A stretch of DNA of 64,000 nucleotides. Source: an uncultured Acidobacteriota bacterium. GTDB taxonomy: Bacteria > Acidobacteriota > Thermoanaerobaculia > Multivoradales > DATKCC01. Positions 1 through 64,000 of this stretch are shown piece after piece. Made by a program: the position numbers and the translations under genes. Where the stretch lies: the NCBI GenBank assembly GCA_963843755.1, contig CAWJLS010000002.1, positions 385,279-449,278 of the forward strand. The letters run 5' to 3'. The first letter of the stretch is position 1. Every line of letters starts with the position of its first letter. Under the pieces are notes generated by a model. The model did no database searches. It saw only the letters and a program-made list of their open reading frames with translations, and was not told where the DNA came from.

Positions 1-1108
1 GCAGAGCTTCTTCGTAGAGGTCGGCCGGCTCTTCCAGGTCGAACAGGCGCCACGAGGGGACGGTGACGGCGAGGGTCCGCGGGCCGGTGGTCTCGACCGA
101 ACAGCCGAGGCCGGTCAGCCACTCCTCCGCCTTGCCCTCCGGGATCTCGATGCCGCCGAACTCGTCCAGGCGGTCGAGGTCGAGGGCGATGGTGCGCGCC
201 CGGCACCGCTCCTCGTGCTCGGGAGCGACCGCGTCGACCACGCCGGCGAGGACCGTGCCGCCGCCGAGCTCGGCGATCAGCGCGGCCGCCCGCGTGGTCG
301 CGCGGGCCTGGAGCTCCGGGTCGACGCCCCGTTCGAAGCGGTGGGAGGCGTCCGTGTGCATGCCCAGGCGCTTGGCGGTCCGGCGCACCGACTGGGGGTC
401 GAACCAGGCGCTCTCGAGCAGGATGTCGTGGGTGGAGGAGACGACCTCGCTGTCCTCGCCGCCCATGACGCCGGCCAGGGCCACCGCCCGCGCGCCGTCG
501 GCGATCACCAGCATGTCGGAGGCGAGCTCGCGCTCGGCTCCGTCCAGGGTGGTGAGGATCTCGCCCTCATGGGCCCTGCGCACGACGATCGACGGGGTCG
601 CGGCGTCCGGGACCGGGCTGATCTTGTCCAGGTCGAACGCGTGGAGCGGCTGGCCCATCTCCCACATCACGTAGTTGGTGACGTCGACCACGTTGTTGAT
701 CGGGCGCAGACCGATGGCGCGCAGGCGCCGGGCCATCCAGTCCGGCGACGGGCCGATGCTGACGCCGCGGACGACCCGGGCGGCATAGCGGGAGCACAGG
801 GTCGGCGCGTCGAGCTCCACCCGCACGGCGTCGGCCGTCAGCTCGTCGGACTCGTCCGGCTCGCCTGCCGAGTCGCCGGGCTCGCGGAGCGGCGCGCCGG
901 TGAGGACCGCCACCTCGCGGGCCAGCCCCAGGTGGTTCATGGCGTCGACCCGGTTGGTCGTGACGTCGATGTCGAAGACCGTGTCGCCGTCGTCGCTCTG
1001 ATCGATCAGCTCGACGGCGAACCCGGCCGCGGTCAGTCGCCGGGCGAGATCCTCCCGGTCGTCGGGAAGGTCGACGTAGGCGGAGAGCCAGTCGCAGGAG
1101 AAGAGCAT
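1..1108 (-). CDS. pheT: phenylalanine--tRNA ligase beta subunit, N-terminal part (runs off window start)
   Basis: Minus-strand translation from ATG (1108-1106) reads MLFSCDWLSAYVDLPDDREDLARRLTAAGFAVELIDQ...TTNRVDAMNHLGLAREVAVLTG...PDWMARRLRAIGLRPINNVVDVTNYVMWEMGQPLHAFDLDK. This is the PheT tRNA-binding and B3/B4 N-terminus, open to base 1. It is missing from the ORF track only because no stop lies in the window. It starts 2 nt after the pheS stop. Confidence 0.9.
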   Translation of the reverse strand, partial: MLFSCDWLSAYVDLPDDREDLARRLTAAGFAVELIDQSDDGDTVFDIDVTTNRVDAMNHLGLAREVAVLTGAPLREPGDSAGEPDESDELTADAVRVELDAPTLCSRYAARVVRGVSIGPSPDWMARRLRAIGLRPINNVVDVTNYVMWEMGQPLHAFDLDKISPVPDAATPSIVVRRAHEGEILTTLDGAERELASDMLVIADGARAVALAGVMGGEDSEVVSSTHDILLESAWFDPQSVRRTAKRLGMHTDASHRFERGVDPELQARATTRAAALIAELGGGTVLAGVVDAVAPEHEERCRARTIALDLDRLDEFGGIEIPEGKAEEWLTGLGCSVETTGPRTLAVTVPSWRLFDLEEPADLYEEAL

Positions 1109-1110
1109 GG

Positions 1111-2139
1111 CTATCTCACCTGCCGGAGCATGCGCTCGTCGTTGTCGAAGAGCTGGCGGATGTTGGGGATGCCGTAGCGGATCATCGCCACCCGGTCGAC
1201 GCCGAGGCCGAAGGCGTAGCCGCTGTAGATCTCCGGGTCGATACCGCATTCGCGCAGCACCCGGGGATCGACCATGCCGGAGCCGAGGATCTCCATCCAG
1301 CCGGTGCCGGAGCAGGTGGCGCAGCCGTTGCCCTGGCAGAACGGGCAGGTGATGTCGACCTCGGCCGACGGCTCGGTGAACGGGAAGAAGCTCGGCCGGA
1401 GGCGGACGCCCGTGTCGGCCGAGAACAGCCGTTGGATGAACGCCTCGAGCGTCCCCTTGAGGTCGCCCAGGGTCAGGCCCTCGGCCACCGCCAGGCACTC
1501 CACCTGGTGGAACATGGGGGAGTGGCGCAGGTCGTTGTCGTTGCGGTAGACGCGGCCCGGGCAGATCACCCGGATCGGCGGCTTGCGGCTCAGCATGGTC
1601 CGGATCTGGACCGGCGAGGTGTGGGTCCGGAGCAGGCCGCCGCCCTCGACGAAGAAGGTGTCCTGGGTGTCGCGGGCCGGGTGGCCCTCGGGCATGTTGA
1701 GAGCGGTGAAGTTGTGGTAGTCGTCCTCCACCTCGGGACCCTCGGCCACGCTGTAGCCGAGGGCGGCGAAGATCTCGGTGATCTCCTGGACGACCAGGGT
1801 CACCGGGTGGAGGGTGCCCAGGTGCGGGCGGCGCCCGGGCAGCGTGACGTCGACCCGGGCCGCCTCGGCGCCGGCCGCGGCCTCCCGGTCGGCGATCTCC
1901 AGCTCGAGGCTCTCGAGGCGTTGCTCGACCGCCTGGCGCAGTCGGTTGACCGCCTGGCCGAACTCCTTGCGCTCCTCGGGAGGCACCTCGCCGATGCGGG
2001 CGAGGAGGGTGCGGACGGTGCCCTGCTTGCGGCCGGTCCAGCGAAGCCGCAGGGCGTCGAAGCCGGCGCGGTCTCGGACCTCGCCGGCCTCGGACGTGAA
2101 CCGGTCGATCAGCTCGTCCGGACTGGGCTTCCCGGTCAC
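1111..2139 (-). CDS. pheS: phenylalanine--tRNA ligase alpha subunit
   Basis: ORF 1111..2139 (342 aa). Class II aaRS PheS motifs EGHPARDTQDTFF, LLRTHTSPVQIR, GRVYRNDNDLRHSPMFHQVE, FGLGVDRVAMIRYGI. Canonical rplT-pheS-pheT order. Confidence 0.97.
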   Translation of the reverse strand: MTGKPSPDELIDRFTSEAGEVRDRAGFDALRLRWTGRKQGTVRTLLARIGEVPPEERKEFGQAVNRLRQAVEQRLESLELEIADREAAAGAEAARVDVTLPGRRPHLGTLHPVTLVVQEITEIFAALGYSVAEGPEVEDDYHNFTALNMPEGHPARDTQDTFFVEGGGLLRTHTSPVQIRTMLSRKPPIRVICPGRVYRNDNDLRHSPMFHQVECLAVAEGLTLGDLKGTLEAFIQRLFSADTGVRLRPSFFPFTEPSAEVDITCPFCQGNGCATCSGTGWMEILGSGMVDPRVLRECGIDPEIYSGYAFGLGVDRVAMIRYGIPNIRQLFDNDERMLRQVR

Positions 2140-2146
2140 TCCGGCC

Positions 2147-2872
2147 TCACTCCGACAGGGCGCGAACCCAGTCGGCCTTGACCACGTTGCCGTTGGCGCC
2201 GGAGCCCTCGACGTCGCTCTCGGCGAGGCCGCGCTTGTCGGCCAGCGCCTTGAGGTCGGCCACCGTCATCTTCTCGAGCTCGGCCTTGGCCGGCCCGGCC
2301 GCGGCCTTCTCGGCCTTCTCGGCCTTCTCGGCTTTCTCAGCCTTGGCTGGAGCCTTGGCCGGCTTCGCCTCGTCCTTCTTCGGGGCCTTCTTCGCCGTCT
2401 CGGCCTTGGGCGCGGCGCTCTCTTCTTCCTCGGCGGGAGCCTTCTTGGCCGGCGTCTTCGGAGCGGACACCGTCACCTTCGACGGGGCGGGCTCCGGGCG
2501 CGGCGCCGGCGCCTCCATCTCCAGACCCTCCTTGGCGATCTCGACGATCGCCGCGAAGCCTTCGGCGTCGTGGACCGCGATGTCGGCCAGAACCTTGCGG
2601 TTCAGGTCGAGCCCGGCCCGGTTGAGGCCGTTGATCAGCCGGTTGTAGGAGAGGCCGTTCTGGCGGGAGGCGGCGTTGATGCGGACGATCCAGAGCTTGC
2701 GCAGTTGGCGCTTCTTCTGGCGGCGGTCCCGGTAGGCGAACTTGAGCGCCCGATCGACCGCCTGCTTGGCGATCCGGTAGGCGTTCTTCTTCTTGCCGTA
2801 GTAGCCCTTGGCGAGCTTGAGTACTCTCTTGCGCTTCTCTTTGCGGTGGGGACCGCGCTTGACACGTGCCAT
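2147..2872 (-). CDS. rplT: 50S ribosomal protein L20 with ~120-aa C-terminal extension
   Basis: ORF 2147..2872 (241 aa). The first ~118 aa are a normal L20 ([68 protein letters not shown]...). The rest is an in-frame Ala/Pro/Lys/Glu-rich tail with AEK repeats, ending in [19 protein letters not shown]... Confidence 0.93.
2303..2347. repeat. 9-bp tandem repeat x5 (ggccttctc) inside the rplT tail
   Basis: 2303-2311, 2312-2320 and 2321-2329 are identical; 2330-2338 and 2339-2347 are degenerate. Encodes (AEK)n on the minus strand. Confidence 0.9.
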
Positions 2873-3204
2873 GTCAGAACCTCGTTTCTGCTCCCGGGGG
2901 GGGAGCGGTCGGCGCCGGGCTCAAGGCGTCGTCGGAAGAGCCCGGCAAAGCCGCGGAGGACAGGTCCGTTCCCCCTGGCGGCTAGGTGATCAGTCTGAGA
3001 AAGCCAGAGAGCGATTGCCTCCGATGGTTCAACTCGGTGGCTCAGCCTCTCTGGTCAACCGTGTTCAATTGGCGCGTCTGGAGCCGTAGCGTGCGTCAGA
3101 TCGTGCCACCCGCAGTGCCGACCGAGTGAGGCGTACGTCCGTACGCCGCAGCGAGGGAGAAGCGAGGACGGTACGAGATGGCGTGCGATCCGGCTCCAGT
3201 CGCG
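2873..3204 (-). promoter_or_regulatory. 332-nt structured rpmI-rplT spacer (candidate ribosomal-protein leader or cis-regulatory RNA)
   Basis: No ORF of 60 aa or more on the coding strand. Complementary arms seen: 3078-3086 ctggagccg / 3191-3199 cggctccag; 3130-3136 ggcgtac / 3141-3147 gtacgcc; 3004-3011 ccagagag / 3047-3054 ctctctgg; 2914-2921 gccgggct / 2939-2946 agcccggc; 2890-2895 gctccc / 2901-2906 gggagc, next to the rplT Shine-Dalgarno. Confidence 0.3.
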
Positions 3205-3399
3205 TCAATTGTGGAGCATGTCCTTGATCAGCTTTCCAAACGTCGGATGCGCCAGGGCGCTCTTGCGGAGCTTGCGCTTCCGCTTCGTGCTCTTCTTGGT
3301 CAGGATGTGGCTGCGCATGGAGTGGCCACGCTTGACCTTGCCCTTGGCCGTGACCTTGAAGCGCTTCGCGGCGCCCCGGTGGGTCTTCTGTTTCGGCAT
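3205..3399 (-). CDS. rpmI: 50S ribosomal protein L35
   Basis: The last 64 codons of track ORF 3205..5187 read [64 protein letters not shown], a typical L35. ATG at 3399-3397. Confidence 0.95.
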
Positions 3400-3524
3400 T
3401 GTCGATCTTCCTCTTCGATGGTCTGAGCGTCGCTGTGCGTACTCGTCACAGGCGCGCTTCGCGCGAGCTGCCGATGATAACGGAGCGCGTCTGGTCTCGC
3501 AAGGGGGATGGCCCCCGCGCGGGG

Positions 3525-5456
3525 TCAAAGCTCCTGGCTGCGGCTCCTCGCGCGCTCGGTGATCCGTTCGGCCAGGGCGGCGACCTCCATGCCCCCCAGG
3601 TCCTCTTCGGTGCGCAGGCGGACCGACACCGTGCCGGACTCGGCCTCGCGGCCGCCGACGATCAGCATGTAGGGCACCTTCTGGAGCTGGGCCTCGCGGA
3701 TCTTGAAGCCGAGCTTCTCGTCCCGGGTGTCGAGCTCGGCCCGCAGGCCGGCCGCCTGGAGCTGTCCGAGGACGTCCTCGCCGTAGGCGACGAACTTCTC
3801 CGACACCGGCAGGATCACCGCCTGGACCGGCGCCAGCCAGGACGGGAACGCGCCGGCGGTGTGCTCCACCAGGATGCCGAGGAAGCGCTCGATCGAGCCG
3901 AGCATGGCGCGGTGGATCATCACCGGCCGGTGCTCGGAGCCGTCGGCCCCGATGTAGCTCAGGCCGAAGCGCTCCGGCATCTGGTAGTCGAGCTGCACCG
4001 TGCCGAGCTGCCACTGGCGGCCGAGGGCGTCGTGGACCTGGAAGTCGATCTTCGGGCCGTAGAAGGCGCCGTCGCCCTCGTTGATCTGGTACTCGATGCC
4101 GCGGCTTTCGAGCGCCCGCTCGAGGGCGCCCTCGGCCTGCTCCCACATCTCGTCGGTGCCGAGCGACTTCTCCGGCCGGGTGGAGATCTCGATCTCCACC
4201 TCGGAGAAGCCGAAGTCCTCGTAGATCCCGAGGATCGTCCGCACCACCGCCATGACCTCCTCTTCCACCTGGTCGTCGGTGCAGAAGATGTGGGCGTCGT
4301 CCTGGCAGAAGGTGCGCACGCGGGTCAGGCCCGCGGTGACGCCGGAGCGCTCGTTCCTGTGCAGGCGGCCGAAGTCGGCGTAGCGGATCGGCAGGTCCCG
4401 GTAGGAGCGCAGCCGGGTGCCGAAGATCAGGCAGTGGGTCGGGCAGTTCATCGGCTTGACCGCCAGCTCCCGGCCCTCCGACTCGGTGAAGAACATGGCG
4501 TCCTTGTAGTTCGCCCAGTGGCCGGAGGTGTGCCACAGCTCGACGTCGAGGATCTGCGGCGTGATCACCTCGCCGTAGCCCGAGGTCTCGTACTTTTCCC
4601 GGATGTAGTCGACCAGGCCGTTGTAGAGCACCGCGCCCTTCGGGTGGAAGAAGGGGGACGCCGGGGCGTGGGCGTTGAAGCTGAACAGATCGAGCTCCTG
4701 GCCGAGCTTGCGGTGGTCCCGGGCGCGCGCCTGCTCCTGGCGCTCCAGGTACTCGTCGAGCTCCTTCTGGGTGCGGAAGGCCGTGCCGTAGATCCGCTGG
4801 AGCATCTCGTTCGACTCGTCGCCCCGGAAGTAGGCGCCCGAGGTCGAGAGCAGCTTGACCGCGCCGATCTGCTCGGTCGAGCGCACGTGGGGACCGCGGC
4901 ACAGGTCCTGGAAGGCGCCGTGGCGGAAGACGGTGATCGTCGCGTCCTCGGGGATGTCGCCCAGGCGGTCGACCTTGAGCGTCTCGCCCATCTCCCGGAA
5001 CATCCGCGCGGCCTCCTCGCGGGAGACCTCGATGCGCTCGAACGGCTCCTTCTCCTCGAGGATCTCGCGCATCTTGTCCTCGATCGTCTCGAGATCCTCG
5101 GGGGTGAAGGCGCGCGGGAAGCGGAAGTCGTACTGGAACTTCTCCGAGTGGTCCTGGCGGCCGACGTCGATCTCCACCTCGGGCCACAGGCGCTTGACCG
5201 CGTCGGCCAGCACGTGCTCCGCGCTGTGGCGGATGAAGTCGCCCGCCTCGTCGTTCTTGACGGTGATGATCCTGAACGCGCCGTCGGCCTCGAGCGGCTG
5301 GCGCAGGTCGACCATCCGGCCGTCGACGGCGGCGCCCACCGCGGCCTTGGCCAGGCCGGGTCCGATCGAGGTGGCGACGTCCAGCGGGGTGGTGCCGCGC
5401 TCGACCTCGCGGACCGATCCGTCGGGCAGGCTGAGGCTGATGGTCTCTCGACTCAT
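3525..5456 (-). CDS. thrS: threonine--tRNA ligase
   Basis: ORF 3525..5456 (643 aa). TGS-like N-terminus ([23 protein letters not shown]), editing-domain HSAEHVLA, class II core ([43 protein letters not shown]) and an anticodon-binding C-terminus. Confidence 0.97.
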
Positions 5457-5524
5457 GGTGAATTTCCCCCGAGAACGACGGGGCTCAGTAGATGGTGGGG
5501 GTGAGGGTGAGCGGGAGGACGATC

Positions 5525-5601
5525 TGGTAGGCGCGAGCGGACTCGAACCGCTGACCTCTACCGTGTGAAGGTAGCGCTCTAACCAACTGAGCTACGCGCC
5601 T
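5525..5601 (-). tRNA. tRNA-Val (anticodon CAC), CCA encoded
   Basis: The reverse complement folds as a cloverleaf: acceptor AGGCGCG/CGCGCCT, D arm GCTC-AGTTGGTTA-GAGC, anticodon arm CTACC-TTCACAC-GGTAG, T arm AGCGG-TTCGAGT-CCGCT, then A-CCA. Confidence 0.9.
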
Positions 5602-5663
5602 GCTCATCAGGTCCGTCCTCGATCCGTCCGCGCGCCGCTCGCGGGGCGCGGCGGGTGGAGATT

Positions 5664-5740
5664 TGGTAGGCCCGAGCGGACTCGAACCGCTGACCTCTAC
5701 GATGTCAACGTAGCGCTCTAACCAACTGAGCTACGGGCCT
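5664..5740 (-). tRNA. tRNA-Val (anticodon GAC), CCA encoded
   Basis: The reverse complement has acceptor AGGCCCG/CGGGCCT, the same D and T arms as the neighbouring tRNA, anticodon arm CTACG-TTGACAT-CGTAG, then A-CCA. Confidence 0.9.
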
Positions 5741-5775
5741 ACCGGACGGCCGCGAGGGCCGTCTGAGGAAGACGA

Positions 5776-5805
5776 AAGTTAGCAGACGGGCCGAAGGGGT
5801 GTCAA
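5776..5805 (-). promoter_or_regulatory. sigma70-like promoter candidate for the tRNA-Val/thrS transcription unit
   Basis: Minus strand reads TTGACA (5805-5800), an 18-nt spacer, then TAACTT (5781-5776), about 35 nt upstream of the first tRNA. The -35 hexamer contains the TGA stop of the upstream ligase gene. Confidence 0.4.
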
Positions 5806-7643
5806 CGCCCGTTGCCGCCCTCGTAGAGCGCCGCCACCTGGTCCGCCCACCGGCGCGCCACCACCGGCCGCTTGATCGACATCTTCGGCGTCAGCTCGCC
5901 GGTCTCCTGGGAGAAGTCCCGGTCGAGCAGCAAGATCTTCTTGATCGTCTCGTAGGAGGCGAGGCGCCGGTTGAGGGTCTCGATCTCGGCCTCGATCAAC
6001 CGCTTGACCTCCGGGTTGGCCGCCAGGTCCGCGTAGTCCGCGTAGCCGATCCCCTGCTCCCGGGCCCAGGCGCCGACGGTCTCCTCGTTGATCGTCACCA
6101 GGGCGACGCAGTAGGGCTTCCTGTCGCCCAGCATTACCACCTGGGAGACGTAGCTGGTCTGGGCCTTGAGCAGGTTCTCGATGTACTGGGGCGCGATGTT
6201 CTTGCCGCCGGCGGTGACGATGATGTCCTTCTTGCGGTCGGTGATCTTGAGGAACTCGTCCCCGTCGACCTCGCCGATGTCGCCGGTGTGGAGCCAGCCG
6301 TCGGCGTCCAGGGCGGCGGCGCTTTCGTCCGGCAGGTGGTGGTAGCCGCGCATGATGCCGCGGCCGCGGATCAGGATCTCGCCGTCGTCGGCGATCCTGA
6401 CCTCGGTGCCCGGCACGGGCGGCCCGACGGTACCGAACTTGTAGTGGTGGGGCCGGTTGACGAAGCTGGCCGCCGACGACTCGGTCAGCCCGTAGCCTTC
6501 GAGCACCAGCATGCCGGCGGCGTGGAAGAACTCGGCGATCTCCCGCGACAGCGGCGCGCCGCCGGAGACGAAGTAGCGGATGCGGCCGCCGAAGCGGGCC
6601 TTGAGCTTGGAGAAGACCAGCTTGTCGGCGATCCGTCCCTTGAGCGCCAGCAGCCCGGTCGGCTCCTCGCCGTCCTGGACCAGCACCGACACCTGGCGTC
6701 CGACGCCCAGGGCCCACTCGAAGATCTTGAGCTTGAGGCCGCCGGCCGAGCGGGCGCCGTCGACCACCTTGTTGTAGACCTTCTCGAAGATCCGCGGCAC
6801 CGCCGGCATGACCGTCGGCCGGGCGGCGGCCACGTTGTCGATCAGCTCGTCCAGGTTGCCGTCGACCGCCGTCGGCACCCCGGCCCGGATGAAGCCGACC
6901 TCGAGCACCTTGGCGAAGGAGTGGGCGAGCGGCAGGAAGAGGTACTGCTTGTCCTGGGCGGTCAGCACCTCCATCTCCTGGATCGCCCCCGCCTCGTAGA
7001 CCCAGTTGTCGTGGGTCAGCACCACGCCCTTCGGCTTGCCGGTGGTGCCGGAGGTGTAGATCAGGGTGGCGATGTCGTCCGGGCCGACGGCGTTGGAGCG
7101 CTCGTCGTACCCGCCCGGATTCTCCGCGTCCCAGGCCTCGCCCAGCCGTTCTAGCTCCTCCAGGGTGAGCAGCCAGTCGTCGTCCGGGCCTGCGCCGCGC
7201 ACGGCGGCGGCGGCCCCTTCCATCAGGACGACCCGCCGCAGCTTGGGCAGGCCGGCGCGCACCTCGAGCAGCTTGGCCGCCTGCTCGGGGGTTTCGGCGA
7301 AGCACACCACCGACTCCGAGTCCGACAGGATGTGGGCGCACTCGTCGGGCGTGTTGGAGGTGTAGACCGTGGTGGTGGCGCCGCCGGCCGCGAGGATGCC
7401 CAGGTCGATGATCACCCAGGGCGGGCTGGTCGTCGCCAGGATGGCCACCCGTTCGCCCGACGCCAGCCCCAGGGACGACAGGCCGCACGCCACCTTGCGG
7501 ACGCGCGCGGCCGTGTCCGACCAGGTCAGGTGGTACCACCCCTTTCCGGGCCGGAGACGGCCCGACATGGCCTCGGCGTCGGGAGTCATCTCGACGCGGT
7601 GGTGGAACATCTCGACGATGGACCGGTACTCGCCTTCGCCCAT
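5802..7643 (-). CDS. long-chain acyl-CoA synthetase (AMP-forming ligase, FadD-like)
   Basis: Within ORF 5802..7748. Likely start is ATG 7643, preceded by GGGAGG. AMP-binding signature YTSGTTGKPKGVVLTH, then GYGLTESS, then LHTGDIG...DRKKDIIVTAGGKNIAP. Confidence 0.9.
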   Translation of the reverse strand: MGEGEYRSIVEMFHHRVEMTPDAEAMSGRLRPGKGWYHLTWSDTAARVRKVACGLSSLGLASGERVAILATTSPPWVIIDLGILAAGGATTTVYTSNTPDECAHILSDSESVVCFAETPEQAAKLLEVRAGLPKLRRVVLMEGAAAAVRGAGPDDDWLLTLEELERLGEAWDAENPGGYDERSNAVGPDDIATLIYTSGTTGKPKGVVLTHDNWVYEAGAIQEMEVLTAQDKQYLFLPLAHSFAKVLEVGFIRAGVPTAVDGNLDELIDNVAAARPTVMPAVPRIFEKVYNKVVDGARSAGGLKLKIFEWALGVGRQVSVLVQDGEEPTGLLALKGRIADKLVFSKLKARFGGRIRYFVSGGAPLSREIAEFFHAAGMLVLEGYGLTESSAASFVNRPHHYKFGTVGPPVPGTEVRIADDGEILIRGRGIMRGYHHLPDESAAALDADGWLHTGDIGEVDGDEFLKITDRKKDIIVTAGGKNIAPQYIENLLKAQTSYVSQVVMLGDRKPYCVALVTINEETVGAWAREQGIGYADYADLAANPEVKRLIEAEIETLNRRLASYETIKKILLLDRDFSQETGELTPKMSIKRPVVARRWADQVAALYEGGNGR

Positions 7644-7764
7644 GGCGTGCCTCCCTGGTTCGGTGCCCTTGGATCGCGCGTGCGGCAGACGGGATGTGGC
7701 AGGCATTCTACCGGACCGGAAACCGTTCGGGACGAGAGTCTCATCCAATGCTAGTGTTCTGTGA

Positions 7765-9431
7765 ATGACGCGAACGAAACGCGGTTGGATCTTGGTGATC
7801 TTGCTGGCCGGGCTGCTCCCGGCCCTCTGCTCCGTAGCACGAGCTCAGGACGATCCCGAGCCCGATCAGTCGCGCCCCCGAGGGCGGGCGAAGGGGGTCG
7901 TGCTGGACGACGACGGCGGGCCGCTGGCCGGCGCCACCATCAAGCTGGTGCCGGTCCCCGGACGGGGGGTCGAGCCCGGTCCGGGGGTCGAGGATCCGCG
8001 GTCGGTTCCGCGACCGGTATCCACTGACAAGAAGGGACGCTGGTCGATGGCCTTCCTGGAGCCCGGCGTCTTCTGGATCTCGGTCGAGGCCGAAGGGTTC
8101 CGTCCGGGCCAGGGATGGATCGAGGTGTCGGACGAGGGCCCGGGCGACGCCGTGACCGTGCAGCTCCAGGACCTGGACGTGGTCTCGCCGGAGTACGCCG
8201 AGGGGAACCCGCGGCAGTCGGTCGACGACTGGTTGAAGAAGGGTGACGCCCTGCTGGCTCAGGGGCAACCCGGCCAGGCGCGGGCCGAGTACCAGAAGGT
8301 GCTCGACACCCCGGGAGTGCTCGGCGACGCCGAGCGGGGCCAGGTGCTGGAGACGGTCGCCCGGACCTACTACCTGGAGGGCAACGCCCAGGCGGCGGTG
8401 CGCGCCCTCGAGGCGGCGCTGGTGCTGGCGCCGGACAACCAGCGCACGCGCCAGCTTCTGACCGTCCTGCTGGACGGCCAGGGGCGCAAGGGAGAGGCCG
8501 CGCAAGTTCCTCGACCGGCTGGCGAAGGACCCCGACGGCGTCTCCAAGGAGCTCGCCGACCTGGTCGGAGTGCACGAGGCGGACAAGGGAGAGGCGATCC
8601 CCGACGAGCCGGTGCTCCAGCCGCAGGCCGACCGGGTGGGGCGCTACCGGGTCGCGTTCACCGGCCACGCGCCGCTCGGCGACGTCGAGACGTTCATCGA
8701 CCGCTACGGGGCCGACCGGGGGGCGCTCGAGGCGTCCGACCCGTCGAAGAAGGACGGCGGGGAGGTCGACCTGTCCGCCGAGACCTTCCAGGTCTACGTG
8801 CCGGACGAGTACGCGAGCCAGGCGCGGGGGACGCCGGTGGGGCGTGGGGGCTGGTGGTCTGGGTCAGCCCGGGGCCGTACGGTGCCACCCGCCGCACCGA
8901 CGTCAGCGACGTGCTGCGCAAGCACCACATGCTGTGGGTCGGCGCCAACAACAGCGGCAACGACCGCTTCACCTGGGACCGGGTCGTCCTCGCCCTGGAC
9001 GCGGCCTACAACATGAACGCGCTCTACTCGATCGACCCGAACCGGATCTACGTCGCGGGGTACTCGGGCGGCGGCCGCATGGCCAGCGCCCTGTCGATCC
9101 TCTTCCCCGAGGTATTCCGTGGCAGCCTGATGGCGGTCGGTTGCGACAGCTACGGCCGATCGCGATCCCCGACCGTCCGGGAACCCACTGGCCGCCGTCG
9201 TTCAAGGAGCCTCCGAAGGATCGGCTGGACCGGGCGCGGCGCGACAGCCGCTTCGTCATGCTGACCGGCACCAAGGACTTCAACCGCGCCCAGTGCCGGG
9301 CGATTTACCACGCCATGAAGGACGACGGCTTCAGCCACGTGACCTACCTGGAGGTCCCGGACGGCAGCCACTACATGGGTCTGCTGCCGGAGTGGCTGGA
9401 CAAGGCGCTGACGGCGTTGGACGGGAGTTAG
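7765..9431 (+). pseudogene. exported CarboxypepD_reg - TPR - alpha/beta-hydrolase (esterase) protein, reading frame broken about 3 times
   Basis: Signal peptide MTRTKRGWILVILLAGLLPALCSVARAQ. Ig-like block GVVLDDDGGPLAGATIKLVP...TDKKGRWSMAFLEPGVFWISVEAEGF. A TPR region follows. Esterase part: GLVVWVSPG..., nucleophile elbow YVAGYSGGGRMA, ...EVPDGSHYMG. Homology jumps between ORFs 7765..9264, 8570..9016 and 8844..9431 near 8500, 8822-8847 and 9153-9156. Confidence 0.7.
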
Positions 9432-9573
9432 GTATCGTCGGCAAGGCGGCGCGGTGCCGTCGCTCCGTCGGGAGCCCGTGCCGTACCTGATGGAAGAAGG
9501 GCTTCGAAGGTCTGTGTTGAGTCCCGTGTGGAGAGTGCTGTGAAGAGGGTCCGGCCGGCCCGGCCGTGTCCAG

Positions 9574-11724
9574 GTGCGGGCCGCCGTCTGCGGTGTCGTG
9601 GCGCTCGCCCTGCTGGCCGGGTGCGGCGGGCCGTCTGGCCCGTCCGGGCCGGCGGCGAGGAGGTCCCCGCGGCGACCTCGAAGGGCGCTTCCACGTCCTC
9701 CGGCGGCCGCGGGGGCAGCGCCCAGAACGTCGTCCTGATCACGGTCGACACCCTCCGGGCCGACGCCCTCGGCTTCGCCGGCAACCAGAAGGTGTCGACG
9801 CCGGCCCTCGACCGGCTGGCCGCCGCGGGCCGGGTGTTCACCGACGCCCATGCCCAGAACGTGGTCACCCTGCCTTCCCACACCAACATCCTGACCGGCC
9901 TCTACCCCTACCAGCACGGGGTGCGCAACAACGGCGGCTTCACGCTGCGGGCCGGACGTGCCGACCCTGGCGACGGTGCTCCACCGAGCCGGTTTCGCCA
10001 CCGCCGCGTTCGTCGCCGCGTTCGTCCTCGATTCGCGCTACGGCCTCGACCGCGGGCTTCGACGTCTACGACGACGACCTGGGGGGCGCGGTCGAAGGGC
10101 AGGGCGAGCACCTGTTCACCTACCCCGAGCGGTCGGGCGACGAGGTGGTGGAGCGGGCCCGCCGCTGGTGGCAGGAGAACCAGGGCCACCGCCGCTTCGT
10201 CTGGCTGCACCTGTTCGAGCCCCACGCGCCCTACACGCCGCCCGCGGCCTTCGCCGGCGACGGGTCGGAGCCCTATCTGGGCGAGGTCTCGGCGGTCGAC
10301 TCCTATCTCGCGCCGCTGCTCGACGAGCTCCTCTCCGGACGCGAGCCGCCCACCCTGGTGGTCTTCACCGCCGACCACGGCGAGGCGCTCGGCGAGCACG
10401 GCGAGCTGACCCATAGCTTCTTCGCCTACGAGCCGACCCTGAAGGTGCCGCTGGTGCTGTGGGGCCCCGGGGTCGAGCCCGGGCGCGACGGCCGGGCGGC
10501 CCAGCACGTCGACATCATGCCCACGGCGCTCGGCCTGCTGGGGGTCGACCCGCCCGCGGACCTGCCGGGGCGGTCGCTCGTCGGGGCGCCGCCGGACCCG
10601 TCGCGCGTCTCCTACTTCGAGTCGCTCTCGCCGAACCTGGAGTACGGCGCCGCTCCGCTGCGCGGGGTGATCGGCCACGGGATGAAGCTGATCGAGCTGC
10701 CGATCCCCGAGCTCTACGACCTGAAGGCGGACCCCGGGGAGACCCACAACCTCATCCACGAACGGCGGCGGGAGGCCCGGGAGCTGGCCGCGGCGCTGCC
10801 CGAAGAGTCCCAGTGGCCGCCCGAGGCCGGAGACGATCGCGCCGGAGGAGGCGGAGAAGCTCAGGAGCCTCGGCTACCTGGGGGGGCTCGACCGGTAGAG
10901 GGGCCGCGAAGAAGGCCTCCTACGGCCCGGAGGACGATCCGAAGAACCTGATCGGCCTCGACCGCAAGCTCAACTCGATGGTCCAGCTCTACACCGCGGG
11001 GCGCTACGACCGGGCGGTCGCGCTGGGGCGTGAGATCGTCGCGGCCCGGCCGACGATGACGGTCGCCTACGAGTACCTCACGCGCATCCTGCTCGAGCGC
11101 AACGACAACGCGGCGGTGCTCGATCTGCTCGAGGCGGCGCGGCGTGCCGGGGCCGCCAACGGGGCGCTGCTCCAGCAGCTCGGGCTGAGCCTGGTGCGCG
11201 CCGGACGGCCCGCGGAGGCGGTGAAGGTGCTCGAGACGCTCGACCCGGACGCGTCCGGCGCGGATACCCTGAACGGCCTCGGCCTGGCATACTCGGCCCT
11301 CGGACGCTACGACGACGCGGCCGCCGTGCTCGAGCGGGCGGCGGCGGCCCGGCCGGACGACCCGCGGCCGCTCGAGACCCTGTCGTTCGTGGCCATCCAG
11401 CGGCAGCGCTATGCGGAGGCCCGCGACTACGCCCGCCGGGCGTTGAAGATCGAAGGGCGGCGGCCCGATGCCTGGAACAACCTGGGGATCGCCTACTACA
11501 ACCTCGGCGACGCCAAGACCGCGGTGGAGGCCTGGAAGCGGGCCGCGACGCTCGACCCGGGCAACCTCGACGTGCTGTTCAACCTGGGCACGGTGGCGGC
11601 CCGGATCGGCGATGCCGGCACCGCCCGCAAGGCGCTCGGCGCCTTCCTGGCGGCCGCGCCGGCCTCCGGCTACGCCGACGAGCGGCGCCAGGCGCAGAGG
11701 ATCCTCGACGGTGGCGCATCCTAG
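9574..11724 (+). pseudogene. AP-superfamily sulfatase-like hydrolase fused to TPR, lipoprotein (paralogue 1), frame broken about 5 times
   Basis: GTG 9574 gives MRAAVCGVVALALLAGC (lipobox). Then NVVLITVDTLRADALGF...VVTLPSHTNILTGLYPYQHGVRNNG...FVWLHLFEPHAPY...FTADHGEALGEHGE..., with TPR to the stop at 11724. Homology hops across four track ORFs (9528, 9958, 9566, 10459) and an unlisted frame. The breaks are near 9640-9652, 9948-9955, 10054-10056 (GGG), 10826-10830 and 10880-10886 (G7). Confidence 0.75.
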
Positions 11725-13492
11725 GGCATCGAACGGCGGCGGGCCCGCTTCCCGGTCGCTCGCCTGGCTCGCCTGCCTGGCGCTCGGTACGTCCGCGTTC
11801 GCCCCGCCGTCGGCGGGCGGCGCCGCCGAGCTGTTCGTCGACCGGGCGGCCGAGACCGGCCTCGACTTCGTCCACTTCAACGGCATGGACGGCGACCTCA
11901 ACTTCGCCGAGATGATGGGCCAGGGGGCGGGGCTGATCGACTACGACAACGACGGCGATCTGGACGTCTACATGGTCCAGGGAACCGTGCTCGGGGAGGG
12001 CAAGACGGTGGCGGACGCCGTCTTCCCGCCCAAGTATCCTCAGCCCTTGACCGATCGCCTCTACCGCAACGACAGCTCGCGCGGTCCAGACGGCAAGATG
12101 GTGGTGCGCTTCACCGACGTCACCGACCGGAGCGGCGACCTGGGGACCGGCTACGGCATGGGGGTGATCGCGGGCGACTACGACAACGACGGCTGGGTGG
12201 ACCTCTACATCACCAACCTGGGCTCCAACCAACTGCTCCACAACCGGGGCGACGGCACGTTCGAGGAGGTGACCGCCGCGTCCGGCACCGACGACCCCCG
12301 CTGGAGCGTCCCCGCGTTCTTCTTCGACTACGACCGGGACGGCTGGCTCGACCTCTACGTCGGCAACTACGTGGACTTCCGCGCCGCGACCAACAAGCCG
12401 TGCACCACCCCCGGGGGCGCCCGCGACTACTGCGGCCCTTCTGCGTTCAACCCGGAGCCCGACCGCCTGTTCCACAACCGGGGCGACGGCACCTTCGAGG
12501 ACGTGACGGTGGCCTCCAAGCTGTCGACCGAGTACGGTGCGGCCCTGGGAGCCACGGCCGCCGATTTCGATGGCGACGGCTGGGTCGACCTCTACGTGGC
12601 CAACGACGGCCTGCCCAACCAGCTCTGGCTCAATCAGCACGACGGGACGTTCGAGAACGGCGCCCTGCTCGGCGGCTGTGCGGTCAACGCCATGGGCCAG
12701 CCGGAGGCGAGCATGGGGGTCGTCACCGGCGATCTCGACGGCAACGGCACCGAAGACCTGTTCATGACTCACCTCGAGCGGGAGACCAACACCATCTACC
12801 TGAACGACGGCACCGGGATCTTCGAGGACCGTTCCCAGGAGAGCGGCCTCGGTGTGCCGAGCTGGCGCTACACCGGCTTCGGCACCGCCCTGATCGATTA
12901 CGACAACGACGGTCTGCCCGACCTGTTCGTGGCCAACGGTGCGGTGACGCTGCTGTGGGACGAGGTCCGGGCGGGCGACGTCTACGCCCTCCACCAGACC
13001 AACAGCCTCTACCACAACCTGGGCGGCGCCCGGTTCAAGGAGGTGACGGCCGAGGCGGGCAAGGTGTTCGAGCTTTCGGAGGTCAGCCGCGGTGTCGCCA
13101 TGGGCGACGTCGATCAGGACGGCGACTCGGATCTGCTGTTCTCGAACAGCGCCGGGCCGGCCCGCCTGCTGTTCGACCAGGTCGGTCAGGATCAGCCCTG
13201 GCTCGGCCTGCGCCTGGTCGGCGACCCGACGGGGCACGGGCCGCCGCGGGAGATGCTCGGCGCGCGGGCGATCCTCACGCGCCACGGCGCACCGACCCTC
13301 TATCGGGAGGCTCGGACCTGGGGCAGTTACGCCTCGTCGAACGACCCGCGGATCCTCTTCGGCCTCGGCGGCGGCACCGACCTGGAGACGCTCCGCGTCC
13401 AGTGGCCGGACGGCCGCACCGAGGAGTGGCGCGGGCTCGAGCCCGGGCACTACGCGACGCTCGTCGAGGGGGGCGGGAGGGAGGCGCCATGA
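11711..13492 (+). CDS. CRTAC1-type FG-GAP/VCBS repeat protein with ASPIC/UnbV C-terminus (paralogue 1)
   Basis: In ORF 11468..13492. Likely GTG start at 11711, overlapping the upstream stop. Signal SLAWLACLALGTSAFA. Repeated DYDNDGxxDLYV / LxxNxGDGTFE units. C-terminal WLGLRLVG...GARAIL...EARTWGSYASSNDPRILFGLGG...LRVQWPDG. Confidence 0.85.
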   Translation: MAHPRASNGGGPASRSLAWLACLALGTSAFAPPSAGGAAELFVDRAAETGLDFVHFNGMDGDLNFAEMMGQGAGLIDYDNDGDLDVYMVQGTVLGEGKTVADAVFPPKYPQPLTDRLYRNDSSRGPDGKMVVRFTDVTDRSGDLGTGYGMGVIAGDYDNDGWVDLYITNLGSNQLLHNRGDGTFEEVTAASGTDDPRWSVPAFFFDYDRDGWLDLYVGNYVDFRAATNKPCTTPGGARDYCGPSAFNPEPDRLFHNRGDGTFEDVTVASKLSTEYGAALGATAADFDGDGWVDLYVANDGLPNQLWLNQHDGTFENGALLGGCAVNAMGQPEASMGVVTGDLDGNGTEDLFMTHLERETNTIYLNDGTGIFEDRSQESGLGVPSWRYTGFGTALIDYDNDGLPDLFVANGAVTLLWDEVRAGDVYALHQTNSLYHNLGGARFKEVTAEAGKVFELSEVSRGVAMGDVDQDGDSDLLFSNSAGPARLLFDQVGQDQPWLGLRLVGDPTGHGPPREMLGARAILTRHGAPTLYREARTWGSYASSNDPRILFGLGGGTDLETLRVQWPDGRTEEWRGLEPGHYATLVEGGGREAP

Positions 13493-15444
13493 GGAGGCTC
13501 TTCCCACTTCCCGGGCTGCACGCGGCGGCCCGGGCCGTGCTCGCCGCGCTGCAGGCCGCCCTCCTGGCGGCCCTGGTTCTGCCCACGCCGCCCGCATGGG
13601 GCGCGCCGTCCGCCGCGCAGCAGCCTCCCGGACAAGCTCCCGGAGTCGCCTCCGGGGACGCTCCGTCCGCCCCATCGGCGGAAGCCGGGACCGACCTCGC
13701 GCCGCCGCGCCCGGACCTGGTCGCGGTGCCGGCGCCGCCGATCGCAAACCTGGAGCCGGGAGACCAGGAGCAGCTCAGCGACGAGCGGGCGGCCGTGGCC
13801 GAGCTGATCGCCGACAGGAGCGCCTCCGACGCGAAGCTGGCGGCGGCCTACGGACGGCTGGGCAGCCTCTATCTCCTCTACGACCTGTCGGAGGCCGCCG
13901 AACCGGCGCTGATCGATGCTCGCACCCTGCAGCCCGACGAGCTCGCCTGGCCGTACTACCTGGGCGTGCTCTACCAGCGCGACGGGCGCCTGACCGAGGC
14001 CGAGGCGAGCCTCGCCAGGGCCCACGACCTGAAGCCGGACGACCTACCGACCATGATCCGCCTGGGGCAGGTGCGGCTCGCCGCGGGCGACCTCGACGGC
14101 GCGCAGACGATCTTCTCGACGGTCTACGAGCGCGAGCCGCGCTCCGCGGCGGCCCTCGAAGGGCTGGGAACGATCGACGTCCGCCAGAAGCGCCCCCAGC
14201 AGGCGATCGAACGCTTCCAGCGGGCGCTCGAGCTCCAGCCGGGGGCTGACATTCTCCATCACCAGCTCGGGCTCGCCTACCGCGACCTGGGAGACCTGGA
14301 CAAGGCCAAGGAGCACCTCGCCCTGAACAAGGGCGGCCGCGTCCGCTTCTTCGACCCGCTGATGGACGGCCTGACCGGTCTGCTCCGCGGGGCCTCGATC
14401 CACCTGAAGCGCGGCAACAACGCTCTCAAGGACGGGCTGGTGGATGTGGCGATCCGGGAGTACCGCCAGGCCGTCGCGATCGACCCGAAGGACCCCAAGA
14501 ACCAGTACAACTTGGGCTTCGCGCTGGTCAAGGCGGGGCAGCGCGACGAGGCGATCGGCTACTTCGAGAAGGCGATCGAGCTCGACCCGGGGTACCGCGA
14601 CGCTCACTACAACCTGGCCGCCGCGCTGGCCGAAGAGGACCGGTGGGATGAGGCCGTCGGGCACTACGCCAAGGCGGTCGAGATCGATCCCCTCGACCAC
14701 GCCGCCCACCTGGAGTGGGCCCAGGCGCTGCTCCGGGTCGGCAAGAGCGATCGCGCGGCCGAGGAGCTCGAGGCGTTGCTCGGCCAGCTCCACGGCGACG
14801 AGGTGAAGCTCGCCGGCCAGGTGCACCTCGAGCTCGCCCGCCTCCGGCAGAAGGCCGGTGACGAGGAGGGCGCGCTGGACCACTTCCGGAAAGCCGCGTC
14901 GAGCCTGCCCGACTCCCGCGCCGCCCACGAGGAGCTGGCGAAGCTGCTGGGCCGGAGCGGTCAGTTCGGCGAGGCGGCGGGGCAGCTCGACCGGGTGGTG
15001 GAGCTCGCGCCCCGGGAGGTCGACCCGCGGTTCGGCCGGGCCATGGCCCTGATCCTGGGCGGCGAGTACCGGCGCGCCCGCGAGAACCTGGAGGCCGATC
15101 TCGACGTGCTGCCCGGCAACCCGGTCCTCTCCGACCTGCTGGCCCGGCTGCTGGCGACGGCACCCGACCCGGCTGCCCGCGACGGCGCCCGGGCGGTCGC
15201 CATGGCCGAGGCGGCCTTCCGCCGCCAGGCCAACCTGGAGCGGGCGGAGACGGTAGGCATGGCCTATGCTGAGGCGGGACGGTTCGACGACGCGGTCACC
15301 TGGCAGCGGCGGGTGCTCGGCCAGGTGGAGCCCAAGGGGCGGCCCGAGGTGATCGCGCGCAACCGGCGGTACCTGGCGCTCTACGAGGAGGGGAAGCCGG
15401 TGCGGAGCCCCTGGAGCCCGCCGCGAGGAGGAGACGCGAAATGA
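13489..15444 (+). CDS. exported TPR-repeat protein
   Basis: ATG 13489 (ATGA overlap with the upstream stop), in frame with ORF 12400..15444. Hydrophobic N-terminus LAALQAALLAALVLP. About 12 TPR-like units (e.g. AWPYYLGVLYQRDGRLTEAEASLARAHDLKPDD, YNLGFALVKAGQRDEAIGYFEKAIELDPGY). Confidence 0.8.
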   Translation: MRRLFPLPGLHAAARAVLAALQAALLAALVLPTPPAWGAPSAAQQPPGQAPGVASGDAPSAPSAEAGTDLAPPRPDLVAVPAPPIANLEPGDQEQLSDERAAVAELIADRSASDAKLAAAYGRLGSLYLLYDLSEAAEPALIDARTLQPDELAWPYYLGVLYQRDGRLTEAEASLARAHDLKPDDLPTMIRLGQVRLAAGDLDGAQTIFSTVYEREPRSAAALEGLGTIDVRQKRPQQAIERFQRALELQPGADILHHQLGLAYRDLGDLDKAKEHLALNKGGRVRFFDPLMDGLTGLLRGASIHLKRGNNALKDGLVDVAIREYRQAVAIDPKDPKNQYNLGFALVKAGQRDEAIGYFEKAIELDPGYRDAHYNLAAALAEEDRWDEAVGHYAKAVEIDPLDHAAHLEWAQALLRVGKSDRAAEELEALLGQLHGDEVKLAGQVHLELARLRQKAGDEEGALDHFRKAASSLPDSRAAHEELAKLLGRSGQFGEAAGQLDRVVELAPREVDPRFGRAMALILGGEYRRARENLEADLDVLPGNPVLSDLLARLLATAPDPAARDGARAVAMAEAAFRRQANLERAETVGMAYAEAGRFDDAVTWQRRVLGQVEPKGRPEVIARNRRYLALYEEGKPVRSPWSPPRGGDAK

Positions 15445-17140
15445 CGCGATGGAGGAGACGGCGTGGTGGGGCCGCTCGCCGAGAGTGGACCCGCGCCCTG
15501 GTGCTGAGCGGCCTGCTGGTCTCGGGAGCGCTCTGGGCGGCGGCACCGGCCCGCGGAGCCCAGATCCGCTTCAAGGAGGTCTCGAAGGACTGGGGGCTCG
15601 CCTTCCGCCACCACCACGGTGGCAGCGGCGAGCTCTACATGGTCGAGACCATGGGCTCCGGCGTCGCCGTCTTCGACTACGACGGCGACGGCGACGACGA
15701 CGTCTTCTTCGTCGACAGCGGAACGCTTCCGGGATACCACGGAGAGGAGCCGCACTCGGCCCTGTTCCGCAACGACGGCGGGCACTTCGTCGACGTCACC
15801 CGCGCGGCGGGGGTCAAGATCAAGGTCTACGGCCAGGGCGCGGTCGCCGCCGACGTCGACGGGGACGGCGAGCTCGACCTCTACGTCACCGGCTTCGGGC
15901 CGAACCAGCTTTTCCACAACCGGGGCGACGGCACCTTCGAGGAGGTGCCCGACGCCGGCGGCGCCGCGGACCCGGGCGTCGGGGCGTCGGCCAGCTTCGC
16001 CGACGTCGACGGCGACGGCGACCTGGACCTCTACAGCGCCAACTACGTCGATTTCGACCTCGACCACAACGTCGTCTGCGGCAACAAGGAGCGGGGCATC
16101 CGGACCTACTGCCATCCGGACGCCTACGACGGCATGGCGGACCACTTCTACCGCAACCAGGGCGACGGCACGTTCGTCGAGGACACCGCCGCGGCCGGCC
16201 TCGAGGCCACCATGTCCGACGGGCCCGGGAAGGGGCTGGGGGTGCTGTGGACCGACATCGACGATGACGGCTGGCCGGACCTCTACGTGGCCAACGACAT
16301 GACTGAGAACCTGCTGTTCCGCAACCGCGGCGACGGCACGTTCGAGGAGCTGGGCATGCTCGCGGGCACGGCCTTCAGCGACCGCGGCGATCCGGAGGCG
16401 AGCATGGGGGTGGACGCCGGCGACCTGGACGGCGACGGCATGCCCGAGATCATGCTGACCCACATCGACGGCCAGACCAACGCCGTCTACAGCTACAAGG
16501 GGTCGTGGATCTTCACCGACAGCCGCTACACAGTGCGCCTGGCGGAGCCGTCGGTGGGCAAGGTCGGCTTCGGCGTGCTGTTCGCCGACTTCGACCAGGA
16601 CGCCGACCTCGACGTGGCAGTGGCCAACGGCCACATCATCGACAACATCGACCTGTTCGACAAGACGACCACCTACAAGCAGCCGCAACCAGGTGTTCGA
16701 GAACCTCGGCAACGGGCGGTTCTCGGAAGACGAGCACTCCGGCCTCGACGTGATCCGCGCCAGCCGCGGCTCGGCGGTCGGCGACCTCGACCTCGACGGC
16801 GACCTCGACCTGCTGATCAACAACTCGAACGACTGGTGCGAGGTCTACGAGAACGTGACCCCGAACGCCGGCGCCTGGCTCCAGGTCGACCTGGTGCAGG
16901 ACCGCGGCAACCGGTGGGCGATCGGCGGGCGGGTGACGGTCGACGCCGAAGGGCTCGCGCTCCCAGTGGCGCGAGGTGCGGACCGGCTCGTCCTACCTCT
17001 CCCAGAGCGCGTCGACGCTGCACTTCGGGCTGGGCGCGGCCAAGAGGGTCGACCGGCTGCTCGCCCGCTGGCCGGGCGGTGAGCAGCGGATCGTCGAAGG
17101 CCTCGGCACCCGCGTCCGCGTGCGTCTGTTCAAGAACTGA
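15441..17140 (+). pseudogene. CRTAC1-type FG-GAP/ASPIC protein (paralogue 2), frame broken twice
   Basis: ATGA overlap start at 15441. WGLAFRHHHGGSGELYMVETMGSGVAVFDYDGDGD... and FG-GAP units. Homology moves to ORF 16693..17082 near 16683-16690. It moves to a third frame near 16955-16964 (QWREVRTGSSYLSQSASTLHFGLG...RWPGGEQ...LFKN, stop 17138-17140). Confidence 0.75.
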
Positions 17141-19171
17141 TCCGGGCCAGCGTCTGCCGGGCCATGCGGTTGCCCGGCTGCACCTCGAGCAGGTGCTCGA
17201 GCAGCGGCCGCGCCTCGTCCTTGCGCCCCTCGCTCAGCAGCAGCACCGCCAGGTCGTTGAGGGCCGCCGGGTGGTCGGGGGCCAGCTCCAGCGCCTTCCT
17301 CAGGTGCTGCTCGGCCGTCTCGAGGTTCTTCTGTCCCCATGGCGATCGCCCCGGCCTGGTACTGGACGTCCGGGTTGTCGGGCAGGGCGCGGAGCAGCGC
17401 GTCGGACTCCTTCTGCCGCCTCGTCGAGCCGGTGGCCGAACAGCAGGGCGCGGACCTTGAGCAGTCGAAGCCGCGGCTTGTCCGGGGACTCGTCGATCGC
17501 GGCGTCGAGGTAGAGCAGGCCGTCGTCCAGGTCGCCGAGCTCCAGGGCGAGCTGGGCCATCGGCTGGGCGAGCCCGGGCGCGCCGTTCGACAGGTCGAAG
17601 GCCTTCTTGTACGCATCGAGCGCGTTGCGGCGCTGGCCGAGGTTCTGGAGCGTCAGGCCGAGGAACTGCCAGGCGTCCATCGACTTCGGGATCTGCGCGG
17701 TCGCCTGGCGCAGCCGGGGGAGGGCCTCCTGGTAGTCGCCGCGCTGGACGATCTCGATCGCCACCCGCAGGTTCTCGAGCGCCGCCAGCTCGTCCTTCGG
17801 GTTGACCGAGGTGTCCTCGGAGCCGGCCGTCCCGCCCAGGTAGCCGAGCGAGGTCAACGCCTCCCGGGTCTCCGAGCTCTCCTCGAACGGCTTTTCGAAG
17901 TGGGGCTCGATCGCCTCGATCGCGTCGCGCATCCGGGCATAGACGCGGCGCTCCCGGCGGATCCGGTCGGTCCTCTCCGCCGGGTCCTGCTCGACGTCGT
18001 AGAGCTCGGAGCGGGGGCTCTGGATGTAGTGGTAGTGGCCGTCGATCAGCGACCGGAGCTCACTCCAGCCGAAGCGTATCCGCGGGTGGTAGGTCTCGCT
18101 GTAGATCGCGCGGGGCGCGGTCAGCGACTCGACGTCGAGCAGCGACATGCCGTCGAGCCGCTCGGGGGCGGGCGCCCCGGCGATGGCGAGCAGCGTCGGC
18201 ATGACGTCGGCCAGCCCGACGGGGGCCGCCACACTGGTGCCGGCACGGCGCCGGCCGGGCAGCTTGAGGATCAGCGGCACCTGGATCGCCTCGCGGTAGA
18301 GCAGCACGCCGTGCTCGTCCTCGCCGTGGTCGCCGAGCCCCTCGCCGTGGTCCGAGAGCAGGACGATGGTCGAGTCGTCGTAGAGGCCCCGCTGCCTGGA
18401 GCGCCTTCACCAGGTCGCCGACGATCTGGTCGCTCTCCGCGATCTCGCCGTCGTACGGGGAGGCGTAGCGGGAGGCGAACGGCTCGGGCGGATCGTACGG
18501 CGCGTGGGGCTCGTAGATGTGGAAGAAGAGGAAGAACGGCCGGTCGGCGTCCCGGCCCGGGCGGTCGTCGAGCCAGGCGAGCGCCGCCTTCAGGGTGGCC
18601 GGGCCGGGGCGCTGGATCTGGGCGATGGTGGCGCGCCGGGAGTCCGCCTGGAAGTCGTCGTCGTAGGTGTCGAAGCCGCGGGAGATGCCGGTCTGGTGGC
18701 GCAGCACGAAGGCGGAGACCGCCCCGCCGGTGGCGTAGCCGGCCTGCTCCAGGACCTCGGCCAGGGTCGGCGGCCCGTCCGCGGCCAGGCGGTAGCCGGC
18801 GTTGTCGCGCACGCCGTGGTCGGGCGGCAGCAGGCCGGTGAAGAGCGAGGTGTGGGACGGCAGGGTCAGCGGCACCGGGCTGTAGGCGTGCTCGAACAGG
18901 ATGCCGTCGGCGCGCAGGGCGTCGATCGCCGGCGTCTCGGCCGCCGCCTCGCCGTAGACGTCGAGGTGGTCGGAGCGCAGGGTGTCGATCGAGATCAGGA
19001 CGATCGGCCGGCCGGCCGGGATCGCTCCGCTCCGGAGCCGGCGCTGCAGCCGAGGAAGGCGGTGAGGGCGACCGACGTAGCCAGGGCGGCCAGGGCGGCC
19101 ACAGCGGCCAGGGCTCTCGGGACAGGGAGGGCGGCGAGGCCGCTGACGACGGGGCGGAAGGCGCGGCTCAT
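17130..19171 (-). pseudogene. AP-superfamily sulfatase-like hydrolase fused to TPR, lipoprotein (paralogue 2), frame broken about 4 times
   Basis: ATG 19171 gives MSRAFRPVVSGLAALPVPRALAAVAALAALATSVALTAFLGC (lipobox). RPIVLISIDTLRSDHL...VPLTLPSHTSLFTGLLPPDHGVRDN...FFLFFHIYEPHAPYDPP...SDHGEGLGDHGEDEHGVLLYREA... then TPR. Breaks near 19005-19020, 18384-18395, 17405-17415 and 17328-17338. The stop at 17132-17130 overlaps the convergent gene end by 11 nt. Confidence 0.75.
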
Positions 19172-19272
19172 GGGGCGAGCATGCTACCAGCTCGCCCGGC
19201 CGGCTTCCCTCGGCCGGCGGCGTGCCCGGGGCGGGCCCGGACCCCGACTCGGACTCCGGCCCGGGTCCCGGT

Positions 19273-20897
19273 CTACGGTGTCTCCCGGGCCGCGGACGTC
19301 CCGTCCTCCGGCGGCCGGTCGGGCCCCCGGTACCCCTCGCACAGGAACAGGCGGAACCGGCGCACGAGTCTTGCCCCGGTGGCGGATCTCGATCGGCGGC
19401 AGCTCCCGCACCGAGGCGAAGTACTGGCGCACCTGGCCGAGGTAGCGCTCGGTCTTGCTCGTTGGGCCGGAGCTTCGGACTGGGTGCGGACGAACAGGGC
19501 GTCGCGGCCGGCGAGGCGTCCGCGGGTCCTCGCCGATGTACTCGAGCTCGAGGGCGTTCCAGCCGATCACGTTCATGCCGTAGACCTCGAGGTCCGAGTA
19601 GAACCGGAGCTCGGCGGTGGTCTTGTAGTTGTCGGCCGAGAAGACGAAGAGCTCGGGGTGGCTGCCGGCGAGGGCGTCGGCCCGGGCCTCGACGTCGCGG
19701 GCCAGCTCCTGCCAGCCGAACCAGGTGTCGTCGGAGTGGACCGGCACCGGGTAGAGGACGAGCTGGACCGCCAGCAGCAGGTGGAGCAGCACGGCGCTCA
19801 CCAGGTGCCAGCGCACGGCCCGGCGGCCGATCTCCAGGGCGACCAGGAGGGTGGCGGCCACGTAGGCCGGCATCGGCCAGTTCGCCTTGACCCAGGTGAG
19901 CGTCGACAGGGCGATGCAGGTGGCGAAGACCGGCACCGAGAAGGCGAGCAGGAACAGCCGCGTGGTGCGCTCGGGCGGCGCGCCGAGGCGTTCGAGGCGG
20001 AGCGGGCTCCGCGCCGCCCGCCAGAGGTCGCGGCCGGCGATCCACAGGAAGAGGCCGAGCGGGATCGGCAGGAAGACCACCGCCTGGCTGGCGAGAAAGC
20101 CGAGGGTCTCGCCCGGGTCGATGCCGCGCACCGTCTTCGGCGCGTCCGACCGACTGGAAGAGGAACGAGACCCAGCCGTGGCGGGCGTTCCAGACGTAGA
20201 CCGGCAGGGCGACGACGTGGGTCGCGACCAGGGCGAGCCACGGTCCGGGCGTGCGCAGCAGCCGCCGGTGGTCCGGCGAGCAGAGGAGGAAGAGGATCAG
20301 CCCGCCCTGGAGGAAGACGGCGGTGTACTTGCTGAGCAGCGCCAGCCCCATGAGCGCCCCGACCAGCAGCCAGGGGCCCCAGGCGCTCCACGCACTCGAA
20401 GGGAGCGCGTTCGGCTGCATCGGCTGCATCGGCTGCCGATGCAGCAGCAGCCGGGCGAGGGCCCACAGCGCGAGGGTCCAGAACAGCAGCAGCGGCACGT
20501 CGGGGACCGCGATCCACGACAGCAGGGTGACGACCAGGGTGGTCGAGAAGACCGCCAGGGCGGAGAGCTGGCGCGGATCGGCCGGGCCCGCAGAGTCGGC
20601 CGGGTGGGCGGCGCGGCTGGGCAGGAGCTGCCGTGCCAGGCCGAAGAACGCGAGCTGGGTGGCCAGAGTCGTGGTGAACGTGGCCAGGCGCACCGCGAGC
20701 GTGCTCTTGCCGAGCAGGGTGATCCAGGGCCAGAGCAGCCACCCGATCATCGGCGGGTGGTCGAAGTAGGAGAGCGCCGGGTGCTGGGCGTAGATCGAGT
20801 AGTACGCGCTCTGGGGCATCAGGTCGAACGCCCCCAGGAGCGCCGCCCGCAGCAGCGAGGCCGCGGCGAAGACGAGGAACGCGGTCCGGGGTTTCAG
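19273..20897 (-). pseudogene. GT39 (ArnT/PMT_2-like) membrane glycosyltransferase, frame broken 2-4 times, no canonical start codon
   Basis: FDLMPQSAYYSIYAQHPALSYFDHPPMIGWLLW... plus multiple TM segments in the frame of ORF 18060..21692. It continues in ORF 19184..20131 after about 20145-20155. Further shifts lie near 19518-19522, 19462-19472 and 19366-19374, with the stop at 19275-19273. The first codon after the GT2 stop is CTG (CTGA junction at 20897-20894). Confidence 0.65.
20412..20444. repeat. 9-bp direct repeat x2 plus a 21-bp perfect palindrome inside the decayed GT39 gene
   Basis: cggctgcat at 20412-20420 and 20421-20429. Palindrome ctgcatcggc-t-gccgatgcag at 20424-20444. Encodes ...QPMQPMQP... 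on the minus strand. Confidence 0.85.
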
Positions 20898-21692
20898 GGC
20901 TCGGACGAGTCGGCGCCGGCCAGCAGGTGCCGCTCGCCCGGCTCGGGGGCCGGACGCGGCAGCAGGCGGAGGCGCAGCAGGTGGTAGGCGGCCTTGAACA
21001 CTTCGGTCGCCGAGATCTTCGACCGCCCCCCCTCGCGGTCGCAGAAGACGATCGGCACCTCGGCGATGGAGAGCGCCAGCCGGTCGGCGAGGAAGGCGAT
21101 CTCCTCGAGGAACGAGTAGCCGGAGCTGCGGATCGAGGCGAGCGGCAGCCGGGCCAGCGTGCTCGCCCGGTAGACCCGGAAGCCGGAGGTCACGTCGCGC
21201 ACCGGCAGGCGGAGCACCGTGCGCGCCAGCAGGTTGGCGTTGCGCGACAGCAGCCGGCGGTGGAGGCCCCAGTTCTCGATCCCGCCGCCGTCGACGTAGC
21301 GTGAGCCGATGACCAGGTCGGCGTTCTCGACGGCCGCCAGCAGCGCCGGCAGGTGGGCCGGATCGTGGCTCAGGTCGGCGTCCATGGTGACGATCGGGTC
21401 GAACCCGCCGTCGAGCCCGGCCGCGAAGCCGGCGAGGTAGGCGGTGCCCAGGCCGAGCTTGGCCGGCCGGGGCAGCAGGCGGATGCGTTCGTCGTCGCGC
21501 GCCGAGGGAGCGGACCCGCTCGGCGGTGCCGTCGGGCGAGGCGTCGTCGACGAACAGGACCGTGGCGCCGGGGGCGTGCTCCAGGATGCGGCGCGCGAGA
21601 GGGCCGACGTTGTCGGCCTCGTCGAAGGTGGGGACGACGATCAGCGGGCGTCTCTCGGGGTCGGGACGTCGCGAGGCGGGTGCGATGACCAC
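20894..21692 (-). pseudogene. GT2 polyprenol-phosphate glycosyltransferase (Dpm1/Ppm1-like), one frame break
   Basis: GTG 21692: MVIAPASRRPDPERRPLIVVPTFDEADNVGPL...VLFVDDASPDGTAERVRSL. After about 21495-21506 it continues as ARDDERIRLLPRPAKLGLGTAYLAGF...TMDADLSHDPAHLP...GSRYV...SGFRVYR (ORF 20894..21385). Confidence 0.75.
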
Positions 21693-21706
21693 CGGGTGAG
21701 GGTAGC

Positions 21707-23635
21707 ATGGCGATCGGCGAAAACAGAGCTGCTGCCGAGGGGCCGGCCCGGCCCGCGGGGGCGCTCGCAGGGCACGGGAGGTACCGGTTGCGCCAGCAGG
21801 TCGAACAGGACGGACGCCACCGCGGGGCGGGGAGCGCGCCGCGGCGTTGGAGGGCGGCCCGGATCGTGCTCGGGGCCGCCATCCGAGCTGTCATCCGAGC
21901 TGTCATCCGGACGGGGACCCCTTGCGGGTCGATCGGGTTGGGGGTGCTGGCCGTTCTGGCCGGTCTGGCCGCTCTGCCGGGGGCCGTCCCGGCGCGGGCC
22001 GAGGGCATCCGCCTGCGCGAGGTCTCGAAGGAGTGGGGCCTGGTGTTCCGCCACCACCACGGCGGCTCCGGCAAGCGCTACATGCCGGAGAGCGTGGTCG
22101 GAGGGGTGGTCATCTTCGACTACGATTCCGACGGCGACCCGGACGTCTTCTTCGTCGACGGCGCGCCGCTGCCCGGCTACACCGGCGAGACCCCGAAATC
22201 GCGCCTGTTTCGCAACGACGGCGGCGGCCGGTTCGTCGACGTGACCGACGCCGCGGGCATCGACGTCGACGCCTACGGGGCCGGCGGCGCGGCCGGAGAC
22301 ATCGACGGCGACGGCGACCTGGACCTCTACGTGACGGCGTTCGGCCCCAACCGGCTGTTCCGCAACGACGGCGACGGGACCTTCACGGAGATCGGCGCCG
22401 CGGCCGGGGTCGACGATCCGGATTGGAGCGAGTCGACCACCTTCTTCGACGCCGACCGGGACGGCGACCTCGACCTCTACGTGGTCAACTACGTCGACTT
22501 CACGCTCGCGACCCACAAGTTCTGCGGCGATCCGGTGAACGGCATCCAGGGCTACTGCCATCCCGACGCCTACGACGGGGTTCCGGACCGCTTCTACCGC
22601 AACCGGGGGGACGGCACCTTCGAGGACGCGACCGCCGAGGCCGGGCTCGCGGTCGAGGGGCGCGCCGGCCTGGGCGTGGCCGCCGGCGACCTGGACGGCG
22701 ACGGCTGGCCCGACCTCTACGTCGCCAACGATGCGGAGCCCAATTACCAGTTCCTCAACCGCGGCGACGGCACCTTCGAGGAGGTGGCCCTGCTCTCCGG
22801 CACGGCGACCAACGACCGCGGCGGGTCCGAGGGGAGCATGGGGGTGGCGCTCGGCGACGTCGACGGCGACGGCGGTCTCGACATCATGGTCACCAACTTC
22901 GAGTTCGAGTCCGATGCGCTGTACCGCAACGCCGGCTCGGGGATGTTCGTCGACGGCCGCTACACGACCAAGGTGGCGGAGCCGTCGCTGCCGATGCTCG
23001 CCTTCGGCATCGTGCTCGTCGACCTCGACCAGGACGGGGATCTGGACGCGGCGATCGGCGACGGGCACATCCTGGACAACGCGGAGGTGTTCAACCCGAT
23101 GAGCCGCCACGCCCAGCCCAACCGCATCCTGGAGAACCGGGGCAAGGGGCGCTTCGAGCAGCTCACCGGCACCGGCTTCGAGGAGCCGGTGAAGGTCACG
23201 CGCGCCGTCGCCGCGGGCGACCTCGACGGCGACGGCGACCCCGACCTGGTGGTGGTCAACGCCAACGACCTGGCGAGCGTCTACGAGAACCTGTCACCCG
23301 GCGCCGACGACGGCTGGCTGCAGGTGGATCTCCGGGGCAGCCGGAGCGACGCCTTCGGCATCGGGACCCGGCTCGAGCTCTCCGCCCCTCCTGGCACTGG
23401 CGGCACCGGCGAGCCTGCGGTCGAGGTCCGCGAGGTGGAGACCGGGTCGTCCTACCTCGCCCAGAGCTCGATCACCGCCCAGTTCGGGCTCGGCTCTGCG
23501 GCCGAGGTCGACCGCCTGCGGGTGCTCTGGCCGAGCGGCACCCGGCAGGAGATCCGCGACCTGCCGCCCGACCGCCGCCTGGTCGTCTACGAGGGCGCCG
23601 CCCAAGGCGATCCCGCCCCGGGCGGGACGCGTTAG
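21707..23635 (+). CDS. CRTAC1-type FG-GAP/ASPIC protein (paralogue 3), intact
   Basis: ORF 21707..23635. The likely start is GTG 21866, before the signal IGLGVLAVLAGLAALPGAVPARA. WGLVFRHHHGGSGKRYM..., FG-GAP units (DIDGDGDLDLYV, FRNDGDGTFTE). ASPIC tail WLQVDLRG...GIGTRLEL...ETGSSYLAQSSITAQFGLG...LRVLWPSG. Confidence 0.88.
   Translation: MAIGENRAAAEGPARPAGALAGHGRYRLRQQVEQDGRHRGAGSAPRRWRAARIVLGAAIRAVIRAVIRTGTPCGSIGLGVLAVLAGLAALPGAVPARAEGIRLREVSKEWGLVFRHHHGGSGKRYMPESVVGGVVIFDYDSDGDPDVFFVDGAPLPGYTGETPKSRLFRNDGGGRFVDVTDAAGIDVDAYGAGGAAGDIDGDGDLDLYVTAFGPNRLFRNDGDGTFTEIGAAAGVDDPDWSESTTFFDADRDGDLDLYVVNYVDFTLATHKFCGDPVNGIQGYCHPDAYDGVPDRFYRNRGDGTFEDATAEAGLAVEGRAGLGVAAGDLDGDGWPDLYVANDAEPNYQFLNRGDGTFEEVALLSGTATNDRGGSEGSMGVALGDVDGDGGLDIMVTNFEFESDALYRNAGSGMFVDGRYTTKVAEPSLPMLAFGIVLVDLDQDGDLDAAIGDGHILDNAEVFNPMSRHAQPNRILENRGKGRFEQLTGTGFEEPVKVTRAVAAGDLDGDGDPDLVVVNANDLASVYENLSPGADDGWLQVDLRGSRSDAFGIGTRLELSAPPGTGGTGEPAVEVREVETGSSYLAQSSITAQFGLGSAAEVDRLRVLWPSGTRQEIRDLPPDRRLVVYEGAAQGDPAPGGTR
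21880..21909. repeat. 12-bp tandem repeat x2.5 (catccgagctgt)
   Basis: 21880-21891, 21892-21903 and a partial unit at 21904-21909. Encodes AIRAVIRAVIR in the N-terminal region of CRTAC1 paralogue 3. Confidence 0.9.
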
Positions 23636-23652
23636 CGGGTCCCGCCACCTCG

Positions 23653-23685
23653 AAGGGGCGACCCCCGGGCGGGGGCGTCCCCTTT
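23653..23685. terminator. hairpin between convergent genes (possible bidirectional terminator)
   Basis: aaggggcgaccccc-gggc-gggggcgtcccctt. The outer (aagggg/cccctt) and inner (ccccc/ggggg) arms pair around a small internal loop. A T-run follows on the plus strand. It lies between stops at 23635 and 23698. Confidence 0.4.
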
Positions 23686-23697
23686 GCTTCCGGAGGC

Positions 23698-25364
23698 CTA
23701 CGACTTGGAGCTCTTCTCCAGGCGGTCCAGGTTCGCCTTCGCCTGCGGATCGTCCGGCCGGATCTCCAGGACCTTCTTCGAGCAGGGTCCGGGCTTCGTC
23801 CTTCTCTCCCTTGACCAGCAGCACCACCGCCAGGTCGTTGAGCGCCGGCACGTGGTCGGGCGCGAGCTCGATGGCGTGGCGCAGGGCGGCCTCGGCGGCG
23901 CCGAAGTCCTTCTGCGCCATCTTGACCGTGCCCAACTGGTAGACCGCGTTCGGGTCGTTCGGCGCCAGCGCCAGGGCCTTCTGGGCCTGGTCGAGCGCTT
24001 CGTCGGGGCGCCCCAGGATGAGCAGCGCCCGGGAGGCCAGCAACCGGGGGCGGAGGTCGTTCGGTGCCAGCTCGATCTCCCCCTCCATCAGCTTGAGCGC
24101 CTCCTCGGTCTGCCCCTGGGCGAGCATTGCCCGCGCGCGGTCGACCTTCGCCCCCGTCGGATCGTCCCGCGCCTCGCGGATGCGGTTGATGCGGTCGGTC
24201 TCGTTGCCCTCCGCCTTGGCCACCTCCTGGAACTTCTGGAGCGCCTCTCGCGCCTCGTCGCGCTTGCCGGTCGCCGCCAGGGCCTGGCCGTAGGCCTGCC
24301 AGGCCTCCTTGTCGCGGGGGTGCACCTGGGTGGCCAGGTGCAGGTAGGGCACGGCGTCGGCAGGCCGGCCGGCGGCCAGGAGCCAACGGCCGAAGTCCTG
24401 GACGATGTCGGACGGCGACCGGCCAGCGCGGGTTGTTCTCGTCGGGCGAGTGGGCGAGCACCGGCTCGGCGAACGGCTGGAGCGTCTCGATCGCCTTCTG
24501 GACGTCCCCGTTCTGGTAGTAGGCCCGTCCCAGTTGCAGGTGGCCGGCGGGGCCGATGGCGTGGCCCTCGAGGATGCCGATCACCTCCTCCGCCTTGCCG
24601 ATCTGGAGATAGGCGTCGGCCAGGAGGTTGCGGGCGTCGTTGGTCATCTGCGGTGGGATCTCGTCCGACTCGTCGAGCAGGGGGCGCAGCGTCGCCACCG
24701 CGCCCGGCGGATCGTTCTTGAGCAGCAGCAGGTTGCCCCAGGCCAGACGGACCTGGGGGTCGGTCTGGGGCAGATCGGACAGGAGCTCCTCGGCGTCCGG
24801 CGGCCGGTTCAGGCGGATCGCCGCGAAGGCCGCGGCCAGCCGGGCGTCCTTGTCGTCCGGGTGGGTCTTCGCCCAGGGCATCAGCAGGGTCAGCGCCTCG
24901 CGATAGCGGTTCTCCTGGCCGCGGAGGAGCCCGAGCTCCCGGGAGGCGGGCGTTCCCGGCTGGAGCTTGACCGACCGCTCGAAGAACTTCTCGGCCTTGA
25001 GCACCTTGCCGATCTTGAGCGCCGCGCGCCCGGCGTTGTAGAGCACGGCGGCGTTGGCGTCGGGCGCCTCGGCCATCGGCCCCAGCAGGTCGTAGGCATC
25101 GCCGAGGCGGTTCGCCTGGATGTAGAGCACGCCGAGGGTCGCCAGTACCTGGGGCGGGGTGTCGGCGCGGTCCTTGAGCGGTTCGAGCAGCGCGATGCCC
25201 GCCTCCGGGTGGTCGTCGCCGGCGCGGTCGAGGGCCTCCCGCAGGAGGGCCATCGGATCCTGCGCGGACGGTTCAGCCGGCGGCGTCTGCTGGGAGACCG
25301 CGACGGCCGGCGCGCCGAGGCAGAGGGTGAGGAGGAGCGGGAGAGCGAGGGTCGTTCGGTTCAT
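23698..25364 (-). pseudogene. exported TPR-repeat protein, frame broken twice
   Basis: ATG 25364 (ATGA overlap) gives MNRTTLALPLLLTLCLGAPAVAVSQQ, then TPR units. Homology passes from ORF 23472..27578 to ORF 23294..24352 near 24420-24430. It moves to a third frame near 23774-23783 (LLEKVLEIRPDDPQAKANLDRLEKSSKS, stop 23700-23698). Confidence 0.7.
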
Positions 25365-27700
25365 GACGGGTGCTTCTCGGGGTCGTGGGCGTGGGGGGTG
25401 ACGGGTCGGTGCGCTCCCAGCGTGATGCGTCGCTGCTCGACGGGTTCGAGCCGGGGGCGCCCTTCGACTACTCGATAGTAGCGGTTCGGGGCGACGTTTT
25501 CGAAGCTCTGGCGTGTGCCGCTGCCGGGCCAGGCGATGGTGACGCGCTCGATGGCGTCGGCCGGGCCGAGCCCGATCTCCTGTTGCAGGCTCGAGCCGCC
25601 GAACGAGCCGCCGGTGCCGGCGACGACGTGGACCGAGCGGGTCGTCTCTCCCTGCCGGACCCGGACCTCGATGCGCGCCCCGACGCCGAACCGGTTGGCC
25701 CTGCGCCCTTCGAGGCGGAGCACGATCCAGGCGTTGTCCGAGCCCGGGTTCTCCCACAGCGCGTTGCGGAAGCCGTCGTAGGGGAAGGCGCCGCCGAGCT
25801 GCTCGAAGAGGTCCTGGTCGCCGTCGCCGTCGAGGTCGCCGAAGGCCACGCCGTGGCCCTTCTGGAGCTGGCCGAAGCCGCCGGAGAAGGTGACGTCCTG
25901 GAACCGGCGCCCGCCGTCGTTGCGGTACATCACGTTGGGCATGATCGACTGGAAGTCGGGCACCCCGGTGCCGAGGTAGACGTCCGGGTAGCCGTCGTTG
26001 TCCAGGTCGCCGTAGTTCGTGCCCATGGGGAGGCTCGGACGGTGGAGGCCCATGGCGGCGGAGACGTCGGTGAAGGTGCCGTCGCCGTCGTTGCGGTAGA
26101 GCACCGGTGCCGCATCCGCGGTGGGGAGGCCGAGGTAGGAGGCGAGCACCTGGGCCACCGGCGCGTCGTAGCGGTTGACCCAGAGGTCGAGGTCGCCGTC
26201 GTCGTCGAAGTCGAAGAACCAGCTCCCGAAGCTGCCTCGGGCGGGCTCGGTGACGCCGAGCGCGGGCGCCACGTCGGTGAAGGTGCCGTCGCCGTTGTTG
26301 CGGTAGAGCCGGTTCGGGCCGATGTTCGAGACGTAGAGGTCCGGGTCGCCGTCGCCGTCGTAGTCGCCCCAGGCGACGCTCTTGGCGAAGCGCAGGTTGG
26401 TGACGCCGGCTGCCCGGGCGACGTCGGTGAAGGTGCCGTCGCCGTTGTTGCGGAAGAGCTGGGAGGGGTAGGGGCGGCCGGTCCGGCCGTGGAGCGAGGT
26501 CGGTTGGGTCGTGCCGACCGGCGACTCGTTGCCGATCGCCAGGTCGAGGTCGCCGTCGCCGTCGTAGTCGGCCCACGACGCCGCCTGGGTCGGGTAGGCG
26601 GGGTAGGCCAGTCCGGCCGCCGCCGTGACGTCGACGAAGCGCCCGGCGTCCCGTTTCAGATCGTTGCGCAGCAGGGAGTTGCGCATCCTGCCGTCCTCGC
26701 CCAGCCAGGCGCCGCGCATCACCAGCAGGTCCGGCATGCCGTCGTTGTCGAAATCGGCCTGCACCAGGTTGAGGCCGCCGAGCTGGGAGTCGAGCCCCCA
26801 GGAGTGGGTGACGTCCTCGAACCCGCCCTGTCCGTCGTTGCGCCAGGCCTTCATCGGCGTGCACGGGTCCCACGACGAGGTCACGATGTCGAGCAGGCCG
26901 TCGCCGTCGAAGTCCTCCATGGCGGCGCCCCCGGACAGGTCCACTCCCTCGATGCCGACGGCGGCAGAGACGTCGGTCCAGTGAGGGAACGGGGCCTCGG
27001 GGTCGAGGGCTCCGGGCGCCGGCCGGAGCGGCGCGGGCACGCCATCGGGGAACTGGCCCGTGAGCATGCGCGAGAGGTTGAGCAGCCAGCGTGACGCGAT
27101 GTCGTCCGGCTGGTCGCCGAGTGCCGCCAGGAACAGGTCGCCGGCCTTCTGTGCCTCCTCGGGGCGGCGGTGCACGGCCTCGGGGGAGAGCGGGAGGATG
27201 CAACTGGACGGCGTGTTGAGGTCGAGGCAGTTCTGGTCCTCGGCGAGCTGGAAGTGGGCCATGGCGAGGGTCGCCAGCACCCGGAAGCGGAGCTCGTGGT
27301 CGTCGGCCAGGTCGTCCTGTTCGAGCAGGCGGCGCGCGTCTTCGAGGCGGTCGATCGCATCGTCGAACCGTCCGAGGCGGATCAGCTCGTAGGCCAGGCG
27401 GCCCAGGCGGATGACCTTGCGCCGCGGGTCGTGCTCGGCCTCCGCCGCAGCCTCGGCCTGCTCGGCCGGCAGGCGTCCGAAGTAGGGGTTGTCGCTCGCC
27501 TGGAGACGCTGGCAGATCGCCTCGAGCTCGAGCTTGGTCGCCTCGGGGCTCGGGTACGGGCTCTCTTCGGCGCGACACGGACGGTTCAGGGCCCCGACGA
27601 GGGCGGCCAGGGCGAGGAGGCCGAGTGCCGCCAGGGCGAGCCGGGTACCGTCCATGGGCTGGAGCCGGGAACCCGGGCGGCTTCCCGGGTCGCCGCTCAT
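25361..27700 (-). CDS. CRTAC1-type protein with helical/TPR-like N-domain, FG-GAP repeats and ASPIC C-terminus (paralogue 4), intact
   Basis: Part of ORF 25361..28633. Start is ATG 27700 (ATGA overlap with the methyltransferase stop) or ATG 27655 (MDGTRLALAALGLLALAALVGA). FDGDGLLDIV, ADFDNDGMPDLLV, ADYDGDGDLDLAI, YRNNGDGTFTDV repeated. Tail WIVLRLEG...GARIEV...AGTGGSFGGSSLQQEIGLG...IAWPGSG. Confidence 0.88.
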   Translation of the reverse strand: MSGDPGSRPGSRLQPMDGTRLALAALGLLALAALVGALNRPCRAEESPYPSPEATKLELEAICQRLQASDNPYFGRLPAEQAEAAAEAEHDPRRKVIRLGRLAYELIRLGRFDDAIDRLEDARRLLEQDDLADDHELRFRVLATLAMAHFQLAEDQNCLDLNTPSSCILPLSPEAVHRRPEEAQKAGDLFLAALGDQPDDIASRWLLNLSRMLTGQFPDGVPAPLRPAPGALDPEAPFPHWTDVSAAVGIEGVDLSGGAAMEDFDGDGLLDIVTSSWDPCTPMKAWRNDGQGGFEDVTHSWGLDSQLGGLNLVQADFDNDGMPDLLVMRGAWLGEDGRMRNSLLRNDLKRDAGRFVDVTAAAGLAYPAYPTQAASWADYDGDGDLDLAIGNESPVGTTQPTSLHGRTGRPYPSQLFRNNGDGTFTDVARAAGVTNLRFAKSVAWGDYDGDGDPDLYVSNIGPNRLYRNNGDGTFTDVAPALGVTEPARGSFGSWFFDFDDDGDLDLWVNRYDAPVAQVLASYLGLPTADAAPVLYRNDGDGTFTDVSAAMGLHRPSLPMGTNYGDLDNDGYPDVYLGTGVPDFQSIMPNVMYRNDGGRRFQDVTFSGGFGQLQKGHGVAFGDLDGDGDQDLFEQLGGAFPYDGFRNALWENPGSDNAWIVLRLEGRRANRFGVGARIEVRVRQGETTRSVHVVAGTGGSFGGSSLQQEIGLGPADAIERVTIAWPGSGTRQSFENVAPNRYYRVVEGRPRLEPVEQRRITLGAHRPVTPHAHDPEKHPS

Positions 27701-28614
27701 CTCCCAGGAAGCCGGAAGAGGAGGAAGTAGTAGCGCTTGTTGCGGCGGAACTCGTCGCTGTCCACCAGCTTCTTGAGCTCGAGGAACTTGGCGATCCGCC
27801 CGCGGAGCAGCCAGCGGGCGGCGCGTGCCATGTGCGGGTGGCGCGAGGCGAAGGTGTCGGACGCCATGCTCAGGCACGGCTCGACATAGCTCTCGAGCCA
27901 GCTCTGGGCCAGGGCGAGGGTGGGCACGACCGCCTCGGTCACGTCCTCGCTCCGCTCGAGGTGTAGCTCCGAGGCCTCGGCCTTCTCCAGGAAGTCGTCG
28001 AGGGGGTGGCCGCTCTTGGCCAGCGTGCCGCGGCAGCCGTTGACCGTGAAGTAGTCGGCCACCAGGAGGTACCCGCCCGGCGTGCCGGAGCGCCGGACCG
28101 AGGGGAAGATCCGGTCCAGCCAGATGTACTGGGCCGACTCGCTCATCAGCACCAGGTCGTAGGAGCCGGTCGGCTCGAACTCCTGGAACCGGTTCAGGTG
28201 GAACGGCTCGGCCACCCGGCGGGCGAAGACGTCCCGGTGGTAGGGGTCGGGCGACAGGCCCTCGACCCGGTAGCCGGCCTCCTTGAGCAGCAGGGCGGTG
28301 GAGCCGGTGCCGCAGCCGACGTCGAGGACGCTCCGGACCCCGTCCGGAATCCACTCGCGCAGGTGGGACGAGAACCGGTTCTGGGCGGCCTTGAGCCCCG
28401 CCAGGTTGCGCGGCTCGCCGTTCCACAGGCCGTAGTGCAGGTGATCGAGCCCCAGGACCTCGTGGTAGAAGCGAAGGGCCGCGTTGACCTTCACCTTGCG
28501 GGGGCTCTCCCGCAGGATCAGACGGCGGAGCAGCCCCGGCGGCGAGACGCTGGGGGACGCTTTCGCTCGGCGCGGTACGCCCTCGCGGACCTTCGTCGAG
28601 GACCGTCTGATCAC
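27697..28614 (-). CDS. class I SAM-dependent methyltransferase
   Basis: ORF 27697..28614 (305 aa). FYHEVLGLDHLHYGLWNG pre-motif, SAM-binding VLDVGCGTGSTALLLKEAGYRVEGLS, and YDLVLMSESAQY post-I/II motifs. Confidence 0.8.
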   Translation of the reverse strand: MIRRSSTKVREGVPRRAKASPSVSPPGLLRRLILRESPRKVKVNAALRFYHEVLGLDHLHYGLWNGEPRNLAGLKAAQNRFSSHLREWIPDGVRSVLDVGCGTGSTALLLKEAGYRVEGLSPDPYHRDVFARRVAEPFHLNRFQEFEPTGSYDLVLMSESAQYIWLDRIFPSVRRSGTPGGYLLVADYFTVNGCRGTLAKSGHPLDDFLEKAEASELHLERSEDVTEAVVPTLALAQSWLESYVEPCLSMASDTFASRHPHMARAARWLLRGRIAKFLELKKLVDSDEFRRNKRYYFLLFRLPGR

Positions 28615-28675
28615 TCACAGTGGCTTCGTGCACGGACGGATCTTAGCAGTCCGGGGCTCGCGGCGCGAACCGGCC

Positions 28676-30582
28676 TCAGGCCCCGCCGTCCGCTCCTTTC
28701 GGGCGTTTCGAGCGCCGGGTCCGCACTGGTTCGCGCACCTGGTTCGAGGCGCAGCGATAGCCTCCGTTGTGGATCACGCTGCCCACTAGCGGGGGCAGCA
28801 GATCGAGTCGCGTCCCCATCGCCTGGAACCGCTCGCGGGCGAGGCGGTCGCCGGCGCGGAATCCGGGAGGCGAAGCCTTCGGCCCGCGGCTCGCCGTTCC
28901 GGACGTCGAGCACGACGTTGTTCCAGCCGAGGACGAAGTCCGGGTAGTCGAGCGCGTCCGGTCACCGTCGAGCAGGGCGACCGGGACCAGGAGCAGCGGC
29001 AGGCGCCCGACGGTGAGCCCGGCGCCCTCCAGGTGCTCCGCGATCAGGTCGAGGAAGCCTTCGAGGCCGGTGGCGCGGGCGCCCTTCTGGTAGGCGAGGA
29101 GCCGGGAGGTGAGCTCGCTGCCACCGGCGCCCAGATGGTAGGTCTCGCGGAGCGCCAGCAGGTCCTCGGGGCCGAGGTCCGCGAGCAGCCGCCTGCCGCC
29201 GTCGACGTCGCCGACCAGGGCGCTGAGGCCACCGTCCTTGCCCGGCAGCAGGGTGACGAGGGAGTCGAGGTCGTAGCCGGCGCCGCCGCCGATCCGGGCC
29301 ATAGACCGCGGCACGCTCCGTGGCGGGGCCGCTCTCCGGCAGGGCGTGCACCAGGTGGACCGGCTTGCCGTAGAAGCGCGCCATCTCGTCCATCGCCCGG
29401 TGGGCGGCCGCCAGGTACCGGTCGATCCCGGCGGTGGTACCGAACGTCTCGGACGGCACCCGATCGACCCCCAGATCGCCGAGGATCTGTTGTTCCAGGG
29501 AGTGGAGCGACAGCCACACTACGCCGTCGGCGCTCAGGATCTGCCCGGTGTGGAAGCGGATCGGGGCGGTGCTCCAGACCGGCCGGCCCCAGCGTCGATC
29601 GAGCGCCTCGGGCAGGTTCTGGACGATCTCCCGGGCCATGAAGAAGTCCTCCTCCCGCCCGGCCTGCCGGAACGGCCGGTCGACCAGCTCGAGCCCGCCG
29701 TCGTGCCGGAGCGCGACGTTGAACGGATCGCGCGGCCACGGGGAGTAGGCGCGGCCGTAGGTCTCGAGCAGGGTCAGCCCGAGGTTGCTGGCCGTGGGTT
29801 CGAGACTTCGGGTCATGGGCAGGTCGGTCAGGGCGACGAGCGCGCGCTCCGGAGCCAGGGCGTGGACCGCGGCGAGGAGCCGCCGGGCGTCGTCGGCGTC
29901 GACGTAGTTCGAAGGGCAAGGAGTAGATCGACGCCCGGACCGGGTCGGCGAGGTCGTCCGGGAAGGTCAGCTCCTCCGGGTGCATCGAAGCCTCGCGGGC
30001 GGCGCTCGACCGGGGAGCGGCCGACCAGGCGAGCTCGAGCGCTTCGGACTCGGCGAACGAGAGCCCGCCCACCTCGACGTAGAGGCTGTAGAGGATGCGG
30101 TCGCGGAGGGCGGGTGCCGTGCCGGGCGCCAGGCCGTGGGTGAGCAGGGGGACGACGTGCCGGCGGAAGTCCGGATCGGCGGCGAACCGGTCGGGGTCGC
30201 CGAGCAGCAGGAGGAGCACGCTCCGGGCGTCCGCGGTGGTCCACGGCCCGCCCCGGCGAGTCAGGCGCAGGCAGCGGGCCCGGGAGAGGGCGGTGAGCCG
30301 GTCGGCCGCCGCGTCGCGGGCCCCCGCGTCGGCGCCGGTGAGGCCGGCGAGCAGCGGGGCCAGCGCCTCGGCCCGGAGCTCGGGATGGCGGGCGAGGTGC
30401 TGCTCCAACCCGGCCGGATCGACAGGGCCGGCCGGGCTGGTGGCCCCGACGCCCTCCGCGCTCGTGGCCGGCGGCCCCAGGAGGGCCAGGATCGTCAGAC
30501 CGAAGAGCAGGCCCAGGAGCCTCTGCGCGCCGGCACCTCGGCTCAACGCGCCGTCTCCCGGAGCGCCGGGGCGTTCGGCCAC
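28676..30582 (-). pseudogene. exported protein with agmatine/peptidyl-arginine-deiminase-like (pentein-fold) C-terminal motifs, frame broken about 4 times
   Basis: N-terminal anchor RLLGLLFGLTILALLG. The probable start is TTG 30546 (TTGA overlap), or GTG 30582. Segments YSPWPRDPF, IRFHTGQILSADGVVWLS, GGGAGYDLDSLVTLLPG, LGWNNVVLDVRNGEP, AGDRLARERFQAMG...SVIHNGGYRCASNQV are spread over ORFs 29044..30582, 28962..29816, 28676..29314 and 28611..28913. Breaks near 29905-29912, 29300-29320, 28958-28966 and 28858-28872. Confidence 0.45.
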
Positions 30583-32730
30583 CGGTTCCGGGCCACCTGG
30601 AGCAGGCGCTCGGCCGAGCCCGGGTCGCCCAGGAGCCTCATGGCCTGCGCCGCCTCGGCGTAGGCGGTGGGAGTCTGGTTGGTCTCGACGAGCTGGCGCA
30701 GCACCGCGCCGGCCTGCGGGCCCTGGCCCGAGAGGGCGTAGACCACGGCGAGCCGGGTGTAGGCGGCCAGCTCCGCGGGATAGAGCTCGATCTCGTGGCG
30801 GAAGGCGGCGATCGCCTCCTGGGCCTGACCGAGCTGGGCCAGGGACTCTCCCTGGATGTAGTAGAGACCGCGGATGAACTCCTGATCGTAGCCCTCCTTC
30901 TCGACGTCGGCCTCGACCTCGCGGGTGAGGCCGAGCGCCTTCTGGGGCTCACCCCGCTTGAGCAGGAGCTGGGCCTTCGTGATGCGTACCGACGGCTGCT
31001 CGTTGCCGGCGGCGATCGCCTTCTCGACGTAGTCGGCGGCGCTGGTCGAGGTCGCCCTGGCGGATGGCGATCTGCGCCAGCAGGTCGAACGCCTGGTCGT
31101 ACTCCTTGGACGCCACCAGGGCGAGGCGCTTGGCCTCGTCGAGCCGGCCGAGCCGCACCAGGCAGCCGGCCATGGTCAGCGACGCGTAGGGCGAGCCGCC
31201 GGTGAGCTTCATCTGGTGGTCGAAGGCTTTCAGCGCCTCGCGCGGCCGTCCCAGGCGCAGCAGGCTGTTGCCCATGTACTCCCAGGCGTCGACGAGCTGG
31301 GGCTCCTGGTCGAGGATCTGCTGGTAGACGCCGACAGCCTGCTCGTACTGGCCGGCCTCGGCCAGGTCGAGCGCCTTGCCCAGGAGGTTCAGCACCTCGA
31401 GCTTGGTCTTCGGATCGGCCAGGGACTCCTCGCCCCGGTTGCCGACCGAGCCGACGTAGCCGAGCGCCTCGAGCTGCTTGCGCACCTCCGGGTCCTCGGT
31501 CTGGTCCGGCTCCTGGAACGAGCCGTCATACCTCTCGAGGGCGTCGCGGAGCCCGGCGTAGGTTCGGCGCTGTTCCTGGATGATGTTGTGCTCCTCGCCC
31601 GGGTCCTTCTCCAGGTCGTAGAGCTCGCGGTCCGGCCCCTGGATCAGGTGGTACGGGTACTCGATGACCGAGGTGAGCTCGCTCCAGCCGAAGTGGATGC
31701 GGGGGAACTGGGTCTCGCCGTAGATCGGCCGCTGCTGAGCCTCGTCCAGGGTCAGGAGAGACTGGCCCTCGAGCTCCTCCGGCTGGTCGATGCCGAGCAG
31801 CGAGAGCACGGTCGGCACCAGGTCGGTGAGCTGCGCCGGGGCGTCGCTGGTGGTGCCGCCGCGCTGGTTGCCGGGGAGCTTCACCACCAGCGGGACCTGG
31901 AGGACGTCGCGGTAGAGCAGCGGGCCGTGCTCCTGGAAGCCGTGGTCGCCCAGCCCCTCGCCGTGGTCGGAGACGAAGAAGACGAGCGCCTTGTCGTAGA
32001 CCCCGAGGCGCTCGAGCTCGGCGATCAGCCGGCCGATGAGGTCGTCCGCCGAGGCGATCTCGCCGTCGTAGGCGAGGGTGTAGCGCGAGGCGAACGGCTC
32101 CGGCGGGTCCCAGGGGCGGTGCGGCTCGTAGAGGTGGAAAAAGAGGAAGAACGGGGAGCCCTTGACCGACTCGAGCCACGGCTCCACCGCCGCCAGGGTC
32201 TGGTCCCCCTTGCGCTGGGCGCTGCCCATCTTCCACGTCCGCTGGAGGATGTTGTCGTCGTAGAAGTCGAAGTCCGACGACATGCCGGTGGCGGCGCGCA
32301 GGACGAAGGCGGAGACCGCGGCGCCGGTCTTGTAGCCGTGCTGCTTCAGGATGCGCGGCAGCCACGGGTGGTTGGCGGCGTCCAGGTGATACCCGAGGTT
32401 GCCGCGGACGCCGTGGTCGGCCGGGCGCAGGCCGGTCAGCATGGACGAGTGCGAGGGCAGGGTGAGCGGGACGTGGCTGTAGGCGTGGCGGTAGAGGATT
32501 CCGTCCTGCCGTAGGCGGTCGAGGTGCGGCGTCTCGACCTTCTGGTACCCGTACATGGGCAGATGGTCGGAGCGCAGGGTGTCGACCGAGATCAGGATGA
32601 CGGGGGTGCCGGGAGCGGCGTGGATCTCCGGCGCGGCCCCCTTCTCCTCGCCTCCGCAGGAGGCTCCGAGGATCAGGGTGCCCGCCAGCAGAACCAGGCC
32701 GAGACGGTGGGTCCAGGTCGACGTCTTCAT
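30543..32730 (-). pseudogene. AP-superfamily sulfatase-like hydrolase fused to TPR, lipoprotein (paralogue 3), single frame break
   Basis: ORF 30949..32730: MKTSTWTHRLGLVLLAGTLILGASC (lipobox), VILISVDTLRSDHL, VPLTLPSHSSMLTGLRPADHGVRGN, FFLFFHLYEPHRPWDPP, SDHGEGLGDHG, then TPR. After about 31041-31046 the TPR continues in the frame of ORF 30543..30746 (AADYVEKAIAAGNEQ...YALSGQGPQAG...NAPALRETAR). Confidence 0.8.
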
Positions 32731-34979
32731 TCACTGCTCCGTTGCCCCAGCCGTGCCAGGGTGGCCCGGGCCTTGGCGAGGTCCGGGCCGTACTGCGCGG
32801 GGTCGGCGACGGCCACGAACTGCTCGAGCGCCTTGCGCGCCCGCGACGTCTCGCCGGCTTCCGCCGCGACGAGCCCCAGGTTGAAGAGGAGATCCGCGTT
32901 GCGGGGCTGGAGGGCGACGGCCCGGTCCCAGGCGTCGAGGCTGTCGTGGACCTGGCCCAGGTTGTAGAGCGCGACCCCGAGGTAGTTCCACGCTCTCGGC
33001 AACTGGTCGTTGAGCGCGAGGGCCTTGCGGGCCTCCGAGCGCGCGTCCTCCCAGTGCTGTGTGCGCAGGGCGACGAGAGCGAGGTTCTGGTGGGCGACCG
33101 GATTGCGCGGGTCCTGCTTGAACACCTGCTCGAACGCGGCCCGTGCCTCGTCCTGCAAGCCCCCGGTGGTCAGGGCGACGCCCATTGCGTTGAGCGCGTC
33201 GGGATCTCCCGTCGCGGCGAGCGGCTGGAGGACGATGATCGCCTCGCGGGGGTTCCCGAGCTCGGCGAGCAGGAGGCCGAGCTGGCGGTCCGCGGACGCC
33301 GTCGACACGTGCCGGTCGTGGGCGTCCTGGAGGACCTTGAGCGCCTGGCGGTCGAGCCCCTGCTGGAGCAGGACCTGGGCGTAGTAGTTGTAGGCGATCC
33401 CCATGTCCGGCCGCGCCGCGACGATCTTCTCGATGAGGGCGGTCGCTTCCTTCAGCTTGTTGGCCTGGTACAGGTCGATGAAGTGGTGGAAGTCCCGGTC
33501 GATCCCCACCAGGTTCTTCGGGTCGTCGGCCGCGGTGTAGTGGGTCTTGTGGTCGGCGCTGCCGGCGAGGTAGCCGAGGCTCTGGAGCGCGGCGGCCTCC
33601 TTGCCGGAGAGCGCGCCCGCGGGCGGCGGCCACACGGACTCTTTCGGCAGCAGGTCGGCCAGTCGGCGGGCGCGCCGCCGGTCCTTGTCGAACAGGTTGT
33701 TCGTCTCGCCGGGATCGGCCTCGAGGTCGTAGAGCTCGGGAACCGGCAGGGCGATGAGCTTGTAGCCCCCCGCGATGACCCCGCGCAGCGGCGCCCAGCC
33801 ACGGCTCATGTTCGCCGACAGGGCTTCGAAGTACGACGCGCCGGCCTCCGGGCTCTTCGGCGCGGGCCCGAGCAGGCTCCGGCCGGGGAGATCGGCCGGC
33901 ACGGGCAGTCCGGCGGCGTCGAGCACGGTCGGCAGGATGTCGATGTGACGCACCAGCCCGGTCGAGGTGCCGGAGCGCACGTCGGGCCCCCAGAGGACGA
34001 GCGGGATGTGGAGGGTGGCCTCGTAGGTGAAGAGGCTGTGGGTGGTCTCTCCGTGATCGCCCAAGGCCTCGCCGTGATCGCCGGTGAAGACGATCAGGGT
34101 GGCCCCCTCCTTGCCGTCGAGGAACGGCTGGAGCAGGGGAGTGAGGTCGTGATCGACCGCCGCGACTTCGCCCAGGTACGGTTCGGAGGCGTAGCGCGAG
34201 GCGTACGGCTCCGGCGGGGCGTACGGCGCGTGGGGGTCGTAGAGGTGGATCCAGAGGAACCGCTTGCGGTTCCGGTGGGCGTCCCACCAGGCCTTGCCGC
34301 GGGCCACGACCTCGTTGCCCGGCCGTTCCAGCTCGCGGAACTGGTTCTCTTCGGCGCCTTCGCCGTACTGGTCGTCGTAGAGGTCGAATCCCCGGTCGAG
34401 ACCGAAGCGTCCGTCGAGCGGGAACGCGCCGACGACGGCGGCGGTGGCGAAGCCCACGTCGTGGAGCCGGGTCGCCACGGTGGGGACGTCGTCCCGGAGG
34501 ACGAACCCGCCGTTGTCCCGGACGCCGTGCTGGTAGGGGTAGAGACCGGTCAGGATGTTGGTGTGGGACGGCAAGGTCACCACGTTCTGGGCGTGGGCCT
34601 CGGAGAAGACCCGTCCCGCGGCCGCGAACCGGTCGAGGAGAGGCGTCTTGACCCGGTCGTTGCCGGTGAAGCCGAGGGCGTCGGCCCGTAGCGTGTCCAC
34701 CGTGATCAGCAGGACGTTCTCGATCGGCTTTTCGGAGGTCCGGATCGGCTCGTCGGCCTCGCCGGGTGTGGCGGTCCCGGCTGCCGCGGGTCCGGCTTCG
34801 GTGGCGGCGGGTCCGGCTTCGGTGGCCGCGGGTCCGGCTTCGGTGGCCGCGGGCGCTACCTCGGCGGTCGGTCGTCGGCTCTCGGCCGCTCCGTTCGAGC
34901 CGCCATTACAGCTCCACACCGCGGCGCCGGCTGCCAGGAGGCAGCCGGCGAGCAGTGCCTGGAGTGAGGCGCGCGTCAC
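32727..34979 (-). CDS. AP-superfamily sulfatase-like hydrolase fused to TPR, lipoprotein (paralogue 4), intact
   Basis: ORF 32727..34979 (750 aa), GTG start in a GTGA overlap. LLAAGAAVWSC lipobox-like signal, (PAATEAG)x3 linker, NVLLITVDTLRADALGF, VVTLPSHTNILTGLYPYQHGVRDNG, FLWIHLYDPHAPYAPP, TGDHGEALGDHGE, and about 280 aa of C-terminal TPR. Confidence 0.88.
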   Translation of the reverse strand: MTRASLQALLAGCLLAAGAAVWSCNGGSNGAAESRRPTAEVAPAATEAGPAATEAGPAATEAGPAAAGTATPGEADEPIRTSEKPIENVLLITVDTLRADALGFTGNDRVKTPLLDRFAAAGRVFSEAHAQNVVTLPSHTNILTGLYPYQHGVRDNGGFVLRDDVPTVATRLHDVGFATAAVVGAFPLDGRFGLDRGFDLYDDQYGEGAEENQFRELERPGNEVVARGKAWWDAHRNRKRFLWIHLYDPHAPYAPPEPYASRYASEPYLGEVAAVDHDLTPLLQPFLDGKEGATLIVFTGDHGEALGDHGETTHSLFTYEATLHIPLVLWGPDVRSGTSTGLVRHIDILPTVLDAAGLPVPADLPGRSLLGPAPKSPEAGASYFEALSANMSRGWAPLRGVIAGGYKLIALPVPELYDLEADPGETNNLFDKDRRRARRLADLLPKESVWPPPAGALSGKEAAALQSLGYLAGSADHKTHYTAADDPKNLVGIDRDFHHFIDLYQANKLKEATALIEKIVAARPDMGIAYNYYAQVLLQQGLDRQALKVLQDAHDRHVSTASADRQLGLLLAELGNPREAIIVLQPLAATGDPDALNAMGVALTTGGLQDEARAAFEQVFKQDPRNPVAHQNLALVALRTQHWEDARSEARKALALNDQLPRAWNYLGVALYNLGQVHDSLDAWDRAVALQPRNADLLFNLGLVAAEAGETSRARKALEQFVAVADPAQYGPDLAKARATLARLGQRSSE
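34786..34852. repeat. 21-bp tandem repeat x3 (gcgggtccggcttcggtggc[gc])
   Basis: Units at 34786-34806, 34807-34827 and 34828-34848. Encodes (PAATEAG)x3 just after the lipobox of sulfatase-like paralogue 4. Confidence 0.9.
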
Positions 34980-36139
34980 TTCGACGGCGACTCCAGATAC
35001 TTGAGGAACTCCTTGGCGTCCTTGGCGTACTGGCTGTCCGGGGCGAGCTCCAGGAGCTTCTCGAAGTCCGCCTTGGCGTGCTCGTTGTCACCCCCGTTGA
35101 GGTAGACCAGCCCGCGGTAGTAGTAGGCGTCCGCCATCTTCGGATCCTGGCGGATGACGCGCTGGAAGTTCTCCATCGCCATCTTCAGCTTGTCCTGGCT
35201 CCCCTCCTTCGTCGACTCGTTGTAGAACCGGATGCCCTGGTTCAACAGCATGTCGGGCGGCAGCTCCGCCGTCTCGGGGATGCGGTCGAGGTAGGTCTGG
35301 GCCTCCTCCTCCTTGCCCTCGCGGCTCAGCAGGTCCGCGATGAGCTGGAGCGCCTGGATGTTGTCGGGCGACGCGTCGAGGATCCGCTTGACCGACGCGA
35401 TCGCCTGCTCGCGGTTGCCCTCCTGGTCGTAGCTGCGGGCGATGGCGAGGAGCACCTGGGTCTGGCTCTCCGGCGGCAGCCCCGCCAGGCTCTGCTCGTA
35501 GACCTCGCGCGCCTTGGCCGACTCGCCCTGCTGGGCGTACGAGTCACCGAGACGCAGCAGGACGCCGGTCTTCTCGGAGTCCTCGAGGCCGGGAAGCGCC
35601 TTCTCGTACTCGCTGCGCGCCTGCTCGAAGCTCTTCTGGGCGTAGTAGGTGGTACCGATCAGCGCGTGAACCTGCGCCTTCTGGTGGTCGTCCATGTCGG
35701 ACAGGACCGCCTGGAACTTGGTCCGGGCCTCGTCGTACTTGCCCTGGTCGATCAGGTCCTGACCCTGCTGGATGACGTCGAAGGGGTTCTTCTCGAGCTG
35801 GATGACCACCGGCTTCGAAGGGTGGAACTCGTCGACCTTGAAGGTTCCCTCGGAGTCCTTGTATCCCTCGGCCTGGATGACGACTGTCCAGACGCCGCCG
35901 GTCAGGCCCAGGTAGCTCCAGCGGCCCCTCTTGTCGGTCGTGAGCGGTGGGGGGCCGGCATCCGGGCGACCGGGGAGGTGCAGGGTGATCTTGGCGCCCG
36001 CGATGGGGGAGTTGCTCTGGTCGGTGACGCGGCCGTTCGCCCGCCCTCGTCCGACCCAATCCTGTGCGGTCGCCGGCAGGGCCGCGAGCATCAGGACGAG
36101 GGCCGCGAAGAGGGGCGTCTTCCAATTCTTGACGTGCAT
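34976..36139 (-). CDS. exported CarboxypepD_reg - TPR protein
   Basis: In ORF 34976..36211. ATG 36139 is preceded by AAGGAG. Signal MHVKNWKTPLFAALVLMLAALPATAQ. GRVTDQSNSPIAGAKITLHLPG...TDKRGRWSYLGLTGGVWTVVIQAEGY. TPR units to the C-terminus. Confidence 0.85.
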   Translation of the reverse strand: MHVKNWKTPLFAALVLMLAALPATAQDWVGRGRANGRVTDQSNSPIAGAKITLHLPGRPDAGPPPLTTDKRGRWSYLGLTGGVWTVVIQAEGYKDSEGTFKVDEFHPSKPVVIQLEKNPFDVIQQGQDLIDQGKYDEARTKFQAVLSDMDDHQKAQVHALIGTTYYAQKSFEQARSEYEKALPGLEDSEKTGVLLRLGDSYAQQGESAKAREVYEQSLAGLPPESQTQVLLAIARSYDQEGNREQAIASVKRILDASPDNIQALQLIADLLSREGKEEEAQTYLDRIPETAELPPDMLLNQGIRFYNESTKEGSQDKLKMAMENFQRVIRQDPKMADAYYYRGLVYLNGGDNEHAKADFEKLLELAPDSQYAKDAKEFLKYLESPSK

Positions 36140-36261
36140 CGTGCACTCCTTGTGGGGATCGTCAAACAGGACGCCGAACCTCGCGTACGGTCCGGCGCTC
36201 GGGTCCTTCAACCTTCTGGAGGCAGGGATTATGCCGACGGCCGGGCGCAGTCGCGCCCAAA

Positions 36262-36294
36262 GAAAAACCGCCGGGGGGTTGCCCCCCCGGCGGT
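36262..36294 (-). terminator. rho-independent terminator after the TonB-dependent receptor gene
   Basis: Minus strand: accgccgggggg-caa-ccccccggcggt followed by TTTTT (plus-strand A-run 36263-36267), 23 nt after the stop at 36317. Confidence 0.7.
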
Positions 36295-36316
36295 CGAGAC
36301 TACCGAATGTGTCGAC

Positions 36317-39300
36317 CTAGCGCCAGTTCAGGCGGAAGCCGAGACGGTAGATCCGCGGCGACAGCGACTCGGTGACGAAGTTCGCCGTCGGCGCCTGCAG
36401 GCTACGGTCGCGCTGCAGGATGTAGTTCTCGTTGGTCACGTTGAACGCGTCCAGCGAGAGCACGCCGCTGAGGTTGTCGGTGAACGCCATGTCCTTCTCC
36501 ACGCGGAGGTCCAACGTGTAGACGTTGTCCGCGCGGAACTGGTCGACGCTGCTCACCACACCGGCGGCGAGCTGCGAGGCAGCGCGGTTGGTGACCGCCG
36601 TCTGGTAGGTGTACGGCAGCGGGTAGCCCTCGCGAGCGAAGAAGTTGCCCGCGACGTTGAAGCCCCACGGCTTGTCCGGAGCGACCTGGTAGAGGCCGTT
36701 GATGTTGGCCGACCAGGTCGACTGGATCAGGACGTCGGTGAACGGACCGGAGCCACCGGACTGGACGGTGTAGAGCGCGCCGTCCTTGTCCGACAGATCC
36801 TGGGCCTGCGTCGGGTCGTCGAAGCGAAGCGTCTCGGAACCGACGTTCCACTTGGAATCGCCGTACTGGAAGTAGCCGCGAGCCATCCACCGGTTCGCCA
36901 GACGCTTGGTCAGCGTCAGGCCGGCGCCCTTGTACTCGACCGAGGAGTCACCGTTGGTCAGGTACGAGCCACCGGCCGGCGAGAGGCCCGGAGCGAAGGA
37001 GTAGAAGTCCGCCGACCACGGCGTGCCGTCCGGCAGGTTCGGCGCGGTGCAGCCGGCGCCGTTGCCGATCGAGCAGACCGTGTGGTCGAGGACGTAGTCG
37101 TTACGGGTCGCGACCCGCTTGACACCGTTCCCGTCGATGATGAACTCACGGGTCTCGAGCAGGTCGGACGTCTTACGGTAGGTGAGGTCGAGGCCGACGA
37201 CGAACTCAGGCAGGAACGCGTGCTCCACGCTCGCCAGGAGCTCGTCCGTGACGGACGGCTTGAGGTCCGGATCGGTCTCGTTCGGGTTCTCGAGGGCCGT
37301 GGGGTTGGCCGGATCGAAGCCGCCGAAGCCGGCCAGGTCGAAGGGCTCGCCCACGTCGTAGTAGTCGTTGCCGTTCGTGTCGTTGAAAGCGACGGTGATG
37401 TTGGCGTAACCCAGGGGGTTGAGCCGGGTGATGTTACCGGTCTGGAGCTGCTCGGCGAACCGGGAGTAGCTGGCCCGCAGCAGGGTCTTGCGCTCGGCAC
37501 CGAGGGCGTAGGTCACGCCGACGCGCGGCGAGAAGGTATTCCAGGTGAACGGAGCGTCGGCGCCCTGGTAGTTGAGCGTCGGCAGGATGTTCGAGAACAC
37601 CGGGTTCGACTCGACGGTGGCAGCGGCGTTCTTGCCCTCCTGCTTGTCGTAGCGAAGACCGGCGTTGATCGTCCAGCTACCGGTGGTGATGGTGTCCTGC
37701 AGCCAGCCGGCGGTGTACTTCTGGGTCGATTGCGGGCCCGCCGAGCCACGGACCGCGATGGCGAGGTCGTCGCCCACGTAGCCGAAGCTGGTGAGGACGC
37801 CGCACAGGCCCTGGGACTCGCAGGTCAGGTTGGCGATGTTCCGGCCGCCGACCCAACCGAAGGCGGAGACGGCGTCGAACTTCCGGTAAGAGACACCGAA
37901 CTTCAGCTCGTGGTTGAGGTTGCCGGTGTTGAAGAAGTAGGAACCGTCGACCTGGTAGTTGTCGGTGTTCCGGTCGGTGCTACCGCTGTACCAGCCGTTG
38001 TGCCAGATACCGTCGGTGCCTTCCACGGACTCGCCCTGGGCGATCGCGGTCGCCGTGTCGGCGGTCCGGCCGCCGGGGAACTGACCGCCCTTGGACTGCA
38101 GGGCGAAGCCACCGTCGACGTAGGAGTACAGGCCGGTGAGGTAGAGGTCGGCCGAGAACACGTGGGTGTCCTCGATCTTCCAGATCTCGGTCGGGCCGGT
38201 CTGGTTCCAGGAGGCGTCGATGTCGCGGTTGGAAACGGAGGTCCGCCCTTCCTTGATCTTGTCGCCACGGTTCCAGGAACCGACGATCGAGTTGTTCGAC
38301 AGGGGCTGGCCGTTGAACTTCACCGCGCTGTTCTCGAGCACGGTGTTGTCCGGGGAGCCGTCCTGCTTGAACTGCTTGATGTCGTTCTTGCCCCAGGAGC
38401 CCCAGACCCACAGCCGGTCGCGAACGATCGGGCCGCCGGCCTCGAAGCCGAAGTCGTCGATCTCGTTGATGTTGTTGCCAGGCGTGCTGGCAGCCGTCTG
38501 CTGGTTGAAGCCGCCGTTGCCGTCGCCGTTCTCGAGCTCGCCGGCCAGGTCGCTCTTGCCCTGCTTGAAGACGTCGAACTGCTTGGACGCGTCGGTCTTC
38601 AGGAAGCGGGCGGAGCCGCGCGGGTTGTTCGAGCCACGCTTGGTAACCAGGTTGAGGGAGGCGCCGGACGAGATCTTCTCGACGTCGGTGCCGCCGGTGG
38701 AGACCTGAATCTCCTCGAACTGGTCGAAGTCGTAGTAGGTCGGCGACGAACCGATCGCCGCCATGTCGGTGATGACGACACCGTCGACCGCGAAGCTGTT
38801 CTCGTTGTCGGACACGCCAGGAGCGGTGAACACGGCCTGCTGGCCGGAGTTGTTACCGCCGACGTTGATCCGGTCGGAGAGCACGCCCGGGGTCTGGGTG
38901 ACGATCGACCACGGGTCACGGGCCGTCGGGATCTTCTCCAGCTCGATCTGGGAGACCGTCGTGCCGGCGCTGACCTTGCGCTCGTCGAGAAGCGGGCTCT
39001 CGGAGGTCACGGTGATGACCTCTTCCACCGCCGGCGAGAGCTTGATCGCCAGGGTGGTGTTCCGACCGACCCGGATGTTGACGTTCGGGTACTCGACGGT
39101 CGAGAACCCTTCCAGGCTCGCGCTCAGAGCGTAGTTGCCCGGGTCGAGGTTCAGGAAGCGGAACTGCCCCTGAGGACCGGTGAACTGAGTGCGCGGCGCA
39201 CCGATCCCGCTGAGCTCGACGCGGACACCGGGGAGGGCACCGCCCTGGTTGTCCGTGACGGACCCGTAGAGGTTACCGGTCTGCTGCTGAGCGAACAGAC

Positions 39301-39370
39301 TGCCCGTGCTCGCCAGTAGCAGCACCGCGGCGACGACGAGAATGCGTCGCCAATTCGTAAATCGACTCAT
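36317..39370 (-). CDS. Oar-like TonB-dependent receptor / outer-membrane beta-barrel with CarboxypepD_reg N-domain
   Basis: In ORF 36317..39541. ATG 39370 is preceded by GGAGGAG. Signal MSRFTNWRRILVVAAVLLLASTGSLFAQ. GSVTDNQGGALPGVRVEL...FRFLNLDPGNYAL. Plug-like VITVTSESPLLD...IPTARDPWSIVTQTPGV...VDGVVITD. Terminal ...PRIYRLGFRLNWR. Confidence 0.88.
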   Translation of the reverse strand: MSRFTNWRRILVVAAVLLLASTGSLFAQQQTGNLYGSVTDNQGGALPGVRVELSGIGAPRTQFTGPQGQFRFLNLDPGNYALSASLEGFSTVEYPNVNIRVGRNTTLAIKLSPAVEEVITVTSESPLLDERKVSAGTTVSQIELEKIPTARDPWSIVTQTPGVLSDRINVGGNNSGQQAVFTAPGVSDNENSFAVDGVVITDMAAIGSSPTYYDFDQFEEIQVSTGGTDVEKISSGASLNLVTKRGSNNPRGSARFLKTDASKQFDVFKQGKSDLAGELENGDGNGGFNQQTAASTPGNNINEIDDFGFEAGGPIVRDRLWVWGSWGKNDIKQFKQDGSPDNTVLENSAVKFNGQPLSNNSIVGSWNRGDKIKEGRTSVSNRDIDASWNQTGPTEIWKIEDTHVFSADLYLTGLYSYVDGGFALQSKGGQFPGGRTADTATAIAQGESVEGTDGIWHNGWYSGSTDRNTDNYQVDGSYFFNTGNLNHELKFGVSYRKFDAVSAFGWVGGRNIANLTCESQGLCGVLTSFGYVGDDLAIAVRGSAGPQSTQKYTAGWLQDTITTGSWTINAGLRYDKQEGKNAAATVESNPVFSNILPTLNYQGADAPFTWNTFSPRVGVTYALGAERKTLLRASYSRFAEQLQTGNITRLNPLGYANITVAFNDTNGNDYYDVGEPFDLAGFGGFDPANPTALENPNETDPDLKPSVTDELLASVEHAFLPEFVVGLDLTYRKTSDLLETREFIIDGNGVKRVATRNDYVLDHTVCSIGNGAGCTAPNLPDGTPWSADFYSFAPGLSPAGGSYLTNGDSSVEYKGAGLTLTKRLANRWMARGYFQYGDSKWNVGSETLRFDDPTQAQDLSDKDGALYTVQSGGSGPFTDVLIQSTWSANINGLYQVAPDKPWGFNVAGNFFAREGYPLPYTYQTAVTNRAASQLAAGVVSSVDQFRADNVYTLDLRVEKDMAFTDNLSGVLSLDAFNVTNENYILQRDRSLQAPTANFVTESLSPRIYRLGFRLNWR

Positions 39371-39525
39371 TTGTTCTTCTCCTCCTAGCAGGGTTCTGCA
39401 CGTTGCAGAGTTCCGACCGCCCAGGATGGGACGGCCGCCGAAGCGCTTCGCCTGCGCTCCCCGCGGCATCGCGCGGCGCGAAAGCACGGCGAATAGGCTG
39501 AATGAACGTGCCGTGAACGGCTTAG

Positions 39526-39554
39526 AGTGTAGCGATACCACGCATGGGGGTCAA
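39526..39554 (-). promoter_or_regulatory. sigma70-like promoter candidate for the receptor operon
   Basis: Minus strand: TTGACC (39554-39549), a 17-nt spacer, then TACACT (39531-39526). This predicts a ~150-nt 5' UTR containing the palindrome ctgcaacgtgcag (about 39397-39409). Confidence 0.4.
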
Positions 39555-39930
39555 GCAAGCCACCTGCCACCCTGGGCGTTCTCGGGGGCTGTCGGGTAAG
39601 TGTCTGCGGGACAGTAGATTACGAGATCCGTTCAACCGGCCGGCCTGGGCCGGGAGGCCGCCGATCCAAAGTCTTGAGGCGGCGCGATCCAAGGGATTGG
39701 ATTTCGCGCCGTCGCCGGCCTCCTCCCGCGGACGGTCCGGGCGGCGCGAACGGCCGGCGGCCGTTCTCCGGGTCGCCTGGAAGCGCCGCGATGCCCTGCA
39801 CTTGGCGCCGGGCTCGGCACGGTATCGGACGGAATAGGGGTGGTGTCGGCCGTGTTGGGCTGGCAATGAGTATGAAACATGCAAGCGACGTCTCGGTACA
39901 CTCAGCGGCAAAGGTGTCCGAGGGGCCGGG

Positions 39931-41118
39931 ATGACTGGGAGACGAGAGGAGAGCGACGACCGCCTGAGCGTGCGACGAGCACGCTCCCTCGTCGCTCGCG
40001 GGGCCGGCTGCTGTCTTCTGGCCGCGATCCTCTCCTCGTGCCATCCTCTCCCCGGTCCGCGCACGTTCAGCTCCGTCGACTACGTCCGCCGCGCCTATGC
40101 CCAACGGGTCGGCGATGAGGTCGCCTCGTCGATGGTCGTCCCCTTCGAGCTGTCCGACGAGATCCGGGCCGACGTCGCCGCTCACCTCAATCCCGCAGTC
40201 AGCGAACGCCGGAGGGTCGAACAGGTCGTCGATTATATCTTCGGCTACCTCGACCTCCAGTACTCCCTCGATCCGACGCGGACCGCGGCCGAGACCTTCA
40301 AGGCCCGCTCCGGTAACTGCCTGTCGTTCGTCAACCTCTTCGTCGGCGTCGCCCGCCAGCTCCGGCTGAACCCCTTCTACGTCGAGGTCGAGGACTACCA
40401 GCGGTGGAAGGTCAGCCACGGATCGGTGGTCAGCCACGGTCACATCGTGGCCGGCGTGCGGATCGACGGCAAGCTCGAGACCTACGATTTCCTTCCCTAT
40501 AAGGCGAAGTCGTACCGTGACTTCCAGCCGATCGACGACATCAAGGCGACGGCCCACTACTACAACAACCTCGGCGCCGAGGCGCTGCTCTCCGGCGACC
40601 TGGACCGGGCACAGGAGCTGATCGAGGTCGCCACCCAGCTCGCGCCCGAGTTCACCAAGGCGATCAACAACTTCGGGGTCGTGACCCTCCGCCGGCGCGG
40701 CGCCGAGGATGCGCTGGCGGTCTACCAGCGCGGCCTTGAGATCGACCCGAACGACGTCGCCCTGCTGACCAACCAGGCTCGGGCCCTCCAGGATCTGGGG
40801 CGCAAGGACGAGGCCAACGAGACCCTGGCACGGCTCGAGGAGCTCAACGCGGCCAACCCGTTCTTCTATGTGTATCGCGGCGAGCTGGCGCTCGCCGACG
40901 GCGATCTGGATGGTGCCCTCGCGCTGATGAAGAAGGCGTACCAGCGCGACAGCGACCTGCCCGAGGTCCACCTCGGGCTGGTCAAGGTGTACCTGGCGCT
41001 CGGCGACCGGCAGAAGGCCCTCCACCACCTGGAGCGGGCCCTCAAGCTGGACGCGACCAACGAAGAAGCGCGCAAGTACGCCGCCATGCTGACCACCACC
41101 GCGTCGGGGGGGCGCTGA
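39931..41118 (+). CDS. transglutaminase-like cysteine-protease domain fused to TPR, lipoprotein
   Basis: ORF 39931..41118 (395 aa). Lipobox CCLLAAILSSC. Transglutaminase-core-like RSGNCLSFVNLFVGVARQLRL...SHGHIVAGV...YDF (Cys-His-Asp order). C-terminal TPR units (YNNLGAEALLSGDLDRAQELIEVATQLAPE...). Confidence 0.7.
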   Translation: MTGRREESDDRLSVRRARSLVARGAGCCLLAAILSSCHPLPGPRTFSSVDYVRRAYAQRVGDEVASSMVVPFELSDEIRADVAAHLNPAVSERRRVEQVVDYIFGYLDLQYSLDPTRTAAETFKARSGNCLSFVNLFVGVARQLRLNPFYVEVEDYQRWKVSHGSVVSHGHIVAGVRIDGKLETYDFLPYKAKSYRDFQPIDDIKATAHYYNNLGAEALLSGDLDRAQELIEVATQLAPEFTKAINNFGVVTLRRRGAEDALAVYQRGLEIDPNDVALLTNQARALQDLGRKDEANETLARLEELNAANPFFYVYRGELALADGDLDGALALMKKAYQRDSDLPEVHLGLVKVYLALGDRQKALHHLERALKLDATNEEARKYAAMLTTTASGGR

Positions 41119-41209
41119 GTATGGCGGCACCGCCCCTCCGGTGCGAAGCAGACCTGATGTCCCGGGGGCCGATTCCGGCCCACGGCGCTCGATCCCTGGA
41201 GGTGTTCCG

Positions 41210-43428
41210 ATGACCCCCCCGTCCCCCCCACTCCGGCGTCTCCTCCCCTCCCTGCTTTCGACGGCGGTCGCCTGCGCGGTCCTCGTCGCCGCGGCGCAGC
41301 CGAGCGCGGCGCCCGCGCAGGTCTACGAAGGCACCGCCAACGTGGTCGAGGTCCAGGTCCCGGTCAACGTCACCACGCGCAATGGCGAGCCGGTCCGGGG
41401 CCTGACGGCGGACGACTTCACGGTGCTCGACCGCGGCAAGCCCCAAAAGCTGACCGGCTTCCAGGTCGTCGATCTGGAGACGCTCAGACCGACCGAAGCG
41501 CAGACCCGGTCGGAGCAGGTGGCCGACCTGGTCCCCGCCGTGGCCCGACGGCACTTCTTCCTGCTCTTCGACCTGACCTTCGCCTCGCCGGCTGCGGTCG
41601 TCAAGGCCCGCCGGGCGGCCGAGGACTTCGTGCTCAACGAGCTCCATCCGACCGACCTCGCCGCCGTGGCGACCTTTTCCATGGACGTCGGCCCGCGGCT
41701 GATCGTCACCTTCACTCCGGACCGGGCCCAGCTCGCGCGTGCTATCGACACGCTCGGTGCACCGCGCTTGACCGAAAGCCGGTCGGGGGTGGATCCTCTC
41801 CGCTTCATGATCGTCGATCCCGAGAAAGCGACCATGAGCAGCACGTTCAACCAGGAGACCGGACCGCAGAACTCACTCCGGCCGGGCGACCATGCCCAGG
41901 AGGTCCAGTCCTACCTGAATGTCATCGCCAAGGAGATGGAGAAGTCCGAGAAGAGCTACCAGCGGGGCCGTGTGGCGTCCTGGATGAGCACCCTGGGCGA
42001 CATGGCGCACACGCTGGCCAGCGTCGAGGGGCGCAAGCACGTGGTCCTGTTCTCGGAGGGCTTCGACGGCCGCCTGATGCTCGGTCGCGGGCCGGACCCC
42101 TTCGACCGCAAGGCGAAGCAGGACCAGATGGCGCTCGAGTTCGGTCAGCATTGGATGGTCGATCCGGACGACATCTACGGCAACACGGCGCTCCAGAACC
42201 ACGTCACCCGGATGCTCGATGAGTTCCGCCGCGCGGACTGCACCATCGAGGCGGTCGACATCTCCGGCCTGGGTGACGACACGGCCGAGCAGCGGCGCGC
42301 CCACACCGTGGGCCAGGACGCCCTGTTCTACATGGCCAACGAGACCGGCGGCCGGCTGTTCGAGGACGCCAACGACCTGGGCAAGGAGCTCGACGACATG
42401 CTCGAGCAGCTCGTCGGTCACCTACATCCTGTCGTTCGATCCGGCCGAGCTGAAGCCGGACGGGAGCTACCACCGTCTGCAGGTGGAGCTGAACGGCGAC
42501 GGCCACCGGAGCGACCGACGTCTCCTACCGTTCCGGGTACTACGCGCCGCGTCCGTTCGGCGACCTCGACCCGCTCGAGAAGAGCCTGCTCGCCTCCGAC
42601 GCGATCGCCAGCGCTGCGCCCCGCAAGGACGTCGGGATCGACGTGCTCGCGGCGCCGTTCCGGGCCAGCGGCAAGTCCGCGTACGTCCCCGTGATCATCG
42701 AGATCGACGGCAAGACGCTGCTCGCCGACGACCCCCAGGACCACCTTGCCACGGAGCTCTACGCGTACGCGAGCGACGACCACGGAGAGATGAAGGACTT
42801 CTTCACCCAGGTGGTGACCTTGAACCTCAACGGCCAGGGGCGCGAGGCGATGCGCGGCGGCGGTCTCAAGTACTACGGACACATGGACCTGGCCCCGGGC
42901 AAGTATCTGCTCCGCGTGCTCGTGCGCAACGCGAGCACCGGCCGCACCGGCGTCCAGAGCGTCAAGCTGACCGTCCCCGAGTACCGGCAGGAGCAGCCGG
43001 AGCTGCTGCCGCCGTTCTTCGTCGAGCAACCCGGCCGATGGGTCCTGGTGCGCGAGAAGGCGGCACAGGGCAAGCAGACCGTGGTCTACCCCTTCACCGT
43101 CAACGGCGATCCGTACGTTCCGTCGGCCAAGCCGGTCGTCCGGCCCGGACAGCCTTCGGAGCTGGTCCTGGTCGCGTACAACCTCCAACGGGGTAACCTG
43201 GAGCTGAAAGGAACCGTGGTGACGGAGGACGGACGCGAGCTCGACAACATCGGCGACCTCCAACTGGTCGAGCGTACGCCCACCGGAATCGGCGGCCTGG
43301 ACAAACTCCTCGCACGGTTCCGCGTAGACGATCTGAGAACAGGCAACTACACGCTCAAGGTGGCGCTGAGCCAACGGGGTGCCGGGGGGATCCAGGTCAA
43401 CTCGATCCCGTTCAGCGTGCCAAACTGA
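41210..43428 (+). pseudogene. VWA-domain exported protein (TIGR03436-like), frame broken twice
   Basis: ATG 41210 follows GGAGG. Signal LLPSLLSTAVACAVLVAAAQPSAA. VVEVQVPVNVTTRNGEPVRGLTADDFTVLDRGKPQKLTGFQVVD, then FFLLFDLTFASP...VVLFSEGFDG. Homology moves to ORF 42219..43196 near 42407-42414 and to ORF 42643..43428 near 42503-42512. Confidence 0.75.
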
Positions 43429-43489
43429 GAATCGATCGAGCTCGGTCGATGCCGACCGATCCCCCGCTCGAGCAACCGGGAGAGCACTC

Positions 43490-45628
43490 ATGAGCAACAG
43501 CCAGCGATTTCATCTCGTCGCGGCGGCACTGGCGATCGTCCTCGTCGCCACGACCCTGCTGGCCGCACCGTCGAAGAAGTTCGGCGAGACCCTCGACGTC
43601 GTCACGGTCGAGGTGCCGGTCCAGGTCCTCCTGGACGGCCAGCCGGTCCGCGGCCTGACCGCGGACAACTTCAAGATCATCGACGGCCGGAAGGAGCGGC
43701 AGATCACCGGGTTCGAGGTGGCGGACGTCAGCAAGACCGAGGTCAAGGCGCCCGAGACCGTCCCGCAGACGACGGTCTCGGCGCGGCGCCACTTCCTGCT
43801 TCTCTTCGACCTGAGCTTCGCCGACCCGACCGCGGTCACGCGGGCGCGCCACGCCGCGGAGGATCTGGTGGCCAAGAGCCTGCACCCCACCGACCTGGTC
43901 GGCGTGGCCACCTACAGCATCGAGAAGGGCCCCCAGCTCATCCTCGGCTTCACCCCCGACCGCCGGCAGATCGAGCTGGCGATCGAGACCCTCGGGCTGC
44001 CCAAGCTGATCGATCAGCACCAGGATCCCCTCTCGTTCGTCCTCGCCGACGCCGACGGGCCGCAGCCCTTCGAGGGATCCAAGAGCGGTGACCGCCAAGC
44101 GAAGAGCGGCGGCGACGCGGAGTTCCAGGCGAACCTGACGGACCTCAACATCGGCTTCCAGCGGGCCAGCCGGGGCGAGCAGCAGGGGCGGGTCATGGCC
44201 CTGACCACCGGCATGGAGGACCTGGCAGACGCCTTGAACGACGTCAGCGGGCGCAAGTACGTAGTGCTCCTCTCCGAAGGCTTCGACGCCTCCGTCTACC
44301 AGGGGACGTCCGACGCCAAGCGCCAGATGGAGCTCGCCAACCAGGCGGCGTTCGGCGAGGGGTACAAGGGCGACGCCGAAGAGCGCTACGGCTCGACCGG
44401 CGTGCTCAACGCGATCAACAGCATGCTCGAGGAGTTCCGGCGGGCCGACTGCGCCATCGAAGCGGTGGACATCGGCGGCCTCCGGGCCGGCAGGGACGCC
44501 CAGGGGCAGACGGGAACTCAGGACAGCCTGTTCATGATGGCGAACGAGACCGGCGGCGAGTTCATTCGCAACTACAACGACCTGTCGGCCGCCATGGGCG
44601 AGGTGCTCGAGCGCACCTCCGTGACCTACGTGCTCTCGTTCCAGCCGGAGAACCTGAAGCTCGACGGCGACTACCACCGCCTGAAGGTCGAGCTGGTCGA
44701 CCTGCCGCGCGGGGCAAGGGTGGTCCACCGCCCCGGCTACTACGCGCCCAAGCCGTTCGGGGAGCGCAGCGGCATCGAGCGCAAGCTGGAGGCCGCCTCC
44801 AAGATCATGTCGGGGGTCGACTCCGGCACTCTGACCGGCTCGGTGGTGGCGGCGGCGTTCAAAGGCACGGGCGACCGGGCCTACGTGCCCGTCGTGATCG
44901 AGATCGACGGCCCGAGCCTGCTCGCCGGGCTGAGCGGCTCGACCGCCGCGCTCGAGATCTACGCCTACGCCATCAACGGCGACGGCACGGTCGGCGGCTA
45001 CCTGAGCCAGTCGATGAAGCTCGACGTCGACAAGATCCGCCCGGCCCTCGAGAGCAAGGGCATCAAGTTCTTCGGCGACCTCAACTTACCGGCGGGCGAC
45101 TACACGTTGCGCGTGCTGGTCCGTGACGGCGAGAACGGCCGGTCGCTCACCCGGACCGTTCCGATGACCGTCCCGACTTTCGGCGACGGGCACCTGGCGA
45201 TCGCGACGCCGCTGTTCCCCGAGACCTCCCAGGACTGGTTGGTCGTCCAGGAGGCATCGGGCGCCGACGAGCGCAAGGCGCGGGCCTTCCCGTTCATGCT
45301 GGGAGGCAACCCGTACCTGCCGTCGGCCAAGCCGGTGGTCTCCGCCGACGGGCAGGCGCAGTTCGTGCTGATGGCCTACAACATGGGCGATGCCGGCGCG
45401 CCGCTCTCGACCGAGTTCATCAAGCCCGACGGCGAGCGGGTGACCGGGCCGAAGGTCTCCTTCGTCCAGCGGGAGAACACCGGCGACCCGTCGATCACCC
45501 AGCTCGTCCTGTCGCTCGATCCCAACGGCCTGCCGGCCGGGGAGTACCGCATGGTCACCAGCCTCCAGCCGCCGAGCGGGGGAGACTCGGTGACCGCGTC
45601 CATCCCCTTCGTCGTCGCCGGCTCCTGA
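43490..45628 (+). CDS. VWA-domain exported protein (TIGR03436-like), intact paralogue
   Basis: In ORF 43379..45628, ATG 43490. Signal FHLVAAALAIVLVATTLLAAPS. VVTVEVPVQVLLDGQPVRGLTADNFKIIDGRKERQITGFEVAD, HFLLLFDLSFADP, YVVLLSEGFDAS, ANETGGEF. Colinear with the gene at 41210. Confidence 0.85.
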   Translation: MSNSQRFHLVAAALAIVLVATTLLAAPSKKFGETLDVVTVEVPVQVLLDGQPVRGLTADNFKIIDGRKERQITGFEVADVSKTEVKAPETVPQTTVSARRHFLLLFDLSFADPTAVTRARHAAEDLVAKSLHPTDLVGVATYSIEKGPQLILGFTPDRRQIELAIETLGLPKLIDQHQDPLSFVLADADGPQPFEGSKSGDRQAKSGGDAEFQANLTDLNIGFQRASRGEQQGRVMALTTGMEDLADALNDVSGRKYVVLLSEGFDASVYQGTSDAKRQMELANQAAFGEGYKGDAEERYGSTGVLNAINSMLEEFRRADCAIEAVDIGGLRAGRDAQGQTGTQDSLFMMANETGGEFIRNYNDLSAAMGEVLERTSVTYVLSFQPENLKLDGDYHRLKVELVDLPRGARVVHRPGYYAPKPFGERSGIERKLEAASKIMSGVDSGTLTGSVVAAAFKGTGDRAYVPVVIEIDGPSLLAGLSGSTAALEIYAYAINGDGTVGGYLSQSMKLDVDKIRPALESKGIKFFGDLNLPAGDYTLRVLVRDGENGRSLTRTVPMTVPTFGDGHLAIATPLFPETSQDWLVVQEASGADERKARAFPFMLGGNPYLPSAKPVVSADGQAQFVLMAYNMGDAGAPLSTEFIKPDGERVTGPKVSFVQRENTGDPSITQLVLSLDPNGLPAGEYRMVTSLQPPSGGDSVTASIPFVVAGS

Positions 45629-45799
45629 CCGGCCGGAGCCGGTCCGGCGAGCCCGCCGGGCGGGGCCTCGACGCTCCGCCCGGACGGCTCCGCCGGCACT
45701 CTCCGCCACCTCGTCGTATGCTATAGTCCGTCCAGGCAAGTTCCTGGCAGCCTTGCACTTGGCATTCCGGCGAGGCGCCGGGGACGGGAGCCCTGCACC

Positions 45800-46093
45800 A
45801 TGAGCGACGGAAGCGAAACGACCCAGGTCGAGATCTTCGGCGCCGTCTATCCCGTGCGGGGAAACGACGATCCCGAGTACCTCCAGGAGCTGGCGGCGAC
45901 CGTCGACCGCACCATGCGCGAGATCGCAGAGCAGGTTGCGACGGTCGACACCGCCAAGATCGCGATCCTGGCGGCCTTGAACTTGGCGGACGAGTTACAC
46001 CGCGCCAAGAGCTTGCAGGAAGGGGAACGGGTCGAGATCCAGGAGAAGGTGGTGGCGTTGACCGGGGAATTGGCCGGTGTGCTCAACGGTTGA
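45800..46093 (+). CDS. zapA: cell division protein ZapA
   Basis: ORF 45800..46093 (97 aa). VEIFGAVYPVRGNDDPEYLQELAATVDRTMREIAEQ...AKIAILAALNLADEL matches the ZapA fold pattern. Confidence 0.85.
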   Translation: MSDGSETTQVEIFGAVYPVRGNDDPEYLQELAATVDRTMREIAEQVATVDTAKIAILAALNLADELHRAKSLQEGERVEIQEKVVALTGELAGVLNG

Positions 46094-46108
46094 CTCAGCA
46101 ACGAGAAC

Positions 46109-46281
46109 GCGCCACTGTCAAGATATGAAGTTTGAAGAGTACGCATCCCCTGTGTGGTTTGTGATGGGTCAACCCATTGTAGAACCAACACTCATCACTA
46201 GGGAGTCTTCACCCGCCGGCCTGTGCAAGCCCCGCTCGAACGGGGAGCTAATGGCCGGCGGCGCGGACACCCACTTGGCGC
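46109..46281 (+). ncRNA. candidate structured ncRNA (6S-RNA-like by position and size)
   Basis: A locally AT-richer, ORF-free 173-nt segment directly after zapA. Closing stem 46109-46114 gcgcca / 46276-46281 tggcgc. Stem 46133-46138 tgaaga / 46206-46211 tcttca. Long hairpin 46152-46191 with several G-U pairs, which fit only the plus strand. Hairpin 46213-46221 ccgccggcc / 46253-46261 ggccggcgg encloses ccccg-ctcgaa-cgggg. Confidence 0.4.
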
Positions 46282-46414
46282 TTAGGTTCTAAGCGCGGAA
46301 ACCCACACGGCTTCGCGGGGGATGCCTCTTCGTTCCCCCTCTCACGACTGAGGGGTGCTCCGGACCCGACCACCCCCCTCCCGATGGCTCTTTGCAGCTA
46401 TAGGGGGTGGCACG

Positions 46415-47977
46415 TTGAACACTGAGATCATCCTGGCGATCGAGATCCTTCTCGGGATCGCGATTCCGGTGGTGTGGTGGCTGATTCTGCGCCGTCAGAC
46501 CAAGCGGGTGACCGCGCGGGCGCGCCGGCAGGCGACCAAGGTCCTGGAAGAGGCCGAACGCACCGGCGACGCAAAGCTCCGGGAAGCCGATCTGCTCGCC
46601 AAGGAGAAGCTCCTCCAGGCGCGGACCGAGTTCGAGCGCGCTTCCCAGAAGCGCCGGGTCGAGCTCGAGGCCCTCGAGCGCCGCCTCACCCAGAAAGAGG
46701 ACTCCCTCGACAAGCGGTTCGACCAGCTCGAGACGCGGGACAAGGAGGTCGTCTCCCGCGAGCGCGAGGTCGCCGACCGCGACCGCATGACCGCCCGCAA
46801 GCAGGAGGAGGTCGACGCCCTGCTGGCGCAGGAGCGGGGCAAGCTGGAGCAGATCGCCGGCCTCACCGCCCAGCAGGCGAAGGACGAGCTGGTGCGGGTG
46901 ATCGAGAACGAGGCCCGCATGGACGCGGCCCACGCGGTCAAGCGGATCGAGGACGAGGCCCGCGAGCAGGCCCAGAAACAGGCCCAGCGGATCATCGGCA
47001 TTGCCATCCAGCGCTCGGCGTCCGACTACGTCTCGGAGACCACGGTCTCCGTGGTGGTGCTGCCGTCCGACGAGATGAAGGGGCGGATCATCGGCCGCGA
47101 GGGGCGCAACATCCGCGCCCTCGAGGCGGCCACAGGGGTCGACCTGATCGTCGACGACACGCCCGAGGCGGTGATCCTCTCCGGCTTCGACCCGTACCGG
47201 CGCGAGGTCGCCCGGGTCGCCCTCGAGCGCCTGATCGCCGACGGCCGCATCCACCCGGCGCGCATCGAAGAGGTGGTGGAGAAGGTCAAGGCGGAGTACG
47301 AGGCGCTGATCGTCGAGGAGGGGGAGTCGGCCCTGCTCGAGCTCAACATCCCCGACGTCCACCCGGAGCTGGTCAAGCTGCTCGGGCGGCTGCGCTTCCG
47401 CACCTCCTACGGCCAGAACGTGCTCCAGCACTCCCGCGAGGTGGCCTTCCTCTCCGGCACCATGGCGGGGGAGCTCAAGGCCGACGTCCACGTGGCGCGT
47501 CGCGCGGGTCTCTTCCACGACATCGGCAAAGCGGTCGACCGGGAGATGGACGGCACCCACCTCGAGATCGGCATCGACCTGCTGCGGCGCTACGGAGAGA
47601 ACGAGGCGGTGGTCCACGCCATGGCCTGTCACCACGGCGACTACGACCCGGAGACGGTCGAGGCGATCCTGGTCACCGCCGCCGACGCCCTCTCGGCCGC
47701 CCGTCCCGGCGCCCGCCGCGAGGTGCTCGAGACCTACGTCAAGCGGCTGGAGAAGCTCGAGGAGATCGCCGCCGGCTTCCAGGGTGTGCAGAAGACCTAC
47801 GCCATCCAGGCCGGCCGGGAAGTGCGGATCATCGTCGATAGCGGCCGGATCAGCGACGAGGAGGCGATCATGCTGTCGAAGGACGTGGCCAAGAAGATCG
47901 AGTCCGAGCTCACCTACCCCGGGCAGATCAAGGTCAACGTCATCCGCGAGACCCGCTCGATCGAGTACGCCCGATGA
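46415..47977 (+). CDS. rny: ribonuclease Y
   Basis: In ORF 46355..47977. The likely start is TTG 46415, after GGGGGTGG, giving an N-terminal TM helix NTEIILAIEILLGIAIPVVWWLIL. Coiled-coil region, KH domain GRIIGREGRNIRALE, HD domain LFHDIGKA...AMACHHGD. Confidence 0.93.
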   Translation: MNTEIILAIEILLGIAIPVVWWLILRRQTKRVTARARRQATKVLEEAERTGDAKLREADLLAKEKLLQARTEFERASQKRRVELEALERRLTQKEDSLDKRFDQLETRDKEVVSREREVADRDRMTARKQEEVDALLAQERGKLEQIAGLTAQQAKDELVRVIENEARMDAAHAVKRIEDEAREQAQKQAQRIIGIAIQRSASDYVSETTVSVVVLPSDEMKGRIIGREGRNIRALEAATGVDLIVDDTPEAVILSGFDPYRREVARVALERLIADGRIHPARIEEVVEKVKAEYEALIVEEGESALLELNIPDVHPELVKLLGRLRFRTSYGQNVLQHSREVAFLSGTMAGELKADVHVARRAGLFHDIGKAVDREMDGTHLEIGIDLLRRYGENEAVVHAMACHHGDYDPETVEAILVTAADALSAARPGARREVLETYVKRLEKLEEIAAGFQGVQKTYAIQAGREVRIIVDSGRISDEEAIMLSKDVAKKIESELTYPGQIKVNVIRETRSIEYAR

Positions 47978-48780
47978 AGGTCCTGTTCGTCGGCGACGTC
48001 ATCGGCAAGCCGGGCCGGCGGGTGCTCGCCCGGCTGCTGCCACGGCTGATCGACCAGCACCGGGCGGACTACGTCATCGTCAACATCGAGAACGCGGCCG
48101 GCGGCTTCGGCGTCACCGCCGGCGTGCTGGCCGAGCTCGACGACCTGCCGATCGACTGCTACAGCTCCGGCAACCACATCTGGGACAAGAAGGAGGTCCA
48201 CGACCTCCTGCCGCCGCGCCCCGGGGACCGGCCGCTGCTGCGCCCGGCCAACTACCCGCCAGGCAACCCGGGCGTCGGCCTCCACGTGGGCGAGACCCCG
48301 GCCGGCGTCCCGGTGGCGGTGCTCAACCTCCAGGGACGGGTCTTCATGGACCCGCTCGACAACCCGTTCGTCATCGCCGACCGGCTGCTCGAAGACCTGT
48401 CCGAGCGCCACCCGGAGTGCAAGGTGGTGATCGTCGACTTCCACGCCGAGGCGACCAGCGAGAAGCAGGCGATCGCCTTCCACCTGGACGGCCGCGTGTC
48501 GGCCGTCTTCGGCACCCACACCCACGTGCCGACCGCCGACGAGCGCATCCTCCCGGGCGGCACGGTCCTGATCACCGACGTCGGCATGACCGGTCCCTAC
48601 GAGTCGGTCATCGGCATGCGCCACGACAAGGTGCTCCACCGGTTTCTGTTCGGCACTCCGGCCGCCTTCCAGGTGGCGAAGCGGGACGTGCGCCTGGCCG
48701 CGGCGGTGGTCGACGTGGACGAGGCCACGGGCAAGGCCCGCGCGGTCGAGCGGTTGCTGCTGCCGGACCCCGAGGAGTGA
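47974..48780 (+). CDS. ymdB: YmdB-like metallophosphoesterase (TIGR00282 family)
   Basis: ORF 47974..48780 (268 aa), ATGA overlap with rny. MKVLFVGDVIGKPGR, VNIENAAGGFG, GNHIWDKKE, DFHAEATSEK, GTHTHVPTADERIL. Conserved rny-ymdB pairing. Confidence 0.9.
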   Translation: MKVLFVGDVIGKPGRRVLARLLPRLIDQHRADYVIVNIENAAGGFGVTAGVLAELDDLPIDCYSSGNHIWDKKEVHDLLPPRPGDRPLLRPANYPPGNPGVGLHVGETPAGVPVAVLNLQGRVFMDPLDNPFVIADRLLEDLSERHPECKVVIVDFHAEATSEKQAIAFHLDGRVSAVFGTHTHVPTADERILPGGTVLITDVGMTGPYESVIGMRHDKVLHRFLFGTPAAFQVAKRDVRLAAAVVDVDEATGKARAVERLLLPDPEE

Positions 48781-48837
48781 CCTGATCTCCCCCTAGCCCC
48801 TCGATCCCTGGCCTCGGTTCGTTGTTGAGGTGGGGGC

Positions 48838-50532
48838 TCAGTCGGGGTCGGTCATCAGGATGTAGCCGTCCTTGCGGTCGGCGTCGCGGGCCACCTCGAC
48901 CAGCCCCAGCGGGGGATCCAGCTTCGCCAGGTCGTCGCGCTCGATCAGCAGCCACTTGCGCCCGGGGCGGGCGACGAACCGGCGCAGGTCCTGCTCGCTG
49001 TCGAGCTCGACCGAGAACCGGCGGGTGTAGAAGAGGACCGGCGCGTCGAGGCGCGGGTAGATGGCATAGGGCTCGCCCGGCGCCATCTTCTCGACCAGGA
49101 CGTGCGACAGGCCGCGGGCCGACTTGACCACGTCGAACCGTGGTAGCACGAGGAGGAAGACCCCCAGGCCGAACAGGGCGGAGCCGGAGGCCAGGGCGGC
49201 GGTGGCGCGGCGCACCCGGCCGCGGCGGGCGAAGACCCACGCCGCGACCGCTCCCAGAGCGAGGATCACGGCCAGGGTCACGATCCGTGGGATCAGGCCC
49301 GGTCCGATCGGCTCGAGCATGCGCGCCTGGCGCCGGGCGACGAACGGGGCGGCGATCGGCAGGAGCAGGGTGAGCGCCGCCAACAGGGCGAGGGGCCAGA
49401 CCAGCCATCGACGGCCGGCCTCGCCCGGCCCCGGCGCCGGTCGCGCTTCCGGCCGCGAGGCCCACCAGGAGAGGGCCAGGCCGACCAGCAGCGCCATGGC
49501 CGGGTACATGGTCAGGATGTAGACCGTCCGCTTGGCCGGCGAGATGCTGAAGAAGACGACGGTCACCACCATCCAGCAGAGGGCGAAGAGGTAGGCCTTG
49601 TGCCAGGCCGTCCGGTCGCCCGGCCCGTCGCCGTCCGGTGCGGCGGCCCTGCTCCGGAACCGGCGCCAGCCGACCACCAGGGCGCTCGGCAGCAGGAACG
49701 ACCAGGGAAAGAAGTCGCCCGGGATGACCGTCAGGTAGTACCAGGGCGGCTGAAAGTGGTGCCACGGGTCGGCATAGCGGGTCACGTTCTGCTTGTAGAC
49801 GATCGCCTGGAGGTAGGGCCAGCCGGCGTCGAACCCGGCCGGCACCAGCCAGGCGAGGACCGGCAGCGCCCACAGCAGCAGCCCGGTCGGGATCTTCATC
49901 CGGCGGATCTCGCTCCGCTCCCCGGCCAGGACCAGGTACGCCACCACCGACAGGAGCGGTGGCAGCAGCCCCACCGGCCCTTTGGCGAGGGTGGCGAAGC
50001 CGGTGGCCAGGAAGAACAGGCGGTAGAAGCCGGGGCGCCCCTCGGTGTAGCCGCGGACCCAGAACCAGACCGCCAGGGCGACCAGGGCGGAGAGCAGCAT
50101 GTCGATCTGCCCGACGTGCCCCTGCCAGAGGATTTTGACGGAAGAGCCGTAGACCGCCGCGGCCAGCCAGGCGAGGCGGCGCGCGATCCGTTCCGGCGCC
50201 AGCCGCTCCGCGATCAGGAAGGTGAGCAGGATCGCCGCCACCGCCGCCAGGGCCGACGGCAGCCGTGCCGACCACTCGGTCACCTCGCCGCCGGTGACCA
50301 GCGACGAGAGATCGATCAGCCAGAACAGCAGCGGCGGTTTCTGGGAGTAGATCGCGCCGTTGACGTGGGGCACGAACCAGTCGCCCTCGACGCGCATCTC
50401 CCGCGCCACCTCGGCATAGCGGGGCTCGTCCGGGTTCCACAGGTCGCGGCTGCCGAGGCCGGGGAGGAAGATCGCGAGGGCCAGGAGGACCAGCAGGATC
50501 CGGTCCCGCCGGCGCGTCGTCGCGTCGGTCAT
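48838..50532 (-). CDS. GT39 (ArnT-like) membrane glycosyltransferase
   Basis: ORF 48838..50532 (564 aa). DLWNPDEPRYAEVAREMRVEGDWFVPHVNGAIYSQKPPLLFWL, many TM helices and a soluble C-terminal domain. Confidence 0.85.
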   Translation of the reverse strand: MTDATTRRRDRILLVLLALAIFLPGLGSRDLWNPDEPRYAEVAREMRVEGDWFVPHVNGAIYSQKPPLLFWLIDLSSLVTGGEVTEWSARLPSALAAVAAILLTFLIAERLAPERIARRLAWLAAAVYGSSVKILWQGHVGQIDMLLSALVALAVWFWVRGYTEGRPGFYRLFFLATGFATLAKGPVGLLPPLLSVVAYLVLAGERSEIRRMKIPTGLLLWALPVLAWLVPAGFDAGWPYLQAIVYKQNVTRYADPWHHFQPPWYYLTVIPGDFFPWSFLLPSALVVGWRRFRSRAAAPDGDGPGDRTAWHKAYLFALCWMVVTVVFFSISPAKRTVYILTMYPAMALLVGLALSWWASRPEARPAPGPGEAGRRWLVWPLALLAALTLLLPIAAPFVARRQARMLEPIGPGLIPRIVTLAVILALGAVAAWVFARRGRVRRATAALASGSALFGLGVFLLVLPRFDVVKSARGLSHVLVEKMAPGEPYAIYPRLDAPVLFYTRRFSVELDSEQDLRRFVARPGRKWLLIERDDLAKLDPPLGLVEVARDADRKDGYILMTDPD

Positions 50533-50538
50533 GGCGCC

Positions 50539-51426
50539 TCAGCCCCGCGGGTCGCCCGGCGCCGACGGCGGACGGGCGTCCGGCTCCGCCGTCCGCTCGG
50601 CGGGCGTCAGCTCCGTGATGGTGCGGTCGCCGACCCACCGGCGCTGGAGCCAGCGGACGCCGAAGAGGTCCGCGATGCCCCGCCACAGGCGGTTCTGGAT
50701 GCCGTACTTGGGCGTGCCGAAGCGGCGCGGACGATGACGGACCGGGATCTCGGTGATGCGGGCGCCGGCCATCTCGAGCAACGCCGGCAGGAAACGGTGC
50801 GTGCCGTTGAACACCGGCACCTTGCACAGCGGTTCGATGCGGCAGACGCGGAGGGTACAGCCGACGTCCGTGACCGAGTCGCCGGTCACGCGGCTCCGCA
50901 CCTTGTTGGCGATCCTCGACGAGATCCGCCGCACCCAGGTGTCCTTGCGGTCGACCCGGACGCCGCAGACCACGTCCCACTCCGTCAGGAGCTCGAGCAG
51001 GCGGGGGATGTCCGCGGGATCGTTCTGGAGGTCGGCGTCCAGGGTCACCACCACCGGCGTGCGGGCGGCGTTCCAGCCCGAGGCGAGGGCGGCCGACTGG
51101 CCCCGGTTGGGCGTCTGGTGGAGGATGCGGACCCGCGGGTCCGCCGTGGCGATCTCGGCCAGTACCTCGGGAGTCCGGTCGGTCGAGCCGTCGTCGACGA
51201 AGAGCAGCTCGAACGGGATCGCGGCGCCGTCGAGCGCCTCGGCGATCTCGCGGTAGAGGATCGCGACGCTCTCCTCCTCGTTGTACGCCGGCACCACAAC
51301 GGAGACGGTGGGCACGGACACGGTGGGGACCGACACCGCGGGTTCACCCGCCGGCGGCTCGGCCGGGTGGGCGGAGGGACTCTGTTCGGGGGAGTGGGGA
51401 TCGGATCGGCTCACGGTCGGCTCCAC
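50539..51426 (-). CDS. GT2 polyprenol-phosphate glycosyltransferase (ArnC/GtrB-like)
   Basis: Tail of ORF 50539..53958, GTG start at 51426 (or 51414). VVVPAYNEEESV, LLFVDDGSTDRT, TLDADLQNDPADIP, RFLPALL, RHRPRRFGTPKYG. Located 6 nt upstream of the GT39 gene. Confidence 0.85.
   Translation of the reverse strand: MEPTVSRSDPHSPEQSPSAHPAEPPAGEPAVSVPTVSVPTVSVVVPAYNEEESVAILYREIAEALDGAAIPFELLFVDDGSTDRTPEVLAEIATADPRVRILHQTPNRGQSAALASGWNAARTPVVVTLDADLQNDPADIPRLLELLTEWDVVCGVRVDRKDTWVRRISSRIANKVRSRVTGDSVTDVGCTLRVCRIEPLCKVPVFNGTHRFLPALLEMAGARITEIPVRHRPRRFGTPKYGIQNRLWRGIADLFGVRWLQRRWVGDRTITELTPAERTAEPDARPPSAPGDPRG
51305..51334. repeat. 15-bp tandem repeat x2
   Basis: acggtgggcacggac / acggtggggaccgac. 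Encodes SVPTVSVPTVSV at the N-terminus of the ArnC-like GT2. Confidence 0.8.
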
Positions 51427-51495
51427 GCGCCGGCAGTGTACTCGATTCGTCTTCCCGATCCCGTGGCGGGGTAGAGTGCCGCGGACGGAGAGCCC

Positions 51496-53415
51496 ATGGA
51501 GACGCGCGACGAGACAGGCACCGGCCGCCACGACGACGACCACGCCAGAGAGTCGGTGCGGGCGCTGGCGGCGCCGTTGGCCCTGCCGTTGGGTCTGCTG
51601 GGCGTGCTGGCGGCGGTGACCCTGGTGGCCCGGACGGCGATCCCGATCGACGAGACCCGCTACCTCTCGGTCGCCTGGGAGATGTGGCGCTCCGGCGACT
51701 TCCTGGTGCCCCATCTCAACGGGGCCGCCTACTCCCACAAGCCGCCGCTCCTGTTCTGGCTGATCGATGGCGGCTGGGCTCTGTTCGGCGTCACCGACTG
51801 GTGGCCGCGCCTGCTGCCGGCGCTGAGCGTCGCCGGTTCCCTGCTGCTGACCGCCGCCCTCGGTCGCGAGCTCTGGCCCGGCCGGCGCGACCTGCCCCGG
51901 CGCGGCGCGACCCTCCTGATGGGCACGTTCCTGGTGGCGATCCTGGCTACCTATCTGCTGTTCGATCCGCTCCTCATGGTCTGCGCGCTGCTCGGTCTGC
52001 TCGGCCTGGCGAAGGCCGCCCGGAGCATGCAGGCCGGGAGGGACGGCAGCCGGCGAAACGGCGGCGCGCGGGTCGGGTCGCTGCCGCGAGTCGGGTCGCT
52101 GCCGCGAATCTGGTCGCTGCCGCGGGCTTGGGGCCTGGTCGGGCTGGGGATCGGGCTGGGCATCCTGACCAAGGGTCCGGTCATCCTGCTCCACGTGCTG
52201 CCCGTCGCGCTGGCCGGGCCGTTCTGGATCGCCGGCCGGAGGGCGCCGGAGCGTGCTGCCCCGGTCGCCACCGCCGACAGCGCCGGGGCGTCCGGCCCCG
52301 TTCCCCGCCTTCGCCCGGGTCGCTGGTACGGCGGCGTCGCCCTGGCGGTGCTGCTGGGCGCGGCGATCGGGCTCGCCTGGGCGATCCCCGCGGCGCTGGC
52401 CGGCGGAGCCGAGTACGCCCGTGCGATCTTCCTGGGCCAGACGACGGGACGCCTGACCGAGTCGTTCGCCCACCGCCGGCCGGTCTGGTGGTACCTGCCT
52501 CTCTTGCCGGTGCTCGTCTACCCGTACGGTTTCTGGCCGCCGCTCTACCGGGCGGTCTTCCGGACGGGGGGCCGGCTCCGCTCGATCCTCGGCGAGCCCG
52601 GGGTGCGCTTCGCCCTCGCCCAGGTGGTGCCGGCGCTGGTCGTCTTCTCCCTGATCAGCGGCAAGCAGCCCCAGTACCTGGCGCCGCTCCTGCCGGCCGT
52701 CGCCCTGCTCGTCGCCCGGCTCCTGGAGCTGGCGCCGCGCCCCCGGCGGTGGGAGGTCGTGATGCCGTTTCTCCTCCCCATGGTGGTCGCGGTGGCGCTC
52801 TTCCTGCTGCCGCTGGCGGCGTTCCGGGAGGATGTGCCGGATTGGGCGCGCCTGGTGTCGCCCGGCGCCGGCGCCCTGCTGGCCGTGGCGCTGATCCTGA
52901 CACTGGTGCGCGCCCTCCGCCGGGCGTCGTCCTCCACCGGCGGAGCCGGTGCTCTCGAGCGCCCTCTGTCCGTCCTGAGCGTCGCCCTGGTGGCCACCCT
53001 CTACCTGGGTCTCGCGCCGATGTTCTCCGCCCGCTACGACCTCGAACCCATGGCGCGCTTCGTCCGGGTGGTGGAGGAGCGCGGCGGGGCGATCGCCCAC
53101 GTCGGCGAGTACCGGGGTGAGCTCCACTTCCTCGGCCGTCTCCAGCGGCCGATCGAAGAGATCGAGAGCACCGAGGCCCCCGCCTGGCTCGCCGCGCATC
53201 CGGGCGGCGCCGTGCTGGCTCACTACGACCAGCCGAGCGCGCGTGCCGGCGCCGGATCTGACGATCGATCTGGCGCCCAATCTGGCGCCCAATCTGGCAA
53301 GGCGACCAGGCACGCGGACCGGGCGGTCGATCTCTCGGGCGCCGCCTTCGTCCAGCCGATCCGCAGCAAGATCCTGGCGGTCTGGACCCGGGGCGACGAC
53401 TACCGAAGCCCGTGA
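51496..53415 (+). CDS. GT39 (ArnT-like) membrane glycosyltransferase, second copy, divergent from the GT2 gene
   Basis: ORF 51496..53415 (639 aa). IDETRYLSVAWEMWRSGDFLVPHLNGAAYSHKPPLLFWL and multiple TM helices. Contains two in-frame tandem repeats. Confidence 0.85.
   Translation: METRDETGTGRHDDDHARESVRALAAPLALPLGLLGVLAAVTLVARTAIPIDETRYLSVAWEMWRSGDFLVPHLNGAAYSHKPPLLFWLIDGGWALFGVTDWWPRLLPALSVAGSLLLTAALGRELWPGRRDLPRRGATLLMGTFLVAILATYLLFDPLLMVCALLGLLGLAKAARSMQAGRDGSRRNGGARVGSLPRVGSLPRIWSLPRAWGLVGLGIGLGILTKGPVILLHVLPVALAGPFWIAGRRAPERAAPVATADSAGASGPVPRLRPGRWYGGVALAVLLGAAIGLAWAIPAALAGGAEYARAIFLGQTTGRLTESFAHRRPVWWYLPLLPVLVYPYGFWPPLYRAVFRTGGRLRSILGEPGVRFALAQVVPALVVFSLISGKQPQYLAPLLPAVALLVARLLELAPRPRRWEVVMPFLLPMVVAVALFLLPLAAFREDVPDWARLVSPGAGALLAVALILTLVRALRRASSSTGGAGALERPLSVLSVALVATLYLGLAPMFSARYDLEPMARFVRVVEERGGAIAHVGEYRGELHFLGRLQRPIEEIESTEAPAWLAAHPGGAVLAHYDQPSARAGAGSDDRSGAQSGAQSGKATRHADRAVDLSGAAFVQPIRSKILAVWTRGDDYRSP
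52072..52125. repeat. 18-bp tandem repeat x3
   Basis: gtcgggtcgctgccgcga x2 (52072-52089, 52090-52107), then atctggtcgctgccgcgg (52108-52125). Encodes VGSLPR-VGSLPR-IWSLPR in a loop of the second ArnT-like GT39. Confidence 0.9.
53268..53300. repeat. 12-bp tandem repeat x2.7 (atctggcgccca)
   Basis: 53268-53279, 53280-53291 and a partial unit at 53292-53300. Encodes SGAQSGAQSG near the C-terminus of the same GT39. Confidence 0.85.
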
Positions 53416-53653
53416 GTGAGATTCACGCTCCGCCGGATCCTGTCGGCGGTCGCGGGTGCGCGGCGGCCGGGGGTCTTCCCGGCAACCGGTGCTCAGCCCC
53501 TGGTGGGCCCGGGGTGAGCAGGGGCTGAACCGGCGGCGGGCAGGGGGTACACTCTCAGGGTCCGGGCACCGCCTTCGGATACCAGAAGACCGACAGCCCC
53601 GCCGGTTTCCGACCGGCCATCGAGGCGTTCCGACCTTCTCGGAGGGGAATTCT

Positions 53654-54172
53654 TTGGTTCGACGAGCTAGCGCGATCGTCCCGCTCCTGCTGACCCTCTT
53701 CTGCGTCGTCCCGACCGCGGCGACGGCCGGCCCCGCCGGGCTCGCGGCCGCCGCGGTGTGGGCGGGGCGGTTCGACGTGCTCGAGAACGACGGCACCGAC
53801 GAGATCGGTGGGGAGCTCCGGTTCATCCCGGTGAGCGCCGGCGAGGTTCCCGTGCCCTGGACCATCTCGCCGGCGATCGGCGCCATGCGGACATCGGACC
53901 ACGCCACGTTCGTCCATGTCGGCTTCCGCCTCGACCTGCCGGTCACCGACCGGTTCACCCTGACCCCGCAGCTCGGCGCGGGTCGCTACCGCCCCGGGAA
54001 CGGCAAGATCCTGGGCGGCCACTTCCACTTCCGCTCCGGGATCGAGGCGTCGTTCCGGCTGGGCGCGCGCACCTGCATCGGGCTGCTCTTCTACCACCTG
54101 TCGAACTCCGGCATCCGCCACCACAATCCCGGTGAAGAGTCGCTCGTGGTCCAGTGGGCGGTGAGCTTCTGA
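53654..54172 (+). CDS. PagL-like lipid A deacylase / acyloxyacyl hydrolase family outer-membrane protein
   Basis: In ORF 53456..54172. TTG 53654 follows GGAGGGG. Signal LVRRASAIVPLLLTLFCVVPTAATA. Small beta-barrel-like alternation and the His-x-Ser-Asn motif in LLFYHLSNSGI. Confidence 0.65.
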   Translation: MVRRASAIVPLLLTLFCVVPTAATAGPAGLAAAAVWAGRFDVLENDGTDEIGGELRFIPVSAGEVPVPWTISPAIGAMRTSDHATFVHVGFRLDLPVTDRFTLTPQLGAGRYRPGNGKILGGHFHFRSGIEASFRLGARTCIGLLFYHLSNSGIRHHNPGEESLVVQWAVSF

Positions 54173-54232
54173 GCGCGTTCGAGGCGCTCGCCCCTGTGCT
54201 AGCCTGAGCGTTCATCGCAAGGAGCTCGCCCC

Positions 54233-54508
54233 ATGGCCGTCGACCCGGATCTGCTGGAAATTCTCGTCTGTCCCAAGACCAAGGGCGAGCTGGAGCTCGT
54301 CGACCTGCCCGAGGAGACCCGGGCCGGCTTGGTGGAGAAGTACCGAGAGCACTTCCGCGACGAGGAGCCGGCGGTGGAGCAGGGGCTCTACTCACCCGAT
54401 TCAGGGCTCGTCTACCCGATCGTCTCCGACATCCCCATCATGCTGGTCGACGAGGCGCTCCCCGGGACCGTCATCGGCCGCGAGGGACCGGATAACCCAC
54501 GATCCTAG
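54233..54508 (+). CDS. Trm112/YcaR (UPF0434) family small protein
   Basis: ORF 54233..54508 (91 aa). LLEILVCPKTKGEL...GLVYPIVSDIPIMLVDEA is the Trm112-like pattern. Confidence 0.75.
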   Translation: MAVDPDLLEILVCPKTKGELELVDLPEETRAGLVEKYREHFRDEEPAVEQGLYSPDSGLVYPIVSDIPIMLVDEALPGTVIGREGPDNPRS

Positions 54509-54590
54509 AAGATCTTAGGCTGCGCTATACTCGGCCGGGCGGCCTGGCCCCGGGGTGAGCCCGGTCCGGCCCGCCGGACAGGAATCTGCC

Positions 54591-55469
54591 TTGGCCGTGC
54601 GACTCGACCAGCTTCTTCATCAGCGGGGGCTCTTCCCCAGTCGCGAACGCGCCCGCCGGGCGGTGATGGCCGGCATCGTCGAGGTCGAAGGGCGCCGGGT
54701 CGACAAGCCCGGTACGAAGATCGCCGAAGGCTCCCGCCTGGAGGTGATCGAGCGCGGCGAGCCCTACGTCTCGCGCGCCGGCCGCAAGCTCGCGGCCGCC
54801 CTCGACCACTTCCGCCTCGACCCGAAGGGCTGGGTCTGCCTGGACGCCGGCGCCTCGACCGGCGGCTTCACCGACTGCCTGCTCCAGCGAGGCGCCGCGC
54901 GCGTCTACGCCGTCGACGTCGGCTACGGCCAGCTCGACTACTCCCTGCGCACCGACCCCCGGGTGACCGTGATGGAGAGACTCAACGTGCGCTACCTCGC
55001 TCCCGACGCCGTGCCCGAGCCTTGCGACCTGATCACGGTCGACGTCTCGTTCATCTCCCTGACCAAGGTGGTGCCGGCGCTGGTGCCCCACCTGCGGCGC
55101 CCGGGCGGGCTGCTGCTGACCCTGGTCAAGCCCCAGTTCGAGGCCGGGCGTGGACAGGTGGGCAAGGGCGGGATCGTCCGCGACCAGGAGGTCCGGCGCG
55201 AGGTCATCGAGCGGACGGCCACGGCGATCCTGACGGCCACTGCGTCCCCGGTCGACCCGTCCCTGGTCGACCCCAGCGAGAGCGAGCCGTCCGCGCAAGG
55301 GCCGGAGCACCCTGTCCTGGAACACCTGGGCACCGTCGATTCCGAGGTGCCGGGGGTCGGCGGCAACCGGGAGGCGTTCGCCCTCTTCCGCCGTCTCGCC
55401 TCCGCGGGGGCGGCCGGCGCCGGTCGCTCGTCCGCCGGGTCACCCGAACCGGTGGGAGGTGCCTCGTGA
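54591..55469 (+). CDS. tlyA: TlyA-family rRNA 2'-O-methyltransferase
   Basis: In ORF 54555..55469. Likely start is TTG 54591 or GTG 54597. S4-like RLDQLLHQRGLFPSRERARRAVMAGIVEV, YVSRAGRKL, FtsJ-type CLDAGASTGGFTDCLLQRGAARVYAVDVG, LVKPQFE. Confidence 0.88.
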   Translation: MAVRLDQLLHQRGLFPSRERARRAVMAGIVEVEGRRVDKPGTKIAEGSRLEVIERGEPYVSRAGRKLAAALDHFRLDPKGWVCLDAGASTGGFTDCLLQRGAARVYAVDVGYGQLDYSLRTDPRVTVMERLNVRYLAPDAVPEPCDLITVDVSFISLTKVVPALVPHLRRPGGLLLTLVKPQFEAGRGQVGKGGIVRDQEVRREVIERTATAILTATASPVDPSLVDPSESEPSAQGPEHPVLEHLGTVDSEVPGVGGNREAFALFRRLASAGAAGAGRSSAGSPEPVGGAS

Positions 55470-56401
55470 GCGGTGTCCGCCGGGTCGGCGTGGTGGCCAA
55501 GGCGACCAGCCGCGAGGCCGTCCAGACCGCCCACGAGCTGGCCGAGTGGCTGCAGCGCCGCGGGCTCGAGGTGGCGCTCGACGGGGCGGCGCTCCGGGCG
55601 CGGGCGCCGCGCGGGGTCGACACCTTCGACCCGGAGGACCGCTACGACCTGGTCGTCGTGCTCGGCGGCGACGGCACGATGCTGTCGGTGGCGCGGAGCC
55701 TCCACGAGAGCGTGCCGATCATGGGCGTCAACCTCGGGCACCTGGGCTTCCTCACCGAGGTCGGGCGGGGGGAGCTCTATCCCAACCTGGTGCGGGTCCT
55801 GTCCGACGACTACCGGATCGAGCGCCGCTGGCTGTTCGACATCGAGCTGCGCCGGGCCGGCGGCGGCGTCTCCTCCTACCAGGTGCTCAACGACGCCGTG
55901 ATCGCCAAGAGCGCCTTGGCCCGCATCATCGAGATGGACGTCACGGTCGACGGCATGAGCGTCGCTCGCTACCGGGCGGACGGGCTGATCATCTCGACCC
56001 CGACCGGCTCGACCGCCTACAACCTCTCCGCCGGCGGCCCGATCATCTACCCGTTGCTGCCCGTGGCCGTGGTCACCCCCATCTGCCCCCACACTCTCTC
56101 CCAGCGGCCGGTCGTGGTGCCGGACGACGAGCGCATCGGGATCGTGCTCGAGACGCCGCGCGAGGAGGTCTACCTGACCCTGGACGGCCAGGAGGGAACC
56201 ACGATGGGCTACCGCGACACGGTCTCGGTCTTCCGCTCCGAGCGCCACGTGCGGCTGGTCAAGACCACCGGACGCTCGTTCTACGACAGCCTGCGCGGCA
56301 AGCTGCGCTGGGGCGGTCTCTCCGGCGAGCCGCCGGCCCGCCGGGCGGCGCGCGACGGGGAGCCGGCCGAGGAGGACGCTGCGGAAGGCGACGCCTCCTG
56401 A
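55466..56401 (+). CDS. nadK: NAD kinase
   Basis: GTG 55466 (GTGA overlap with tlyA, preceded by GGGAGG), in frame with ORF 55022..56401. DLVVVLGGDGTMLS, GVNLGHLGFL, NDAVI, ADGLIISTPTGSTAYNLSAGGPI. Confidence 0.92.
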   Translation: MSGVRRVGVVAKATSREAVQTAHELAEWLQRRGLEVALDGAALRARAPRGVDTFDPEDRYDLVVVLGGDGTMLSVARSLHESVPIMGVNLGHLGFLTEVGRGELYPNLVRVLSDDYRIERRWLFDIELRRAGGGVSSYQVLNDAVIAKSALARIIEMDVTVDGMSVARYRADGLIISTPTGSTAYNLSAGGPIIYPLLPVAVVTPICPHTLSQRPVVVPDDERIGIVLETPREEVYLTLDGQEGTTMGYRDTVSVFRSERHVRLVKTTGRSFYDSLRGKLRWGGLSGEPPARRAARDGEPAEEDAAEGDAS

Positions 56402-59400
56402 TGAGCGAAGACGAACGTCGCGACGAGTCTGCCGAGGAGACCGAACCCGCCCCGCCGGCCGATCCGGTCGAGCCGGACGACCAGGACCGGGAAGCTCCCG
56501 CGGCGCGGCGCAAGAGCGTCCGGCGCCAGGGGTGTGGCTGCCTCCTGCGGCTGCCGATCTACCTGATCGTCCTGGTGGTGCTGGCGGTGTCCGGTCTCTG
56601 GCTGTGGGGCCAGAGCCCGTCCGCCCACGACGCCGCCCGGCGGATGGTCTCCGCGCGCCTGTCGGAGTACTTCGGCCGCGACGTCCACGTGGGGCGGGTC
56701 GGCTGGACCGTCGCCCCGCTGAGCGTCGAGGTCGAGGACCTGGAGATCCCCGGCACGCCGGACGGAGCCGCCGGCGACGACGACGCGTTCGCGGTGGTGC
56801 CCTCCCTGAGCGTTCAGTTGAAGATCGAGCGGTGGGCGAGCTGGCGCCGGCCGGTGATCGACGTCGAGCGGGTGGCGATCCAGTCCCCGCGGGTCCACCT
56901 GGTGCTGCGCGAGGACGGCACCAACAACCTGCCCCGCTTCGGCCGGGGGGAGGAGAGCAGCGGTGGCCACCTCGAGGTGCGCCTCGGCGCGCTGGTGGTG
57001 GAGGACGGGCTGTTCCGGCTCAACGACCTGGACGTCCCCCTCGACCTCGACGCCCGCGGGGTCGTCGCCCGGCTGGTCGGCGAGCGCGCCGAGGACGGCG
57101 GCCTGGTGCTCGACGGCCGGGCGACCGCCCAGCAGGTCGAGGTCACCCTGCCCGACGGCAAGCCGTACCGGTTCGCGCTCTCGGCCCGGACGCGCATCGG
57201 CGCCAGCTCGGTCGAGCTCCAACAGGTCGACCTGAGCGGCCCGGACCTCGACGCCCACGTGCGCGGCGAGCTGGCGATCCCGGAGGAGGACCGCCGGCTG
57301 GATCTCTCGATCAGTGCCCGGGGCGCGGTGGCGCTCGCCGAGCACCTGGGGTACCTCGATCCGGAGATCCCGCTCTCCGGCCCGTTCAAGTTCGACGGGT
57401 CGTTCCTGTGGCGCCCGGAGGGCTGGTCGGCCGAAGGGGTGCTCGACTCGGACCGCCTGGTCTACGAGACCCGGGTGCTCACCGACGTCCAGGGCTCGCT
57501 GCGGGTGGTGCCGGACGCCCTGCGCTACAGCCTCGACCGGGCGTCCTACGCGGACGGCGTCGTCAGCGGCGTGGTGCGCGGCGAGCTGGGGGTCGATCGG
57601 CCCGACTACCAGGTCGACCTGCACCTGGAGCGCCTCGCCCTCCAGACGATCGCCCGCGACCAGGAGCTGCCCCTCGAAGGGATCCACGGCCGGGTCGGCG
57701 GCGAGGTGAGCTACCGCTTCACCACCGATGAGCCGACCGCCGGCAGCGGCTGGGCCGACCTGTCGGTCCAGGGCGGGCGAACGCCGCCCCTGATGAGCCA
57801 GGGCGGGCGAACGCCGCCCCTGATGAGCAAGACCGCGCGAACGCCGCCCCTGGCGGGTCAAGCCGCGCGAACGCCGGCCGCCGGGGGAGCCGAGGACGGT
57901 CTGACGGTCTCCGGGCAGGTCCCGATCGAGATCGACCGCGGGACGGTGCGCATCCGCGGGACGCGGCTCGCCGCCCAGGACGGTGCGCAGCTCCTGGAGC
58001 TGGACGGCTCCTACGACCTGACCGCGAGCACGGGGCGCTTCGACTACCGGCTGTCGAGCCAGGACGTGGCGCCGCTGTTCGCCCTGATCCCGCTCGACGA
58101 GGGCGGGGACGGCGCGGAGGCGAGCGGCCCGCCGGCCTGGGTGCCGTCCGCCGGTCGTGGGGAGGCCCGCGGCGTCTTCCGCCTCGGCCCGGCGGGCTTT
58201 ACGGTCCGCTCCACCTTCGACCTCACCGGCGTGGAGGCGCCCGGGCTGGTGGCGGACCGGCTCAACGGCTCGCTCCGGCTGACGCCCGACGGGCTCGACG
58301 ACCTGCGGCTCGAAGCGACGCGGCAGCAGGGCGCGCTGATGGTGCTCGGTGCGATCCCGTTCGGTGACAGCGGAGGCGGAGGCGACGCCGCTGACGCCGG
58401 GACGGGCGCCGCGAGCGGGTTTCACCTGACGATCGACGCCGCGTCCTGGCCGGGGGACGAGCGGCTGGCCGTCTGGCTGCCGTTCGAGCTGCCGCTCTCC
58501 GGTCCGGTCTCCGGTCACCTCCAACTGGCCGGCGATCCGGACGCGCTGTCCGGCAGCGCCCACCTGGAGGTCGAGCCGGCCACCGTCGGCGATCTCGAGC
58601 TGGATCTGGTCATCGCCGAGCTCCGGTTCGATCCGGAGACCGTGACGGTCGATCGGGCGGTGCTGCGCAGCGGCGGCGGCGAGCTGACCGTCGGCGGCAC
58701 GGTCGCGATCGCCGGCGGCGCCCTCGACCTCCACGCCGAGGCGCCGGACCTGGACCTGGATGCGGAGCCGTTCGCGTCGGCCCTGCCGGGCGACGTGTCG
58801 GGGCACGTGGCCCTGAGCGCCGACGCACGGGGCACGCTGGATCGGCCCGAGGTCACCGCCGTCGTCACCGGCACCGGCCTGGTCCTCGCCGGCTACGAGG
58901 TGGGAGGCGACGGCTCCGCCCGCCTGACGGTCTCCTGGCGCGACGAGACGTTGTCGGTCGAGGGGGGGATTCCGGAGGTGCTGGCGATCTCCGGCGGCGG
59001 TCCGCTGACCACCGAGCGGGCGGACCTCGAGCTCCATCTGGAGAGCGACCGCCTCGGCGACGCCGTCCGCGCCTTGGCGCCCCGGGTGCCGGACAGCTTC
59101 CAGGGCGGCTTCTCCGGCACCCTCACCGTCTCCGGCGACTTCGCTCATCCGGAGGATCTGCTCGTGCGGCTGCAGGCTCCGGAGCTGAACCTCAGCCTGG
59201 AGGGGCATTCGCTCCAGGCGGTGGAGCCGGTGGTCCTCCGCGCCACCGGCGACGGCATCGCGGTCGACTCCCTGTTCGTCCGGGAGGAGGACGGCTCGAG
59301 CGAGCTGTTCGTCCAGGGCTCGGTCAGCTTCGACGGGGAGATGCCGATCGACCTGCGGACCCAGGGGTCGATCTCCACCGCCTGGGTCAAGCTCCTCCTT

Positions 59401-60624
59401 CCGGACCTCGACGTCGAAGGCACCTTCGACCTGCTGGCCACCGTCGGCGGGACGCTCTCCGCGCCGCGGATCAACGGCCAGGGCGAGCTGCGCGACGGCG
59501 AGGTCATCGTCCCCGACTTTCCCCAGGCGTTCGAGAACCTGGACGCGGTGGTGCTGTTCTACCCGGACCAGATCGTCCTCGACCGCTTCCAGGGCGACGT
59601 CGGCGGCGGCTCGGTCCGGGCCTCCGGCCGGCTGTCGCTGTACGGCGATCAGGGTCCGGACTACCGCTTCCAGGCGTCGGCCCAGAACGTCACCCTGCGC
59701 TTCCCGGAGGGCATCTGGTTCCGTTCCGACGCCGCCCTCAACCTGCAGTCGACGCCGGACGGCCGCCTGGTCCGGGGGACGGTCACCCTCGACCGGGCGT
59801 TCTACGTCCAGGACATCGAGACCAGCCTGCTGCAGATCTTGAGCCGCGCCCTGCGTAGCGAGCGTCTGCAGGTGGCCGACATCGACGAGGTCTCCGCCTC
59901 CACCCAGCTCAGCCTGTCGGTCCAGGCGCCGGGGACGCTGCGGGTGCGAAACAACCTGGCCGACCTGCGCGGCTCGGCCGACCTGACGGTCCGTGGGACG
60001 GCGGCCCGGCCGGTGGTATTCGGCACGATCGAGTTCGACCCGGGCGGCACGCTGGTCTACCAGGACACCCGGTTCGAGGTCGAGCGTGCCCGCCTGACCT
60101 TCGCCAACCCGGCGCGGATCGAGCCGGTGATCGACCTGGTGGCGAGCGCCGAGATCCGCGAGTACGACGTCAGCCTCGACCTCTCCGGCAAGGTGGACAA
60201 TCTCCAGGTGCACGTCGCCTCCGATCCGCCGCTCTCGGACCTGGACGTGCTCTCGCTCCTGGCGACCGGCCAGGCGCCGGCCCGCTCCGGCCTCGGGACG
60301 ACCCGGGAAGCCGACCAGGGGTTCAGCGCCGGCGGCTTCCTCGCCGGCCAGGCGGCGTCGGCGGTGACCGAGCGGGTCGGCACCCTGTTCGGTTTCGACC
60401 GCTTCCGCATCACCCCGCCGGAAGGCGGTGCCGGCGGCGCCGGCGTGACGGTCGGCAAGCGCCTGTCGAAGGACGTGGTGGTGACCTACACCGAGCGGTC
60501 GGCCACCGCCGAGGAGAGCCTGCTGCGGGTCGAGTGGCAGGTCGACCAGCACCTCACCCTGGTGTTCAGCTCGAGCGACAAGAACGCCTTCCGCGTGGAT
60601 GCCCGATGGGACAAGCGATTCTGA
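56401..60624 (+). CDS. tamB: translocation and assembly module protein TamB-like (DUF490 C-terminus)
   Basis: ATG 56401 overlaps the nadK stop by 1 nt, in frame with ORF 55459..60624 (1407 aa). N-terminal anchor LPIYLIVLVVLAVSGLWLW, a long beta-rich body, and C-terminal GKRLSKDVVVTYTERSA...LLRVEWQVDQHLTLVFSSSDKNAFRVDARWDKRF. Confidence 0.85.
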   Translation: MSEDERRDESAEETEPAPPADPVEPDDQDREAPAARRKSVRRQGCGCLLRLPIYLIVLVVLAVSGLWLWGQSPSAHDAARRMVSARLSEYFGRDVHVGRVGWTVAPLSVEVEDLEIPGTPDGAAGDDDAFAVVPSLSVQLKIERWASWRRPVIDVERVAIQSPRVHLVLREDGTNNLPRFGRGEESSGGHLEVRLGALVVEDGLFRLNDLDVPLDLDARGVVARLVGERAEDGGLVLDGRATAQQVEVTLPDGKPYRFALSARTRIGASSVELQQVDLSGPDLDAHVRGELAIPEEDRRLDLSISARGAVALAEHLGYLDPEIPLSGPFKFDGSFLWRPEGWSAEGVLDSDRLVYETRVLTDVQGSLRVVPDALRYSLDRASYADGVVSGVVRGELGVDRPDYQVDLHLERLALQTIARDQELPLEGIHGRVGGEVSYRFTTDEPTAGSGWADLSVQGGRTPPLMSQGGRTPPLMSKTARTPPLAGQAARTPAAGGAEDGLTVSGQVPIEIDRGTVRIRGTRLAAQDGAQLLELDGSYDLTASTGRFDYRLSSQDVAPLFALIPLDEGGDGAEASGPPAWVPSAGRGEARGVFRLGPAGFTVRSTFDLTGVEAPGLVADRLNGSLRLTPDGLDDLRLEATRQQGALMVLGAIPFGDSGGGGDAADAGTGAASGFHLTIDAASWPGDERLAVWLPFELPLSGPVSGHLQLAGDPDALSGSAHLEVEPATVGDLELDLVIAELRFDPETVTVDRAVLRSGGGELTVGGTVAIAGGALDLHAEAPDLDLDAEPFASALPGDVSGHVALSADARGTLDRPEVTAVVTGTGLVLAGYEVGGDGSARLTVSWRDETLSVEGGIPEVLAISGGGPLTTERADLELHLESDRLGDAVRALAPRVPDSFQGGFSGTLTVSGDFAHPEDLLVRLQAPELNLSLEGHSLQAVEPVVLRATGDGIAVDSLFVREEDGSSELFVQGSVSFDGEMPIDLRTQGSISTAWVKLLLPDLDVEGTFDLLATVGGTLSAPRINGQGELRDGEVIVPDFPQAFENLDAVVLFYPDQIVLDRFQGDVGGGSVRASGRLSLYGDQGPDYRFQASAQNVTLRFPEGIWFRSDAALNLQSTPDGRLVRGTVTLDRAFYVQDIETSLLQILSRALRSERLQVADIDEVSASTQLSLSVQAPGTLRVRNNLADLRGSADLTVRGTAARPVVFGTIEFDPGGTLVYQDTRFEVERARLTFANPARIEPVIDLVASAEIREYDVSLDLSGKVDNLQVHVASDPPLSDLDVLSLLATGQAPARSGLGTTREADQGFSAGGFLAGQAASAVTERVGTLFGFDRFRITPPEGGAGGAGVTVGKRLSKDVVVTYTERSATAEESLLRVEWQVDQHLTLVFSSSDKNAFRVDARWDKRF
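57769..57888. repeat. 30-bp tandem repeat x4 inside tamB
   Basis: Units 57769-57798 and 57799-57828 are identical (cagggcgggcgaacgccgcccctgatgagc). Units 57829-57858 and 57859-57888 are diverged. Encodes QGGRTPPLMS-QGGRTPPLMS-KTARTPPLAG-QAARTPAAGG. Confidence 0.9.
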
Positions 60625-63600
60625 TCCCGGCGGTGGACCGCGGCCTCGCGTCGAGGCCGGGCGCCCCGGTGGGCGCGCTCGGAGCCCCTCGCCTGCTCAG
60701 CGTGCCGACCCTGCTCGTCCTGCTTTTCGTGCTCTTGCTGGGCGGCGGGCCGGATCCGGCCCGGGCCCAGTCGCCGTCCGATCAGCCGCCGCCCGATCAG
60801 TCCGGCCGGACGGGGCTCCCACCGTCGTCCGCGGAGCCCGCCGCCGACGAGGAGACCCTCCCCACCGAGACGGTCACGTCGCCGCCGGAGCTGGCGGCGG
60901 TCGACCAGCCGGAGGAGGTGCCGCTACGCGAGGGCTCGCTGGAGGGCTCCGACGGGCCGCCGGTGGCGCGGATCGAGGTGCGGAGCGACGCACCGGTCGA
61001 CGACACCGACGAGCTGCGCGACCTGATCACCGTCACGGTGGGCGAGCGCCTGACCGAGGGCGACGTCCGCCAGACCCTGCGGAACCTCCAGGCGACCGGC
61101 GCCGCCTACGAGGTGGAGCTCTACACCCGGCCGGCGGCCGCCCAGGAGCTCGCTTCGCCGACGAGCCCACAGGGTGGAGCGCCGGGTGACGGACAGACGG
61201 CGGGACAGACGGCGGGACAGGCGGCGGGGGAGGAGGCCGAACCGGGCAGCGCGGAGGCCGGCGCGGGCGGTGCCCCGGCCGTTGCGGGTGCAGAAGGCGC
61301 GCCGGTGGTCGTGGTCATCGCGATCCGGGCCGCCGTACGGGTCGAGTCGGTACGGATCGAGGGCGAGCTGGGGATCGACCGGCGGACCCTGGAGGGGCGG
61401 CTGCTGGTCTCCAGGGGGCAGCCGCTGATCGAGAGCCGGGTCCTGCGCAGCGTCTACCAGCTCCAGGAGCTGTACGAGAACCGCGGCTATTTCGACGCCA
61501 CCGTCCGCCTGTCGGTCGACACCGACGACGCCCGCAAGCTGGCCGCGATCACCTTCCGGGTCGACGCCGGCCAGCGGTCGGACATCGGCAAGATCCGGTT
61601 CGACGGCGATCTCGGGTCGTTCACCGACGCCCAGCTCGCCGAGCACCTGCGCCTCGATCCGGGCGACCCGTATCGCCGCGAGACCGTCCGCGACGCCGCC
61701 GACCACCTCCAGCAGTGGCTGGTGGAGCAGAAGTATCGCAAGGCCGAGGTCGATACGCCGCGAGTCGCGGTCGAGGAGCCGGCGGAGGGGGCGGATCAGG
61801 CCCAGGGCCAGGACCAGGTGCGGGAGGGCAAGCCGGCCGGGGCGGCGAGCGGCGGCGGGCGCCGGGCGGTCGACCTGGTCTATCCGGTGCGGGTCGGACC
61901 GCTGGTCGAGGTGGAGATCGTCGGCGCCGACCGCAAAGAGCTGCGCAAGAAGGACCTGCTGCCGTTCCTCTCCGACGAGGGGTACGACGAGGCGCTGGTC
62001 CTCCAGGCGGTCGACCGGGTCCGCCGCTACTTCCAGGAGCAGGGCCACTGGAAGGTCGACGTGACCTGGGACGAGAAGCGCGAGGACGGCGCCATCCGGC
62101 TGGTCTTCACCATCGACCCCGGGCCGGCCTACACGCTCCAGGAGGTGCGGTTCGACGGCAACGAGCAGGTCTCCGACGGCAAGCTGTTCGAGCTGATGGA
62201 GACCGCGCCCAAGCGCCTGCTGACCCTCGGCAGCGGTCGCCTGGTCACCTCGACCCTGGACGAAGACCTCCAGAACATCCGCTCGTACTACGCCCTCCAG
62301 GGGTACGTCGGCTCCAAGATCGGGCCGGCCGAGCCGCGCGTCGACGGCCGGGACATCACCCTGGTCATCCCGATCGAGGAGGGCCATCGCCGGCAGGTGG
62401 TCGATCTCGACATCGAGGGCATGGAGCACCTCGACGAGGCCGACGTACGCCGGAAGATCCCCCTGGCCTCGGGCGGCCCGTTCCACCCGCTGCTGCTCGA
62501 GGACACCCTGGGGATCATTCGCGGCCTCTACGAGGAGAAGGGCTTCCCCGACGCCCAGGTCTCCTCGAAGGAGGACTGGAACAGCGCCGGCGATCTGGTC
62601 GACGTCACGGTCCAGGTGATCGAAGGCCCGCGCACCGTCGTCGACCGGGTGATCCTGCGCGGCAACTACCGCACCGCCGACGCGGTGATCGAGCGGGCCG
62701 TCGACCTCGCGCCGGGCGATCCGGTCAGCCGGTCGAGCCTGCTCGAGGTGGAGCGTCGCCTCTACAGCCTCGGCCTGTTCTCGCGGGTGCAGGTCGACCT
62801 CGGGCCGGCGGACCTCTCCGAGCGCACCCGGGACGTCATCGTGCGGGTCGAGGAAGGGCACACCCACCGGGTCAGCTACGGTCTCGGCTACGGCACCGAC
62901 GACGGCTTCGCCGGGCTGTTCGGCTACACCCACCGCAACCTCTGGGGGCGCGCGGTGACCCTCCAGACCGACCTGCGCTACGGCCAGAAGCAGCGCCTGG
63001 CGCGCATCGTCTTCGACCAGCCGAACGTCACCCGGTGGAACCTGCCGTTCCTCTACACCGTCGCCCTCCAGTCGGAGGAGCGGCCGAGCTACCAGGTGGA
63101 CCGGGCGGTCAGCCAGGTGGAGGCGGTCTACCAGAAGGGGAGCTGGCGCTACGGCCTGGCGTTCGACTACCGGATCGTCAACTCGACCCTGGACTCCTCG
63201 GTGGTCGACCTCGAAGGGCTCGATCCGCTCGAGCGCCGAGACCAGGACGTGCGGATCTCGAGCGTCATCCCGAACCTCTTCGTCGACCGCCGCGACGATC
63301 CCCTGGAGCCCACCAACGGCTGGACGGCGAACCTGCGCTTCCAGTACGCGTTCCCCCTGGGCAGCTACACCGACGCCCACTTCATCAAGACCTTCGTCCA
63401 GGGCACCCGCTACTTCCACCTCGCCTTCGGCCACGTGGCCGGAAGCGTGCGCCTCGGCTTCATCGAGCCGCTGGCCGACGCCACCAAGGACCCGACCCTG
63501 CCCGCCGGGACCCCGGCCTCGCCCGAGCCGGAGAACCTCAAGATCCCGATCGACGAGCGCCTGTTCGCCGGCGGCGACTACTCCCACCGGGCGTACGGCA

Positions 63601-63923
63601 AGGACGCCCTCGGCATCCCGGACCAGACCCTGTTCGCCGACGGCGAGGGGCGCGGCGGCAACGGCCTGGCGCTGATCAACCTGGACTACCGCTTCCCGAT
63701 CTGGGGCGCCCTCGCCGGGGTCGTGTTCTACGACGCCGGCAACGTCTGGCCCGACTGGCAACAGATCGACCCGCGGGAGCTCAAGAGCGGCATCGGCGTG
63801 GCGCTGCGCTACATCACGCCGATCGGCCCGCTGCGCGCCGGCGTCGCCTACAAGCTCGATCCCGAGCCGGGGCTCGACGAAAGCGACTGGCGCTTCTTCG
63901 TCGCCGTCGGCAACCCGTTCTAG
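60606..63923 (+). CDS. Omp85-family outer membrane protein assembly factor (BamA/TamA-like) with POTRA repeats
   Basis: In ORF 60534..63923. ATG 60606 overlaps the tamB end by 19 nt. Signal LLSVPTLLVLLFVLLLGG. A ~110-aa Pro/Glu-rich low-complexity segment, several POTRA-like units (e.g. VRFDGNEQVSDGKL, VILRGNYRTADAVI). Barrel ends ...GIGVALRYITPIGPLRAGVAYKL...WRFFVAVGNPF. Confidence 0.85.
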   Translation: MGQAILIPAVDRGLASRPGAPVGALGAPRLLSVPTLLVLLFVLLLGGGPDPARAQSPSDQPPPDQSGRTGLPPSSAEPAADEETLPTETVTSPPELAAVDQPEEVPLREGSLEGSDGPPVARIEVRSDAPVDDTDELRDLITVTVGERLTEGDVRQTLRNLQATGAAYEVELYTRPAAAQELASPTSPQGGAPGDGQTAGQTAGQAAGEEAEPGSAEAGAGGAPAVAGAEGAPVVVVIAIRAAVRVESVRIEGELGIDRRTLEGRLLVSRGQPLIESRVLRSVYQLQELYENRGYFDATVRLSVDTDDARKLAAITFRVDAGQRSDIGKIRFDGDLGSFTDAQLAEHLRLDPGDPYRRETVRDAADHLQQWLVEQKYRKAEVDTPRVAVEEPAEGADQAQGQDQVREGKPAGAASGGGRRAVDLVYPVRVGPLVEVEIVGADRKELRKKDLLPFLSDEGYDEALVLQAVDRVRRYFQEQGHWKVDVTWDEKREDGAIRLVFTIDPGPAYTLQEVRFDGNEQVSDGKLFELMETAPKRLLTLGSGRLVTSTLDEDLQNIRSYYALQGYVGSKIGPAEPRVDGRDITLVIPIEEGHRRQVVDLDIEGMEHLDEADVRRKIPLASGGPFHPLLLEDTLGIIRGLYEEKGFPDAQVSSKEDWNSAGDLVDVTVQVIEGPRTVVDRVILRGNYRTADAVIERAVDLAPGDPVSRSSLLEVERRLYSLGLFSRVQVDLGPADLSERTRDVIVRVEEGHTHRVSYGLGYGTDDGFAGLFGYTHRNLWGRAVTLQTDLRYGQKQRLARIVFDQPNVTRWNLPFLYTVALQSEERPSYQVDRAVSQVEAVYQKGSWRYGLAFDYRIVNSTLDSSVVDLEGLDPLERRDQDVRISSVIPNLFVDRRDDPLEPTNGWTANLRFQYAFPLGSYTDAHFIKTFVQGTRYFHLAFGHVAGSVRLGFIEPLADATKDPTLPAGTPASPEPENLKIPIDERLFAGGDYSHRAYGKDALGIPDQTLFADGEGRGGNGLALINLDYRFPIWGALAGVVFYDAGNVWPDWQQIDPRELKSGIGVALRYITPIGPLRAGVAYKLDPEPGLDESDWRFFVAVGNPF
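61191..61226. repeat. 12-bp tandem repeat x3 (ggacagacggcg)
   Basis: 61191-61202, 61203-61214 and 61215-61226 (one mismatch). Encodes GQTAGQTAGQAA in a low-complexity insert of the Omp85 protein. Confidence 0.9.
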
Positions 63924-64000
63924 TCGCCTCGCGGTCCGTTTCCGGTGCGCGCTCGGGGTGGGCTTGCGTCCTGTCGAGTTCTGTTACCATCGACGTAACG

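Follow-up and report, generated by a model that had tools for sequence, protein, structure and literature searches.

Gene content and layout of the region

Seventeen genes (G1–G17) were delimited in one part of a 64,000-nt stretch of DNA, the whole of which is referred to here as the window (Table 1). A Pfam scan of the predicted products bore out the gene order, the strands and the outer coordinates that a first-pass annotation of the same DNA had given for a plus-strand string (7765–17140) and a minus-strand string (39370–23698), and it recovered all the families named there, i.e., CarboxypepD_reg, sulfatase, FG-GAP, ASPIC and TPR. Export had been claimed for nearly every product, and indeed only the methyltransferase G12 and the two glycosyltransferases (G7 and G8) lacked a signal peptide or lipobox. 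The 4-nt start/stop overlaps noted earlier were found at seven of about 13 same-strand junctions, including G16/G15, G15/G14 and G14/G13, and indicate coupling of translation; the junctions Oar/G16, G13/G12, G1/G2 and G7/G6 have no such overlap.

Table 1 Genes, sequence features and frameshift sites of the region and its flank
Feature	Position	Strand	Predicted product or description	Frameshifts
G1	7765..9431	+	Signal peptide, CarboxypepD_reg, TPR, C-terminal alpha/beta-hydrolase-like domain (GYSGG; weak)	3, near 8490, 8840, 9154
G2	9568..11724	+	Lipoprotein (LLAGC lipobox), sulfatase-fold (T-L-P-S-H) + TPR, SulfA type	5 insertions: 9664, 9948, 10053, 10820, 10884
G3	11711..13492	+	Exported CRTAC1-type FG-GAP beta-propeller + UnbV_ASPIC; intact	
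G4	13489..15444	+	Exported TPR protein; intact; ATGA overlaps with G3 and with G5	
G5	15441..17140	+	CRTAC1-type propeller	2, near 16686, 16949
G6	17130..19171	-	Lipoprotein, sulfatase-fold + TPR, SulfB type	4, near 19080, 18390, 17416, 17333
G7	19184..20930	-	PMT_2 (GT-C, ArnT/PMT-like) membrane glycosyltransferase	1, near 20140
G8	20894..21700	-	GT2 glycosyltransferase (ArnC/DPM-like)	1, near 21497
G9	21707..23635	+	CRTAC1-type propeller; intact; true start probably near 21920	
G10	23698..25364	-	Exported TPR protein	2: 24417, 23779
G11	25361..27700	-	Divergent CRTAC1-type propeller, helical N-terminal extension of ~240 aa; intact; ATGA overlaps with G12 and G10	
G12	27697..28614	-	Class I SAM methyltransferase, no signal peptide; intact	
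G13	28676..30546	-	Exported enzyme: N-terminal helical domain + PAD/agmatine-deiminase-like pentein fold	4: 29917, 29303, 28963, 28854
G14	30543..32730	-	Lipoprotein, sulfatase-fold + TPR, SulfB type	1 inserted base: 31045
G15	32727..34979	-	Lipoprotein, sulfatase-fold + TPR, SulfA type; intact	
G16	34976..36139	-	Exported CarboxypepD_reg + TPR; intact; GTGA overlap with G15	
Intrinsic-terminator-like hairpin	36266..36295	-	13 pairs (11 G-C) then T-run; between Oar gene and G16	
G17	36317..39370	-	Oar-type TonB-dependent transporter: CarboxypepD_reg, Plug, OMP_b-brl_4 barrel; intact	
Sigma-70-like promoter match	39526..39554	-	TTGACC, 17-nt spacer, TACACT; upstream of Oar gene; consensus match only	
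TPR protein	39931..41118	+	Weak transglutaminase-core match; divergent from Oar gene; syntenic in L001, L002, L006	
acidobact_VWFA (TIGR03436), first of tandem	41141..43428	+		42408, 42514
acidobact_VWFA (TIGR03436), second of tandem	43490..45628	+		
Second GT2/PMT_2 pair	50539..51336 and 48838..50532			

The two strings had been described as two copies of one cassette. This overstates their likeness, since the plus string has no receptor gene and the only order common to both with clear paralogy is CarboxypepD_reg-TPR followed by SulfA. G1 and G16 share 32% identity over 250 aa and G2 and G15 share 53%, while identity is no more than 27% between G4 and G10, and G11 stands apart as a divergent CRTAC1 protein (~30%). 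The strings are ancient paralogous loci (32–53% identity) and not the outcome of a recent duplication. Orthologues of the plus string were found in a related locus, L100, where the counterpart of G1 shows 50% identity along its whole length and that of G2 is 82% identical and intact. Orthologues of the minus string occur in L001, L002 and L006, with 83% identity for G11 and 84% for the Oar protein G17 in L001.

Two separately conserved modules

The first of two modules (module A) consists of a gene for an Oar-type TonB-dependent transporter, with or without a CarboxypepD_reg-TPR gene behind it, and then one to three genes for lipoproteins in which a sulfatase fold is joined to TPR (AP-TPR). 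In 28 of 58 loci an Oar gene immediately precedes one or more AP-TPR genes in a same-strand chain; these loci belong almost all to different Acidobacteriota species and come from Thermoanaerobaculia, Aminicenantes and unclassified Acidobacteriota. With an assumed chance rate of 5%, which is generous, this adjacency has P ~2e-21. Oar genes reach a density of 41 per Mb in AP-TPR loci compared with 4.5 per Mb in CRTAC1-anchored loci, and the AP-TPR genes stand in tandem in 20 of 40 loci. The counts support the view that the link between Oar and AP-TPR genes is no accident of copy number.

The transporter itself matched PF13620 (57.3 bits, cut-off 32.3, residues 34–111), OMP_b-brl_4 (82.3 bits, cut-off 30) and, marginally, Plug (24.3 bits, cut-off 23.9); it had no sequence-level match to any solved structure, and the Pfam scan found no exbBD or tonB gene in the window. 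The first-pass annotation had placed the Oar gene at the head of the minus string. The linkage is conserved, as described above, but a strong terminator hairpin separates the receptor gene from the rest, so that co-transcription with the AP-TPR genes is putative. The hairpin after the Oar gene is conserved in L004, L011 and L022, although the stems differ in sequence. Among 118 unclassified neighbouring ORFs, TPR was the only recurrent family (18), and neither an inner-membrane transporter, a regulator, an ExbBD/TonB set, a catabolic enzyme nor a glycoside hydrolase recurred. The acidobact_VWFA family recurs near AP-TPR loci.

The second module (module B) comprises arrays in which genes for CRTAC1-type calcium-binding beta-propellers alternate with TPR genes. 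Pfam detected FG-GAP_3 and UnbV_ASPIC in G3, G5, G9 and G11, and TPR only in G4 and G10. A phmmer search matched G9 to the structure of human CRTAC1 (9etn, E 1.5e-20); the likeness comprises FG-GAP_3 with Dx[DN]xDG calcium-binding loops and the C-terminal UnbV_ASPIC domain, whereas the bacterial proteins lack the EGF domain and are paired, with translational coupling, with TPR proteins. Of the association that had been proposed, the neighbourhood counts upheld the link between Oar and AP-TPR genes. CRTAC1 had been listed as part of the cassette, but it does not belong to the conserved core: of 40 full loci, only 7 have it within 8–10 kb of an AP-TPR gene, and in the reverse direction none of 50 CRTAC1-anchored loci of at least 8 kb contained an AP-TPR gene (2 of 80 overall). 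A TPR gene directly adjoins CRTAC1 in 31 of these 50 loci. Since CRTAC1 is rarely near AP-TPR and often near TPR, the "cassette" is best described as two modules lying side by side in Thermoanaerobaculia; elsewhere module B is widespread alone. A CRTAC1/TPR operon of the G3 type, in varying orientation, stands beside SulfA in L012, L013, L022–L026, L033, L040 and L146. Literature searches on the function of bacterial CRTAC1/UnbV and on TIGR03436 returned nothing relevant.

A threonine variant of the sulfatase fold

The four AP-TPR lipoproteins (G2, G6, G14 and G15) matched the Sulfatase family (PF00884) with E values of 1e-37 to 1e-50. Phosphodiest (PF01663) scored 67–71 bits for G6 and G14 and 33–37 for G2 and G15, in every case far short of what Sulfatase scored. 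An AF2 model of the catalytic domain (pLDDT 84.6) was compared with the PDB by Foldseek, and the nearest folds were S1 carbohydrate sulfatases and phosphonate monoester hydrolases (7stt, 5g2v, 4uph, 2w8s and EfAS, 9koq; E ~1e-18, target-normalised TM-score ~0.6–0.7). Common to both sides are the Asp and Asp-His metal ligands, H-x4-H and x-x-P-S-x-x-x-x-L-T-G. Phosphonate monoester hydrolases and EfAS are reported to have such a D-H metal pair (PMC12421950).

The T-L-P-S-H motif that had been read from the sequence is present in all four enzymes. In these copies and in 52 of 52 homologues T-L-P-x-H replaces C/S-x-P-x-R, and D95, T135, L136, P137, H139, H245, H250, D301 and H302 are invariant among the 52; S138 is present in at least 90%. 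Compared with the S1 sulfatases, the predicted nucleophile is thus Thr instead of a Cys/Ser converted to formylglycine, His takes the place of the motif Arg, and the proteins have gained a lipoprotein tether and a C-terminal TPR domain of ~260 aa with about seven repeats. In G15, an Ala/Glu/Pro/Thr-rich disordered linker (residues 23–75, pLDDT <50) follows the lipobox. No maturase (FGE or anSME) was detected among the Pfam-scanned genes of the window. We know of no Thr variant of the sulfatase fold that has been characterised.

Accessory genes

The G13 product matched neither PF04371, PF03068 nor any NCBIfam model even at E up to 1, and no PDB entry at the sequence level. Its AF2 model (pLDDT 91.5), however, was matched by Foldseek to PAD3, PAD4 and agmatine deiminases (E ~1e-9, probability 1.0), and G13 is predicted from this model to have the PAD/agmatine-deiminase fold, in a family without a Pfam model. 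Like the known enzymes (PAD3 7dan, 6nib, 3h7c), it has W-x-R-D, F-H-N-G and a C-terminal GGYRCASN Cys motif; C600 in the GGYRCAS motif is invariant in the family, and NGGYRCASN is kept in the window copy. It differs from them by a signal peptide and an extra N-terminal helical domain of ~190 aa. The 162 homologues are all annotated as "hypothetical" and confined to Acidobacteriota MAGs.

The genes for GT2/PMT_2, methyltransferase and deiminase are restricted to the closest relatives (2–3 of 40 loci) and so do not belong to the core. Even there the set varies, L002 having no CRTAC1 and L001 no deiminase. The order GT2 (G8) then PMT_2 (G7) is that of ArnC/ArnT-like or PMT-like pairs, from which the locus and L002 differ in having an AP-TPR lipoprotein gene (here G6) immediately after the pair.

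Frameshifts in nine genes

Nine of the 17 genes (G1, G2, G5, G6, G7, G8, G10, G13 and G14) are broken as assembled. They carry about 23 frameshifts, nearly all single-base insertions. The frame switches were located by a GC3-frame Viterbi path, paralogues as well as intact orthologues align unbroken across them, and DNA alignments reveal single inserted bases. The first-pass annotation does not mention these frameshifts. Until they are resolved, the genes in this copy of the locus cannot be treated as intact.

We assume that the frameshifts are most probably consensus errors of long-read metagenome assembly rather than true gene decay. The Flye-style names of related contigs, which stem from Microflora Danica-type MAGs, were counted in favour of an assembly artefact. 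The sites are clustered by gene: stretches of 5.8 kb and 4.9 kb inside the region are free of them, as is ~38 kb of further coding sequence in the window, a distribution that plain random sequencing error does not predict. Homopolymers were rejected as a cause because the sites mostly do not lie in runs. High local G+C was likewise dismissed, as the stretch at 56–62 kb has the same G+C and zero frameshifts. A TCGA methylation motif was also discarded, for TCGA abounds in this DNA (12.5 per kb), its enrichment is weak, and it is not enriched at the less precisely placed sites.

The competing explanation, to which we give clearly less than even odds, is that the frameshifts are real and much of the cluster was recently inactivated. 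The nine genes would then be pseudogenes, while the Oar gene, G16, G15, G11, G12 and G3/G4 would still work. Decay would account for three to five hits in some genes next to untouched neighbours and clean coding sequence elsewhere, and several disruptions per dead gene are what it is expected to leave; yet the broken genes contain neither in-frame stop codons nor large deletions, GC3 stays above 0.9, and frameshifted and intact genes are equally diverged from L002 at the protein level. Moreover, the catalytic motifs are kept, and changes that are almost all +1 insertions outside homopolymers are unlike the usual bacterial indel spectrum.

Proposed function and relation to known systems

Few soil bacteria are more abundant than the Acidobacteriota, whose genomes hold large numbers of Oar-type TonB-dependent receptors, TPR proteins and "sulfatase-like" genes. 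An operon type made up of such a receptor, a CarboxypepD_reg-TPR protein and Thr-nucleophile sulfatase-fold TPR lipoproteins, which recurs in two or more classes of the phylum, is a concrete and testable unit: it can be asked what cargo the receptor takes and whether the enzymes mobilise organic phosphate or sulfate. The T-L-P-S-H variant and the exported PAD-like deiminase, which lies outside all domain libraries, both deserve biochemistry. The combination of genes had been said to have no described function, and our literature searches found no description of it either; the nearest papers concern Oar/PopC (PMC6434023) and EfAS (PMC12421950).

Our best guess, with a probability of about 0.42, is that the region is an Acidobacteriota-typical neighbourhood of the Thermoanaerobaculia type with two separately conserved modules, of which module A is a system, centred on the transporter, for substrate capture and processing. 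The Oar-type transporter gene, a conserved terminator or attenuator hairpin and the translationally coupled genes behind it would resemble SusC/D utilisation loci with sulfatases, or bipartite pairs of receptor and lipoprotein. Tethered esterases may take ester groups off a polymeric substrate or split them, with phosphate esters a more probable target than sulfate esters because the predicted nucleophile is Thr. The TPR arrays and the CarboxypepD_reg-TPR protein could dock the esterases to their partners, and passage of the product through the outer membrane would fall to the transporter. Module B, the PAD-like deiminase, the methyltransferase and the GT2 and PMT_2 proteins would be accessory. 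The substrate and the chemistry given here are guesses.

As in the SusC/SusD loci (PULs) with S1 sulfatases of Bacteroidota, the TonB-dependent transporter carries a CarboxypepD_reg-like domain at its N terminus, and behind it come helical-repeat (TPR-like) proteins and lipoproteins that are enzymes of the S1-sulfatase fold; both types of locus occur in many paralogous copies per genome. In contrast to those loci, this one has Thr-x-P-S-His in place of Cys/Ser-x-P-x-R, enzymes fused to classical TPR arrays and a terminator after the transporter gene, it belongs to another phylum, and it lacks a SusD homologue, glycoside hydrolases and an HTCS or ECF regulator. No product matched the SusD Pfam family, the gene after the transporter encoding CarboxypepD_reg with classical TPR instead; glycan-degrading enzymes and a dedicated regulator were found neither in the window nor as recurrent neighbours. 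That no neighbour gene points to uptake or catabolism and that a SusD-like protein is absent both count against capture and uptake.

A bolder proposal, which we consider unlikely as a whole, is that Acidobacteriota possess a widespread bipartite outer-membrane machine of their own. TPR domains, borne by the CarboxypepD_reg protein and fused to the Thr-nucleophile lipoproteins, would cap or dock the Oar-type barrel in the role that SusD plays for SusC, and the mouth of the transporter would be the place where ester-bearing polymers, e.g., organic phosphorus, are processed, or else the barrel would export the lipoproteins. If true, part of the very large expansions of Oar-type receptors and TPR proteins in a soil phylum would gain a first function, and the sulfatase fold a new catalytic subclass.

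It is doubtful, in our estimate, that the region encodes an envelope-building or secretion machine, as the first-pass annotation had suggested with its TPR proteins scaffolding a periplasmic or surface complex; such an assembled complex is a conjecture. The AP-fold enzymes would be transferases or modifiers of an envelope polymer, like LtaS, EptA, OpgB or BcsG. Their catalytic fold, though, is nearest to that of soluble enzymes, the S1 sulfatases and phosphonate monoester hydrolases, and not to LtaS or EptA, and the membrane domain that known transferases have at the N terminus is missing. The role of GT2 and PMT_2, of the methyltransferase and of the PAD-like enzyme would be to modify glycans or proteins of the envelope. 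The direct link of the GT2/PMT_2 pair to an AP-TPR gene here and in L002 fits this idea, as do an envelope-rich wider window (a second GT2/PMT_2 pair, PagL, TamB and Omp85) and the dominance of TPR, rather than catabolic or uptake genes, among conserved neighbours; none of these modifying genes is core, however, and polysaccharide synthase and export genes are absent. The Oar-type barrel would export a component, for which there is a precedent: Oar of Myxococcus xanthus, a TonB-dependent transporter of the same architecture (CarboxypepD_reg extension, Plug, large barrel), is needed for the secretion of PopC (PMC6434023), although no gene for a PopC-like protease lies near the Oar gene of our locus.

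It is improbable that there is no system at all, only a pile-up of families expanded in Acidobacteriota (Oar-type receptors, TPR, VWFA, CRTAC1, sulfatase-like) that tandem duplication and copy number brought together in short operons of two or three genes: CRTAC1 and AP-TPR are unlinked outside Thermoanaerobaculia, accessory genes vary among close relatives and the VWFA proteins match an Acidobacteria-specific model, but same-strand Oar/AP-TPR chains are far more frequent than any plausible chance rate allows, and the translational coupling, the conserved intergenic hairpin and the recurrent operons beside SulfA speak against mere adjacency. The VWFA proteins (712–737 aa), which had no Pfam or PDB sequence match, were identified through NCBIfam as TIGR03436, a model built for an Acidobacteria-specific VWA family.

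A receptor-linked operon type in Acidobacteriota

Plain ORF lists of the window were crowded with spurious frames because of its high G+C content (~71%). Genes were called from third-position G+C periodicity along a seven-state Viterbi path, the path was translated, and each product was compared with Pfam. The first-pass annotation had proposed two convergent copies of one exported-protein cassette headed by an Oar-like receptor. Its outer coordinates fitted our calls (G1 start 7765, G5 end 17140, Oar gene start 39370, G10 end 23698), and every protein family that it had named was found. Additionally, G1 gave weak Peptidase_S9/Abhydrolase_3 matches around a GYSGG motif, and the propeller G9 matched the solved structure of human CRTAC1 (9etn, E 1.5e-20).

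To place these genes in context, we collected loci encoding AP-TPR proteins, i.e., exported lipoproteins that combine a sulfatase-fold (AP-superfamily) domain with TPR repeats. Searching with G15 gave over 7,400 relatives; most came from Thermoanaerobaculia MAGs and bore the name 'sulfatase-like hydrolase/transferase'. When one genome per GTDB species was scanned, 80 AP-TPR loci were obtained, and every one belonged to Acidobacteriota (Thermoanaerobaculia, Vicinamibacteria, Aminicenantes, Terriglobia and Solibacteraceae). We supplemented these with five loci identified by exact look-up and mapped the flanks with tblastn. An Oar-type gene was part of the same-strand chain immediately upstream of the AP-TPR gene or genes in 28 of the 58 loci with at least 6 kb upstream (P ~2e-21 under a generous 5% null), and 17 of these 28 chains contained a CarboxypepD_reg-TPR gene. 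Among 40 full loci, half (20) held at least two AP-TPR genes, 13 encoded TIGR03436 VWFA proteins and seven CRTAC1 proteins, while the methyltransferase (3/40), the G13 family (3/40) and PMT_2 (2/40) occurred only in the closest relatives. Among 118 unclassified neighbours from AP-TPR loci of other genomes, TPR proteins (18) were the sole recurrent family; transporters, regulators and catabolic enzymes did not recur. These data show a conserved Acidobacteriota operon type in which an Oar gene is followed by an optional CarboxypepD_reg-TPR gene and by AP(Thr)-TPR genes in one to three copies (module A).

The CRTAC1 propellers behaved differently. When metagenomes were scanned with a CRTAC1 alignment, 80 loci at 33-46% identity were recovered, of which 50 spanned at least 8 kb. 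A TPR gene directly adjoined the CRTAC1 gene in 31 of the 50, and 22 carried at least two propeller genes, whereas Oar genes were found in four and AP-TPR genes in none (2/80 overall). Oar density was 4.5 per Mb in this set versus 41 per Mb in AP-TPR loci. Within Thermoanaerobaculia, an operon of a G3-type propeller and a G4-type TPR gene, in some cases continued by a G5-type propeller and a G10-type TPR gene, was found beside SulfA-type AP-TPR genes in several orientations. Since CRTAC1/AP-TPR adjacency was seen in Thermoanaerobaculia and was near-absent from CRTAC1-anchored loci, the region consists of two modules. The CRTAC1/TPR array is a separate module (module B), its placement side by side with module A is, in the loci scanned, restricted to this lineage, and the other genes are lineage-specific extras.

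Relationship of the two gene strings

The plus string (G1-G5) and the minus string (G17-G10) are only partly copies of one cassette: they share the order CarboxypepD_reg-TPR, SulfA and later propeller, TPR, but the plus string has no receptor and the paralogues are old. Identity was 32% between G1 and G16 (first 250 residues), 53% between the SulfA-type enzymes G2 and G15 and 43% between the SulfB-type enzymes G6 and G14, with SulfA and SulfB sharing ~32%. The propellers G5 and G3 were 50% and 41% identical to G9, G11 was divergent (~30%), and G4 matched G10 weakly (27%). Each string had orthologous loci of its own: L001, L002 and L006 for the minus string (69-84% identity), and the metagenome contig L100 for the plus string, with the order kept (G1 50%, G2 82%, G3 82%, G4 70%) and an intact G2 orthologue. 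The strings are old paralogous loci and not a duplication within this genome.

Identity to L001, L002 and L006 was uneven, with 75-84% in the block from Oar to CRTAC762 and 51-67% in the adjoining TPR388, VWFA and PMT_2 genes, which are 78-86% identical among the three loci themselves. Recombination or transfer of the Oar-to-CRTAC762 block, or very different constraint, could account for this contrast.

Predicted enzymes and operon signals

All four AP enzymes carry T-L-P-S-H-x3-L-T-G, in which Thr and His stand in place of the Cys and Arg of the sulfatase signature. In the AF2 model of G15 (pLDDT 84.6), the lipobox is followed by a disordered tether, then by a catalytic domain and finally by about seven TPR repeats. 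The top Foldseek ranks (E ~1e-18) went to S1 carbohydrate sulfatases and phosphonate monoester hydrolases, in agreement with the sequence search. Threonine is the nucleophile used by phosphoryl-transfer members of the superfamily. The metal pair of G15 (D301-H302) is Asp-His, the arrangement of phosphonate monoester hydrolases and EfAS (PMC12421950). We therefore assume, with low certainty, that the substrate is a phosphate ester rather than a sulfate ester. The G15 tether (residues about 23-70) contains three tandem AATEAGP repeats in an Ala/Glu/Pro/Thr-rich linker modelled at pLDDT <50, as is typical of a flexible stalk.

G13 had no sequence-level match in Pfam, NCBIfam or PDB. Its family has 162 exported members of ~600 aa, all annotated 'hypothetical', with invariant W-x-R-D, F-H-N-G and a C-terminal GGYRCAS cysteine motif. 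The AF2 model of an intact orthologue (pLDDT 91.5) matched PAD3, PAD4 and agmatine deiminases at E ~1e-9, and this confident fold bears out the earlier label 'deiminase-like'. We regard the family as a candidate for a secreted enzyme, specific to Acidobacteriota, that modifies guanidino groups.

Junctions had been described as mostly 4-nt overlaps; we counted seven among about 13 same-strand junctions. The 177-nt spacer between the Oar gene and G16 holds a strong 13-pair hairpin followed by a T-run, which recurs in L001, L002 and L006; in L004, L011 and L022 the stem sequences differ and pairing is kept. The hairpin looks like a terminator or attenuator parting receptor expression from that of the lipoprotein genes. 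Because of this conserved element, the receptor gene, although adjoining the downstream genes, is probably insulated from them or more highly expressed.

Features of the cluster, its flanks and counterparts in other loci
Feature	Genes or window position	Strand	Other loci or basis
CarboxypepD_reg + TPR	G1, G16		Pfam
Sulfatase (PF00884, E 1e-37 to 1e-50) + TPR	G2, G6, G14, G15		Pfam
FG-GAP_3 + UnbV_ASPIC	G3, G5, G9, G11		Pfam
TPR without other domain	G4, G10		Pfam
PMT_2	G7		Pfam
GT2	G8		Pfam
Class I methyltransferase	G12		Pfam
Oar-type TonB-dependent transporter	G17		CarboxypepD_reg, Plug, OMP_b-brl_4 (Pfam)
Propeller/TPR operon beside SulfA			L012, L013, L022-L026, L033, L040, L146
G13	28676-30546	minus	L002 14451-16331; proteins P0121-P0240
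G15 tether	34770-34910	minus	
4-nt overlaps	G3/G4, G4/G5, G16/G15, G15/G14, G14/G13, G12/G11, G11/G10		
Post-Oar hairpin + T-run	36266-36295	minus	L001 about 8676-8710
Single extra bases	9948, 10053, 10820, 31045, 29917, 29303, 24417, 23779, 42408		DNA alignment with orthologue
Split CarboxypepD_reg-TPR gene			L001 8839-10004
PheT/PheS/L20/ThrRS block	1-5456	minus	
L20-bearing ORF	2147-2872	minus	
TPR/transglutaminase-like + VWFA block	39931-45628	plus	L001 1-5222; L002 578-5153; L006; also L003 1715-8708
ZapA/RNase Y/YmdB block	45629-48780	plus	
Both flanking blocks, contiguous			L003 14909-22151
Second GT2 + PMT_2 pair	50539-51336, 48838-50532		
Further PMT-like gene	51496-53415		
PagL lipid A deacylase	53654-54172		
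TamB	56401-60624		
Omp85 protein, five POTRA domains	60633-63923		

Possible function

We class the locus among receptor-linked loci of exported enzymes, and our literature search found no publication describing this gene combination. We favour, at a probability of about 0.4, a transporter-centred system that would capture and process a substrate, with the TPR domains docking the tethered esterases. The main rival, an envelope-modification or export complex, draws on the absence of uptake and catabolic genes and on the GT2/PMT_2 linkage, and we consider it less likely. That module A forms no system at all is unlikely. The weight of the finding is lessened by the broken state of this copy.

Frame disruptions

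None of the genes had been flagged as broken, but the coding signal switched frame without a stop in nine genes of the cluster (G1, three times; G2, five; G5, two; G6, four; G7, one; G8, one; G10, two; G13, four; G14, one) and at two further points in the VWFA gene at 41141-43428. Altogether ~25 disruptions, concentrated in particular genes, fell within 7.7-31.1 kb and 42.4-42.5 kb. Since paralogues and intact orthologues align across the switches with no residues lost, these are genuine features of the sequence as assembled. Where orthologue DNA could be aligned, the cause was nearly always a single surplus base in the window at a site outside any homopolymer; the control genes Oar, G11 and G15 showed no extra bases in the same kind of alignment.

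Several observations led us to rate consensus error as the somewhat more probable source: the frameshifted genes contain no in-frame stops, their GC3 remains >0.9, catalytic motifs are retained (e.g., NGGYRCASN in G13), the extra bases lie outside homopolymers, and divergence from L002 shows no excess in frameshifted genes (3-5 identity points versus 2-4.5 in intact ones). Moreover, related contigs bear Flye-style names and are part of MAGs labelled MFD, presumably Microflora Danica long-read assemblies. However, simple random error is insufficient because the disruptions cluster by gene: 23 fell in 23 kb, interrupted by free stretches of 5.8 and 4.9 kb, and none in ~38 kb of other coding sequence. 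The pattern is well explained neither by random sequencing error nor by ordinary pseudogene decay. G+C content, homopolymers and a TCGA motif did not account for the clustering. In L001, the CarboxypepD_reg-TPR gene was called in two pieces (328 + 66 aa), to which the intact 386-aa L002 protein also aligned as two pieces, indicating at least one like frameshift in a sister assembly of the same project.

Flanking regions

The 38-kb cluster (7.7-45.6 kb) is flanked by ThrRS/L20/PheST and ZapA/RNase Y/YmdB blocks. In the relative L003 both blocks are contiguous and co-directional, implying an insertion plus inversion at this site. The Oar gene is transcribed divergently from a TPR/transglutaminase-like gene and two tandem TIGR03436 'acidobact_VWFA' genes; these three genes are syntenic in the minus-string relatives and may constitute a third linked module. 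The L20-bearing ORF encodes 241 aa with the L20 domain at residues 3-109 only (L20 of L003, 125 aa), which would mean either that the protein is extended at its C terminus or that a stop codon has been lost. The right flank (48838-63923) is rich in envelope genes.

Follow-up and report, generated by a model that had tools for sequence, protein, structure and literature searches.

Single-base errors in the consensus of the metagenome-assembled genome (MAG), mostly spurious extra bases, very probably account for the 28 reading-frame breaks that we followed across the window (the whole stretch of 64,000 nucleotides analysed here), rather than mutations in the organism, which almost certainly has the ten affected genes intact. 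We consider this the most likely explanation because independent reads from the same population lack the indels and because the genes show no decay. The original prediction had left two explanations side by side—young pseudogenes among redundant duplicates, or consensus errors. Our results favor the latter and disfavor the former on three grounds: independent contigs, selection, and the indel spectrum.

All 28 frame changes were recovered at their predicted positions by combining a 7-state GC3-periodicity HMM, run on the window (G+C of 71%), with tblastn searches using intact paralogues and orthologues and with Pfam matches (Table 1). The in-gene frame switches called by the HMM (8490, 8840, 9154, 9947, 10058, 10825, 10909, 16687, 16949, 17333, 17416, 18395, ~19050, 19524, 20147, 21497, 23779, 24410, 28959, 29301, 29908, 31035, 42415, and 42515) each fell no more than ~15 nt from a predicted position, and the breaks at 9640-52, 19366-74, 19462-72, and 28858-72 were visible by six-frame translation and tblastn. 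A fifth break in the conserved hypothetical gene, near 28686, is doubtful. Gene identities needed some revision: the genes named AP-TPR do possess the TPR part, but are sulfatases (PF00884) plus TPR, and no Pfam family matched the gene that had been called deiminase-like. Intact paralogues were correctly recognized to the extent that AP-TPR4 (with AP-TPR 1 and AP-TPR 2), CRTAC1-3 (with CRTAC1-2), and VWA2 (with VWA gene 1) align colinearly with their broken counterparts through frame hops, but these copies share only 70-84% DNA identity.

Table 1. Broken genes of the window, their frame breaks, and the reading frames in which homologous protein sequence continues (X1, independent short-read contigs)
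Gene	Coordinates	Strand	Breaks (n)	Breaks covered by X1 (state in X1)	Breaks outside X1 coverage	Frame evidence
CarboxypepD_reg-TPR-esterase	7765..9428	+	3	8502, extra base (absent); 9154, missing base (A added after 9154)	~8840, missing base	HMM frames 0/1/0/2; intact 546-aa orthologue P0121 colinear in frames 1/2/1/3 (tblastn)
Sulfatase-TPR (AP-TPR 1)	9560..11721	+	5	10833 (absent); 10880 (absent)	~9645; 9950; 10055	Frames 3/1/2/(3)/1 in tblastn with AP-TPR4 and 734-aa L001 orthologue; lipoprotein signal peptide and sulfatase N-terminus in different frames
FG-GAP/ASPIC (CRTAC1-2)	15441..17137	+	2	16683 (one base fewer); 16959 (one base fewer)		Frames 3/1/2 vs CRTAC1-3 and vs L003 orthologue
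Sulfatase-TPR (AP-TPR 2)	17133..19150	-	4	17333 (absent); 17416 (absent); 19031 (G added after 19031)	~18395	L003 orthologue in frames -3/-1/-3; AP-TPR4 in -3/-1
PMT_2 (GT39-like) glycosyltransferase	19273..20898	-	4	19369 (absent)	~19467; ~19520; ~20147	HMM and six-frame reading; L003 orthologue in frames -3/-1/-2; PF13231 match
GT2 glycosyltransferase	20897..21700	-	1		~21497 (one X1 contig alignment ends exactly at 21497)	Stitched protein matches PF00535 model positions 2-164 uninterrupted across the 21497 junction
TPR	23700..25368	-	2	24414 (absent)	~23779	HMM switch; C-terminal TPR motif and stop codon carry on in another frame
Conserved hypothetical (deiminase-like)	28621..30526	-	4		~28866; 28959; 29301; 29908	Intact 618-637-aa homologues (<=68% identity) colinear in frames -2/-3/-1/-3/-1
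Sulfatase-TPR (AP-TPR 3)	30546..32730	-	1		~31035	HMM frames 2 then 0; TPR tail carries on in other frame of stitched protein
VWA gene 1	41141..43425	+	2	42410 (one base fewer); 42512 (one base fewer)		VWA2 aligns in frames 2/3/1

The breaks were confined, as had been proposed, to 10 of the ~35 genes in the window, with zero within-gene switches detected by the HMM in any other gene. Their density was accordingly uneven (28 in ~18 kb versus none in ~42 kb), and the number of genes affected was well below that obtained by simulation (mean 18.6, minimum 11 in 200,000 trials; P<5e-6). They formed patches of 0.1 to ~5 kb at 8.5-10.9, 16.7-21.5, 23.8-24.4, 28.9-31.0, and 42.4-42.5 kb, and in adjacent genes they sat side by side across the gene borders (for example, 16959 with 17333, and 19031 with 19369). 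Inside the broken genes, no extra patchiness was detectable and breaks were evenly spread (P ~0.3), such that clustering by gene and clustering by patch are indistinguishable. The broken genes encode exported proteins, are all accessory, and mostly have paralogues. Interleaved genes at 11758-15441 and 25369-28549 were spared.

Independent evidence came from X1, a salt-marsh sequencing run represented by short-read Logan contigs at 2-5x depth, a type of contig from which minor variants are dropped. X1 holds the same population, with many contigs 100% identical to the window, and covers 13 of the 28 breaks. At every one of these 13, X1 showed a frame-restoring 1-nt difference of the sign predicted by the frame change. 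Across ~35 kb of control sequence from intact genes (1-7700, 10.9-16.6 kb, 21.5-23.7 kb, 24.4-28.8 kb, and 31.1-42.4 kb), no indels were found between X1 and the window; the only other real length difference was a 9-nt in-frame tandem-repeat unit in the GT39-like gene (20402-20419), whose copy number differs in X1. At 16683 and 16959, the sole X1 contig covering the site at a likeness of at least 95% has the frame-restoring difference. Three other MAGs encode a 30-nt version of the CRTAC1-2 break site without the extra C, and this was the only version returned from genome contigs, with the window's own 31-nt version not among them; a search of JGI metagenome contigs for the 16683 site, in frameshifted or repaired form, gave no match. 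Orthologous loci were likewise intact in the related metagenome contigs L001 and L003.

SNPs, too, separate the window from the X1 contigs that span the breaks, so these contigs could stem from a sister strain whose genes are intact. On this account, the assembled strain would recently have lost ten exported-protein cassette genes via real indels, producing young pseudogenes, while the sister strain sampled in X1 kept them. The restriction of breaks to accessory genes, mostly with paralogues, and their even spread within those genes are both in keeping with such a loss; nevertheless, we regard it as improbable given how the genes themselves have evolved. Substitutions between the window and X1 fell mainly (39 of 53) on the third base of codons read in the corrected frames, and those in broken genes were 70% synonymous (28 synonymous to 12 nonsynonymous) as opposed to the 26% expected if random (P=7e-9), showing that the broken genes are under purifying selection. 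The relaxed selection that had been suspected was not seen—nonsynonymous change was no higher than in intact genes (10 synonymous to 3 nonsynonymous; Fisher P=0.74). Nor did the 5,900 stitched codons include an internal stop, although ~4-8 would be expected with 5-10 neutral substitutions per indel, and the broken genes had no larger deletions or IS elements despite 1-5 frameshifts per gene. Orthologue alignments were colinear and full length, divergence from the L001 and L003 orthologues was no higher in broken genes than in their intact neighbors, and GC3 in the shifted segments was still 0.94-0.99, again at odds with young pseudogenes.

The indel spectrum also argues against real gene loss. 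Extra bases in the window (+1) explain 22 of the 28 breaks and missing bases (-1) the other 6 (P=0.004), and 7 of the 11 resolved insertions are not copies of a neighboring base. Such an excess of non-duplicative insertions outside repeats is unlike the spectrum usually reported for bacteria, which is of the slippage type and deletion-biased. Were the indels real, they would constitute a recent, non-repeat +1 burst in one Thermoanaerobaculia-like strain that lost ten genes of a cassette (exported sulfatase, ASPIC, TPR, and glycosyltransferase genes) kept intact by a co-occurring strain, a scenario that we rate as highly improbable. If true, it would amount to an unusual burst of gene inactivation and imply either localized frameshift-type mutagenesis or very rapid, selected loss of a surface system, but the evidence points the other way.

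Sequence context bears on a further possibility, namely that the breaks are programmed, through ribosomal frameshifting or through toggling by repeat slippage (phase variation). Only one resolved break lies in a long homopolymer (10880, in G7), nothing specific speaks for recoding, and neither slippery heptamers nor simple repeats were found at the resolved sites. Shifts number up to five per gene and run in both directions, while a single frame suffices for the same proteins in the orthologues and in X1. Judging from these intact single-frame orthologues and the sequence contexts, recoding or phase variation appears effectively refuted, and we assign it a vanishingly small probability. The earlier impression that several breaks fall in G/C runs also proved weak: runs occur only at 10880, 8840 (G5 nearby), and 18395 (C4), below background, and among the 15 breaks outside X1 coverage just two have runs of four or more nearby, versus a background of 30%. 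Break contexts therefore rule out homopolymer errors. Of seven methylation motifs tested, CGATCG lay near 3 of 13 resolved indels (P=0.01 before correction for seven motifs), which we treat as not significant; GATC, CCWGG, and the remaining motifs showed no enrichment.

If the breaks are consensus errors, their patchy distribution calls for a local cause. The redundancy of the broken genes had been offered as an explanation, but we saw no causal link, and confusion of near-identical paralogues during mapping or polishing is ruled out by the divergence of the copies given above. Coverage loss from high G+C content was also ruled out, as the intact stretches at 52-62 kb are equally G+C-rich (0.71-0.74). 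Local strain divergence was a better correlate of the breaks than paralogue redundancy: the density of SNPs between the window and X1 was 3.5x higher in broken than in intact genes, which fits errors in heterogeneous or poorly covered stretches of the MAG. In these patches the population is more polymorphic, and fewer reads or a mixture of haplotypes probably went into the consensus there; the underlying cause would be an error-prone read type together with coverage that was locally insufficient or heterogeneous, or with incomplete polishing. In long-read metagenomes, frameshifts persist at low depth or local population heterogeneity, and insertions dominate PacBio-type raw errors (proovframe preprint, 10.1101/2021.08.23.457338). 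Against consensus errors stand the low depth of X1 and its restriction to 13 of 28 breaks, the SNPs in X1, the spared interleaved genes, and the even spread of breaks.

Alternatively, polishing or other post-processing could have written false indels into a correct assembly, whether through a faulty polishing round or through the use of short reads that came from related strains or species. Broken genes do belong to conserved families (FG-GAP, sulfatase, TPR) to which foreign contigs align at 90-95% likeness and up to 20-28x, and local strain SNP density is elevated; yet the three stretches where this foreign pile-up peaks (11.7-12.9, 22.1-23.3, and 25.6-27.0 kb) contain no breaks. We find this course of events scarcely probable, and it is in any case a variant of the consensus-error explanation with no separate biological reading.

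Taken at face value, the ten genes in this record would receive pseudogene or split-ORF annotations, and studies of the cassette (sulfatase-TPR, ASPIC/FG-GAP, TPR, GT39/GT2, VWA, and conserved hypothetical families) should instead take the frame-corrected proteins. More generally, the analysis offers a workable way of distinguishing errors from pseudogenes in the absence of source reads—independent short-read contigs, the codon positions of SNPs in corrected frames, counts of nonsense codons, and the indel spectrum.

Residual frameshift indels in long-read or low-coverage MAGs are the problem addressed by proovframe (10.1101/2021.08.23.457338) and have been discussed for Nanopore MAGs (PMC9262707). 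The window resembles such cases in that conserved genes are split by single-base indels into pieces in neighboring frames, in that accurate short reads from the same population lack the breaks, and in the probable concentration of the breaks where depth is too low or the population not homogeneous enough; it differs in how strongly patchy the breaks are. Like PacBio-type raw errors, the breaks are rich in insertions. Nanopore errors, on the other hand, are usually linked to homopolymers, a tie that is missing here. Recently niche-restricted bacteria with young pseudogenes, such as Mycobacterium leprae and Salmonella Typhi, provide a second comparison, sharing with the window accessory or surface genes that carry several frameshifts and have intact paralogues or orthologues elsewhere. 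Their pseudogenes also carry nonsense mutations, deletions, IS insertions, and raised dN/dS, whereas the window genes display none of these. Finally, programmed frameshifts, as in prfB, dnaX, and IS3 transposases, share the one-base change of reading frame within a gene but occur at just one defined site per gene (a slippery site or a simple repeat), as do the shifts of phase-variable loci, whereas the window genes have up to five sites each in arbitrary contexts.

At 71% G+C, the window holds long ORFs in many frames, so that ORF lists alone are uninformative—positions 7765-9264, for example, are open in one frame, yet the coding frame shifts three times inside this interval. Frame assignment relied on GC3, plotted by frame and modelled with a 7-state HMM (one non-coding state and three frames per strand); the assignments were sharp, with GC3 values of 0.93-1.00. 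The HMM returned 24 within-gene frame switches, each no more than about 15 nt from a site named in the original prediction, and the other breaks, which lie in short segments, were seen by six-frame translation and tblastn (table). Together with homology, these analyses confirmed the predicted set of about 28 single-base breaks in ten genes: an esterase, three sulfatase/TPR genes (AP-TPR1-3), an FG-GAP/ASPIC gene (CRTAC1-2), GT39, GT2, TPR, VWA1, and a gene labelled 'deiminase-like'. The remaining genes had been described as free of breaks, and the HMM indeed found no within-gene frame change in any of them. Confinement of 28 breaks to 10 of about 35 genes is far from random placement: over 200,000 simulated trials, the breaks hit 18.6 genes on average and at least 11 in each.

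Frame shifts lying in short segments
Gene	Position	Evidence
AP-TPR1	near 9645	lipoprotein signal peptide and sulfatase N-terminus in different frames
GT39, C-terminus	19369, 19467, 19520	six-frame translation/tblastn
TPR, C-terminus	23779	six-frame translation/tblastn
'Deiminase-like' gene	28866	six-frame translation/tblastn

Homology runs across the breaks. The intact same-family copies predicted in the window, AP-TPR4, CRTAC1-3, and VWA2, are colinear with AP-TPR1, AP-TPR2, CRTAC1-2, and VWA1 in alignments that hop between frames, and in the stitched (frame-corrected) GT2 protein the Pfam GT2 domain continues uninterrupted over the junction at 21497. An intact esterase orthologue has 546 aa and 77% identity. 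The 'deiminase-like' label was not borne out—no Pfam family matched 28621-30526, a member of a conserved hypothetical family. Most of its more than 160 intact homologues (about 560-640 aa) carry a Thermoanaerobaculia label, and the best-matching ones (68% identity) align in frames -2/-3/-1/-3/-1.

Orthologues of several broken genes were likewise intact in relatives. L001, a JGI metagenome contig, is syntenic with window positions 1-15441 (pheT-pheS-rplT-thrS-AMP-binding-esterase-sulfatase/TPR-ASPIC-TPR); there, the orthologues of the esterase and AP-TPR1 each occupy one ORF (546 and 734 aa, respectively). Protein identity between window and L001 is 91-93% for housekeeping and 43-81% for cassette genes. 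In L003 (3.07 Mb, from an Acidobacteriota MAG), a contig syntenic with 13.2-20.8 kb of the window and about 76% identical to it in DNA sequence, the CRTAC1-2, AP-TPR2, and GT39 orthologues are single-frame, and the 30-nt sequence around 16683, lacking the extra C, is found exactly in three other MAGs, L003 among them. The TPR orthologue of L003 (252-2107) needs two frames to match the TPR protein that is intact in the window, with the switch at about 1675; sporadic breaks of this kind thus occur in such assemblies.

The only public run containing the sequence was X1, a salt-marsh metagenome (shared fraction of sampled words, 0.14 for 7.7-11.8 kb and 0.34 for 52-61 kb). X1 is represented by short Logan contigs, 150-600 nt long and at 2-5x depth. 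Many of these match the window at 100% identity (for example, 1371-1592, 26581-26914, 29715-29865, 37101-37577, and 40567-40915), indicating that the window's population is present. These contigs cover 13 of the 28 breaks at low depth, with the remaining 15 falling outside them. X1 has one base fewer at 8502, 10833, 10880, 16683, 16959, 17333, 17416, 19369, 24414, 42410, and 42512, and an additional base at both 9154 and 19031; with a gained base taking frame f to f+1 and a lost base taking it to f-1, the sign of the difference fits the frame change in every determinable case. At 16683 and 16959, the sole X1 contig at 95% likeness or more has the one-base difference, the higher depth seen at 90% likeness reflecting partial matches from other organisms, and at 21497 one contig alignment ends precisely at the break.

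Over the intact stretches compared, about 35 kb in all (1-7700, 10.9-16.6, 21.5-23.7, 24.4-28.8, and 31.1-42.4 kb), no indel separated X1 from the window. Two exceptions to the absence of other X1 indels were found. The first, at 20402-20419 in GT39, is a tandem repeat of a 9-nt in-frame unit, TCGGCTGCA, present in two copies in the window and three in the X1 contig. It encodes a QPM repeat within a loop of the GT39-like protein. Here copy number varies naturally between strains and the frame is kept, which is how a natural indel between strains looks in coding DNA. The second lies at 44172 in the intact VWA2, where a G4 run is one G shorter in a single 2x-depth X1 contig; the error or variant here probably belongs to X1, the converse of what is seen in the broken genes.

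The original prediction offered two readings, young pseudogenes among redundant duplicates or gene-specific consensus errors, and substitutions bear on both. Among 53 listed differences between window and X1, 39 fall at third codon positions after frame correction and 38 are synonymous, an excess showing that they are real strain differences filtered by selection rather than random errors. The relaxed selection expected of pseudogenes did not appear: broken genes have 28 synonymous versus 12 nonsynonymous changes (26% of random changes in these codons would be synonymous; P=7e-9), no different from 10 versus 3 in intact genes (P=0.74). Nor did the stitched reading of the ten genes contain any internal stop in 5,900 codons; 2.7% of random single-base changes there create one, and 4-8 nonsense codons would be expected had 5-10 neutral substitutions come with each real indel. 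Identity to L001 orthologues is no lower for broken genes (esterase pieces 60-81%, AP-TPR1 pieces 57-86%) than for intact accessory neighbours (ASPIC 66%, TPR 43%), the housekeeping thrS and AMP-binding gene standing at 91-93%. We therefore consider young pseudogenes improbable and consensus errors very likely, the feature being real in the record but most probably absent from the organism.

Why would errors come in patches? Among the X1 contig pieces listed, broken genes have a SNP density of 1.35% and intact genes one of 0.38% (P=7e-7), and breaks of neighbouring genes adjoin over gene borders (16959/17333 at a convergent gene end, 19031/19369, and 29908/31035). The broken stretches are probably those where the population is locally more heterogeneous, and there the consensus would have been built from fewer or mixed reads, or have escaped polishing; failure of polishing in metagenomes has been linked to low depth and 'localized intra-population heterogeneity' (proovframe preprint, 10.1101/2021.08.23.457338). 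Breaks are evenly spread inside the broken genes, so gene-level and patch-level clustering are not separable, and some stretches rich in SNPs carry no indel (171-563 and 17568-17820, for instance). Short stretches at 171-563, 4326-4389, and 17568-17820 are 2-5% SNP-divergent from X1 and adjoin identical ones, an alternation that suggests a mosaic of strain haplotypes, by recombination or chimeric consensus.

Judged by the frame transitions, the indel spectrum is skewed: 22 breaks act like a +1 and 6 like a -1 change (binomial P=0.004). Among the 11 resolved extra bases, 7 do not duplicate an adjacent base, and the one at 10880 (G7) is alone in lying within a long run; runs of at least 4 occur near only 2 of the 15 unresolved breaks versus 30% of random positions. 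Three of the 13 resolved indels (9154, 10833, and 17333) have a CGATCG no more than 15 nt away (background 3.8%; P=0.01, uncorrected for the 7 motifs tested), a possible sign of base calling disturbed by this motif, or else chance. Spontaneous single-base indels in bacteria arise mainly by slippage in runs and are not known to be biased towards insertions. PacBio-type raw reads are insertion-rich, with 8% insertions versus 3% deletions (10.1101/2021.08.23.457338).

What the first reader, a model, noticed from the sequence alone, without database searches (positions are those of the whole stretch)
32727..34979. All four sulfatase-like paralogues carry T-L-P-S-H instead of the C/S-x-P-x-R formylglycine signature
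Motifs read directly from the four genes. Gene 9574: VVTLPSHTNILTGLYPYQHGVRNNG. Gene 17130: VPLTLPSHTSLFTGLLPPDHGVRDN. Gene 30543: VPLTLPSHSSMLTGLRPADHGVRGN. Gene 32727: VVTLPSHTNILTGLYPYQHGVRDNG (T-L-P-S-H codons at 34577-34563). Type I sulfatases need Cys or Ser in C/S-x-P-x-R for formylglycine formation. Here Thr and His fill those positions. That is the arrangement (T-x-P-x-H...TG-x-x-P-x-x-HG) of Thr-nucleophile alkaline-phosphatase-superfamily enzymes such as NPP-type phosphodiesterases. The rest of the domain is sulfatase-fold (FFHxYEPHxPY, DGEI..D, SDHGExLGxHG). No FGE or anSME gene is in the window. All four have lipoboxes and 250-300 aa of C-terminal TPR. They are probably phosphoester-directed hydrolases or transferases rather than sulfatases.
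Basis: partly seen in the sequence, partly recalled or inferred. Interest (0 to 1): 0.6.

Follow-up and report, generated by a model that had tools for sequence, protein, structure and literature searches.

The report
Threonine-type sulfatase-fold TPR lipoproteins
Four genes that look like sulfatases have threonine where real sulfatases need a modifiable cysteine or serine, so they are most likely exported phosphate-ester enzymes from a very large, unstudied Acidobacteriota family that databases often misname as sulfatases.

Summary
The gene at 32727-34979 (-) encodes an intact 750-aa lipoprotein with a PF00884 sulfatase-fold domain and about seven C-terminal TPRs. T-L-P-S-H (codons 34577-34563) aligns on the Cys and Arg of the C-x-P-x-R motif of solved sulfatases. 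The other three paralogues carry the same motif, but each is broken by one to four frame switches. These are probably assembly indels.

Thr135 and His139 are invariant in 269 of 269 aligned relatives. So are the metal ligands Asp95, Asp301 and His302. The sulfate-binding residues of S1 sulfatases are replaced: Arg by His, Lys by Ala, His by Pro, Lys by His. The D-H-G-E-x-L-G-x-x-G-x-x-x-H-G block aligns with E. coli EptA.

By sequence and predicted fold, the closest relatives are formylglycine sulfatases and phosphonate monoester hydrolases, not EptA, LtaS or NPP.

The best reading is a lipid-anchored, metal-dependent, Thr-nucleophile phosphoryl-transfer enzyme, more likely a diesterase. Its substrate is unknown.

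The family has about 12,750 clusters at 50% identity. All 84 fetched loci are Acidobacteriota, and the gene often follows an Oar-type TonB-dependent outer-membrane protein gene. My literature searches found no characterised member. I call it a new variant of a known kind, of moderate interest.

The parts
32727..34979 (-). Intact sulfatase-fold/TPR lipoprotein gene (750 aa, P0001), paralogue 4
   Evidence: Open frame. PF00884 E 5.7e-37 at res 88-357, plus SGSH_C and many TPR families. AF2 model has pLDDT 85 and pTM 0.82. Short-read contigs lie without indels on the 32822-34057 they cover.
34908..34979 (-). Signal peptide with lipobox-like Cys (LLAGC at C13, VWSC at C24)
   Evidence: Read from the translation. 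Helix 3-22 in the model. Which Cys is lipidated was not determined.
34786..34852 (-). (PAATEAG)x3 Pro/Ala linker between lipid anchor and catalytic domain
   Evidence: Visible in the translation. pLDDT is below 50 for res 24-74.
34695..34697 (-). Asp95, first metal ligand (V-D-T-L-R-A-D block)
   Evidence: D in 268 of 269 residues at this column. Aligns with the Glu of E-T-S-R-A-E in E. coli EptA, but that stretch scores only 1.1 bits.
34563..34577 (-). T-L-P-S-H: Thr135 at the nucleophile position, His139 in place of the motif Arg
   Evidence: Aligns on the FGly position and the Arg of 5g2v and 4upi. T and H in 269 of 269.
34512..34514 (-). Asn156, 21 residues after the nucleophile (H-G-V-R-D-N)
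   Evidence: N in 265 of 271 rows. The same +21 spacing is seen in the 5g2v and 4upi alignments. The role of phosphoryl- or sulfuryl-oxygen contact in NPP, PafA and PMH is recalled from memory.
34230..34247 (-). H245-L-Y-D-P-H250 block: His250 is the conserved active-site His of sulfatases; His245 and Asp248 are specific to this family
   Evidence: H245 in 270 of 271, H250 in 269 of 271, D248 in 244 of 271. EfAS H220 is the equivalent by motif.
34038..34079 (-). D301-H302-G-E-A-L-G-D-H-G-E-T-T-H314: metal ligands plus a His that replaces the sulfatase Lys
   Evidence: D301, H302 and H314 are at or near 100%. Aligns with DHGESLGENGIYLHG of E. coli EptA. H314 falls on the Lys of 4upi. EfAS H312 to K324 has the same +12 spacing.
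32733..33521 (-). C-terminal TPR solenoid (about seven repeats, res 487-749)
   Evidence: Pfam TPR families. Matches to consensus TPR proteins in PDB. Helices 487-749 with pLDDT above 90.
30543..32730 (-). Paralogue 3 (VPLTLPSHSSMLTGLRPADHGVRGN); its ATG overlaps the stop of paralogue 4 (ATGA); one frame switch near 30.95-31.18 kb
   Evidence: The syntenic genes in related loci L001-L004 are intact at 728-805 aa.
17130..19171 (-). Paralogue 2 (VPLTLPSHTSLFTGLLPPDHGVRDN), lipobox FLGC, TPR tail; about three frame switches
9574..11724 (+). Paralogue 1 (VVTLPSHTNILTGLYPYQHGVRNNG), lipobox LLAGC, TPR tail; about four frame switches
   Evidence: Independent short-read contigs differ by single letters exactly at three switch sites.
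34976..36211 (-). CarboxypepD_reg + TPR protein; its stop overlaps the start of paralogue 4 (GTGA)
   Evidence: Pfam. Same position in related loci L001-L004.
36317..39541 (-). Oar-type TonB-dependent outer-membrane protein (CarboxypepD_reg + OMP_b-brl_4), first gene of the operon
   Evidence: Pfam. The commonest neighbour in relatives: 32 of 52 full loci, and upstream on the same strand in 32 of 69.

Best explanation
These are not sulfatases. Each gene encodes an exported protein that is probably lipid-anchored, with an Ala/Pro linker, a sulfatase-fold catalytic domain and a TPR solenoid.

The catalytic domain keeps the universal metal site of the alkaline-phosphatase superfamily (Asp95, Thr135, Asp301, His302), and Thr135 serves as the metal-activated nucleophile. 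Thr cannot be converted to formylglycine. The cationic sulfate-binding set of S1 sulfatases (Arg, Lys, His, Lys) is replaced by His139, Ala185, Pro187 and His314.

His250 and His314, possibly with His245 and Asp248, sit where EptA/MCR-1-type enzymes have their second His pair. They probably bind a second metal or the leaving group.

The inferred reaction is phosphoryl transfer through a covalent phospho-Thr intermediate. No Lys/Arg pair is present to hold a monoester dianion, so the substrate is more likely a phosphodiester or a related mono-anionic ester than a monoester. The acceptor would be water, or possibly another molecule.

The TPR domain would dock the enzyme on a partner. The partner may be the CarboxypepD_reg-TPR protein and the Oar-type outer-membrane protein, whose genes are translationally coupled or adjacent.

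What is shown: fold class, motif placement, residue conservation, synteny. What is inferred: the chemistry, the second metal, the diester preference, the docking role.
For: T135 and H139 align on Cys and Arg of C-x-P-x-R and are invariant in 269 of 269 and in 125 of 137 further domains, with no Cys seen. D95, D301, H302, H250, H314, H245 and N156 are at or near 100%, which argues for an active enzyme. The positions of the S1 Lys and His (GKWH in 5g2v) are A185 and P187, and the distal Lys of 4upi is H314. The role of that residue set was checked against EfAS. The DHGE-LG-G---HG block aligns with E. coli EptA at 34.7 bits. PF01663 (NPP) also matches at 33-72 bits. SulfAtlas authors state that Thr cannot yield FGly. 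No maturase was found among the window frames scanned. Signal peptide and lipobox are present in all four genes. The operon with the Oar-type protein and the CarboxypepD_reg-TPR protein is conserved in L001-L004 and recurs in relatives.
Against: There is no biochemical datum for any member. Overall sequence and fold are closest to true FGly sulfatases and PMHs, so the scaffold itself does not exclude sulfuryl transfer. The AF2 model carries no metals and its coordinates could not be inspected, so the second-metal site rests on motif analogy. No phosphate-regulon or phosphate-uptake gene recurs next to the family. An earlier scan note reports relatives beside sulfate-assimilation genes in another lineage (not tested here).
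Confidence: 0.7

Rival explanations
1. Transferase rather than hydrolase. The enzyme would be an EptA/LtaS/OpgB-like enzyme that moves a phospho-headgroup (phosphoethanolamine, phosphoglycerol or phosphocholine) from a lipid donor onto an envelope glycan, lipid or protein, and the TPR domain would select the acceptor.
For: Thr nucleophile plus an EptA-like DHGESLG..G...HG block, and a D/E-T-x-R-x-D/E block. The protein is lipid-anchored and so sits close to a membrane. GT2, GT39/PMT and PagL-like envelope genes lie in the window.
Against: It has no multi-helix membrane domain; the known transferases use one to reach the lipid donor. Only a signal peptide is present. EptA and LtaS models score 20-36 bits against cut-offs of 500-970. 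The envelope-modifying genes are not recurrent neighbours in relatives.
Confidence: 0.15
2. A formylglycine-independent sulfatase. The Thr hydroxyl, activated by a His-rich metal site, would attack sulfate esters directly.
For: The nearest relatives by sequence and fold are all S1 sulfatases, including the C-terminal SGSH_C subdomain. The organism comes from salt-marsh or mangrove sediment, which is rich in sulfated polymers. An earlier scan note mentions relatives next to sulfate-assimilation genes (unchecked).
Against: All four sulfate-binding cationic residues are replaced. To my knowledge, no Ser/Thr-nucleophile member of the superfamily has more than trace sulfatase activity. SulfAtlas excludes Thr-bearing proteins. 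No sulfur-related neighbour recurs in 52 loci.
Confidence: 0.07
3. A non-catalytic binding or scaffold protein, or, for the three interrupted copies, decaying pseudogenes.
For: Three of the four copies are not open frames in this assembly. TPR fusion suggests a structural role.
Against: The nucleophile and every metal ligand are invariant across about 270 diverse sequences, which is not expected of a pseudoenzyme. Frame switches also hit unrelated genes between 8 and 31 kb. Near-identical short-read contigs lack single letters exactly at the switches near 10.05 and 10.83-10.88 kb. Syntenic copies in relatives are intact.
Confidence: 0.06

Closest known systems
SulfAtlas S1 formylglycine sulfatases and phosphonate monoester hydrolases (e.g. 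BT4656 5g2v, SpAS1 4upi, RlPMH 2vqr, choline sulfatase 6g5z, EfAS 9koq)
   Same: Best sequence matches (98 bits for 5g2v; NCBIfam arylsulfatase 143-168 bits) and best fold matches (Foldseek top 50). Both subdomains are shared, including SGSH_C. Shared features are the first Asp ligand, the Asp-His pair, the P-H His and the Asn 21 residues after the nucleophile.
   Different: Thr replaces Cys/Ser (FGly), His replaces the motif Arg, Ala and Pro replace the G-K-x-H Lys and His, and His replaces the distal Lys. The family also has a TPR fusion and a lipoprotein signal. All models score far below the family cut-offs.
Phosphoethanolamine transferases EptA/MCR-1 (also in PF00884)
   Same: Thr nucleophile. 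The D-H-G-E-S-L-G-x-x-G-x-x-x-H-G block aligns residue for residue with E. coli EptA. The H-x4-H-x-P block before it and the D/E-T-x-R-x-D/E block look alike by eye.
   Different: No N-terminal membrane domain. The nucleophile motif differs (G-T-x-T in EptA against T-L-P-S-H). Overall similarity is only 38 bits. The C-terminal subdomain is sulfatase-type.
Nucleotide pyrophosphatase/phosphodiesterases (NPP, PF01663) and PafA-type phosphatases
   Same: The motif T-x-P-x-H-x4-T-G-x-x-P-x-x-H-G-x-x-x-N and the x-D-x-x-R-x-D first strand resemble the NPP signature (from memory). PF01663 matches above its cut-off, at 33 and 72 bits.
   Different: PF00884 outscores PF01663 by 95-100 bits. No NPP structure appears among the top 50 fold matches. 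The NPP second-site ligands (D-x3-H and a distal His) have no exact counterpart.

Membership tests
S1 formylglycine-dependent sulfatases (SulfAtlas S1) | Sulfatase fold / PF00884 domain with C-terminal subdomain | tested here: met
   PF00884 at 128 and 172 bits, SGSH_C at 50-53 bits. Foldseek top 50 are all S1-type.
S1 formylglycine-dependent sulfatases (SulfAtlas S1) | C/S-x-P/A-x-R motif whose Cys or Ser is oxidised to formylglycine | tested here: not met
   T-L-P-S-H at the aligned position. T and H in 269 of 269. Thr cannot give FGly.
S1 formylglycine-dependent sulfatases (SulfAtlas S1) | Sulfate-binding Lys/His (G-K-x-H) and distal Lys | tested here: not met
   A185 and P187 take the G-K-x-H positions and H314 takes the Lys position. 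The reference residue set comes from EfAS.
S1 formylglycine-dependent sulfatases (SulfAtlas S1) | FGE or anSME maturase in the genome | not testable with these tools
   None among the 22 window frames scanned.
EptA/LtaS-type phospho-headgroup transferases | Thr (or Ser) nucleophile with a Glu/Asp + Asp-His metal site and a distal His | tested here: met
   T135, D95, D301, H302 and H314 are invariant. The block aligns with E. coli EptA.
EptA/LtaS-type phospho-headgroup transferases | N-terminal multi-pass membrane domain | tested here: not met
   Only one N-terminal helix (res 3-22), followed by a disordered linker.
EptA/LtaS-type phospho-headgroup transferases | Score above the NCBIfam family cut-off | tested here: not met
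   EptA 36 bits against 561; LtaS 21 bits against 970.
NPP / type I phosphodiesterase (PF01663) | Thr nucleophile in the T-x-P-x-H...T-G...H-G...N context | tested here: met
   The motif is read from the sequence and conserved. The NPP signature itself is recalled from memory.
NPP / type I phosphodiesterase (PF01663) | PF01663 as the best-scoring domain model over the whole domain | tested here: not met
   33 bits over 66 of 342 profile positions (gene 4) and 72 bits over 220 of 342 (gene 3). PF00884 scores 128 and 172 bits.
NPP / type I phosphodiesterase (PF01663) | Bimetallo Zn site | not testable with these tools
   Candidate ligands H245, D248, H250 and H314 are conserved, but the model's coordinates and metals are not available.

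The most novel reading that the evidence does not exclude
The T-x-P-x-H clade may be a separate, very large functional class of the alkaline-phosphatase superfamily. It would be a sulfatase scaffold refitted with a Thr nucleophile and an EptA-like His pair. In Acidobacteriota it would work as the enzymatic, TPR-docked partner of an Oar-type TonB-dependent outer-membrane protein. This would be a surface module that cleaves polymeric or lipid-linked phosphodiesters and passes the product to the transporter, or that is itself exported through it.
Probability: 0.25. Interest if true: 0.7.

Novelty: new variant of a known kind. Interest (0 to 1): 0.45.

Why it matters
First, annotation. Members of this family are named arylsulfatase, choline-sulfatase or "arylsulfatase A-like" in public records. 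The family has about 12,750 clusters at 50% identity that are more similar to this protein than any solved sulfatase is. Counts of "sulfatases" in Acidobacteriota MAGs from soils and sediments may therefore overstate the capacity to degrade sulfated glycans.

Second, enzyme evolution. The family sits between FGly sulfatases/PMHs and the Thr-nucleophile phosphoryl-transfer enzymes (NPP, EptA). This is the kind of natural intermediate used to study how nucleophile and charge swaps re-aim a shared scaffold.

Third, biology. Tandem, translationally coupled copies follow an Oar-type outer-membrane protein across several acidobacterial classes, which points to an undescribed envelope or nutrient-acquisition module.

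Tried and rejected
- Literature searches for a characterised Thr-type sulfatase-fold/TPR enzyme found nothing relevant.
- The "manganese-dependent arylsulfatase" model that matched weakly was checked as a possible Thr-using sulfatase. It uses Cys61/FGly, so it was rejected.
- No RNA runs hold the locus, so expression and co-transcription could not be tested.
- Reads could not resolve the frame switch in gene 3 because there was no coverage there. They also did not cover the T-L-P-S-H codons of gene 4.
- I looked for recurrent sulfur- or phosphorus-specific neighbours in 52 related loci. Only the Oar-type protein, an unassigned ~750-aa protein, the CarboxypepD_reg-TPR protein and FG-GAP proteins recur.
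- The CRTAC1-like (FG-GAP/UnbV_ASPIC) genes that alternate with the paralogues in this window occur in only 8 of 84 related loci. I do not treat them as part of a conserved system.
- The metal site could not be inspected in 3D because the model's coordinates are not returned.
- The branch point between Thr-type and Cys-type sequences could not be located, because hit lists are capped at 120-150 and all listed hits are Thr-type.

Full report
**Observation**

The window has 70.7% G+C. The gene at 32727-34979 on the minus strand is an open frame of 750 codons. Its product has these parts:
- an N-terminal hydrophobic helix with lipobox-like cysteines;
- a disordered (PAATEAG)x3 linker;
- a PF00884 sulfatase domain at residues 88-357 (E 5.7e-37) with an SGSH_C-type C-terminal subdomain;
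- about seven TPRs at residues 487-749.

The three other motif strings are also present as quoted.

HMMER alignments to solved sulfatases place T135 on the formylglycine position and H139 on the Arg of C-x-P-x-R. They also place G-A-F-P on G-K-W-H, and H314 on the distal Lys (5g2v and 4upi).

**A caveat the finding did not carry**

Only this one gene is an open frame.
- tblastn with the intact protein shows that gene 9574-11724 runs through frames 3, 1, 2 and 1, with a further switch right after the lipobox.
- Gene ~17130-19171 changes frame about three times.
- Gene 30543-32730 changes frame once near its TPR region.

A GC3 frame plot shows many such switches between 8 and 31 kb, and they also fall in unrelated genes. 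The stretch from 31 to 64 kb is almost free of them.

Short-read contigs from an independent salt-marsh run are nearly identical to the window. A mangrove-sediment relative was also laid. These lack single letters at 10053, 10833 and 10880, which are exactly the frame-switch sites, and the arithmetic restores one continuous frame. Over the part of the intact gene that they cover (32822-34057), the same run shows no indels. Syntenic genes in four related genomes are intact.

I therefore read the breaks as assembly indels, not decay. The switches in genes 2 and 3 were not covered by reads.

**Is the motif meaningful?**

All 120 close homologues carry T-[LF]-P-S-H. In an alignment of 271 catalytic domains reaching down to about 41% identity, the conservation is as follows.

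| Residue | Conserved in |
|---|---|
| T135 | 269/269 |
| H139 | 269/269 |
| D95 | 268/269 |
| D301 | 271/271 |
| H302 | 270/271 |
| H314 | 271/271 |
| H245 | 270/271 |
| H250 | 269/271 |
| N156 | 265/271 |

S138 varies to Ala or Gly, and no Cys is conserved, so no alternative nucleophile exists. In 84 related loci, 125 of 137 further domains match T-x-P-x-H. The other 12 failed my pattern, and none showed Cys.

**What it is closest to**

| Comparison | Result |
|---|---|
| NCBIfam arylsulfatase PRK13759 | 143-168 bits |
| NCBIfam choline sulfatase | 97-106 bits |
| NCBIfam PehA | 93-107 bits |
| NCBIfam EptA | 36 bits |
| NCBIfam LtaS | 21 bits |
| NCBIfam PafA | 20-24 bits |

All of these NCBIfam scores lie far below the family cut-offs.

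The best PDB sequence matches, apart from TPR proteins, are FGly sulfatases and phosphonate monoester hydrolases. The AlphaFold model (pLDDT 85, pTM 0.82) finds only S1 sulfatases, choline sulfatases and PMHs among its top 50 Foldseek matches. PF01663 (NPP) also matches, but 95-100 bits below PF00884. The scaffold is therefore S1-sulfatase-like.

**What the active site says**

The structure paper on the Enterococcus arylsulfatase lists the S1/PMH site as D20, Q21, C61 (FGly), R65, K110, H112, H220, D311, H312 and K324. By the alignments and the shared spacings, the counterparts here are as follows.

| EfAS residue | Counterpart here |
|---|---|
| D20 | D95 |
| Q21 | T96 |
| C61 (FGly) | T135 |
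| R65 | H139 |
| K110 | A185 |
| H112 | P187 |
| H220 | H250 |
| D311 | D301 |
| H312 | H302 |
| K324 | H314 |

The metal ligands and the general His are kept. The nucleophile becomes Thr, and every cationic residue that holds the sulfate is lost or turned into His.

A profile of the family aligns its taDHGEsLGehgEetHG block with LSDHGESLGENGIYLHG of E. coli EptA. It also aligns its iDTlRaD block with GETSRAE, but that second stretch scores only 1.1 bits and is suggestive at best. In MCR-1 and EptA, the His twelve residues after the Asp-His pair belongs, with the H-G-P His, to the second His pair of the phosphoethanolamine transferase site; I state this from memory.

The N-terminal motif resembles the NPP signature (T-x-P-x-H, T-G-x-x-P-x-x-H-G, Asn at +21). 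However, the +21 Asn and the T-G are also present in the sulfatases aligned, so only the Thr and His are discriminating.

**Mechanism proposed**

Metal-activated Thr135 attacks a phosphorus centre and forms a phospho-Thr intermediate. That intermediate is then resolved by water or by an acceptor. His250 and His314, possibly with His245 and Asp248, bind a second metal or protonate the leaving group.

The pocket lacks the Lys/Arg pair that monoesterases use, so a diester or similar mono-anionic substrate is more likely. This is inference from residues; nothing here measures activity.

**Context**

The intact gene's GTG overlaps the stop of a CarboxypepD_reg-TPR gene (GTGA). Its own stop overlaps the ATG of paralogue 3 (ATGA). 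Upstream lies an Oar-type TonB-dependent outer-membrane protein gene.

Four genomes with 61-78% identical orthologues show the same order: Oar-type, then CarboxypepD_reg-TPR, then two or three sulfatase-fold/TPR genes.

In the 84 loci fetched:
- 42 have tandem copies;
- 44 have an Oar-type gene within the flanks;
- the Oar-type gene lies upstream on the same strand in 32 of 69 loci with a full upstream flank.

Clustering of neighbours gave the Oar-type protein in 32 of 52 loci, an unassigned ~750-aa protein in 13, the CarboxypepD_reg-TPR protein, and FG-GAP proteins in 6. No sulfur- or phosphorus-specific gene recurred. Oar-type genes are numerous in these genomes, so part of this association could be chance. 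I did not compute a baseline.

**Distribution and prior knowledge**

A search of 1.84 billion representatives gave 12,751 clusters at E <= 1e-30. That is above the score of any solved sulfatase. It gave 109,084 clusters at E <= 1e-3.

All 84 genome loci come from MAGs. Nearly all are labelled Acidobacteriota (Thermoanaerobaculia, Vicinamibacteria, Terriglobia/Solibacteraceae, Aminicenantes), and the few labelled otherwise or not at all look mislabelled.

Source names range from "sulfatase-like hydrolase/transferase" to "arylsulfatase" and "choline-sulfatase".

The SulfAtlas paper already warned that half of the PF00884 seed has Thr and that such proteins are not sulfatases. It discussed the LtaS-like T-x-N-x-E type, not this one. 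I found no paper on a T-x-P-x-H, S1-like, TPR-fused enzyme.

Earlier notes of this scan reached the same reading in at least eight other genomes. These are not independent evidence.

**Verdict**

The general principle, that Thr-bearing PF00884 proteins are phosphoryl-transfer enzymes, is known. This particular clade, its mixed S1/EptA/NPP active-site make-up, its TPR fusion and its link to Oar-type proteins appear undescribed. I class it as a new variant of a known kind, of moderate interest.

Noticed in passing
window 8000-31000 versus 31000-64000: Frame switches are dense in the first stretch and hit sulfatase-like, FG-GAP/UnbV_ASPIC, GT2, GT39 and other genes. They are nearly absent in the second stretch. 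Independent short-read contigs lack single letters at three of the switch sites, so this looks like locally poor polishing of a long-read assembly.
   Followed up: partly
window 32727-32730 and 34976-34979: Four-base start/stop overlaps (ATGA, GTGA) link the CarboxypepD_reg-TPR gene, paralogue 4 and paralogue 3. This suggests translational coupling of the three genes.
   Followed up: partly
window 41141-45628 (+); L002:1912-4206: Two adjacent ~750-aa exported proteins have no Pfam match. Relatives of them recur, divergently placed, in 13 of 52 related loci beside the Oar-type operon.
   Followed up: partly
window 11447-13492, 15441-~17100, 21689-23635 (+): FG-GAP_3 + UnbV_ASPIC (CRTAC1-like) genes alternate with the sulfatase-fold/TPR genes in this window. 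They are found in only 8 of 84 related loci, so the alternation is local to this lineage.
   Followed up: partly
window 34786-34852: A near-perfect 21-bp x3 repeat encodes the (PAATEAG)3 linker of the intact gene. The close paralogue at 9574 has a Gly/Ser/Pro stretch at that place instead.
   Followed up: no
window 48838-54172: Two PMT/GT39-like genes and a PagL-like gene lie downstream of rny-ymdB. A GT2 and a further GT39-like stretch lie at 19.3-21.7 kb. Together these form envelope-modifying gene sets of unknown target.
   Followed up: no
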